From a virus (taxonomy: Duplodnaviria > Caudoviricetes), in the IMG/VR virus record IMGVR_UViG_3300017565_000031, positions 1-36,285 of that record: 36,285 bases of DNA; one strand, 5' to 3'. Positions 1 to 36,285 of this stretch are shown here, in pieces (the first letter of the stretch is position 1; every line of letters begins with the position of its first letter). Position numbers and translations under genes: made by a program. The notes below the pieces were generated by a model that made no database searches, had not been told where the DNA came from, and saw only the letters and a list, made by a program, of their open reading frames with translations.

Positions 1-47
1 CCTATAGTCTCCCGCGGGAGACGAACCGAGCCCGTGTCCGGACGCGC

Positions 48-53
48 TAGACT
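48..53 (+). promoter_or_regulatory. Candidate -10 element (TAGACT) of the host tRNA-Thr promoter
   Basis: TAnnnT hexamer about 30 nt upstream of the tRNA 5' end. A second candidate TATAGT lies at 3-8. Confidence 0.4.
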
Positions 54-82
54 CTTTCGCGGTCCGGACTCGTTTCCGGCCC

Positions 83-123
83 GCCGCCTTAGCTCAGTCG
101 GCAGAGCATCTCACTCGTAATGA
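83..123 (+). pseudogene. 5' half of host tRNA-Thr(CGU), disrupted at attL
   Basis: GCCGCCT acceptor strand, TAGCTCAGTCGGCAGAGC D arm, TCTCA stem strand and CTCGTAA loop (anticodon CGT at 116-118). The following phage sequence supplies no T arm or 3' acceptor strand. Confidence 0.93.
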
Positions 124-413
124 TGAGGACCAGACTCGGGGGCAGGCTCGGCACTAGGCGGTCCCCATAGGAGCCAGTTCTGATCGACGCCGGTCGCGGC
201 GCTGACCTTGGTGACGACTTCGGTGATCTTCCTGGGGGAGACGCCGTTCTCATAGCGAGCCCAATCGTTCTGACCTAGGCCGCATTTGACCGATGCCTCG
301 GTTTGGTTCCAGCTCTTCGTCTGGCGGACCATCGCCAAGCGCGTACCGAACTCCGACGCGGTCGGGATCCACGCGCGTTCGGTCGCCTCGGGTACTGCAC
401 TCTGTGTTGTCAT
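111..413 (-). CDS. Immunity repressor, XRE/Cro-C1 HTH, prophage form (100 aa)
   Basis: FGTRLAMVRQTKSWNQTEAS...WARYENG...GVDQNWLLWG is an XRE-family pattern. The gene is divergent from a cro-like gene, and its frame crosses attL to stop at a TGA in host tRNA sequence (111-113). Start placed at the ATG at 413. Confidence 0.9.
   Translation of the reverse strand: MTTQSAVPEATERAWIPTASEFGTRLAMVRQTKSWNQTEASVKCGLGQNDWARYENGVSPRKITEVVTKVSAATGVDQNWLLWGPPSAEPAPESGPHHYE
117..123. repeat. attL common core GTAATGA
   Basis: Identical to 36006-36012. Joining 83-123 to 36013-36044 gives a complete cloverleaf. Confidence 0.92.
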
Positions 414-542
414 GCAACAGATAGTGGCATAAGTCGCGCATAGCGCGCAATACGCGCGCGGGTATTTCCCAGGAACGGGTGCGCGACACGCCGCAAAAGA
501 TGTGTATTGCATCTAATGCGTGGGTATGCAACACTCAGACGC
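414..542. promoter_or_regulatory. Divergent rep/cro promoter-operator region
   Basis: Minus strand: TTGCGC(450-445)-18 nt-CACTAT(426-421)-7 nt-ATG. Plus strand: TTGCAT(507-512)-17 nt-AACACT(530-535)-7 nt-ATG. Neither gene has a Shine-Dalgarno sequence. Confidence 0.6.
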
Positions 543-731
543 ATGACATCCGAAGTGTCGCATCTCACCACTAAGGAAGTGGCTAAGAGGTTCCGGGTCG
601 ATCCCTCGACCGTCCGCCGTTGGGCCGATTCCGGCTCCGTCCCGGCAACGAAGACACCGGGCGGTCGGTACCGGTTCGACGCCGCCGACATCGACGCCCT
701 CCTGACCTCCCCCGCGGAGAAGGCATCGTGA
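543..731 (+). CDS. Cro/Xis-like MerR-type HTH protein (HTH_17, BldC-like), 62 aa
   Basis: LTTKEVAKRFRVDPSTVRRWADSG...TPGGRYRF; first gene of the early operon. Confidence 0.88.
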   Translation: MTSEVSHLTTKEVAKRFRVDPSTVRRWADSGSVPATKTPGGRYRFDAADIDALLTSPAEKAS

Positions 732-1135
732 GCGAGCTCTGGCCCGTGTCCCACGAAGCCGCTGTCGCCGAGATCGAGTGGATGACGAAGCGACTCACCG
801 CGATTGCAGAAAGCGTTCGATTCGCGCTATCCGTTCCGAGTTCTTATCGATCTGCTCCGCCAGCAGATTCAACGTGGATTGCAGGGACACGAGCACGTCC
901 CGCATCCACGGGTCGATCTGCGGGTGACCAGGGCTATACGTGCGACCGCTGTGCCACGTGTGGAACGCCGCGACGTTCTCCTTCGCAGAACTCGCCATTC
1001 GCTTCTCCTTCTGTCGGTGGCCCGGAAGTTGCACCTTCCGATCTGGCCGATGCAGCCACAGTAGGAGTCGCCCCGGACACGGTGCCGCCTTCGGGCGCTG
1101 TGTCCGGGGACCCCAATGATGGGGGTGCGCGATGA
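728..1135 (+). CDS. Hypothetical protein (135 aa), overlaps an antisense ORF
   Basis: GTGA overlap with the cro stop and ATGA overlap with the next gene. Ser/Pro-rich low-complexity sequence, so coding status is uncertain. Confidence 0.4.
   Translation: MSELWPVSHEAAVAEIEWMTKRLTAIAESVRFALSVPSSYRSAPPADSTWIAGTRARPASTGRSAGDQGYTCDRCATCGTPRRSPSQNSPFASPSVGGPEVAPSDLADAATVGVAPDTVPPSGAVSGDPNDGGAR
795..998 (-). CDS. Small leftward protein (67 aa) with a C-terminal coiled coil
   Basis: Strong SD (AAGGAG) ahead of the ATG; MASSAKENVAAF...LQSTLNLLAEQIDKNSERIARIERFL has a heptad pattern. Confidence 0.6.
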   Translation of the reverse strand: MASSAKENVAAFHTWHSGRTYSPGHPQIDPWMRDVLVSLQSTLNLLAEQIDKNSERIARIERFLQSR

Positions 1136-1308
1136 AGCTCCTCCGCGACATCCTCATCGTCGCCGCTGTGTTCGTCGTCGTGTTCACCGCGATCTGTTTC
1201 GTTCCGGTCGCGTTGGCGTTGGTCTTGTGGGCGGGTGTTCTCGCTTTGTTCGTGGTCGTGCCGGTGGGTGCGATCATTCGGCGTCGGTCACTCAGGAGCG
1301 GACGATGA
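1132..1308 (+). CDS. Small membrane protein (58 aa)
   Basis: Translated by hand: MKLLRDILIVAAVFVVVFTAICFVPVALALVLWAGVLALFVVVPVGAIIRRRSLRSGR; ATGA overlaps at both ends. Confidence 0.75.
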   Translation: MKLLRDILIVAAVFVVVFTAICFVPVALALVLWAGVLALFVVVPVGAIIRRRSLRSGR

Positions 1309-1589
1309 CCGCGACCGTGATCCCGTTCATTCCCCGCCCTGTGATGGAGAGCGGTCGGGAGGGTTGTGGGCCGCGTGTCCTGCCGGATGGTTGGGCGCGT
1401 GTGTCGACCGTCGTGCGATACGGGGATGACAAGGACGCCGTGTATTGGCATGGTCCCGTCGTCGCTCGCACCCCGGACGCGATCACGTTGACGATCTACG
1501 GCGAGGACGTCACGTTCCCGTTGGAGCAGCGTGCCCTGGTGAACGGGTGCGACATGCCGGTGCGACCGGGCTGGGTGGTGTCCGAATGA
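1305..1589 (+). CDS. Hypothetical protein (94 aa)
   Basis: SD AGGAG and ATGA coupling; starts MTATVIPFIP. Confidence 0.7.
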   Translation: MTATVIPFIPRPVMESGREGCGPRVLPDGWARVSTVVRYGDDKDAVYWHGPVVARTPDAITLTIYGEDVTFPLEQRALVNGCDMPVRPGWVVSE

Positions 1590-1831
1590 GCGACACGCTC
1601 GCCGCGCTCCTGCATGTGGGGCAGACGGTGCAAACGCCCTTGTGGGATGCGGAGCTTCAGCGGCCGGCCCGCGCGGTGGTGACGTCGATCACGGCCATTG
1701 GTGAGCGTTTGCGCGTGTCCTATCGGTATCCGTCCGGGTACACGTCGGGGCAGTGGCTCAGTCCGCATGACCGTATCCCGGTCCCTGAATCGTCCGACCT
1801 GACCCCTCCTCGGCAGGTCGGCACCGGGTAG
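1586..1831 (+). CDS. Hypothetical protein (81 aa)
   Basis: ATGA coupling with the previous gene; starts MSDTLAALLH. Confidence 0.65.
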   Translation: MSDTLAALLHVGQTVQTPLWDAELQRPARAVVTSITAIGERLRVSYRYPSGYTSGQWLSPHDRIPVPESSDLTPPRQVGTG

Positions 1832-1964
1832 CGAAAGCAGGGCCGGAGAGCCCAGCTACCCGCGCGGGGGTCGGACCCGAATCGACCCCCGCACCCAAAC
1901 CACAGACAGAGAAAGCCCCCGGCGCGAACCGGGGGCACGACAACCGAAGGAATGGAGCCCTCGA

Positions 1965-2444
1965 ATGTCATCACAATCGTACGCCCCATACGACCTCAGA
2001 GCTGAGCAAGTGCAGGACGTTCCCCTTTTCGAGTCGATCGAAGCCGCATGGCCGACGATCACCGGTCTGTCACCTGCTGAGCATGAATACGACCGGCTCG
2101 TGTCGGGAGTGCCTGACTTGGCGCGACCAACCGATCCCGCTGAGTCGCACGCCGCGGCCCTCGCGATTCTCCCCAAGCGGAAGCGGTCACAGATCGCGGT
2201 CCTCAGGCTCATCGCAGAACTTGGATGGATCGACGGGCAGGAGTTGAACCGCGAGTACCGGGAACGGTACGCGAACACTGACATGCACCTTTCGTATGAC
2301 TCGCCACGTAAGCGCGCGGGTGAGCTCATCGAACCCGGTCTCGTGCAGGTCCGCTCAGGGCATATCGCAGCGAACGGGAATCCCGCACGCGAGTTCAAGA
2401 TCACCGACCTGGGATGGGCACGACTGCGGGAGGTGACCGCGTGA
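1965..2444 (+). CDS. Winged-helix DNA-binding protein
   Basis: TDPAESHAAA...SPRKRAGELIEPGLV...FKITDLG resembles a wHTH; SD GGAG. Confidence 0.65.
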   Translation: MSSQSYAPYDLRAEQVQDVPLFESIEAAWPTITGLSPAEHEYDRLVSGVPDLARPTDPAESHAAALAILPKRKRSQIAVLRLIAELGWIDGQELNREYRERYANTDMHLSYDSPRKRAGELIEPGLVQVRSGHIAANGNPAREFKITDLGWARLREVTA

Positions 2445-2944
2445 TCAACATCAAGGACATCAAGCCAGGCGACACGATCGAGTTGACGTTCGAGAGCGTG
2501 AAGCTCATTCGTACGGCGACGTTGAACGGCCCGACGATCAATGCGCGGCTAGCGGTGGAGACGATGCCGCGCGGCACATTCGTAAGCATCGCGCGCCTTA
2601 TCGCCGACGGCTGGTCGATCACCGACCACAAGCCGAAGGTCGAACTGCCGACCGAGCCGGGCTGGTATCAGGCGGCATCGTTTCCCATCAGCGATCCGGG
2701 CTGGTATCCGTACGTCCTTGACGTAGACGGCGTCTGGCGCAGCTATGGCGACACCGGCTTCAAGGCGATGGACGACCCGGATGAACTGGCGACGGATGGC
2801 CCCCTCACCCGCCTCGTCCCCGAGGGCTCCGAGCGTGAGCAGGCAATCCAGGAAGTCATCGACTGGATCGGCTCGAGGCGAGCGGTAGCCGCCGAGATCA
2901 CCCTGCTACGAGAGGCCCGTGAGCACTTCGGGGTCCAGTCGTGA
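2441..2944 (+). CDS. Hypothetical phage protein (167 aa)
   Basis: SD GGAGG and GTGA coupling; contains LPTEPGWY. Confidence 0.75.
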   Translation: MINIKDIKPGDTIELTFESVKLIRTATLNGPTINARLAVETMPRGTFVSIARLIADGWSITDHKPKVELPTEPGWYQAASFPISDPGWYPYVLDVDGVWRSYGDTGFKAMDDPDELATDGPLTRLVPEGSEREQAIQEVIDWIGSRRAVAAEITLLREAREHFGVQS

Positions 2945-3114
2945 TCCCGTTCCCGTCTCCTCTGTACCGGCGCCCGTCGTGGCGTGAGCGGTTCGGTTTC
3001 GCACTCGTGAACTACGTGCCGTGGTCGCCGACGCTCATCGCAGTGAGCATTCTCGCGGTCCTGATTGTGCCGCTCGCGGTGGTCGGCATGGTCGTGCTGG
3101 CGGTGACACGGTGA
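2941..3114 (+). CDS. Small membrane protein (57 aa)
   Basis: Translated by hand: MIPFPSPLYRRPSWRERFGFALVNYVPWSPTLIAVSILAVLIVPLAVVGMVVLAVTR; GTGA overlaps at both ends. Confidence 0.7.
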   Translation: MIPFPSPLYRRPSWRERFGFALVNYVPWSPTLIAVSILAVLIVPLAVVGMVVLAVTR

Positions 3115-3206
3115 ACCGCACCTGGTATCTGCTGAGCGTCATCGGCGGCAGCATCGTCGCGCTCATCGTCCTCATGGCGCTCGTGAACCTCGGGGTTCGC
3201 GCATGA
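3111..3206 (+). CDS. Single-TM micro-protein (31 aa)
   Basis: MNRTWYLLSVIGGSIVALIVLMALVNLGVRA; coupled to both neighbours. Confidence 0.65.
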   Translation: MNRTWYLLSVIGGSIVALIVLMALVNLGVRA

Positions 3207-4060
3207 GTGCGCTCACCGGCATTGTCCACGGCCTGCCCGAAGCCGACTACCACGCGCGGCCCGAACTGTCATCGACCGAAGCACGCCTGATCCTCGAGTC
3301 CCCGGCGAAGTACCGCTGGAAGAAAGACCACCCGCCGCTGGTCGCCCCGTCGAAGAAGTTCGACATCGGGTCCGCCGTTCACTCCAAGGTGCTCGGCACC
3401 GGGTACGACGTCGCGGTCATCCCTGACGAGATCCTCGCGTCCAACGGGGCGATCTCCACGAAGGAAGCGAAAGCGTTCGTGGATGAGGCACGCGCGGACG
3501 GGAAGATTCCGCTCAAGCGGGTCGACTTCGAACCGATCGACGCCGCCGCCGAATCCGTCCTCGCCCACCCGACCGCCCGAGCATTGTTCGATCAGCCCGG
3601 CGACGCCGAGGTGAGCGTGTTCGCGGAGATCGACGGCGTTCCCGTCCGAGCCCGGTTCGACTTCCTCCCCGAGCAGAGTGAGCGACGCCGGGTCGCGGTC
3701 GACTTGAAAACGGCTCGGGATGCGAGCTTCCGAGAGTTCGAACGGTCCATCGCATCACTCCGATACGACGTCCAGCGGTCCTGGTATCTCGCGGCACTCG
3801 ACGCCGTGACTGGACCGATGCCGCACGGCTTGGAACCGGAGTTCGTGTACGTCGCGGTCGAGAAGGAACCGCCCTACCTCGTCGGTGTTCACGCGATCAC
3901 CCCGCAATGGGCGGCGATCGGCGACGCGGCATCGGCGAAGGCTCGGCGGCTCTACGCGAGCTGCATGGAAGCGGGCGTGTGGCCCGGCTACCCCGAAGAA
4001 ATCCAGTACCACGCGCCCCCGACGTGGCTCGTGATCCAAGCAGAGGAAGACGATGAGTGA
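3203..4060 (+). CDS. recE: RecE/ExoVIII-like PD-(D/E)XK exonuclease
   Basis: YHARPELSST, GSAVH, RARFD...VDLKT, YDVQ..WY and VAVEKEPPY motifs; adjacent to recT. Confidence 0.9.
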   Translation: MSALTGIVHGLPEADYHARPELSSTEARLILESPAKYRWKKDHPPLVAPSKKFDIGSAVHSKVLGTGYDVAVIPDEILASNGAISTKEAKAFVDEARADGKIPLKRVDFEPIDAAAESVLAHPTARALFDQPGDAEVSVFAEIDGVPVRARFDFLPEQSERRRVAVDLKTARDASFREFERSIASLRYDVQRSWYLAALDAVTGPMPHGLEPEFVYVAVEKEPPYLVGVHAITPQWAAIGDAASAKARRLYASCMEAGVWPGYPEEIQYHAPPTWLVIQAEEDDE

Positions 4061-4865
4061 GGTTCAGGTTCGGCAGACGCCGGACATCATCCAGCAGGTC
4101 AACGCGTCGCAGTCGGGACTCGCCGCCGCCCTCGCGGACCGGATCGGTGTGGAGCGGTTCACGCGTGCCGCCGTCACGGTGCTCAGGACGACGCCCGCAC
4201 TGTCGCGATGCACACCGGAGTCGGTACTTGGCGGGTTGTTCGTCGCCGCACAACTCGGCCTCGAGATCGGTGGTCCCCGTGCCTACGCACACTTGGTCCC
4301 GTACGGCAGAGACGCGCAACTGATCGTCGGCTACAAGGGCTACGTCGAGTTGTTCTACCGGGCCGGCGCGCGTGCGGTCACAGCCGACATTGTTCGCGAG
4401 GGCGACGTGATTGAGCAGGCCACCGACGAGACGGGTCGGACCGTCATCCACTGGAAGAACGCGAATCCGCTGGACACCGACCGCGCTCCGGTAGGCGCAC
4501 TCGCGGTGGTTGTGCTGGCGTCTGGCGAGGTGTTGCAGAACTTCATGACGAAGGCGCAGATCCTCAAGCGCAAGCCGCGCACTTCAAAGGCCGGACCGTG
4601 GTCCGACTGGGAAGAGGAGATGTGGTTGAAGACGGTGCTGCGGGACACAGCCCGGACCGCACGCCTCTCGTCGGATGATCTCGCTCTCGCGGTGCAGGCC
4701 GATCAGTCGATCACGACGGGGACCGGTGAGACGGCGAAGCGTCGTCATGTGGAGGTTGGTGAGGCCGAGTTCGAGCCGGTGACGGTCGCGGAACTGACGG
4801 CCCTGGTCGACGCTGAGCTCGATCCCGCGCACCCGGACTACGTGGCATCGGCAGACGAACGATGA
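4053..4865 (+). CDS. recT: RecT ssDNA-annealing protein
   Basis: CTPESVLG..AQLGLE, HLVPY, AQLIVGYKGYVEL and GPW.D.EEMWLKTVLR motifs. Confidence 0.93.
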   Translation: MSEVQVRQTPDIIQQVNASQSGLAAALADRIGVERFTRAAVTVLRTTPALSRCTPESVLGGLFVAAQLGLEIGGPRAYAHLVPYGRDAQLIVGYKGYVELFYRAGARAVTADIVREGDVIEQATDETGRTVIHWKNANPLDTDRAPVGALAVVVLASGEVLQNFMTKAQILKRKPRTSKAGPWSDWEEEMWLKTVLRDTARTARLSSDDLALAVQADQSITTGTGETAKRRHVEVGEAEFEPVTVAELTALVDAELDPAHPDYVASADER

Positions 4866-5098
4866 GCCGCGACTTTCCTCTCACGTCCGCTGACCTCCGG
4901 TACATCGCTGACCGCGTGGACGAGGTTTGCGCGGTGGTCGACCCGCCTGACGGTGAACTGAAGGACGGCGATTGGCGCTGGGGTCTACAGGTGACGATCT
5001 GGAACCAGGACGCCGCCGACGAAGACGACGTGGCTGGTGTGGTCGCTCCTCACGGCGACGGGTGGATCGGTTTCTATCCGAAGGGAATCGACCGTTGA
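4862..5098 (+). CDS. Hypothetical protein (78 aa)
   Basis: ATGA coupling to recT. Confidence 0.65.
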   Translation: MSRDFPLTSADLRYIADRVDEVCAVVDPPDGELKDGDWRWGLQVTIWNQDAADEDDVAGVVAPHGDGWIGFYPKGIDR

Positions 5099-5409
5099 CC
5101 CCCGCCGAGCGCCTACAGGCGGCAATCGACAAGCTCGAGCGGCTCAAGGCAGAGAGCGGCTACGTCGAGTTCAACGGGTGGCTTGCAGAGCCAAACCCCG
5201 GAGACACGGTGCGATCGCACCTTGAGCCGCGCGATGACTTGAGCCCGATCACGAACGATCCGCTTCTCGTCACCTTGCATCGCACGATCGACGGGCAGAT
5301 CGGCCTCCTCCAGTACACCCTCGGGATGCTCATCCACGATGACGTGCGCGCAGGGCAACTCGATCAGGTCCTCGCCCTCGCTGACGCGATCCTCGGGGGT
5401 GCCGAATGA
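5095..5409 (+). CDS. Hypothetical protein (104 aa)
   Basis: TTGA coupling; MTPAERLQAAIDKL...ALADAILG. Confidence 0.7.
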   Translation: MTPAERLQAAIDKLERLKAESGYVEFNGWLAEPNPGDTVRSHLEPRDDLSPITNDPLLVTLHRTIDGQIGLLQYTLGMLIHDDVRAGQLDQVLALADAILGGAE

Positions 5410-6131
5410 GCGCCCGGCCGAAACTCCTCGACCTGTTCTGCTGTCAGGGCGGTGCGTCCGAAGGTTACCGGCGTGCAGGGTTCGACGTGTACGGCAACGA
5501 CATTGACCCGCAACCGCGCTACCCGTTCATGTTCACGAAGGGAGACGCGCTACTGACGCTGCGCCGACTACTCGCGGGCGATCCGGTGCCGTTCGGTGAT
5601 GGGACCGGCCGCCTCGACTGGATGCACCTGTGGGACTTCGATGCGATTCACGCGAGCCCGCCGTGTCAGACGTTCACGGCGTACCGTCGCCGTGGCGCTG
5701 GGGTCGGGGATTCCTACCTGAATCTGATCCCCGAGACCCGCGAGTTGCTCGAACGAACCGGCCTGCCCTGGGTGATCGAGAACGTCGAAGGTGCGCGCGG
5801 TGAGCTCCGCGAATCAGTCCGCGTTTGCGGGTCGTCGTTCGGGCTCGACGTTCGCAGGCATCGGCTCTTTGAGTCGAGCGAGGCAATGTCTGGAACCGTC
5901 TGCGATCACGCATGGCAGACGCCCCGTTTCCCCCCAGCTACGAATCGCACGAACTTGCGCCGCACTGTCGAGGTAGGCGTCTGGCGTATTCCGCTGAACG
6001 TGCAGCAGGACGCGATGGGTGGGCTGGAGTGGATGACTCTCCGTGGGCTGTCCGAAGCGATCCCGCCGGCCTACACCGAGTTCATTGGCACCCAGCTCCT
6101 CGCTTCCCTCTCTGGGGAGGTGACCGCATGA
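5406..6131 (+). CDS. DNA (cytosine-5) methyltransferase, short phage type
   Basis: Motif I LLDLFCCQGG, motif IV SPPCQ, motif VI IENV, motif VIII RRHRLF, and C-terminal EAIPPAY. Confidence 0.88.
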   Translation: MSARPKLLDLFCCQGGASEGYRRAGFDVYGNDIDPQPRYPFMFTKGDALLTLRRLLAGDPVPFGDGTGRLDWMHLWDFDAIHASPPCQTFTAYRRRGAGVGDSYLNLIPETRELLERTGLPWVIENVEGARGELRESVRVCGSSFGLDVRRHRLFESSEAMSGTVCDHAWQTPRFPPATNRTNLRRTVEVGVWRIPLNVQQDAMGGLEWMTLRGLSEAIPPAYTEFIGTQLLASLSGEVTA

Positions 6132-6844
6132 CCTGCAAGAAGAAGAAGCCGTCCGAGTTTACGGAAGCAGTTGGCACATGCCGGCACTGTGGCTCGGAGC
6201 TTCTGCAGAAGCGCGGAGAGAGCCGGGGACACTTCAGCACTCGGAAGTTCTGTGACCTCGATTGCTACCAAGCGAATGTTGATGTGCCGTGCTCATACCC
6301 AGGATGTGGTGGACGAAAGCTGGCGCGGGGATTGTGCTCAAAGCACTACGCCCGCGTTCGAGCAAACGGCTCCCCAGAAGTCGTCCGTCGCATAGTCGGA
6401 GCTTCGCTCGCCGAGCGTCTAGCCGCGTATTCCCGGCCCGATGGGGACTGTCTTGTTTGGTTTGGGGGTACTCACCGGAGTGGTCACGGGAAGATTCAAG
6501 TCTCGGGCAGGTCTATTGGTACGCACCGCATCGCATTCATCGAAGCGTATGGGCCGATTCCTGAAGGCTTGGTTGTTCGTCACAAGTGCGACAACCCACC
6601 GTGCATTCGCCCGGAGCATCTTGAGTTGGGGACCTCTGCGGACAATACGAACGACCGGACGATCCGAGGTCGAACGTCTACCGCGAGACGCAAACTCGAC
6701 GCCACGCAAGTGGTTGAAGTTCGGAGGCGAATCTTGGCGGGCGACTTCAAGCGAGACATTGCTATGGATTTCGGCGTCGTTCCGACTGTGATCTCCAATA
6801 TCGCACTTGGCCGTGCCTACGTCGGGGTGGGGGTGACGGTGTGA
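6128..6844 (+). CDS. HNH endonuclease with N-terminal Cys clusters and a C-terminal HTH
   Basis: THRIAF...VVRHKCDNPPCIRPEHLELGTSADN; several CxxC motifs; KRDIAMDFGV HTH. Confidence 0.88.
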   Translation: MTCKKKKPSEFTEAVGTCRHCGSELLQKRGESRGHFSTRKFCDLDCYQANVDVPCSYPGCGGRKLARGLCSKHYARVRANGSPEVVRRIVGASLAERLAAYSRPDGDCLVWFGGTHRSGHGKIQVSGRSIGTHRIAFIEAYGPIPEGLVVRHKCDNPPCIRPEHLELGTSADNTNDRTIRGRTSTARRKLDATQVVEVRRRILAGDFKRDIAMDFGVVPTVISNIALGRAYVGVGVTV

Positions 6845-7248
6845 TCCCGAAATCGCTCGTGAAGCGAGTCCTGGCCCGTGACCACGGCATGTGCGTGATC
6901 GCCGGCCCGCCCTGCACTCGTGACGCCACAGTCGCTGACCATCGCGTCAATCGTGGGCATGGCGGATCGAAGGTACTGAACGATCTCGCGAACCTGATCG
7001 CCGCGTGCGGGCTGTGCAACGGATGGAAAGAGGACGTGGACGGCGAAGCTCTCATCGAGCTGCGCCGTCGCGGCGTCCGAGTGCAACCCGACTCGACTCA
7101 TGCGAAGTCGCTCCTGCGCGCACAGATCACCCCGGTCGAGTATCCGAACGGCATGGTCGTCATCCTCACGTCGTCAGGCGATCGGCTCGCACAGGTGCTC
7201 ATGAAGTCCGCGGGTGTGTCGATCCACGCGGACAGGAAGGTCAGCTGA
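6841..7248 (+). CDS. Small HNH endonuclease-like protein
   Basis: VLARD..MC...C...DHRVNRGHGG...NLIAACGLCN. Confidence 0.8.
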   Translation: MIPKSLVKRVLARDHGMCVIAGPPCTRDATVADHRVNRGHGGSKVLNDLANLIAACGLCNGWKEDVDGEALIELRRRGVRVQPDSTHAKSLLRAQITPVEYPNGMVVILTSSGDRLAQVLMKSAGVSIHADRKVS

Positions 7249-7919
7249 TGGCGAAGGAGATTCGCACAGTCAAACGTGACCTGTGGCGTTCGGACGATTT
7301 CAACGGCCTGTCCCGTGACGCTCGCCTCACATGGGTTGCGCTCATCAGCTACGCGGACGACCACGGCAGGTTCAAAGCCGACCCTCGGGAACTGTGGGCG
7401 TTCGCATGGTTGCACGACGGCGACATGCATGTGGAGGACGTCGGTCACCACCTGGCCGAGATGGTCGAGCGGGGCATGATTCACGCCTATTCGGTGGACG
7501 GTCGGGACTATTTCGAGATCCCAACATGGTCGAAGCATCAGCGGGTGGATAACGCGGCGAAGTCTCCTATTCCTGCCCCTCGCGGCGATTCGCCGCAGTC
7601 TGCCGCGGTTCGCGGCGAACTGCCGCACGCTGCCGCTGGAGGGGAGGGGAGGGGAGAGGAAGGGAGGGGAGATGCCGCGGACCGCGGCGAACCCCCCGCC
7701 CCGTTCTGCTCGAAGCATCCCGGCGGTACGGATGATCCGTGCCGGGCGTGCGGGAACGCGCGTCGTCGTCGGGATGAGTGGGATGCGGAGGTTCGTAATC
7801 GGGCGACTCCGACTCCGAAGCGTGGTCCGTGCGATCACTCGAAAGCAACCAAGCAGGGTCTGACGGTGTGCGAGTGCGATGCGCGACTCGAGGACGGCGT
7901 ATGGAGGGCAGTCGCATGA
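7248..7919 (+). CDS. Putative replication initiator (223 aa)
   Basis: IRTVKRDLW...LSRDARL.W..L.SYADDHGRF...W.KHQR N-terminus, a repeat-encoded linker, and a C-terminal CSKHP...CRAC region, as in actinophage initiator-like proteins. Confidence 0.7.
   Translation: MAKEIRTVKRDLWRSDDFNGLSRDARLTWVALISYADDHGRFKADPRELWAFAWLHDGDMHVEDVGHHLAEMVERGMIHAYSVDGRDYFEIPTWSKHQRVDNAAKSPIPAPRGDSPQSAAVRGELPHAAAGGEGRGEEGRGDAADRGEPPAPFCSKHPGGTDDPCRACGNARRRRDEWDAEVRNRATPTPKRGPCDHSKATKQGLTVCECDARLEDGVWRAVA
7581..7692 (+). repeat. Imperfect 30-bp tandem repeats plus a polypurine tract inside the initiator gene (candidate ori)
   Basis: CGCGGCGATTCGCCGCAGTCTGCCGCGGTT (7581-7610), CGCGGCGAACTGCCGCACGCTGCCGCTGGA (7611-7640), G/A-only tract 7638-7672, and a partial copy at 7673-7692. 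Confidence 0.65.
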
Positions 7920-8980
7920 AGCCGTACTACGCCGACGATCTCGTGACGCTGCATCAGGGCGATGCGCTCGATGTGTCCCGCGAGCTCGATCCGGGGTCGG
8001 TGCAGACGATCGTCACATCACCGCCATACTTCGGCCTCCGCGATTACGGAGTCGACGGTCAGCTCGGCGCTGAGCAGTCCGTGCAGGAGTACGTCGACCG
8101 GATGGTTGCCCTATTCCGCAGCCTCCGTGACGTGCTCGCGGATGACGGGACGCTGTGGCTCAATCTCGGCGACTCGTACAGCGGTGCCGGCCCGTCCGGG
8201 GCGTCCTACGACTCAGCAACGACTAGACGCCGCGCTGAGGGTGACGGCATGGACGGCAAGTTTCGCGTCTCTAAGCGGCTCGCAGAGCGTGATCTGGACT
8301 ACTCGCGCAAGAAGCCCGTCCCTACCAGTGGGATACCGGCAAAGAACCTTATCGGCGTCCCGTGGCGTGTCGCGTTCGCGCTCCAAGACGACGGGTGGAT
8401 TCTCCGGTCGGACATCATCTGGGCGAAACCGAACCCGATGCCGGAGAGCGTGGCGGACCGGCCGACGAAGGCGCACGAGTACCTGTTCCTGATGAGTAAG
8501 TCGCCCCGGTACTACTACGACGCGGAGGCGATCAAGGAACCGGCGATCACAGGATTCAACGGGTCCGAGTTCCACACGGGCAAGACGGGCGAGCATCAGC
8601 TCGAGCGTGCGTCGAAGCAGCCACGATTCGGGGGGAATAAATACGGGCTCGGCAACGACACCCCGAAGTCGGGGAACGAGTACGCACCGAACGGACGGGC
8701 GAACAAGCGCACCGTCTGGTCTGTGCCCACGGTGCCGTTCAGTGAGGCGCACTTCGCCGTATACCCGCCTGAACTGATCCGCCCCTGCATCCTCGCCGGC
8801 TCGAGGCGTGGCGACACCGTGCTCGACCCGTTCTCGGGCTCTGGAACGACGGGCATGGTCGCCACGCAGGAGGGACGCCGCTACATCGGCGTCGACCTGA
8901 ATCGGGAGTACCTCGAGCTGAGTCTGCGGTCGAGGTTCGCTCAGCCGGTGCTCGACATGACGGGCGGTGATGTCGCATGA
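7916..8980 (+). CDS. DNA amino-methyltransferase (N4-C/N6-A, beta class)
   Basis: TSPPY catalytic motif precedes the VLDPFSGSGTTG SAM-binding motif; IIWAKPNPMPES and HFAVYP also present. Confidence 0.93.
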   Translation: MKPYYADDLVTLHQGDALDVSRELDPGSVQTIVTSPPYFGLRDYGVDGQLGAEQSVQEYVDRMVALFRSLRDVLADDGTLWLNLGDSYSGAGPSGASYDSATTRRRAEGDGMDGKFRVSKRLAERDLDYSRKKPVPTSGIPAKNLIGVPWRVAFALQDDGWILRSDIIWAKPNPMPESVADRPTKAHEYLFLMSKSPRYYYDAEAIKEPAITGFNGSEFHTGKTGEHQLERASKQPRFGGNKYGLGNDTPKSGNEYAPNGRANKRTVWSVPTVPFSEAHFAVYPPELIRPCILAGSRRGDTVLDPFSGSGTTGMVATQEGRRYIGVDLNREYLELSLRSRFAQPVLDMTGGDVA

Positions 8981-9288
8981 GTCAGGTCAAGATCCGCAAT
9001 ATCACCGCGACGGTCGAGGGCAGTGACCTGTGGCGGGCTGAGTCGAAACTCGGTGCGGATGGGCTGCGGTCGGGGATTACGGCCGCGGTCGAGTCGGCGG
9101 TGCGAGTCATGGCGACATCGGGGCATCGGTCCCTGTCGGCGCGCGTCGCGGAACTGCATCGTGCGGGCTTGTGTGACGCGTTGATCGCAGGCGAGCTGAA
9201 CGTCGTGAAGTACCGCGTCGGTGATATTCGCCGGCGTCTCGGATTGGAACCGAACCGGTGCCACCGGTCGGGAGGAAGGCGACAGTGA
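8977..9288 (+). CDS. Hypothetical protein with a C-terminal HTH
   Basis: VAELHRAGLCDALIAGELNV...VGDIRRRLGL. Confidence 0.65.
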   Translation: MSQVKIRNITATVEGSDLWRAESKLGADGLRSGITAAVESAVRVMATSGHRSLSARVAELHRAGLCDALIAGELNVVKYRVGDIRRRLGLEPNRCHRSGGRRQ

Positions 9289-9308
9289 ACGTCCTCAAAT
9301 CCCCGGAT

Positions 9309-9330
9309 TCGAACGTCCGTTCGATAGAAT
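9309..9330 (+). promoter_or_regulatory. LexA (SOS) box abutting a -10 element
   Basis: TCGAAC-GTCC-GTTCGA (9309-9324) matches the actinobacterial consensus TCGAAC-N4-GTTCGA exactly and is followed immediately by TAGAAT (9325-9330). Confidence 0.8.
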
Positions 9331-9410
9331 CAAAGCGGCCCCAAACCGAGTGCGCTAACACTCGCCGGGGCCTAACCCTCAACCAAGGTCTAGTTGATTG
9401 GAGGGCTACC

Positions 9411-9893
9411 GTGAATGGTACCCAAGACCCCCTTATCGTTGCTCGCTTCTGGAGCAAGGTCGAAGTGCGTCGCCCAGGCGAATGCTGGGACTGGCGCGCG
9501 AAGTCAGTCGGGAGCGGCGGTCACGGAGTGTTCCGCCCGAGCAAGTCCCTCCCACTAGTGAAGGCTCACAGATTCGCGTGGGAGGCCGCACATGGCCCCA
9601 TCGCAGACGGAGTCATTCTTCGCCATCGATGCGATAACGCTGGGTGTTGCAATCCCGCGCACATGATCCCCGGCACTCAGGCCCAGAACGTGGCCGACAT
9701 GCACATGCGCCGCCGTCGCCGCTACAAGACCCAGTTCTCGGACCAGCAGATCATCCAGATTCGCGAGCGGTATCTCGCCGGAGAGTCGCAGAGGTCGCTC
9801 GCTCAAGAGTTCGAGTGCTCGCAGAGCTACATATCCATGATCGTTCGCGGCGTCCGAGGCGTCGCGGCAATGAAGGGAATCAGAGATGAATGA
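9411..9893 (+). CDS. HNH endonuclease with a C-terminal HTH (160 aa)
   Basis: RFWSKV...CWDW...AHRFAW...[15 protein letters not shown]...GTQAQN; SD GGAGG before the GTG at 9411. An alternative coupled start exists at 9285. Confidence 0.88.
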
Positions 9894-10353
9894 AACCGTC
9901 GTTTGCGTCGTCGGCAACCTGACCGCCGACCCGGAGTTGCGTTTCACGCAGTCGGGTCTCGCGGTCGTGAACTTCACGATCGCTAGTACGCCGAAGACGT
10001 TCGACAAGGCGAAGAACGAGTGGGTCAACGGCGAGACGCTGTTCCTGCGGGCGTCGTGCTGGCGTGAGTTCGCGGAGCATGTCGCGGGCAGTCTCTCGAA
10101 GGGTTCGCGGGTCGTCGCGACGGGGAAGCTGCGGTCGCGTGCGTATGAGACCCGTGAGGGTGAGAAGCGGACGTCGATTGAGTTGGATGTGGACGAGATT
10201 GGTCCGTCGCTGCGATATGCGACGGCGACTGTGACCAGGAGCGCGTCAAACGACCGAGCAAACGGCTCACCAAGCGCGATTTCAGGGAATGACTCGTGGA
10301 ATGCGCCCGCAGATTGGACGGAGGTCGGCAATGTCTCCGAAACGCCGTTCTAG
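9886..10353 (+). CDS. ssb: Single-stranded DNA-binding protein
   Basis: [13 protein letters not shown]...[11 protein letters not shown]...[12 protein letters not shown]; acidic tail ending in TPF. Confidence 0.97.
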
Positions 10354-10618
10354 TCACATTGAGGGTCTGACGGAGTACGCGACCGAGCGAGAGACAACGG
10401 TCACCTACTCGCCGGGTGATCCGGTCGTGCGGATCTGGACGAGCGTCGCGAAGCATCTGCGGGCGTTCCGAGCTGACTCGGGCTACTCCGAAACGAGGTC
10501 TTGGCCGGCTGACGGTCTGACCCCCGAGGCGGCTGAGTTCACGATTCGCCGTGACTTGTACGAAGTGGCTCGTGGGCGTCGTCGTCCGCGTGGTCCGAAG
10601 GGAGACGCCGATGCCTGA
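10331..10618 (+). CDS. Hypothetical protein (95 aa)
   Basis: SD GGAGG; ERETTVTY...VRIWTS. Confidence 0.65.
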
Positions 10619-10865
10619 CACCTACACGCCGACGACGGGGGAGGTGCGCGACACATTCGCAGCGTTTCACTACACGAGCCGTCATGGGTCGGAGGTCGCC
10701 ACCGAGTTCGACCGGTGGCTAGCGCAGGAGCAGGCGAAGGCGTGGGATGAGGGTGCGCTGTGGGCTGCTGTCGAGTGCGGCGTCATTGCCAACGAGCACG
10801 GGCGGTTTCTCGCTCCCGGCGACAACCCCTACCGCGCTCGTCTCTCCTCTGGAGGTGAGGGATGA
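10611..10865 (+). CDS. Hypothetical phage protein (84 aa)
   Basis: YTPTT.EVR...EFDRWLA...KAWDEG...NPYR, a pattern seen in small actinophage genes. Confidence 0.75.
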   Translation: MPDTYTPTTGEVRDTFAAFHYTSRHGSEVATEFDRWLAQEQAKAWDEGALWAAVECGVIANEHGRFLAPGDNPYRARLSSGGEG

Positions 10866-11014
10866 GCGAGCCATGCCCGTACTGCGGGCGCTTCATGCGT
10901 CAGGTCTGGCACCAGGCGTCCGACGAGCCGGACAGTTGGCAGGACTACTGGCGATGCGTCCAGCACGAGAAGCACAAGAAGGACCATCCAGACGATTTCG
11001 GAGGCCCCCGATGA
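10862..11014 (+). CDS. Small Cys/His protein (50 aa)
   Basis: Translated by hand: MSEPCPYCGRFMRQVWHQASDEPDSWQDYWRCVQHEKHKKDHPDDFGGPR; ATGA coupling at both ends. Confidence 0.65.
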   Translation: MSEPCPYCGRFMRQVWHQASDEPDSWQDYWRCVQHEKHKKDHPDDFGGPR

Positions 11015-11226
11015 CCTCCATCCAGCAGGCCGCAGAAGGCGCTGAGTGGGCGCTTGAGCGTGCGGCGCGTGTCGTGGAATCGAACCTTGGGCGGTCGTGG
11101 ATCGGCACTGAGACGCCGAGGGACATCGCCACCGCTATCCGTTCCCTGTCCACCACGTCTATCCCGATTTCCGGATCATCCGGGTCTGATCGCGAAAACA
11201 CGATAAAGGAGGAGAGCAATGAGTGA
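11011..11226 (+). CDS. Hypothetical protein (71 aa)
   Basis: SD GGAGG; ALERAARVV...DIATAIRSL. Confidence 0.65.
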   Translation: MTSIQQAAEGAEWALERAARVVESNLGRSWIGTETPRDIATAIRSLSTTSIPISGSSGSDRENTIKEESNE

Positions 11227-11464
11227 GATTCAAGCGTCGGGGCGCTACAGGGTCTGGTACATCCCGCAGGTTCCGATGCCTGCATTCGAGCGAGAGTTCA
11301 GCGACCTGGAGACAGCGAAGGTGGTCCTCAACGCGATCATCGACTTCTCGATTTTCGAGTTCGAGAGCCGAATCAAGCCGGACTACTCCGACATGGCAGG
11401 TATCGCTGTTTGGGACGGCGAGGACTGGGAAGATCTGGACGAGAGCGAGTGGTCTGATGCCTGA
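11219..11464 (+). CDS. P22 gp17-like protein (81 aa)
   Basis: RVWYIPQVPM..F and IKPDY motifs with an acidic Trp-rich tail resemble, from memory, the P22 gene 17 family. Confidence 0.65.
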   Translation: MSEIQASGRYRVWYIPQVPMPAFEREFSDLETAKVVLNAIIDFSIFEFESRIKPDYSDMAGIAVWDGEDWEDLDESEWSDA

Positions 11465-11774
11465 TCTCGATGCCCTGCTGACCGAGGCGGATCAGTTCGT
11501 CGCTACTCGCGGTGAGTCTCGACGCGACACAGATCTCGTGCAGCGTCTCGCATCCGCTCTCCGTTCCGTCCAGGTACCGGTGACCGAGGAGATGGGATGG
11601 GAGTACGGGGTCACGCGCGATCCCGGTTCGGCGTACGCGGAGTACACGGTCGGAACTGAGGGTGTGGTTCGCGAGTACGCGGCGAAACGCCCGCACCTCC
11701 ACGCGTGTCGCCGACGCAAGGCTGGCCCCTGGGAGACCTTGCCCACCCCCGGCACCACAACAGAGGAGGAATGA
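11457..11774 (+). CDS. Hypothetical protein (105 aa)
   Basis: Starts MPDLDALL; contains WEYGV...RRRKAGPWE. Confidence 0.7.
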   Translation: MPDLDALLTEADQFVATRGESRRDTDLVQRLASALRSVQVPVTEEMGWEYGVTRDPGSAYAEYTVGTEGVVREYAAKRPHLHACRRRKAGPWETLPTPGTTTEEE

Positions 11775-11777
11775 GAG

Positions 11778-11963
11778 ATGGCCCGACAGTTCATTGCGAT
11801 CGTCACCGTTGAGGACGGGACGACGTTCAATCAGATTCGAGAGGCGGCGCAGTCGTTCATCGAGTGTACGCCGATGTTCGTCGAGGCGGTTCGGTTCACG
11901 GAGGCGCGGGAGTATCGCCTTCCGCCACTTTCGGAGCCGACCCCATCCGTAGGGGAGGAATGA
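11778..11963 (+). CDS. Hypothetical protein (61 aa)
   Basis: SD GGAGG; flanked by identical 16-bp junction sequences. Confidence 0.65.
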   Translation: MARQFIAIVTVEDGTTFNQIREAAQSFIECTPMFVEAVRFTEAREYRLPPLSEPTPSVGEE

Positions 11964-11966
11964 GAG

Positions 11967-12308
11967 ATGAAGCGCACCAATGAGATCCAGGGCACCCGAC
12001 GACTTCCCGATCTCGACTACCGAGAGAACTTCTCCATGCGGAAGGACCCCCCAGGCACCTACGTCAAGATCGTGAACTTCCCGCCGATGGCGGTTGGGCC
12101 GACAAACCTCACGGGCGACCTTTGGTTCGTGATTACACCGAATGGACTGCTTGGCAATCTCGGCAATCACACCGTGCGAGAGGAAGATGACGGCACGATC
12201 TCCGTGAATCCTGGGGATGGGTCCAGTAACAGCATTCTCGTCAACGGGGGTGAACAGGGCTCCTGGCATGGATACATCACTCGTGGCCTGTGGTGGAGCC
12301 TCGCATGA
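11967..12308 (+). CDS. Hypothetical protein, DUF6527-like
   Basis: HTVREEDDGTISVNP...SILV...WHGYITRGLW. Confidence 0.55.
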   Translation: MKRTNEIQGTRRLPDLDYRENFSMRKDPPGTYVKIVNFPPMAVGPTNLTGDLWFVITPNGLLGNLGNHTVREEDDGTISVNPGDGSSNSILVNGGEQGSWHGYITRGLWWSLA

Positions 12309-12814
12309 CCGCCATCGACCTCGACGCGATCCGAGCACGACACCGGAAGACCCGAGTGCAGGTCGGCTCCGAGACGCACGGTGGCCCACCGCAGTACGGC
12401 GACGTGTGCGTCCAGTCAGGGTGTGGTGTGGCGTGGCCCTGCGAGACTGCCGCGCTCCTGGCGGAGATTGACCGTCTCCTCGCCCTGGTGTCCGAACCGC
12501 CGACCGACGACGAGGTGAAGGCGCTGGTTGCCGTGCTTGACCCCGCAGATTCGTCGCGGCACAGCGGGCGTCTCTGGGCAGGTCGAAGCCTTCATGCTAC
12601 TCAGGCCCAGGAGATTGCTAACGCGATCATCGCCGCTGGCTTCACCCGCCGCCCCATGCCGAGCGAGGACGAGATCGCTCGCGCGATGGCCGCTGCGATC
12701 AACTCGGAGACGGGACAGGAGTCCGGCTGGACGTTGACGCCTGGCGGTGGAGAACGAATGGTCAGGATCTGCGCCGCCACTGCACTCGCCCTGTTCAAGG
12801 GAGCCGAGGGATGA
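12305..12814 (+). CDS. Hypothetical mosaic protein (169 aa)
   Basis: LDAIRARH...C...WPCETAALLAEIDRL...IANAIIAAGF. Confidence 0.7.
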   Translation: MTAIDLDAIRARHRKTRVQVGSETHGGPPQYGDVCVQSGCGVAWPCETAALLAEIDRLLALVSEPPTDDEVKALVAVLDPADSSRHSGRLWAGRSLHATQAQEIANAIIAAGFTRRPMPSEDEIARAMAAAINSETGQESGWTLTPGGGERMVRICAATALALFKGAEG

Positions 12815-12948
12815 CGTTCAAGATGCATCGCCGGACTGACCCGGCGTGCCGCCGACACCGCGTACCGAGGTGGTGGTTCGACCGGTGGTGGTTCGACCGG
12901 AATCGCGGCTATAGCTGCCAGGTCTGCATGAAGGGGGCAGAGGGATGA
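12811..12948 (+). CDS. Small Cys/His protein (45 aa)
   Basis: Translated by hand: MTFKMHRRTDPACRRHRVPRWWFDRWWFDRNRGYSCQVCMKGAEG; ATGA coupling at both ends. Confidence 0.6.
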   Translation: MTFKMHRRTDPACRRHRVPRWWFDRWWFDRNRGYSCQVCMKGAEG

Positions 12949-13301
12949 CCCCCGACGAGATGAAGGCGCTGATCGACAGTGTGGCCCACGATATTGTGGA
13001 GCACCGCTGGCCGCACGTCGATGCTGAGGTATTCGAGGAGCTTCGACAGGCGCATCTCGATCTCGCAGAGAAGATCGTCACCGAGGTCCTAGCCGCCCTG
13101 TCCGCTCACCCCGCCGAGGAGACGGACAGCGCACGACGACTGCTGTGGATCATCGCTGATCGCAACATCGACGGCATCACAATCTCAGATGCGGAGCTTG
13201 TGGCCGTGCCGCGCTTGCCGGGGATCAGCGTCGAGCGCGACCTCGAACGGGGCGTCACGGTGATTCGCGCGGTCCCTACTGACAGGGAGGCCGACGCATG
13301 A
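12945..13301 (+). CDS. Hypothetical protein (118 aa)
   Basis: Coupled ORF in the early operon. Confidence 0.7.
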   Translation: MTPDEMKALIDSVAHDIVEHRWPHVDAEVFEELRQAHLDLAEKIVTEVLAALSAHPAEETDSARRLLWIIADRNIDGITISDAELVAVPRLPGISVERDLERGVTVIRAVPTDREADA

Positions 13302-14011
13302 TCGCCGACAGCGAGTTTCGCGATAGGAGAGACATGAACACCCTGCTCGACGTCGACGCTGACGTGTCTATCCGTAAACTCGTCGCCCCGTGGTCTGACG
13401 TGCTGTCCCCGAAGGAAACCGGGACGGGTCGGTATCAGCCGGTCGATTACCCGCCACTGCTGGACATGCTCGATGAGGCGTGCCGATCAAATATTGGGGG
13501 TGTGCCGACTGGGGGTCGCTCGGACCCATCCGCACGGAACCTACTGAACCTCGAGGCGCACATGCTTCGGGAGCATATTGACGGGACGGTGCGCGCGTGG
13601 CTTCGGGAACTGTCGAAAGCGCGTGCCGAGGTCGAGTTGAAGTCTGCTCTGGCGCAGCTCGCCGGAGTGCTGAACGCACACCATGCGGCGGGGACGATGC
13701 CGGATAGTGAGTGGGAGCGGATCAGCCGATTCTTCCCGCGGTGGTGTGACCGAATCTGGCAGTTGTTTGACCCGCCCGTCGTGAAGGAACTTGCGGGTGC
13801 GTGCCCTTCCTGCACGGAGACGACGTTCACGGGCCTCGACGGGGCGAAGACAACGGCGCTCATCGCGTACTACTGGAAGGGCATCCGGCCGGAAGCAAAA
13901 TGTCAGAGGTGCGGGGAACACTGGAGTGGCGAGCGGGCGTTGCTTGATCTCGGCTACCACCTGGGCGCAACGGTCGACGAGGACGCACTGCGAGAAATGG
14001 GAGTGCTGTGA
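13298..14011 (+). CDS. Zn-ribbon protein, possible late-gene regulator
   Basis: PPLLDML...CPSC...CQRCGEHW; lies near the end of the early operon. Alternative start at 13334. Confidence 0.55.
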   Translation: MIADSEFRDRRDMNTLLDVDADVSIRKLVAPWSDVLSPKETGTGRYQPVDYPPLLDMLDEACRSNIGGVPTGGRSDPSARNLLNLEAHMLREHIDGTVRAWLRELSKARAEVELKSALAQLAGVLNAHHAAGTMPDSEWERISRFFPRWCDRIWQLFDPPVVKELAGACPSCTETTFTGLDGAKTTALIAYYWKGIRPEAKCQRCGEHWSGERALLDLGYHLGATVDEDALREMGVL

Positions 14012-14640
14012 GACTGCAAAAGGTCAGGATGAGAACCACGAACGGGGAGTCCGAGATGCGGTTCTACTGCCGGTTGTGCCGCAGTCACATCTCACGTCCG
14101 TCCGCCTATGAGATCGATCATCGCAATCCCGGGATATGCGATCTCTGCTCAGAGCTTGTACTGAGTTTGATGCGCGACCACGGCTCAAAGTGGGCGACGC
14201 TGGACAAGCGGGAGTTTGAACAACGACTTGGCGAGGACGAGCGCGAGAGGAAACACCGGAAGAGTGTTGAGCGCCTTGCGCGCGGGAGTACCGACCCTGG
14301 CTGGGTCTACTACGTCGAGCAGGGCGACCTCATCAAGATCGGGTACTCCGCGAACCCGCTCGGCCGGATGAAGTCCTATGGCCCGACCGCCCATCTGATG
14401 GCGGTTCACCCAGGGACGCTCGCTCTCGAGAAAGAGATCCATGCGCAGTTCCGCCGCTACCTCGCTCGCGGCAGGGAGTGGTTCTCTCGGCATGAAGTGG
14501 TCCTTGCCCATGTTGCAAGCGTCCGAGAGCGATTCGGCGACCCGTCCGTCTTCGCCTACGCCTACACGATTCCGCCAGAGAAACGTGGCTCCGGCGTGTC
14601 GCAGCGAAAAACATCAGCGCGCTTCCAACTCGTCAGGTAG
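14008..14640 (+). CDS. GIY-YIG / T5orf172 (MUG113)-like domain protein with N-terminal CxxC pairs
   Basis: WVYYV...IKIGYS.NP..R...E.EIH.QF...GREWF; alternative start at 14056 with SD GGAG. Confidence 0.8.
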   Translation: MRLQKVRMRTTNGESEMRFYCRLCRSHISRPSAYEIDHRNPGICDLCSELVLSLMRDHGSKWATLDKREFEQRLGEDERERKHRKSVERLARGSTDPGWVYYVEQGDLIKIGYSANPLGRMKSYGPTAHLMAVHPGTLALEKEIHAQFRRYLARGREWFSRHEVVLAHVASVRERFGDPSVFAYAYTIPPEKRGSGVSQRKTSARFQLVR

Positions 14641-14678
14641 ACTCGCGAGTACGCGCCATTAGTGCGCTCTGAATCGGG

Positions 14679-14705
14679 AAGCCTCGCCTCGAGCGGGGCT
14701 TTCGT
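14679..14705 (+). terminator. Terminator-like hairpin after the early operon
   Basis: AAGCCTCGC-CTCGA-GCGGGGCTT followed by a short T run. Confidence 0.55.
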
Positions 14706-14855
14706 CATTCCCACGGCCGATCGCACGACGACGGCTCTTTTCGCCGTTGCGGCCCTGATCTTCCCGACTCCCGAGACACACTCACACCGCCCTGAGCGGT
14801 CATGCTCGCGAGATTGTCGGGATCACCCCTCACCCGCTCGCACGGGAGGTACAGC

Positions 14856-15083
14856 ATGTCCAAACTTGCGGAGCGTATCGCTCAGGCTCAACCGAAACCG
14901 CGTCTACGGTTGGATGATTGGTTCGCCGGCCTCGATGCTGAGGACCGTGCAGCCGTGCAGAACGTGGCACTCGACCCGGCATGGACGAACGTCATGCTGG
15001 TCTCATTCCTCGCAGGTGAGGGATTGGAGATCGGCAAGGACGCGGTGGCGGCGTGGAGGGCTCGCCTTGGGTTCCGTCGCTGA
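14856..15083 (+). CDS. Hypothetical protein (75 aa), possible HTH
   Basis: SD GGAGG; starts MSKLAERIAQ. Confidence 0.75.
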   Translation: MSKLAERIAQAQPKPRLRLDDWFAGLDAEDRAAVQNVALDPAWTNVMLVSFLAGEGLEIGKDAVAAWRARLGFRR

Positions 15084-15897
15084 GCGGATCGCCGCTCTGA
15101 CGCCTGCTGCTGCGAACGTCAAGATCCTCACGATCGACGTTGAACGCCAGCGGGGTAAGTGGGAGATCGAAGGTTGGGAACCAACCTATAAGCGGGCTTG
15201 GTTCCCGATGGAGACGATGGTGCGCCGGCCGCGGATCATGTGTTTCGCGGCGAAGTGGTACGGCTCCGATGATGTGATCTACGCGGATGAGCGTGGCTCG
15301 AACGGGCGCGGTACGGGTGGTGCACGACGCATGGTGCAGACCATGTGGGATCTATTGGATGCCGCCGACGTCGCGGTGACGTTCAATGGCGACAGGGCTG
15401 ATATCCCGTGGATGAACGAAGAGTTCAAGTACGCGGGACTACCGAAGCCGATGCCGTTCAAGTCAATCGACCTGTATAAGCAATCGAAACGGGTACGCGA
15501 CCTGCCGTACAAGTCGCTGCGGTATCTCGCACGCGAGTTCGGATCACAGCAGAAACTCGAACACGACGGCCCCGACCTGTGGAAACTGTGCCTCGACGGC
15601 GACCCGGACGGGTGGACGTTGATGGAGGCGTACAACCGTCAGGATGTCATCGCGACCGAATCGCTTTGGCTCGACGAACTCCCCTGGTTGGACGGCGCAA
15701 CCCACATGGGCATCCTCATCGGCGACGACAATGCGCGCCGATGCCCGAACTGTGGCGGCTCGAACTTGACACGCCACCACAAGCCAGCTCGAGCTCATGT
15801 GCGCGAGTACGAATCGTTCCGCTGTGACGACTGCGGCACCCCTGTCCGGTCGAACATTCTCGTCGGCAAACCGCAATACACGCGGCCGATCCGTTGA
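15067..15897 (+). CDS. DnaQ/RNase H-like 3'-5' exonuclease with a C-terminal Zn ribbon
   Basis: Exo I ILTIDVE, Exo II TFNGDRAD, Exo III YNRQDV; CPNCG...CDDCG; TTG start after GGAGG. Confidence 0.85.
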   Translation: MGSVAERIAALTPAAANVKILTIDVERQRGKWEIEGWEPTYKRAWFPMETMVRRPRIMCFAAKWYGSDDVIYADERGSNGRGTGGARRMVQTMWDLLDAADVAVTFNGDRADIPWMNEEFKYAGLPKPMPFKSIDLYKQSKRVRDLPYKSLRYLAREFGSQQKLEHDGPDLWKLCLDGDPDGWTLMEAYNRQDVIATESLWLDELPWLDGATHMGILIGDDNARRCPNCGGSNLTRHHKPARAHVREYESFRCDDCGTPVRSNILVGKPQYTRPIR

Positions 15898-15964
15898 CCG
15901 CTTTCCCACGCATTACCGCGTGATCCGCACCTAACGCTTGCAATCCCAATCAAGGGAGGCAGTG

Positions 15965-16027
15965 ATGTGTCCTGACTGCGAGCATGACCCCTGCCGTTGC
16001 CGAGTCCCGGAGACGGATTGTGTCTGA
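15965..16027 (+). CDS. Cys-rich micropeptide (20 aa)
   Basis: SD GGGAGG; MCPDCEHDPCRCRVPETDCV. Confidence 0.4.
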   Translation: MCPDCEHDPCRCRVPETDCV

Positions 16028-16244
16028 CACGCCCGACTGGGTTCCTGACCCGCGTCCCGTACCTGCCGAACTCGAGCCCAACTACCGCGCCGTGCCGCCC
16101 GACCACACGATCAACCCCGCCGACCTCGACGAAGACCAGCATCCGACCTCCGCATGGTTGACCATCGGCGACGTTGTTGACACCGACACGTGGAAACGGC
16201 TCCGGGCGATGCTGCTGGACGAGATTAACCAAGACCGCGCATGA
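16020..16244 (+). CDS. Hypothetical acidic, Pro-rich protein
   Basis: Coupled to the next gene; start uncertain (15984 or 16020). Confidence 0.55.
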   Translation: MSDTPDWVPDPRPVPAELEPNYRAVPPDHTINPADLDEDQHPTSAWLTIGDVVDTDTWKRLRAMLLDEINQDRA

Positions 16245-16726
16245 TCCCCGTCGTCATCGGCTCACACCCTGACTCACCGTGGATCAAAGACTGGTCACCC
16301 CGCAAGATCGGCAATCGCCCCGTCTATGTGCATCGCAACGGTGGATACGAACTCGCGGCCCTAAGAGCCGCCCCCTATAGCCGGTTCCTGTTCCTGCAGG
16401 ACTCCTGCGAAGTCCTGCACCCGTCATTCTGGGATGTCATCGACCACCTCGACGGCCCCTCGTGGCTATTCGGCTTACCCGGCATGTATCTCGGCGTGTA
16501 CGACCACGCCGACCTCGCACCCATCCTGAACGAAGCGCCCGACCCGGTCGACAAAGCCATGTCGATCCAATGGGAGGGACGCATCCGAGAGCGGCTCCCA
16601 TATCCGACGCTCTGGCCCGACGTCGTCGACGCATCCGGCCGGTACGAGGAACGTCACGGGCGCATGAACCTCGTATTAGAGAACGACCTCCTACGCAAGT
16701 GGAAAGGCAACTGGGGTCAAGGATGA
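16241..16726 (+). CDS. Putative minimal GT-A-fold glycosyltransferase-like protein
   Basis: N-terminal beta strand VVIGS, GGYELAAL, and FLFLQDS at the position of a DxD-like motif; adjacent to a cytidylyltransferase. Confidence 0.45.
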   Translation: MIPVVIGSHPDSPWIKDWSPRKIGNRPVYVHRNGGYELAALRAAPYSRFLFLQDSCEVLHPSFWDVIDHLDGPSWLFGLPGMYLGVYDHADLAPILNEAPDPVDKAMSIQWEGRIRERLPYPTLWPDVVDASGRYEERHGRMNLVLENDLLRKWKGNWGQG

Positions 16727-17139
16727 GACACGCCATCACGCTCGGCACGTTCGATCCGCTCCACGCCGGCCACCTCGGCCTATTCAGCCAATGTCGCCGA
16801 CTCGCAGACACACTCACGGTCGCCGTCAACTCAGACGACTTCGTGACGACGTACCGGGGCAAACCGCCTCTCATGCCCGAGTTTCACCGCATGGCTGTCA
16901 TCGACGGCCTGCAGATGGTCAACTACGTCATTCTGAACCGGGGCGGCGCACTGCAACGTGACGTCATCCTCGACTCAGGTGCGGACCTCATCGTCATCGG
17001 AGACGATTGGGCGGCGAAGGACTACTACGGGCAGCTCGGCATCACGCAAGGGTGGCTGGACGCCAACGGCATCCAACTCGTGTACGTGCCCCGCACCGGC
17101 GAATGGTCATCCACCGCCATTAAGACGCGAGCTACTTGA
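16723..17139 (+). CDS. Cytidylyltransferase (TagD/RfaE-domain-II-like)
   Basis: GTFDPLHAGH (HxGH), VAVNSD, IGDDW and RTGEWSST signatures. Confidence 0.92.
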   Translation: MRHAITLGTFDPLHAGHLGLFSQCRRLADTLTVAVNSDDFVTTYRGKPPLMPEFHRMAVIDGLQMVNYVILNRGGALQRDVILDSGADLIVIGDDWAAKDYYGQLGITQGWLDANGIQLVYVPRTGEWSSTAIKTRAT

Positions 17140-17437
17140 TCCCGACAGCCCGCCGAGCATTCACGACCCGCACCTGAGACGGAATCGTGAACACGTCGAT
17201 GATCCATCCGATCGCGAAGACCCCCGCAGTCAACAGGTAGAGAATCCCCGTACCGACCTTCCCCAGGTAGAAACGGTGCCCACCGAACAAGCCGAGCAAA
17301 GCCCAGAACAGGTACGCGATACCCGTCGACTTCGGTGGCAACGGCGGACCATGCTGCGGCGCAGGAGCGGATACGTTCACAACGATGTGCGGTGCGTCCT
17401 GAGCAACCACAGGCGGCGTAACAGAAGCGTCAGTCAT
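17132..17437 (-). CDS. TM2 (NINE) domain membrane protein, reverse-oriented moron
   Basis: KSTGIAYLFWALLGLFGGHRFYLGK.GTGILYLLT.G...IGWIID; TAGGGT -10 lies 6 nt before the ATG. Confidence 0.92.
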   Translation of the reverse strand: MTDASVTPPVVAQDAPHIVVNVSAPAPQHGPPLPPKSTGIAYLFWALLGLFGGHRFYLGKVGTGILYLLTAGVFAIGWIIDVFTIPSQVRVVNARRAVGIK

Positions 17438-17495
17438 GCCCAGACCCTAGCGGCTGCCCCCACCCCGCGATAGACCGCAATAGGGGGGAGACGAC

Positions 17496-17753
17496 ATGGC
17501 ACACCCCAAATACACCGGCGCCTACCTAGCTATCCGCCGAGCCTGGTCCGCCGTCGTCGCACGCGGAGACGCAACCTGCCACGAGCCCATCTGCCTCATG
17601 CCCAATAGGGCGATAGCCCCAGGGTCACGTTGGCACCTGAGCCACGACACCACAGGCACACGCATCCTCGGCCCATCACACGCCCGATGCAACACCAGCG
17701 AAGGCGCAACACGAGGCAACGCCGACCGAGCTTCACGGTTCCTCAAGCTCTGA
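17496..17753 (+). CDS. Packaging-associated HNH protein
   Basis: CHEPIC...WHLSHD...GPSHARCNTSEGA; directly upstream of the terminase. Confidence 0.8.
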   Translation: MAHPKYTGAYLAIRRAWSAVVARGDATCHEPICLMPNRAIAPGSRWHLSHDTTGTRILGPSHARCNTSEGATRGNADRASRFLKL

Positions 17754-17843
17754 CAACTCGCCAGATTCTTTTCATTTGCATAGACCTGACGACCCCGCCA
17801 TCTTCTTTTTGTGTGTGAGAGGTGATTTCTCATCGCCGACACG
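17754..17843. other. Candidate cos/packaging-initiation region
   Basis: Non-coding AT-rich gap with T tracts between the HNH gene and terminase, the usual cos position in HK97-like phages. Exact ends cannot be determined. Confidence 0.45.
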
Positions 17844-19337
17844 TTGAACCTGCGCGAAGTGCTCGAATCTCGCGGGGACCCGATGGATGCGATGCGGTCT
17901 GAGTGGCTGGCTGATCTGCGGGCGGTGCCGGAGGATTCCGCGCCGCCGTTGGCGATGTCGGGGACACATGCAGATGCGGTCGGCTCGTATGGCTGGGACT
18001 GTCTCGGATGGCTTAAGTCGCAGGGTTTGATGCGGAAGCCGCGGTGGTGGCAGGCGCTGGCGATTGTGCGTCAGTACGAGCATGATGCGGATGGCCGGCT
18101 GGTGTGGCGGGAGATCATCGAGTCTGGTCCGCGCCGGATTGGGAAGTCGACGCGGCTTCGGGGGTCGGCGTTATGGCGTGTCGCGCACCCGGACGTGTTC
18201 GGTGAGGATCAGCTCGCGATGTTGGTGAGTAAGGATCTGGCGATTGGTCGTGAGATTCATTCGCGGTCGTGGCCGTGGGCGACGGGGCGTGGATGGAATG
18301 TCGTTCGGAACCTGACTCAGACTGAGGTTGGTACGGATACGGGCAGGTGGCTGCTGCGGTCGCATGATGCGGTGTACGGCTATGACGTCGGCTATGGGCA
18401 GGTCGATGAGTCGTGGGATGTGAAGCCGGCGGCGATTGAGGATGGTCTCGAGCCGGCGATGCTTGAGCGGGAGAGTCCGCAACTGCATTTGACGTCGACG
18501 GCCCATGTGAGGGCATCTTCGTTGATGCGTGGTCGGATCACGGATGCGATCCTCGGCTTGCATGATGACACTCTCCTGCTGTTCTGGGGTGCGACCCCGG
18601 ATGCGGATTTTGATGATCCTGCGGTGCGTCGGTCAGCGTCCCCGCATTGGTCGAAAGACCGTGAGGCGTTGGTCGAGCGCACCTATATTGCCGCGAAGTC
18701 TGGGGTTAGTGAGTTCGATGATCCTGATCCGGTGCGCGGTTGGGCGGCGCAATACCTGAACGTGTGGCCGATGCTGTTCGGTGATTCGGCGTCGAAGGTT
18801 CTTCCGAAGTGGGGTGACATTGCGGCTCCGGTGCGCGTGGGTCGTCCCAGTGGGCTGGGGGTGGCGACGGACCCGGATGGCACTTGGCTGTCGTTCGGTG
18901 CTGCGGTGGAGGGCGAGCCGCTACATCTCGGCCTGCTGACTCGCCTTCCGGTGTCGCAGCGGCCGACGTTCATTGCGGAGGTTGCGCGCGTCTCGCACGA
19001 GTACGACTGCCCGGTGGTCATCGACAAGGGCGGCCCGGCGTCGTTCCTGATCTCAGACTTTGAGCGGGTTGGGATTCGCCTTGAGCTGATCGGCACCGAT
19101 CGGTACGTCCAGTCGGTCGCGGACCTCGTGCAAGCGGTCGACGCTGACGAGGTCGAGCACGGCGGATACCCGGATTTGGATGCTGCGACGGTCGCGGCTG
19201 ACTGGCGTTTGATTGGTGATCGGCGAGTGTTCGCTCGTCGCTCAGGTGACATTTCAGCCCTGGAGGCCGTCGCGCTCGCCCACCACGGTGCATTATCCGC
19301 CCCTGCGGTTCGCGACTGGATGAGCACATTCGGATGA
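17844..19337 (+). CDS. terL: Terminase large subunit
   Basis: Walker A GPRRIGKS, Walker B GQVDESW, coupling motif LTSTA, C-terminal DISALEA. Confidence 0.9.
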   Translation: MNLREVLESRGDPMDAMRSEWLADLRAVPEDSAPPLAMSGTHADAVGSYGWDCLGWLKSQGLMRKPRWWQALAIVRQYEHDADGRLVWREIIESGPRRIGKSTRLRGSALWRVAHPDVFGEDQLAMLVSKDLAIGREIHSRSWPWATGRGWNVVRNLTQTEVGTDTGRWLLRSHDAVYGYDVGYGQVDESWDVKPAAIEDGLEPAMLERESPQLHLTSTAHVRASSLMRGRITDAILGLHDDTLLLFWGATPDADFDDPAVRRSASPHWSKDREALVERTYIAAKSGVSEFDDPDPVRGWAAQYLNVWPMLFGDSASKVLPKWGDIAAPVRVGRPSGLGVATDPDGTWLSFGAAVEGEPLHLGLLTRLPVSQRPTFIAEVARVSHEYDCPVVIDKGGPASFLISDFERVGIRLELIGTDRYVQSVADLVQAVDADEVEHGGYPDLDAATVAADWRLIGDRRVFARRSGDISALEAVALAHHGALSAPAVRDWMSTFG

Positions 19338-19345
19338 GGAGTGTC

Positions 19346-19489
19346 ATGCCTACGATCCTGCTCGAGCTCGTCGCTGTGCTCGCCCTTGTGGCGTTCGCTG
19401 TCGTTACGTGGTGGCCCGCCGCTCTTCTTGTCGTCGCGCTCAGCGCCGGTTTCGTTGCTTGGAATCTGAATCGGGAGGGTCGTCGATGA
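19346..19489 (+). CDS. Small membrane protein (47 aa) between terminase and portal
   Basis: Translated by hand: MPTILLELVAVLALVAFAVVTWWPAALLVVALSAGFVAWNLNREGRR; SD GAGGAG. Confidence 0.75.
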   Translation: MPTILLELVAVLALVAFAVVTWWPAALLVVALSAGFVAWNLNREGRR

Positions 19490-20613
19490 GCCTCTTCTTC
19501 CGATCTGAGCGACGGTCGTATACCGGGGGGTGGTCCGCGACCGGCGGCGGCCAAGCCGTGAGTGAGGAGCGCGCGACGCATCTCGTCCCGGTGCTCGCGT
19601 CGATCCGGCACATCGTTGATTTCGTCTCAACACTTCCCGTGGATTTCTACCGCAAGTCTGACAACGCTCGCGTGCCCGCCTCAGTTCCAGCCCTGATCCG
19701 CAACGTGGAGGACACGGTGGGGCTCGACACGTGGTTCGGGCAGATCGCGTATGGGCTGGTGACTCGCGGAAACGCGGTCGGGCATGTGTCGGCGATGGGC
19801 CAGTCGGGTCCGTTGATGATCGAGTGGGCGGATCAGTGGTCATCGTTCGGTAATGGGGATGATGATCCGTGGTTCATCAAGGGTCGGCAGTTCGGGCCGA
19901 GGTCGGTGCAGCAGGTTCGGTGGATTGTCCCGCCTGGTAAGCGGCTTGGTCTGTCTCCGATTGAGCATTATGCGTCGATGGTCCGGGCGGGTCTCGCGGC
20001 GCAGGAGTACGCGAACATTGGCCGCGGCGGTGGCCTACCGTTGGCGGAGATCACGAACACGGCGTTGTCGGAGATGCCAGCCGAACTGATCACTGCGGTG
20101 CAGACGAAAGCTGCGGCATCGTTCGCGTCGGGACAGCCGTTTGTGCACGGTAAGGATTGGAAGCTCTCAGCGGTCGATATTCCGCCGAATCAGCTGCAGT
20201 TCCTGGAGACGCTCAAACTGTCCGCGAACGCTATCGCGTCGATCTATGGCATTGACCCTCGCGAGATCGGCGGGTCAGCCTCGGAGTCGTTGACGTACAC
20301 GAATGACGAGTCTCGGCCACTGACTCGCGCGCACAATCTGCGGCCCTATCTGGTGCGGATTGAGAACGCTGTGAACCGGTGGATATCGGGCCCGGTCTAC
20401 ATGAAGTTCAACATCGACGCGACGATTCGGGCGGACACGAAGACCCGTACCGAAGTGGTGGGAGCGAAGATCGCTGACGGCCGCATGTCGGTCAATGAGG
20501 CGCGCGCCCTCGAGGATCTCGAGCCGGTCGCCGGCGGTGACTTCCATAACGTCCCATCCCCAAAGTCCGACATTCAGAACGGAACCCCTAACACGACCGG
20601 GAGCAAGCCATGA
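19486..20613 (+). CDS. HK97-family portal protein
   Basis: RGNA, GLSPI, QFLET, IASIYGI and MSVNEARALEDL.PV.GGD motifs. Confidence 0.95.
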   Translation: MSLFFRSERRSYTGGWSATGGGQAVSEERATHLVPVLASIRHIVDFVSTLPVDFYRKSDNARVPASVPALIRNVEDTVGLDTWFGQIAYGLVTRGNAVGHVSAMGQSGPLMIEWADQWSSFGNGDDDPWFIKGRQFGPRSVQQVRWIVPPGKRLGLSPIEHYASMVRAGLAAQEYANIGRGGGLPLAEITNTALSEMPAELITAVQTKAAASFASGQPFVHGKDWKLSAVDIPPNQLQFLETLKLSANAIASIYGIDPREIGGSASESLTYTNDESRPLTRAHNLRPYLVRIENAVNRWISGPVYMKFNIDATIRADTKTRTEVVGAKIADGRMSVNEARALEDLEPVAGGDFHNVPSPKSDIQNGTPNTTGSKP

Positions 20614-21284
20614 CCGAAACCGAGCGTCGCCTCACCGTCGCGACCGTGGAGGTGCGCGCCGAGCAGACGCGCACTATCGGCGGCTACGCGGCGAAGTTCA
20701 ACACCTTCTCGCAGAACCTTGGCGGGTTCATCGAGCGGATCGCCACGAGCTTCTTCAACAAGTCTCGTGGTGACGGGTGGCCGGGCGTGCTCGCCCGCTA
20801 CAACCATGACGACAACATGCTGCTCGGCACGACTGCCGCGGACACGCTGCGGCTCGCGATCGACGACATCGGCCTGTCGTACGAGGTGGACGCGCCGGCA
20901 GCTCGCGCCGACGTGTTCGAGCTCGTGCAGCGCGGCGACGTCGCGAAGTCGTCGTTCGCGTTCAACGTGTTCGAGGACGACTGGAGCGTGAACGAGTCCG
21001 GGTTCCCGATCCGCACCCTCATCTCGGGACGCCTCTACGACGTCGCCCCGGTGAACACCCCCGCATACGACGACACGTCGGTCGGGATCCGAGCGCTCGA
21101 CTCGCTGGCTCGCAAGTTCGACTGCGACCTCGCCGAGATCCGCAACCTCGCCGCCGACCAGCGCCTCGGCGACCTGTTCGCGCCGCCCGCGATCGTTGTC
21201 GACTTGGCCCCTGCGCCAGTCGTCGCCGATAGCACTGAGCGATCGGCGCGCGCTGCACTCGCGAAGGCGCTCTCCCTCACCTAG
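20610..21284 (+). CDS. HK97-family prohead protease
   Basis: GYAAKFN, YNHD, SSFAF, and LYDVAPVNTPAY motifs. Confidence 0.95.
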   Translation: MTETERRLTVATVEVRAEQTRTIGGYAAKFNTFSQNLGGFIERIATSFFNKSRGDGWPGVLARYNHDDNMLLGTTAADTLRLAIDDIGLSYEVDAPAARADVFELVQRGDVAKSSFAFNVFEDDWSVNESGFPIRTLISGRLYDVAPVNTPAYDDTSVGIRALDSLARKFDCDLAEIRNLAADQRLGDLFAPPAIVVDLAPAPVVADSTERSARAALAKALSLT

Positions 21285-21412
21285 TTCATACCTCCGAGCC
21301 GTATCGGGCAGCGACCACGCACCCGACCGGCCCGGCGCACCGAAACACCATCCGGCAGGGTCACCCCCACCGGGCATCGAAGCACTCAATCGATTCCCGG
21401 AAAGGGGAAACC

Positions 21413-22612
21413 ATGTCCACTCTTGTGGAGCAGCTGCGCGAGCAGCGCAGCGCACTCATCCAGAAGGCCACCGACATCGCTCAGGCGAGCGTCGCGGAGG
21501 GCCGCAACCTCACGGTCGAGGAGCAGGCGAGCTTCGACCAGATCATCGCGGACGCTGAGGGCCTCGGCCAGCGTGCCGCCGACCTCATCGCCGCGGAGCA
21601 GCGTTCGGCCGACATCGAGGCGTCGTTCATTCCGAGCGCGCAGCGTACGGCCCCGGATGGCTCCCCGCTCGGGGATTGGGCACGGTCGGCTCAGCCCGGT
21701 GCCGCGTTCGATCTGCGAGCGTCGCGACCGGGTCTGGAGAACCGTGCGATCGAGTCGTTCCGCCGCGGTGAGCAGCGGGCGATGACGATGGGCGGCACGT
21801 CCGCTGACGCGGTCTACTCGTCACTGTGGGAGACGGCGGTTTCGACTAGCCAGATCCTGCAGGCCGGCGTGCAGATCATCACCACTCAGGACGGCAACAC
21901 GCTGCCCATGCCCGCGGTGACCGCGCACGCGGTTGGCGCTTCGGCGGCGGCGAACGCTCCCGTCAGCGCGTCGGATGCGGGCCTGTCGCTCGTGAACCTG
22001 TCGGTGTCGAAGAACGGTTACCTGACGCTCGTCCCGTACGAGCTCACCCAGGACGCCACGTTCGATCTCGACGGTTACCTGTCGCGTGCGGCGGGTCGTG
22101 AGCTGGGCAACCAGATCAGCCAGATCGCAGCCTCTGCGCTCATCGCCGGGGCGACCGTGTCGGGTGCGACTGCGCCGACCGCGTCGGTGGCGGCGTCGGG
22201 TGTGACGTTCACGAACGCGCTGAAGACGCTGTTCTGGGCCGTCGCGGGACCGTACCGCAACCAGGGCTCCTGGCTGCTGTCGGACGGTGCTGCTGCGGCG
22301 ATCGACAAGATCACCGACGCGCAGGGCCGCTACGTACTCCAGCAGGACCTCACCGGGGCGTTCCCGTTCCGGCTCCAGTCCAAGCCCGTGTTCACGGATT
22401 ACACGCTGCCGGCACCTACGGGCACCGCGAAGCCGATCTACTTCGGTGACTTCTCGGCGCTCGCGGTCCGCATCGCGGGTGGTATCCGGTTCGAGCGGTC
22501 GGCGGAGTACGCGTTCGGCAACGACCAGATCGCGTACCGGGCGCTCGTGCGTACGGGCGCGGCGGTCCTCGATGTGAACGCGATCAAGTTCCTCGCGCTC
22601 ACGGCGTCCTGA
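21413..22612 (+). CDS. HK97-fold major capsid protein with N-terminal delta domain
   Basis: Coiled-coil N-terminus, D.QGRY, IYFGDFS, and YAFGNDQIAYRA motifs. Confidence 0.95.
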   Translation: MSTLVEQLREQRSALIQKATDIAQASVAEGRNLTVEEQASFDQIIADAEGLGQRAADLIAAEQRSADIEASFIPSAQRTAPDGSPLGDWARSAQPGAAFDLRASRPGLENRAIESFRRGEQRAMTMGGTSADAVYSSLWETAVSTSQILQAGVQIITTQDGNTLPMPAVTAHAVGASAAANAPVSASDAGLSLVNLSVSKNGYLTLVPYELTQDATFDLDGYLSRAAGRELGNQISQIAASALIAGATVSGATAPTASVAASGVTFTNALKTLFWAVAGPYRNQGSWLLSDGAAAAIDKITDAQGRYVLQQDLTGAFPFRLQSKPVFTDYTLPAPTGTAKPIYFGDFSALAVRIAGGIRFERSAEYAFGNDQIAYRALVRTGAAVLDVNAIKFLALTAS

Positions 22613-22627
22613 GGGGGGTGACCTGAG

Positions 22628-23047
22628 ATGGCTATTGGTGACATCCGAGGTATCCCGAATCAGTACGTCATTGTCCTGAACGGTGAGGACCGTTCCGGGG
22701 AGACGACGAGCTGCTCGATCGGCAGGTCGGGCAAGTCGTCGCAGACGTTCGCGGAGTACCGTTCCGGCGGGGCGAAGTCCCTCAAGGCGACGGTGCTGCA
22801 GAACTTCGCGACGGGCTCGATCTGGACCATGTCGACCACACCGTCCCTCATCGGAACGAGCGTGACCGGCATGTTCCTCCCGCAGGGGTCGGCATCGGGT
22901 CGTCCGAAGTTCACGGTGACCGCGACCATCGCTGCCCCGTCCTCTGACGAGTATGTCGGTGGCGACGGCGGGGAGTCGACGGCGGACAACCCGACGATCG
23001 ACATCGAGTGGCAGCTCGTCGGCGACTGGTCTCAGGCGACGATCTGA
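22628..23047 (+). CDS. Probable major tail (tube) protein, 139 aa
   Basis: Gly/Thr/Ser-rich beta-strand pattern (P.G....PKFTVTATI...GGDGG...IDIEW). No other tail-tube candidate precedes the tape measure gene. Confidence 0.65.
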   Translation: MAIGDIRGIPNQYVIVLNGEDRSGETTSCSIGRSGKSSQTFAEYRSGGAKSLKATVLQNFATGSIWTMSTTPSLIGTSVTGMFLPQGSASGRPKFTVTATIAAPSSDEYVGGDGGESTADNPTIDIEWQLVGDWSQATI

Positions 23048-23054
23048 TCAAGCC

Positions 23055-23122
23055 GGGAGTGGCGGGCGTCCGTGCCTTCGCCCGCCACTCCCTCTCAAGG
23101 CACTAAGGCACCCGAAGGGCAT
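23055..23122 (+). promoter_or_regulatory. 14-bp hairpin whose loop is complementary to downstream repeats (pseudoknot candidate)
   Basis: Stem 23055-23068/23079-23092; loop GTGCCTT (23072-23078) pairs with AAGGCAC at 23097-23103 and 23105-23111. Confidence 0.6.
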
Positions 23123-23126
23123 TCGC

Positions 23127-24104
23127 GTGACTGCACCTCTGCGAATCGCGGCCGTCGAAGATGGTACGGCTTGCGGTTACTACAGAATCCGGCTCCCGTT
23201 CGAGGAGATGCGTAAGCACGGGCACGAGATGGAGTATGCGCGCACGGCCGAACAGTTTGACGAGTCGTGGCCGATCCTCGTGGCACAGCGTTTTGGTTAT
23301 CCGGGGTTCGAGCTCGAGTGGTTGAAGCTGTTTCGGAAGCACGCAATGGTGTGGGAAACCGACGACGATCTTTGGGCGATTGATCCGGTCAATAAGCGCG
23401 CCGCGGAGGTGTTCACCCGCGACTACCTCAAGGGTCTGGAGTTTTGCGTCCGCTCGGCTCGGCTCGTGACGGTGACGAACGATCATCTGGCTGAGCGCAT
23501 GTCGCGCTTCAACCCGAACGTCGCGGTCGTGCCGAACATGATCGACGCGGCCCTGCCGACCATGAATCGCGTTCGTCGTGACAAGGTCACGATCGGTTGG
23601 GCTGGCGGCGACTCGCATCGTCGTGATCTTGCAAGGATCGTTGCTCCCCTGCATCGGATTGTGCGGACTACAGCCGCGGTCGTGCACACGATCGGTCAGG
23701 ACTTCTCTGACGTGTTGCGGCTGCCAGTTGATCGGCACCGGCACACCGGGTGGGAATCAAGGCTCATCAAATACTACTCGAGCCTCGATTTCGACATCGG
23801 CCTGGCACCGATCGAGAACACCACGTTTACCCGGTCCAAGTCCTACATCAAAGCGCTCGAATATGGCGCGCTCGGCATCCCGGTGATCGCCTCCGACGTC
23901 GGCCCGTACCGGGAGTACGTCGAGGACGGGGTGACCGGGTTCCTCGTGAGGAAGGAATCGGAATGGATCGACCGCATGCAACTACTGATCGACGATGCGG
24001 ACTTGCGGGAGCGGATGGGTGCTGCTGCGCGCGAGAAAGCGACCAGGCACACGATTGCGGCCGGGTGGCCTCTTTGGGAGCAGGCGTACCGTCGCGTCGC
24101 GTGA
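23127..24104 (+). CDS. GT-B (GT4-like) glycosyltransferase within the virion module
   Basis: ACGYYRI..P, WETDDDLW, IGWAGG.SH, DIGLAP, KS.IKALEYGALGIPVIASDVGPY, DGVTGFLV. Confidence 0.92.
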   Translation: MTAPLRIAAVEDGTACGYYRIRLPFEEMRKHGHEMEYARTAEQFDESWPILVAQRFGYPGFELEWLKLFRKHAMVWETDDDLWAIDPVNKRAAEVFTRDYLKGLEFCVRSARLVTVTNDHLAERMSRFNPNVAVVPNMIDAALPTMNRVRRDKVTIGWAGGDSHRRDLARIVAPLHRIVRTTAAVVHTIGQDFSDVLRLPVDRHRHTGWESRLIKYYSSLDFDIGLAPIENTTFTRSKSYIKALEYGALGIPVIASDVGPYREYVEDGVTGFLVRKESEWIDRMQLLIDDADLRERMGAAAREKATRHTIAAGWPLWEQAYRRVA

Positions 24105-24159
24105 CGTGGCCGCCGGCGACTGAGACTGCGGTGCCGCCGCGTCGTGAGGAGGTGCGCTG

Positions 24160-24495
24160 ATGGCCGTCACGTACCAGCAGGTACTCGCCGAGGCGGGTGC
24201 CGGCGCGAACGACAAGACGCTCGCGGAGCGTGTTCTCGCTGAGGCGGAGGAGCATGTTACTGACTTCCTCGCCGAGAACCTGCTCGACGAGTCGCGTCCC
24301 GTGCCGTCTGAGGTTGCAGATTCGGCGGTGCTGCGCTGCGCGGTGGATTTGTTCGCCCGCGCGAATGCCCCGTTCGGCACTCAGGTGCTCCCGGACGGGT
24401 CGGGGCAGATGATCGCCCAGCGTCTCGGCGCGGACCCGCTCGGCGGCGTGTATGCACTCGTGCGCGCATGGGCGGCAAGGGTCGGCCTCGGATGA
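24160..24495 (+). CDS. Head-to-tail adaptor (gp6/gp15-like)
   Basis: VP.EV.D.AVL.CA.DLF.R.NAP.G...DPL; size and position fit. Confidence 0.8.
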   Translation: MAVTYQQVLAEAGAGANDKTLAERVLAEAEEHVTDFLAENLLDESRPVPSEVADSAVLRCAVDLFARANAPFGTQVLPDGSGQMIAQRLGADPLGGVYALVRAWAARVGLG

Positions 24496-24932
24496 GCGAC
24501 GAAGAGCTCCCGGACGAGACGCCCGAGGAGCCGCCGGCCCCGACGTCCGACCTGGCCTCTGCTCGTACTGCGCTCGCGACACTGCTGAACTCGATCGAGG
24601 GTGTGCGCGCGGTCACCGAGATCCCGAAGACGTTCACCCCGCCGATCGTGTGGATCGCCGCGGGTCTGCCGTATCGTCAGCGGGCGCAGGCGATCGGCCG
24701 TAAGCGCATCAACCTCGTCGCGGTGTGCCTCGGTGGGATGTCTACGAACGACGCGTCCCTCGCTGCTACAGAGGAGCTCGCCGAGCTCGTCGCCGACAAG
24801 GTCGACACGTCCACCGTGTTCGCGTTGGACCCGACCGCCGAGATGGATCAGCCGCGCCTCTACCCGTCGGCGCAGAACCAGGAGATGCTCGGCATCGCCG
24901 TCAACATCATGTGCGAGTCCACTCGTGGTTGA
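24492..24932 (+). CDS. Probable tail terminator / neck protein
   Basis: Position, size and alternating alpha/beta pattern. Confidence 0.55.
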   Translation: MSDEELPDETPEEPPAPTSDLASARTALATLLNSIEGVRAVTEIPKTFTPPIVWIAAGLPYRQRAQAIGRKRINLVAVCLGGMSTNDASLAATEELAELVADKVDTSTVFALDPTAEMDQPRLYPSAQNQEMLGIAVNIMCESTRG

Positions 24933-25425
24933 CATCGAGTGGAACACGAAGCAGCTGGCGGCGCTCGCAAAGTCGATGCAAGCCGACCGCGACGGGCGTG
25001 CGCTGCGGAAGCAGATGAACGCCCAGTTCGACTCGATCACTGAGGACCTCCGCGATCGGCTCTACCGGGGCGTGAGCTCCCTTCCCGGTGTTGGTTCGTA
25101 CTCACGGGATTTGGCCGAGTCGGTGCAGTTCAAAACGAAGCTCATCGGTGGCAAGAACGCTCGCGTGTCGATCGTCGGTACTGGCAAGACCGCGAAGGGT
25201 AAGACCCGCGAGACCGGCAAGCTCCTCGAGGCCGGTTACTTGTACCACCCGGCATGGGGCTACTGGCGGTCGAGTCCACCACCTGCGAGCTTGCGCCAGC
25301 AAGTCCCTGCGGGTCCCCGAATGGTGACCGATGCGCTGAGCCGTTCCGAACCGAACGTCCGCTCGGAGATCCTCTACGTCCTGAATGACTACCTCGATCG
25401 ACTCACTGAAATACGAAAGGCATGA
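24925..25425 (+). CDS. Probable tail completion / HK97-gp10-like protein
   Basis: Basic protein with E.G...HP.WG...Q; position in the neck module. Confidence 0.55.
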   Translation: MVDIEWNTKQLAALAKSMQADRDGRALRKQMNAQFDSITEDLRDRLYRGVSSLPGVGSYSRDLAESVQFKTKLIGGKNARVSIVGTGKTAKGKTRETGKLLEAGYLYHPAWGYWRSSPPPASLRQQVPAGPRMVTDALSRSEPNVRSEILYVLNDYLDRLTEIRKA

Positions 25426-25712
25426 CCATGAGCAAGACCCTTACTGCTAACGAAGTGTCCGAGTCCCTCACCGGCTTCGATGAGATCGCGATCAAGCAGC
25501 AGTTCGGCGGCACGATCCGCACTCTCACTCAGGAAGATCCGACTCAGTACATGCGCGCACTCGTGTTCGTTCTCGAGCGTCGTGCCGGCAAGAAGGATGC
25601 GGAGGCGTACCACGTCGCCCAGTCCATGTCGCTGATCGAGGTCAAGGACCGGCTGCCGCAGGAGGACGCGAACGCGGATTTCGACGAGCAGCCGACTACG
25701 ACGACGCCCTGA
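25422..25712 (+). CDS. Tail assembly chaperone (G)
   Basis: SLTGFDEIAI..QFG...RALVFV..RR.G; lies upstream of the tape measure gene. Confidence 0.75.
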   Translation: MTMSKTLTANEVSESLTGFDEIAIKQQFGGTIRTLTQEDPTQYMRALVFVLERRAGKKDAEAYHVAQSMSLIEVKDRLPQEDANADFDEQPTTTTP

Positions 25713-25852
25713 CGATCGCCTACTGGTGCGCGGCGACCGGGCAACCGGCGTCGTCATGGTTCACCCTCGACCGTCTTCAACGGCACGCGTTCCTTGATGT
25801 CGCGAAAGAGATCGCCGACGAACGCAAGAAAGCGGCTAAGCGTAGGAGGTGA
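25676..25852 (+). CDS. Tail assembly chaperone extension (GT) reached by a -1 frameshift
   Basis: The -1 frame reads ...RRAADYDDALTIAYWCAATGQPASSWFTLDRLQRHAFLDVAKEIADERKKAAKRRR*; candidate slip site G GAT TTC at 25676-25682. Confidence 0.7.
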   Translation, partial: GFRRAADYDDALTIAYWCAATGQPASSWFTLDRLQRHAFLDVAKEIADERKKAAKRRR

Positions 25853-25855
25853 CCC

Positions 25856-27889
25856 GTGGCGAAAGACGTCCAGATTGATCTGATCGTTGATCCGAAGAAG
25901 GCGATCAAGGGAATCGACGACGTTTCGGATCGGGCCGAAACAGCCTCCAAGGTCCTCGCTGGTCTCGGCGGGTTCGCTGCGGGCGCACTCGCGGTCGGTG
26001 CGGCGGGTGCTGCAGCGCTCGGCGGCGCGGTCGTGTCGGCGTATGCGGACTTCGAGCAGCTCGCTGGCGGTGTCGACAAGCTGTTCGGTGACGCGTCGGA
26101 TTCGGTCATGGAGTACGCGTCGCGCGCTGCGGAGTCGGCGGGTCTGTCGACGAACCGCTACTTGGACACGGTCACGTCGTTCAGCGCGTCCCTGATCTCC
26201 GGTCTGGGCGGCGACCAGGCGAAGGCCGCGCAGATCGCGGACATCGCGATCACCGACATGGCCGATAACGCGAACACGTTCGGCACGTCGATGGAGATGC
26301 TCCAGACGACGTATCAGGGCTTCGCCAAGGGCCAGTTCGCGATGCTCGACAACCTCAAGCTCGGCTATGGCGGCACGGCCGGTGAGATGGCGCGCCTCAT
26401 CAACGACTCCGGTGTGCTCAACGGTGCGTTCGAGGTGACCGCGCAGAACGTCAAGGACATTCCGTTCTCGACGATGGTCGAGGCGATTCACCAAGTCCAG
26501 ACCGAGCTCAACATCACGGGCACGACGGCGAAGGAAGCCGCGTCGACGATCACTGGATCGTTCGAGGCGACCAAGGCGTCGCTCATGAACCTCGTCACTG
26601 GTCTCGGCGACGCGAACGCGGACTTCGATGCGCTCGTGAGCAGTCTCGCGACGAACGCCGGGAACCTCATCGCGAACGTCGCTGGGGTGCTCGAGCAGCT
26701 CGCGACCGGTCTGCCGCAGATCGTTCCGACGTTGCTCGCCGCGGTGGAGAAGCTCGTCCCGACGCTCCTCGAGGTCGGCGCGAGGCTCGTCGAGGCGGTC
26801 CTGGATGGCCTGATCAAGATGGCACCGGCACTGATCAGTGGAGCGGTCCCCCTCATCCTCAATCTCGTCACCGGTCTGCTGCGGCAGGTCCCCGCGCTCC
26901 TGACGGCGGGTGTGCAGATCGTCGTCGCGGTCGTGCAGGGCATTGCCCGGGCCCTACCGACGTTGATCCCGTCGGTCGTGAAGGCGATCGTCAACGGCAT
27001 TCTCACGTTGACGTCGCCAACCAATCTGAACGCACTGCTCAAGGCGGGCCTCGGGTTGGTGACGGGACTCGTCAAGGGCATCATCACGGCGTTGCCGATC
27101 ATCATTGACGCACTGCCGACGATCATTCTCAACATCGTCAACTTTATTGTGGGCGCGATTCCGCAGCTGATTGATGCGGGTATTCAACTGTTCATGTCGA
27201 TCGTTGCCGCTTTGCCGGACATCATCCACGGCATTGTTGCCGCGATTCCGAAGATCATCGTCGGCATCACGACCGCGTTGGTCGAGGCGATCCCGGCGCT
27301 CATCACGGGCGGGATCGAACTGTTCGTCGCGCTCATCGCCGAGCTGCCGACCATCATCGTCGAGATTGTTAAGGCGATTCCCGAGATCGTGGTCGGCATT
27401 GTCACGGCGTTCACGAAGCCGGAGACGATGGCGCGGATGGCGCAGGCCGGTATGAGTCTCATTCAGGGCCTCATCGACGGTATCGGCAGCATGGTCGGAG
27501 CGGTCGTGAAGTCTGTTGAGGATGTTGCGAACAGCATCGTCGGGGGCATCGCGGACTTCCTGGGCATCCACTCGCCGTCGACTGTGTTCGCGGACATTGG
27601 TCGTTACTCGATCATGGGCCTAGAGAAGGGTCTGAGTGGTCGGAACAACATCAGCTCGATCATGGGGAAGCTCTCCGGGCAAGTTGCTGGTGGTTTCGCT
27701 GGGGCCCTTGCGGCGGATGCGAAGATCACGGTCGCGCGTTCCTACGGTGCGGCGGACGAGTCCAGTGTCACCGCCCCACGCTCGATCACTGTGAACAACA
27801 CGTACAACGTGGGCGATCAGGATCCGCGTCTCGTGGGTCGTCAAGCTGGCCGTGAGGTCATGCGTCAGTTGGCTGGGGTGCTGGTGTGA
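25856..27889 (+). CDS. Tape measure protein (677 aa)
   Basis: YADFEQL.GGV, YQGFAKGQF.MLDNLKLGYGGT, amphipathic LP.I repeats, and LGIHSPS.VF. Confidence 0.95.
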   Translation: MAKDVQIDLIVDPKKAIKGIDDVSDRAETASKVLAGLGGFAAGALAVGAAGAAALGGAVVSAYADFEQLAGGVDKLFGDASDSVMEYASRAAESAGLSTNRYLDTVTSFSASLISGLGGDQAKAAQIADIAITDMADNANTFGTSMEMLQTTYQGFAKGQFAMLDNLKLGYGGTAGEMARLINDSGVLNGAFEVTAQNVKDIPFSTMVEAIHQVQTELNITGTTAKEAASTITGSFEATKASLMNLVTGLGDANADFDALVSSLATNAGNLIANVAGVLEQLATGLPQIVPTLLAAVEKLVPTLLEVGARLVEAVLDGLIKMAPALISGAVPLILNLVTGLLRQVPALLTAGVQIVVAVVQGIARALPTLIPSVVKAIVNGILTLTSPTNLNALLKAGLGLVTGLVKGIITALPIIIDALPTIILNIVNFIVGAIPQLIDAGIQLFMSIVAALPDIIHGIVAAIPKIIVGITTALVEAIPALITGGIELFVALIAELPTIIVEIVKAIPEIVVGIVTAFTKPETMARMAQAGMSLIQGLIDGIGSMVGAVVKSVEDVANSIVGGIADFLGIHSPSTVFADIGRYSIMGLEKGLSGRNNISSIMGKLSGQVAGGFAGALAADAKITVARSYGAADESSVTAPRSITVNNTYNVGDQDPRLVGRQAGREVMRQLAGVLV

Positions 27890-28725
27890 TCATCGAACTG
27901 GCGGGTATCACGTTCGCGGATTCAGGTCGTGGTTGGGTGTTCGCCGATCTCGTGGACTGGTACACGGTTCCCGACTCGAAGGCAGAAGATGAGTCGATTC
28001 CGCAGGGTCATGGGTCGTTTGATCCCGGCGTGGATTGGCGGTCTTCGGCGGCGATTTCGTTCACGGCTGCGTATATCGGCAACTCAGCAGCGGAAGTACT
28101 TGAGGCGGTCGAGGAGTTCAACTCTGCCGGGACGTCTGAGGACATCCAGGTCATGCGCGTCACTGATGTGTTGCGGGCGACGAGTCGGCAAGTATCGATC
28201 CGCCGTATCGGTGTACCAGACTTCTATAACTACGACTCGTTCGAAGCACAGTTCGCGGTGGATGTGCTCGCGTGGGATCCGCTGCGGTATGGCGATCCTG
28301 TAGTCACAACTACGGGTTTGCCGTCCTTGTCGGGTGGTCTCGCGTTCCCGATTGTGTTCCCGATTGATTTCGCGTCGGCTGGTGATCCGGGGCGCCTGGT
28401 CTTGACGAACGCGGGTAAGCAGCCATCGCGGCCGCAGTTCACAGTGACGGGTGGGTTGGCTGGCGGGTTCTCGCTGGTCTGTATTGAGACGGGGCAGGAG
28501 ATCCGTTTCGAGTTCCCGCTGTCGGTCTCGGACGTCGTGACAGTGGATGCTCGGTCGGGTCAGGCGTGGATCAATGACGAGTCGAATGTCCTCTCGGGCT
28601 ACCTCACAAAGTCGGAGTGGTTCCCAGTGCCGGCTGGTGGGGTGCGGACGGTGCAGTTCAATGCGATCGGCGCGGTCACGGGGACGCCGACGTTGACGGG
28701 CATTGTGTCCCCGGCTTGGTTGTGA
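27886..28725 (+). CDS. Distal tail (Dit)-like minor tail protein
   Basis: Follows the tape measure gene; A.DPLRYG, GGLAFPIVFPIDF and N.G....P motifs. Confidence 0.8.
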   Translation: MIIELAGITFADSGRGWVFADLVDWYTVPDSKAEDESIPQGHGSFDPGVDWRSSAAISFTAAYIGNSAAEVLEAVEEFNSAGTSEDIQVMRVTDVLRATSRQVSIRRIGVPDFYNYDSFEAQFAVDVLAWDPLRYGDPVVTTTGLPSLSGGLAFPIVFPIDFASAGDPGRLVLTNAGKQPSRPQFTVTGGLAGGFSLVCIETGQEIRFEFPLSVSDVVTVDARSGQAWINDESNVLSGYLTKSEWFPVPAGGVRTVQFNAIGAVTGTPTLTGIVSPAWL

Positions 28726-28732
28726 GGTTGTC

Positions 28733-29983
28733 GTGGAGGTTGTGACGCGGGTTCTGATCGGGGATCTGCTGACGGGGCGTCGCATTCTCGATATTCCGTA
28801 CTCGAAGTTGTCGTGGAGTGTGTCGCGGAATGCGGCCGAGTCGATCAGCTTGACGGTGCCGTTGACGTCTCGTCTGGTGCGTCGGTTGGATTTGCGCAAC
28901 GCGACGACGCCGGCGAAGACGTTCATGGCGGTCTTGTTGGATGATGTGCCGATTGCGGCGGGTCCGATTTGGCGTCGCCAGTATGCGAAGGCGACCGGGT
29001 TGTTGGATCTCGCGGCGGCGGGCATGTGGTCGTATTTCGATCACCGGCACATCATTCCGGCATTGGCTGCATCGCAGGGTGTGGTGGATCCGGTGACGGG
29101 TGAGTCGATCAACGACACGGTCTTGACGAATCTGTCGTACGGGACGATCGCGAAGCGCATCGTGCAGCAGGCTCGCACTTGGACGGGCGGCAACGTGCCG
29201 ATCGTGTTCCAGGATGATGAGGCTGGAACGTACACGCGCACCTATTTGGGTGCGACGCTCAAGAAAGTTGGCGAAGCCCTCGCGGACTTCATCGACTTGA
29301 GGAACGGCATCGACATTCGCTTCCAGCCGCGGTTCACGTCGGACCGGCTTGGCATCGAATGGGTGTTGCAGACCGGGACTCTCACGCAGCCGTATCTTCG
29401 TTCCCCGCAGGTGCATCGTTGGGATTACACGGTCCCGAAGCCGTCGATCCGGAACCTGTCCGAAGTGGAGGACGCGTCTCGGATGGCGGGGCTCGCGTGG
29501 TTCACGTCGGGCCGTCAGGAGGGTACGGCCCTCGCGGTCCAGTCCTCAGATGGTGTGCTGGCGGGTGCGGGGTATCCGCTGCTTGAACTCGCGGATGCGT
29601 CCCATTCGGATGTGACGATCGAAGCGACGTTGCAGGAGTATGCGGACAACGCGATCCTCCTGGGTCGGGCACCGATGTCGGCGTGGTCGTTCGAAGCGAA
29701 AGCGTCGGGCAGTCCGCGTGCGGGCCAGTATTGGCCGGGCGATCTTGCGGAGATCCTGGTTGGCGATGATCCGTGGCTCGGAAACCGTTGGGGCACGACG
29801 GTGCCGACCGATCTTCTGCCAGCCCCGGACCTGTATCCGTCCGATGATCTCCTCCCGGATGGTGGGTCGTTCTATTTCCCACCGAAGCCGGTGACGCATG
29901 TGCGGGAGATCGCGTCGATCTCGGGGGATGAGAAGAGCCGTTGGGTTTCCGTTGTGACCGAAGAGCAGATTGAGGTGAGCTGA
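28733..29983 (+). CDS. Baseplate hub / Tal-like minor tail protein
   Basis: IGDLLTGR, AAGPIW and YPLLE...HS.V....TL..YA motifs; start uncertain (28733 or 28742). Confidence 0.8.
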   Translation: MEVVTRVLIGDLLTGRRILDIPYSKLSWSVSRNAAESISLTVPLTSRLVRRLDLRNATTPAKTFMAVLLDDVPIAAGPIWRRQYAKATGLLDLAAAGMWSYFDHRHIIPALAASQGVVDPVTGESINDTVLTNLSYGTIAKRIVQQARTWTGGNVPIVFQDDEAGTYTRTYLGATLKKVGEALADFIDLRNGIDIRFQPRFTSDRLGIEWVLQTGTLTQPYLRSPQVHRWDYTVPKPSIRNLSEVEDASRMAGLAWFTSGRQEGTALAVQSSDGVLAGAGYPLLELADASHSDVTIEATLQEYADNAILLGRAPMSAWSFEAKASGSPRAGQYWPGDLAEILVGDDPWLGNRWGTTVPTDLLPAPDLYPSDDLLPDGGSFYFPPKPVTHVREIASISGDEKSRWVSVVTEEQIEVS

Positions 29984-31278
29984 TGCCGTTCGATCCGATC
30001 GTCTTCGCGGACCGTAGTAAGCCGGCGTTGAATGCGGCCGCGCTCGCGCATATGCAGACGCAGTACGACCAGGCTGTTGCGGATGCTGCTACGGCAGCAA
30101 ATGCCGCATATGGGCAGGTGTTCCAGGTGTCGGCATACGAGACGATCCACGCCGCCTATGCGGCTCTCGTCAGCGCGGGCGGCGGCACGCTTCAGATTCG
30201 TGGTGACGTTTCCGTGGAAACCGATTTCATTATGAGCGAGAACGTGACATGCCTGGTTGATGGGTACGGAGGGCGGCTCCTTCCTGCGCCGGGTGTCATC
30301 GCCCTCGGCATGGAAGTTGGACCATCCGACGTGACGTTGATTGCCGTCGAGGGGCTCGAGATCGATGCCACCAACCAGGGCGGAACGGCGGGTGGCGCAA
30401 CCGGAATCCGAGTGAAGGACCACCTCGGCGCAGTGATCCGCGACGTTGTTATCAAGCAGTGCGCGACAGGCATCCTCATCACCGATAGCCCCGGAAAGTG
30501 GTCGGAGTCATCCCAGCTCGATGCCGTCCGTATCGAGGAATGCGCGATCGGGATCGACGTGCAGAACGACGGCGGCACTGGATCATTCGGCTATGCCGGT
30601 TGGGGGCGCGTCGCGATCTACGGTGTCCCCGAAGGCGGCGTCGGCTTCCGTGTCGGTGCTGGCGCAAACCTATACCACTTCACGCTCGCGCGGCTCGTGG
30701 TGCAGACGTCAGGCGCCGTCGCGTCGGGCACCGCGACCCTTATGGAAGTCGCTGGAGTCATCCGACGCGACAGTACGATCAACGCTGTATTTGAGTCCTC
30801 GGCCTCAGCATTCTCGGGCACCCGAAACGGCCTGGCGCTCGTCTCGGGCGCGACCATCGACGGCCTGGGCCTCCGTGCCTATTTTCAAGGCACGTTCACG
30901 AACAAGATCTACAACCCCGCGACAGTCGCATTCCAGTTCCGCGAGGACAACGACCGCGACTTGAAGGCCAGCGCCTCCGGGCAAGACCTCGCCGACTATT
31001 GGGTGTTCGGCGACGCATTCGCGCGGACGATCATGAGACCCGGCCGCATCATGCTGGGGTCCGGCGCGGCGGCCCCGGACGCGCAGATTGTGCGCTGGGG
31101 CCCCGACCTGGCGGGGCCGGACACGGGCGACTCATGGCGTGTCGACGGCACCTGGAACGGCGGCAATCTCCGCCTCGGCAACTACCGGCTATGGGTCGAC
31201 GCATCAGGGAATCTTCGCATCAAGTCCTCGGCCCCGTCCTCGGATATGGACGGCACGGTAGTCGGCGCTCAGTCCTGA
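29983..31278 (+). CDS. Tailspike / receptor-binding protein, pectin-lyase-like beta helix
   Basis: IHAAYAAL...GGGTLQI, beta-helix-like repeats (GIRV, GILI, GIDV), and C-terminal LWVDASGNLRIKSSAPSSDMDGTVVG. Confidence 0.75.
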   Translation: MPFDPIVFADRSKPALNAAALAHMQTQYDQAVADAATAANAAYGQVFQVSAYETIHAAYAALVSAGGGTLQIRGDVSVETDFIMSENVTCLVDGYGGRLLPAPGVIALGMEVGPSDVTLIAVEGLEIDATNQGGTAGGATGIRVKDHLGAVIRDVVIKQCATGILITDSPGKWSESSQLDAVRIEECAIGIDVQNDGGTGSFGYAGWGRVAIYGVPEGGVGFRVGAGANLYHFTLARLVVQTSGAVASGTATLMEVAGVIRRDSTINAVFESSASAFSGTRNGLALVSGATIDGLGLRAYFQGTFTNKIYNPATVAFQFREDNDRDLKASASGQDLADYWVFGDAFARTIMRPGRIMLGSGAAAPDAQIVRWGPDLAGPDTGDSWRVDGTWNGGNLRLGNYRLWVDASGNLRIKSSAPSSDMDGTVVGAQS

Positions 31279-31358
31279 CAAGACCGGTTATCTGCCCCAC
31301 TCGGCGAGCTCGGAAGTCTCGTCGAGTTCGTTGCTTTCCTTCCGTGAGGAGCAGATCG

Positions 31359-32036
31359 ATGCCACGTAGAGGACTGCCCGAGGAGGGCGCGGGTGAGATC
31401 GCTGCCGTGTTCAAACGGCAAGATCGCCGTCTTCGCATGTTGGAGATGCCGACTGGGGAGCAGTTGGCTCGTGCGCTGGAGAAGGTCCAGCAACTCATCA
31501 CGGATCTGCCGGGACTGGTTGCAGCAGCAGCGACGTCGTTCCTGTCGACCGGCTTCACGACGGGGAGTATGACGGCGACGGGGGATGTGACGTCCGCCAC
31601 GGGCACTGTCACCGGGGCATTCCACAACCCGAACATCATCACGAACCAGATCACCACCCCGCGCACGAGCGTGTGGGCGCAGGACTCGGACGGGCTACTC
31701 GGCTGGGCGTCGTCGTCGCGCACGCAGAAGGACAACATCCGGGATTCCGGCGTCGACCCCCGCGCAGTGCTTCAGATCAGCTCTGTCTTGTTCAACTACA
31801 AAGCCGAGCTCGAGAAGCACGCCCTCGACCCCGAGTACGTCGTCGCCGACGAGTTCGGCGCGATCGCTGAGGATCTCCACGACCTCGGGCTCGGCGTCGT
31901 CGTCGACTACTGGCCTGACGGGTCACCGCGAGGCATCAACTACACGATGCTCGGACTGCTCGCAGTCGAAGCCGCGAAGCACCTCGACGCGCGGCTGACT
32001 GCGGTTGAGGGTCGTCTGGACGCTGCGGGGCTCTAG
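31359..32036 (+). CDS. Minor tail protein with an intramolecular chaperone (peptidase S74-like) domain
   Basis: SSSRTQKDNI...FNYK...GAIAEDL...GINY and a terminal coiled coil. Confidence 0.8.
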   Translation: MPRRGLPEEGAGEIAAVFKRQDRRLRMLEMPTGEQLARALEKVQQLITDLPGLVAAAATSFLSTGFTTGSMTATGDVTSATGTVTGAFHNPNIITNQITTPRTSVWAQDSDGLLGWASSSRTQKDNIRDSGVDPRAVLQISSVLFNYKAELEKHALDPEYVVADEFGAIAEDLHDLGLGVVVDYWPDGSPRGINYTMLGLLAVEAAKHLDARLTAVEGRLDAAGL

Positions 32037-32410
32037 TCCTCAAGCCACGCGACGCACTGATCGCCCTCGCCGTACTTCACGCACTGTTGGCCTTGGTCGT
32101 TCAGATCGTGGCAGTTCGACTCGTTGCCGTACTCGTCCACGTGGTTGGCGATCGTCCCTTCCGGGCATAGCACCGGCTGGGGTGGCACCTCGACCTGGAC
32201 CGGTTCAGGCGCTGGCACGGCGACCTCGACGACCGGTTCCGGCGTCGGAGTCGGTGTGGCCTTCGGTGCGGGGGTGACTTCCGCGATCTGAACCACGGTC
32301 GGGGTCGGTTCCGGTGCTGGGGTTTGCCCGCCGAGCGCGAACGCGGTCGCACCCGCGGCGATGACCAACGCACCACCACCGGCAATACCGCCGATCAGCC
32401 AACGATTCAT
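32033..32410 (-). CDS. Membrane-anchored Pro/Thr-linker protein with a 4-Cys domain, reverse-oriented moron (125 aa)
   Basis: N-terminal TM/signal segment, PTPTPEP linker, CPEG...C...C...C; TACACT -10 lies 7 nt before the ATG. Confidence 0.8.
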   Translation of the reverse strand: MNRWLIGGIAGGGALVIAAGATAFALGGQTPAPEPTPTVVQIAEVTPAPKATPTPTPEPVVEVAVPAPEPVQVEVPPQPVLCPEGTIANHVDEYGNESNCHDLNDQGQQCVKYGEGDQCVAWLED

Positions 32411-32453
32411 GCGGCCGAGTGTACGCCGCACTCACGACAAGAGGGAGTACCCA

Positions 32454-33614
32454 ATGACGCTAGGTGATGGTTTCCCCGCCGGTAGCGGCACCGTCGACTC
32501 GACCGAACTGCGGAAGGCCCTCGCCGGACTAATCCTGCGGGACACGTCCGGGAACGCTCGCGCAGGCATCTTCCCTGCACACACGTCCGCGCTCGTCACG
32601 GCGAAGGCATCCATGGCGGTCGACGTCGCCGCGTTCACTGGCTGCACGGTGCGTGGTGGTGGTCCGATCTTCATGGCGAACGACGGCACCGTCACCGTCA
32701 GTGTCGATGCGGCACCTGGATCGAACTCCCGCATCGATGTCGTCTACTTCAAGCAGAACGAGTCCGCCTCCCCGTATTCGGATGCGAATGACAATCCGGT
32801 CTTCGGGGTGGAGAAGGGCACCGCGGGCGCTGTCCCGGTGAAGCCCACCATTCCCACGGGTGCGGTCGAGCTTGCAACGATCCTCATCCCGTCCGGGGTG
32901 TCGGCGACGAACGCAGGCGGCGTGGTCATCACGCAAACATTCCCGTTCACCGCAACCACAGGCGGACCCATCTGGGTCCGCAACGCAACCGAACGCGGCG
33001 CACTCAGCACCTACCCGGCAGGCACCCGAGTACGGCAACTCGACACTGCACACACGTACGAAAGCAACGGCACGGTATTGACCACCGTCGAGGCCGAAAC
33101 ACGGATCCTGCCCACGTCAGTCGCCGGCACGGGTGTGACGTTGGACACGGCAGCCGCCATCGTCGCGTTCACCGCCTCGTCCTCGATCTCCATCAACGGA
33201 TGCTTCACCGCGGAGTTCAACGAGTACCGGATCATCATCGACATCGCGTCGGCTTCAGCAGGCGCATCGATTACGTTCCGCTTCCGCGCGTCTGGCACTG
33301 ACCTGTCCTCATCCTCCTACTCGCAGCTCATCGAAACTGTGTCCGGTACGTCGATCGCGGTCACCTCGCCAGCCACTGCGACCTCCGGCCGGTTCGGTCA
33401 AACCCAGACCACCGGAGCGCACATTGTGGCCAGGGTGACCCGTCCTGCTTCCACCGCGAACCCGAAGCTCGCATACGGCGACACGGACGACCCGACCCCA
33501 GTGAAGCAGCGCGTGACGAACTCGATCGCCTCGGCCACGTCGTTCGACGGAATCACGATCATTCCGTCTACGGGGAACATCACTGGAACCGTTCGCATCA
33601 TCGGAATCCGCTAG
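32454..33614 (+). CDS. Minor tail / tail fibre protein (386 aa)
   Basis: AAPGSNSRIDVVY...P.IPTGAVELA N-terminal region and ISINGCFT..F..YRI...FDGITI...G.ITGTVRI.G C-terminal region. Confidence 0.8.
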   Translation: MTLGDGFPAGSGTVDSTELRKALAGLILRDTSGNARAGIFPAHTSALVTAKASMAVDVAAFTGCTVRGGGPIFMANDGTVTVSVDAAPGSNSRIDVVYFKQNESASPYSDANDNPVFGVEKGTAGAVPVKPTIPTGAVELATILIPSGVSATNAGGVVITQTFPFTATTGGPIWVRNATERGALSTYPAGTRVRQLDTAHTYESNGTVLTTVEAETRILPTSVAGTGVTLDTAAAIVAFTASSSISINGCFTAEFNEYRIIIDIASASAGASITFRFRASGTDLSSSSYSQLIETVSGTSIAVTSPATATSGRFGQTQTTGAHIVARVTRPASTANPKLAYGDTDDPTPVKQRVTNSIASATSFDGITIIPSTGNITGTVRIIGIR

Positions 33615-34267
33615 TGCGAATCCAGCTACTCCGACCAGCACCGGGACACGTTTCGACGACGTTCGCGGAACATGCGGCCCGTGCTGTTGTCTACCTGTTC
33701 TGCGGCATTGACTTCGGCTGGTCGACGTCGGCGGACTGGCGAGTCACAGCTGCCACATCTGGTCGAGTGATCTTCGCCGGCTACTCCGGCAAGGACTACG
33801 GCAACCTCGTCGTCATCGACCACGGCAACGGGATCACGACCTGGTATGCCCACCTCGACTCGTTCACCGTGACAGTCGGTCAGATGGTCGTCGCCGGACA
33901 GCACCTCGGCGTGATGGGTTCCTCCGGGAACGCCAAGGGACGGCACTTGCATTTCGAGTTGCGGATCAACGGTGTGCAGGTCGACCCGGAACCCTATTTC
34001 GTCAACTCAATCCTCGATTTGGAGAAGGCCATGTATGCAGTTCGGAACAAGCGTGGGTCGATCTGGCTCATCTCGGGTGGTTCGGTTGTCGTGCCGATGA
34101 ACGGGGCCCAGTGGGCGGCGGTCGGTAAAGCGTTCCCTGGTCTGCCGCTCGTCCAGTTCGACACTGACGCTGACGCTGACAAGTTCGTAGCGTCATTCGC
34201 CGGCTCGACGAGTGTGACGCAGTTCACGTTGGTGCCGTCCGGTCAGATCGACCTCGTCGCGAAGTAG
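33614..34267 (+). CDS. Endolysin, M23 peptidase
   Basis: GIDF, YGNLVVIDH, TWYAHL, G.MGSSGN..G.HLHFE, VDPEPY; precedes the holin. Confidence 0.9.
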   Translation: MRIQLLRPAPGHVSTTFAEHAARAVVYLFCGIDFGWSTSADWRVTAATSGRVIFAGYSGKDYGNLVVIDHGNGITTWYAHLDSFTVTVGQMVVAGQHLGVMGSSGNAKGRHLHFELRINGVQVDPEPYFVNSILDLEKAMYAVRNKRGSIWLISGGSVVVPMNGAQWAAVGKAFPGLPLVQFDTDADADKFVASFAGSTSVTQFTLVPSGQIDLVAK

Positions 34268-34276
34268 GAGGAACCC

Positions 34277-34534
34277 ATGTCTGAGATCATCCCCAGTCCG
34301 GTGAAGCTTGCTGCGAAGCGCGCGTTCATCCGCACACTCGCGCAGGGGTACGCGACCACACTCGGCGGCACGGTCGTGTCGGTGCCGATCATCCTCGGAC
34401 TCATCCAGGGCACGGAAGCATGGGTGCCGATCATCGTCGCCGTCGCCGTCGCTGTCGTGTCGCCGTTCATCGGTGCTGCGGCCGCGTACTTCGGAATGCT
34501 GCGCGACGGCATCCCCGACGAGTACAAGGGCTGA
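34277..34534 (+). CDS. Holin
   Basis: 85 aa with two hydrophobic segments and a RAFIRT.AQ N-terminus; follows the endolysin. Confidence 0.75.
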   Translation: MSEIIPSPVKLAAKRAFIRTLAQGYATTLGGTVVSVPIILGLIQGTEAWVPIIVAVAVAVVSPFIGAAAAYFGMLRDGIPDEYKG

Positions 34535-34536
34535 GC

Positions 34537-34770
34537 GTGAGCGAGGGTCTCGCGGTCGCGATCATCTCCGCGATCGTCGTGGCGGGCGGCGCGGGGCTGA
34601 CGTTCATCACGACGCAGCTCGTACGCCTCAACCGCCGGATCCAGAAGCTCGAGAAACGCGACCGTCTCTCGTGGCTGTACATCCGCTCACTGATTGATCA
34701 CGGCTATAAGCACGCCCCGCACGTTCCGCTGCCTGAGCCGCCCGAAGGTTGGCTCGAAGACACTGAGTAG
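34537..34770 (+). CDS. Lysis-cassette membrane protein (TM plus coiled coil)
   Basis: N-terminal TM segment, RIQKLE, WLYIRSLIDH, PLPEPP. Confidence 0.75.
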   Translation: MSEGLAVAIISAIVVAGGAGLTFITTQLVRLNRRIQKLEKRDRLSWLYIRSLIDHGYKHAPHVPLPEPPEGWLEDTE

Positions 34771-34784
34771 CATCTGCACGACAT

Positions 34785-34828
34785 CGCCCCGCGCGACTTG
34801 ACTTCGGTCGGTCGCGCGGGGCGTTTTT
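34785..34828 (+). terminator. Intrinsic terminator of the late operon
   Basis: CGCCCCGCGCGAC/GTCGCGCGGGGCG stem with a TTCG loop region, followed by TTTTT. Confidence 0.9.
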
Positions 34829-34888
34829 CGTGTTCCCGGACAAAGCCGCTTGTTAGGACGCTCCCCGCGCCCGACCGTGCGGTATGAG

Positions 34889-34963
34889 TGGAGCCCTCGG
34901 TCAGGATTGAACTGACGGCCTTCCCATTACGAGTGGGATGCTCTACCACTGAGCTACGAGGGC
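34889..34963 (-). tRNA. Phage-encoded tRNA-Thr(CGU), intact, CCA encoded
   Basis: GCCCTCG TA GCTC AGTGGTA GAGC A TCCCA CTCGTAA TGGGA AGGCC GTCAG TTCAATC CTGAC CGAGGGC T CCA folds fully; anticodon at 34931-34929. Confidence 0.96.
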
Positions 34964-34973
34964 GCGGTCCACG

Positions 34974-35003
34974 ATCCTACGCGGCGAGGCGTTCCGTTTC
35001 CAA
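34974..35003 (-). promoter_or_regulatory. Candidate promoter of the phage tRNA inside the integrase 3' end
   Basis: TTGGAA-18 nt-TAGGAT; the -10 includes the int stop codon and lies 10 nt before the mature tRNA. Confidence 0.55.
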
Positions 35004-35831
35004 CTCGGCGGGGAGTTGCAGCACGTTGCTCGCCTCCTGCATCTTCCAGCCGCTGACGAGCGTGTAGATCTGCGTCGACTGCACCGACTCGTGGCGCATC
35101 ATCTCCTTCACCACGATCACGTCGATACCGTTCTCTAGGAGTTCGGTGGCGTGGTAGTGGCGCAGCGAATGAGGGGTGCTCCTGACCCCGGCGACGACCA
35201 TCACATGGTGAATGGATGAGTGGACGGCTTTGCGGCTGACGTGCGGACTGTCGCCCTGGTAGGCGGGAAACCATAGGCCCTCACGCGGGAACCCGGCATT
35301 GGTCGCGTAGTCCTCCACGACGTGGCTGAGCGGAATCGGTTTTGTCTTCCCACCCTTGGACGGCACCCATACGACGCGCGCACCCCAGTCGATCCATGAG
35401 CCGTCGAACGCGGCGATCTCGAACGTGCGTAGGCCCATGAACGCGGCGAGGAGGATCATCATCCGCCCGCGTCGGCGCTTCACATGCGCGAGCATCGCGG
35501 CGAGCTGCGCGGGGGAGACGGGGTGGGGCACACCCTTGGGTCGGCTCATCACCGGCACTTCGTCCATCGGGTTCGTGCGCCGACGCTTAGACGCGACGAG
35601 CCACGCACAGTAGGACCGGAGTGCGGTTTGGTATGTCCACCGGGTGACGGCTGCGAGTCCTTTGCGTCCAAGGAATGCGATGAGTTGCGCGGACGTGAAC
35701 TTGAGCGGGTGCGCGCCGGAGAACGCGATGAACTGGCGCAGGATTCGCTCGCGTTCGGTGATGGTTCGTTCGCTCAGATGTTTGACCTGTTGCCAGGCGC
35801 GCCAGTCGGCGCAGACGCGGTCAACGTGCAT
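34977..35831 (-). CDS. int: Tyrosine integrase (284 aa), no apparent arm-binding domain, C-terminal -RLAA
   Basis: Catalytic residues R (GLRTFE), K (SKGGK), HSLRH, and H...Y (RHESVQSTQIYT); SD GGAGG. Confidence 0.95.
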   Translation of the reverse strand: MHVDRVCADWRAWQQVKHLSERTITERERILRQFIAFSGAHPLKFTSAQLIAFLGRKGLAAVTRWTYQTALRSYCAWLVASKRRRTNPMDEVPVMSRPKGVPHPVSPAQLAAMLAHVKRRRGRMMILLAAFMGLRTFEIAAFDGSWIDWGARVVWVPSKGGKTKPIPLSHVVEDYATNAGFPREGLWFPAYQGDSPHVSRKAVHSSIHHVMVVAGVRSTPHSLRHYHATELLENGIDVIVVKEMMRHESVQSTQIYTLVSGWKMQEASNVLQLPAELETERLAA

Positions 35832-35945
35832 GGGTCCTCCCTCGGGTCGGCGGATGTCAGGAGGCTAGGTCGGCGCGGCATAGCGACACACGCCCAATAG
35901 GGGGGTTAGATTCGGGACCGCCCGCTCAGATGGGGTCCAGGACCT

Positions 35946-36005
35946 CTATGCGACCCGTGATCCGATCCAGGGTCCGATAGCGACCTCTCGGGGAGTGGTG
36001 GCCTT
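35946..36005 (-). other. Detached 3' end of the repressor gene (19 codons plus TAG), in frame only in attP
   Basis: Continuing the repressor frame from the core into attR-side phage DNA reads KATTPREVAIGPWIGSRVA*, with the stop at 35948-35946. Confidence 0.85.
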
Positions 36006-36012
36006 GTAATGA
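36006..36012. repeat. attR common core GTAATGA
   Basis: Identical to 117-123. Confidence 0.92.
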
Positions 36013-36044
36013 GAAGGTCGTGGGTTCGATTCCCACAGGCGGCT
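36006..36044 (+). pseudogene. 3' half of host tRNA-Thr(CGU) at attR
   Basis: TGAGA pairs with TCTCA (109-113); GTGGG-TTCGATT-CCCAC is the T arm; AGGCGGC pairs with GCCGCCT (83-89). No D arm lies upstream. Confidence 0.93.
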
Positions 36045-36081
36045 CCCTTAGTCTCGAACGGATCACAAGGGAGTGATACCG

Positions 36082-36285
36082 ATGTCGGGTGAGTTCCGCC
36101 GATACCTCTTTGCCCATGGCGACGAACGCCTGAGCGGCATCCGCGACGCCGACCCGTACGAGTACCGCGAGCTCGCGAAGCTCGATCCGTTCACGGGCGG
36201 TCTGATCCGCAACTGGGCTCCGCTCTATCCGGCCGAGTTCCGCGGGATCACGACCGATGGCGTTCTGATCCCCGATCTCTTCCCC
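36082..36285 (+). CDS. Host gene, 5' part only (possibly DUF3500-like)
   Basis: SD AAGGGAG; MSGEFRRYLF...FRGITTDGVLIPDLF is open to the window edge. Family guess rests on the GITTDG motif alone. Confidence 0.5.
   Translation, partial: MSGEFRRYLFAHGDERLSGIRDADPYEYRELAKLDPFTGGLIRNWAPLYPAEFRGITTDGVLIPDLFP

Follow-up and report, generated by a model that had tools for sequence, protein, structure and literature searches.

Can one crossover at a phage attachment site both inactivate a host tRNA gene and rewrite the immunity repressor? The question is raised by a 36,285-nucleotide stretch of DNA (the window), in which a 36-kb prophage divides a host tRNA-Thr(CGU) gene in the anticodon arm. From the letters of the window, it had been proposed that a single 7-bp core lies in both the tRNA and the repressor frame, and that integration-dependent immunity and tRNA-dependent lysogeny are fused in this phage.

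The attachment site in the host tRNA and the repressor frame

With both strands counted, the window contains exactly two copies of GTAATGA, at 117-123 (attL) and 36006-36012 (attR), and the repressor frame crosses the core as proposed. The attL core ends the 5ʹ half of the host tRNA-Thr(CGU) (83..123, plus strand), and the attR core begins its 3ʹ half (36006..36044, plus strand). When positions 83-123 were joined in a script to 36006-36044, a fully paired tRNA-Thr(cgt) was detected by ARAGORN. Neither junction alone gave a tRNA even at a relaxed threshold, and attL scored 29.1 bits by Rfam, without the T arm; no tRNA is rebuilt at either end of the prophage. In the congeners G001 and G002, the same two genes flank a tRNA-Thr(CGT) that is intact, which represents the empty site. 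The predicted breakage of the host gene was thus confirmed. In the host genome, which is 97.8% complete and in which tRNAs can be unassembled, there was no other credible tRNA-Thr(CGT), so that the phage copy stands alone. A second tRNA-Thr(cgt) called by ARAGORN on contig C53 was spurious, its acceptor being mispaired and consensus loops being absent. A tRNA rebuilt at attL was also rejected: 17/37 positions agreed with the 3ʹ half of the host gene, fewer than the 20-22 seen in shuffled sequence, and this match is at most a relic. A short sequence at 156-161, AGGCGG, could pair with the tRNA acceptor.

The overlap exchanged by the integrase is likely the 6-bp TAATGA inside the 7-bp identity (118-123; tRNA positions 36-41), because the sequence shared by relatives starts at tRNA position 36 and three relatives have exactly 6 bp in common.

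The repressor in its prophage state (111..413, minus strand; phrog_2328, PHROG 2328, E 4.9e-16) has 100 residues and ends in PHHYE. Its frame runs through the core and stops within host tRNA sequence, the opposite strand of the tRNA 5ʹ half providing the last codon and the TGA stop. At the other end of the prophage, a detached tail of 19 codons ending in RVA (35946..36005, minus strand) continues the repressor's reading frame across the core. Integration exchanges this 19-residue tail for one residue (118-aa versus 100-aa form), so the C-terminus is rewritten as anticipated.

The arrangement before integration is seen in L182, a related metagenome contig with an 87% identical integrase. It carries a natural attP, the free form that had been predicted: the repressor frame crosses the core and enters a homologous tail, followed by the integrase and the start of the same tRNA, and no tRNA 3ʹ half is found at its attP. 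Between the two tails, 8 synonymous and 5 non-synonymous changes were counted in 22 codons, and the stop was kept. Judged from this codon comparison, constraint acts on the tail at the protein level. The tail likely marks the repressor for degradation by ClpXP, and the repressor would become more stable without it. Most of 48 free-form repressors end in AA and several in VA; the window tail ends in RVA rather than the canonical AA, the L182 tail in RVS, and that of the relative G187 in GAR.

The integrase cassette and the phage tRNA

The repressor and integrase genes are co-directional and adjacent in the phage form, and a Cro/excisionase-like HTH gene of 62 aa is divergent (543..731, plus strand; phrog_66, E 3.4e-11). 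The integrase (34977..35831, minus strand; 284 aa) is an armless tyrosine integrase, 40% identical to Brujita Int in an end-to-end alignment without an arm-binding domain. It ends in ERLAA; the terminal LAA resembles the host tmRNA tag, ClpX is present in the host, and the integrase of the relative G428 ends in LAG. A phage tRNA-Thr(CGU) with encoded CCA (34889..34963, minus strand; 71.2 bits) starts 14 nt after the integrase on the same strand, so the predicted leftward cassette of repressor, integrase and spare tRNA is present, in the order that L182 shows naturally.

At the position of the att overlap TAATGA, the phage tRNA has TAATGG, a difference of one base. A departure from the att overlap was observed in 12 of 14 phage tRNAs, which therefore likely escape their own integrases. 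The other two, L226 and G428, keep the att overlap and have differences confined to the right arm, a variant that is also present in some host tRNA-Lys genes. A candidate -10 hexamer for the phage tRNA, TAGGAT (34974..34979, minus strand), was noticed by eye and overlaps the integrase stop; a promoter/terminator scan returned 0 sites, including none upstream of the phage tRNA.

The rest of the prophage consists of an early region (3203..15897, plus strand) with a RecE/RecT-like pair, methyltransferases, HNH, replication initiator, SSB and exonuclease genes, and a virion and lysis region (17844..34770, plus strand) coding terminase, portal, protease, capsid, tape measure, minor tail, peptidase endolysin and membrane proteins. 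The virion gene set appears complete.

Recurrence in other phages

A survey for a repressor frame through att, a short core and an integrase-adjacent tRNA, suggested with the original prediction, yielded four more integrated cases and four free forms. The integrated relatives G428 (Lys-TTT), G273, G187 and G072 (Arg-TCT) each have a split tRNA, a truncated repressor and a cognate phage tRNA, and among the matches no other intact copy of the split isotype was found in these four. In every case, the isotype of the adjacent phage tRNA equals that of the split tRNA (Thr, Lys, Arg). Among 48 free-form cassettes of repressor and integrase, 37 retained a long tRNA 3ʹ half, and an adjacent tRNA was present in only 1 of the 36 assessable ones. 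Of the 11 cassettes without the long 3ʹ half, 4 had one, and the repressor tail of each of these contains TAATCC. L086 and L160 were represented without upstream DNA. In L032/L105, L057 and L153/L163, a tRNA adjoins the integrase on the opposite strand.

The split-Lys motif had 0 matches in viral contigs, and the split-Thr motif had 3, none from the family of the window phage. No GenBank phage with an integrase and an adjacent tRNA was found by DNA search. The named relatives Ewald, Dogfish, WST1, Jojo24, Fireball, DirtyBoi and Walrus have no tRNA in the region, and all seven have long-core repressor ends as read by eye.

Quick integrase trees were built without bootstrap, and the window clade was nested in them among long-core Thr systems (support 93). 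One clade of short-core systems was rejected (p-AU 2e-81). By these sequence comparisons, the tRNA/repressor pairing recurs across several unrelated phage lineages, and the integrases do not form one clade. For the window clade at least, this gives a direction, short core from long core, to a question left open in the sections of PMC10865867 covered here. The pairing is also a possible reason why a long-core search missed the attP sites of many actinophages.

Proposed mechanism and comparison with known systems

We consider it probable that one crossover at the short core within the repressor frame splits tRNA-Thr(CGU) and removes the 19-residue tail at once. Loss of the tail as a putative ClpXP degron would stabilise the repressor and turn immunity on, and the phage tRNA beside the integrase would replace the lost host tRNA. 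The phage tRNA would have its own promoter and would be no target for the integrase since its overlap differs by one base. Such a system may have originated from a long-core switch of the Brujita type, in which a tRNA was acquired and the tRNA 3ʹ half disappeared from the repressor gene. Poor lysogenisation would be expected of mutants in the integrase and likewise of mutants in the tRNA. The proposed replacement would not amount to addiction or lock-in, because precise excision restores the host tRNA gene.

Whether the phage tRNA is needed depends on how ACG is decoded. Under the established wobble rules, no tRNA other than Lys(TTT) and Arg(TCT) is known to read AAA or AGA. In a crude set of host ORFs, 52% of the Thr codons are ACG. 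The host retains tRNA-Thr(UGU). In the covered parts of two sources, ACG is decoded by a modified UGU in Mycobacterium bovis (PMC8394870), and Salmonella can dispense with thrW, which was deleted there (10.1101/2024.04.04.588050). Cell dependence on the phage tRNA may therefore be partial, as tRNA-Thr(UGU) may read ACG. The retained tRNA-Thr(UGU) and these two published cases would also suit integration-dependent immunity of the ordinary kind, with a short core and a dispensable split tRNA, the role of the phage copy being limited to better growth or to lytic growth. We regard this as unlikely: the high use of ACG, the constant agreement of the adjacent and split isotypes and the near absence of adjacent tRNAs from long-core systems argue against it, and it fails for the Lys and Arg relatives, in which no other tRNA is known to read AAA or AGA.

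Conversely, the phage might have tRNA-dependent lysogeny only, with att merely overlapping the repressor end, a tail that is no degradation tag and two working repressor forms. The endings RVA, RVS and GAR, which are not AA, would agree with this, but the protein-level constraint on the tail and the AA endings of most of the 48 free-form repressors make it very improbable, as does the layout of repressor, integrase and cro with a tagged armless integrase, which fits the class defined in the covered part of PMC3694055. Still less credible are an artefact of assembly and a prophage in decay that inserted illegitimately just once. The genome is a metagenome assembly, and no attP junction of the window phage, that is, no excised form, was found in Logan contigs of six runs (X1-X6), which drop rare forms. 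However, single Logan contigs cross attL (run X1) and attR (runs X2 and X4) without differences, perhaps from the source samples; the attR recurs in a different host (L181), L182 has the attP, and the virion genes look complete. A 46-nt contig with intact tRNA sequence in X3/X6 could derive from other taxa.

The proposed switch joins, in one phage, two lysogeny controls that the literature covered here treats as separate. With the integration-dependent immunity systems of Brujita, BPs and Charlie, as far as PMC3694055 was covered, the window shares leftward repressor and integrase genes, a rightward cro, attP in the repressor gene, and a tagged integrase (here ending in ERLAA); the repressor tail, tagged in those phages, carries a putative tag ending in RVA here. 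Brujita has the same crossover register, its match to a host tRNA-Thr beginning at TAATGA. Its repressor gene, however, matches the tRNA 3ʹ half at 37/37 positions and rebuilds the tRNA, whereas the window has 17/37 and the tRNA remains split; unlike Brujita, the window has a phage tRNA after the integrase. With the tRNA-dependent lysogeny of Fionnbharth, LeBron, Gaia and other phages it shares a short anticodon-region core, no rebuilt tRNA and a same-isotype phage tRNA, according to the portion of PMC10865867 covered. There, the integrases are lambda-like with an arm-binding domain, tRNA essentiality was demonstrated, and integration-dependent immunity is treated as a separate system; the window integrase is armless, and a need for the phage tRNA is a prediction. 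The targets given there are Lys-TTT, Ile2-CAT and Leu-CAA, and Thr-CGT is represented by Hestia alone, with a core of 52 bp and without a tRNA. With the present cases, armless integrases as well as Thr-CGT and Arg-TCT targets would be added to the range of tRNA-dependent lysogeny.

The suggestion that this combination is undescribed held in part. No description of the fusion was found in the literature searched, whose coverage was partial; a near precedent exists in the tandem prophages prophiT36-2a/2b (PMC9934374, as far as covered). Both members have integration-dependent immunity and use a tRNA-Thr(cgt) site as in the window, and it was speculated there that a phage tRNA-Thr(cgt) makes up for an impaired tRNA at attL. 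The core there is 40 bp with acceptor-stem mismatches, whereas the window tRNA is split, and the spare tRNA lies in the second prophage about 2 kb from attR, outside the integrase cassette. The fusion is a combination of two described mechanisms, with prophiT36-2 as the nearest precedent.

Cultured Arthrobacter cluster FF phages probably share the tRNA/repressor pairing. In all four examined, the repressor tail (ending AA, VA or TA) contains an att-like TAATCC site, the integrase ends in AA, and a tRNA-Arg(TCT) whose overlap differs lies next to it; most of these phages have two integrases, Elesar has one in the region compared, and the target tRNA is a deduced one. The pairing would offer a role for the unexplained tRNA-Arg of these phages, which lysogenise in culture, as QuinnAvery does; the covered text of the QuinnAvery paper (PMC13097055) proposes neither an attP nor a role for the tRNA. 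More tentatively, and with doubt prevailing, a recurring three-part switch of tagged repressor, armless integrase and integrase-proof tRNA may have evolved several times in actinophages, with cluster FF as unrecognised cultured members. Under the same tentative proposal, the tRNA could be captured by hosts: G001 has a phage-type tRNA at the host locus, and might have replaced its own tRNA-Thr(CGU), lost attB and become immune to lysogenisation by the window phage family. The overlap mismatch of the phage tRNA also provides a simple design rule for integration vectors from such cassettes.

Prophage junctions and the predicted repressor switch

The window (G000:C17:35996-72280) lies in a host assembly of 2.26 Mb, 70.6% GC and 97.8% completeness, which we infer from its relatives to be an actinobacterium. 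Its prophage has genes for recombination, replication and lysis, together with a full virion module, a repressor, a Cro-like gene, and an integrase. As the original prediction held, a 7-bp core is common to tRNA-Thr(CGU) and the repressor frame: the window has two copies of GTAATGA, one at 117-123 with the tRNA 5ʹ half to its left and one at 36006-36012 with the 3ʹ half to its right. When the two halves were joined by a script, a fully paired tRNA-Thr(cgt) was obtained; neither junction alone was called as a tRNA. In two congeners, G001 and G002, tRNA-Thr(CGT) was intact with the same flanking genes on either side. Logan contigs crossed the junctions singly, attL in run X1 and attR in X2 and X4, and these runs may be the source samples.

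The prophage repressor (111-413, minus strand) crosses the core into the host tRNA and reaches a stop two codons on, which gives 100 aa ending PHHYE. On the far side of the core, 19 codons in the right end stay in frame and end RVA, which predicts a phage form of 118 aa. The integrase has 284 aa, 40% identity to the Brujita integrase, and the C-terminus ERLAA; LAA is also the end of the tmRNA tag in the host, which has ClpX. In a metagenome contig with an 87% identical integrase (L182), the repressor frame stays open across the core and continues as a homologous tail that ends RVS. No tRNA 3ʹ half is present, and the integrase and then the opening bases of the same tRNA follow. L182 is the predicted free form, and its order agrees with the expectation that repressor, integrase and tRNA are contiguous there. 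Another attR, with the same tail and tRNA, is present in L181. Between the window and L182, 8 synonymous and 5 non-synonymous codon differences were found among 22 tail codons and the stop was kept, which argues that the tail is selected as protein. By likeness to the systems described in PMC3694055, it would act as a degron.

Other features were observed in the host contigs. Window 124-163, which holds the last repressor codons, may be the remains of a tRNA 3ʹ half: pairing with the host acceptor strand is possible for AGGCGG at 156-161, although it lies 9 nt further out than in a tRNA and identity over 124-163 is not above chance. Read by eye at 34787-34830, a GC-rich hairpin with a T run after it separates the lysis genes from the phage tRNA; it is likely a terminator, although the terminator scan gave no call there. 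Two DNA methyltransferase and two HNH genes lie in the early region (5406-9893), and a glycosyltransferase gene lies among the virion genes (22953-24104). On a lower-GC contig, two tRNA-Gly(CCC) calls (G000:C35:17556-17627 and 30062-30134) are 12.5 kb apart; the second, with a degenerate 5ʹ part, may mark the distant att site of an element integrated there.

Recurrence of the layout

Among 239 integrase-homolog loci, many without flanks, a tRNA lay no more than 60 nt from the integrase stop in 12, and 48 mutually non-independent free repressor-integrase cassettes were found. A long core, defined as at least 27 of 37 matches to the tRNA 3ʹ half (shuffled background 20-22), was kept in 37 of the 48. 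An adjacent tRNA was present in one of 36 long-core cassettes with downstream DNA (L163, opposite strand), and four of the 11 cassettes without a long core (L116, L149, L226, L238) had an adjacent tRNA-Lys(TTT) and TAATCC in the repressor tail.

The predicted combination also recurred in integrated form, with Lys and Arg isotypes. A motif search of 401 genomes gave one Lys case, G428, in which tRNA-Lys(TTT) is split, the repressor is shortened to end SSD, the detached tail ends AA, the phage tRNA is placed between tail and integrase, and virion genes lie between the att ends; no further intact Lys(TTT) was found among the matches. A homologous integrase was present in 18 of 400 genomes of the host's family. 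It adjoins tRNA-Arg(TCT) in three (G273, G187, G072), the only ones whose far ends were traced, and in all three the host tRNA-Arg(TCT) is split and runs into the repressor, with the tail ending GAR in G187 and AA in the other two. Seven further relatives, all named phages, lacked a tRNA in this region.

In a quick integrase tree, short-core systems fell in about five places, and the window clade sat among long-core Thr systems (support 93). Holding 13 short-core rows as one group, set by att structure after the first tree had been seen, was rejected (p-AU 2e-81).

Several related arrangements were noted. One long-core tRNA-Lys cassette (L163 9500-10914, and L153) also has, past the integrase and on the opposite strand, a tRNA-Lys(TTT) that is intact; such a cassette may be intermediate between the long-core and short-core types. 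In L032/L105 and L057, a tRNA-Arg(CCT) or CAT-anticodon tRNA lies directly downstream of an integrase homolog on the opposite strand; the isotypes in L032 are mismatched, because a tRNA-Thr 3ʹ half stands upstream. An unrelated low-GC element (L292 400-650) apparently splits tRNA-Thr(CGT) after the anticodon arm and brings its own tRNA-Thr(CGT), a replacement that lies some 130 nt in from the element's end. In G428, a further armless integrase (G428:C1:719621-720421, L333) has a detached tail ending AA upstream of it, which suggests another integration-dependent immunity element.

Crossover position and the phage tRNA

For the 37 long-core relatives, Brujita included, scoring of the best host-tRNA match began at position 36; ahead of that position the bases were mostly unlike the host anticodon. 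In G273, G187, and G072, attL/attR identity was exactly 6 bp, positions 36-41. We infer a 6-bp overlap, here TAATGA, with arms CCT/ACT and AGG. In the Lys and Arg cases, host position 35 provides the base that completes the stop codon, an arrangement also known from some M. abscessus prophages (PMC8092301).

The phage tRNA carries TAATGG with a compensating stem change, against TAATGA in att. The overlap differed between tRNA and att in 12 of 14 short-core cases with both parts visible. Arg overlaps were reciprocal, with att TAATCT and tRNA TAATCC in three prophages and the reverse in cluster FF; in the other two cases (L226 and G428) the overlap was the same and the difference was confined to the right arm. 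Tyrosine recombination is described as strongly impaired by overlap mismatches (PMC10865867), and the mismatch would protect the phage tRNA from self-integration.

Host tRNA-Thr(CGT) calls in the fetched loci, a sample biased by the queries and including some duplicates, had TAATGA in 40 of 45, TAATGC in four, and TAATGG in one. The last was G001, whose gene (G001:C17:12646-12729; L002 1798-1870; L261) stands at the host locus in host orientation and is identical to the phage tRNA; its 11-nt leader matches the variant in L181. G001 was the only one of 400 family genomes with this tRNA and leader above 90% identity, and it has no homologous integrase. Its left junction is backed by a Logan contig, and one run holds both the prophage and the G001 locus. 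Capture from the phage is the simpler reading, because closer and more distant congeners of G001 keep the family-type tRNA; the phage tRNA may instead have derived from a G001-type host gene, and the G001 assembly is fragmented with 6% contamination.

The phage tRNA-Thr(CGU) (34889-34963, minus strand; 71.2 bits) is the only credible gene of that isotype in the host assembly; a second call, on contig C53, was spurious. Among the Thr codons of 1821 host ORFs, a crudely picked set, 52% were ACG. The host has tRNA-Thr(UGU), which weighs against strict dependence; in M. bovis the modified form of this tRNA is described to decode ACG (PMC8394870), and there are Salmonella strains with a thrW deletion (10.1101/2024.04.04.588050). 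Because the host gene is restored by precise excision, the phage tRNA would serve to establish and keep the lysogen rather than as an addiction module.

Known systems and cluster FF

Judged from sequence, the layout is a real, recurrent variant of two known mechanisms, with the sequence features of both integration-dependent immunity and tRNA-dependent lysogeny. These are presented as separate in the available text of PMC10865867 and PMC12582341, and the PMC10865867 integrases differ in being described as arm-bearing. Our literature search, with supplements and some primary papers outside its reach, found no paper describing the fusion; an earlier mention is possible. Among the systems found, prophiT36-2 (PMC9934374) comes closest. 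Gordonia phages are reported with tagged repressors and an attP that could not be found (PMC5559632); PMC6109161, PMC12429752, and 10.64898/2026.10.29.762952 deal with long-core or unrelated cases.

In all four fetched cluster FF phages of Arthrobacter (Elesar, Cole, QuinnAvery, and Zaheer; L340, L341, L367, L368), the repressor tail contains an att-like site, the integrase ends AA, and a tRNA-Arg(TCT) is adjacent. The site has perfect CCTT/AAGG arms with a decayed T-arm-like stretch alongside, and the tail DNA is common to 14 records from 8 phages. A matching overlap was present in one Arthrobacter host tRNA-Arg(TCT) but also in Lys(TTT) and CAT tRNAs, so the tRNA-Arg(TCT) gene of B-2979 is only a predicted target of the FF phages. 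The FF tRNA and lysogens have been reported, with no role given for the tRNA in the available text (PMC13097055, PMC12821334, PMC12628072). These phages offer material in which the fused system can be tested now.
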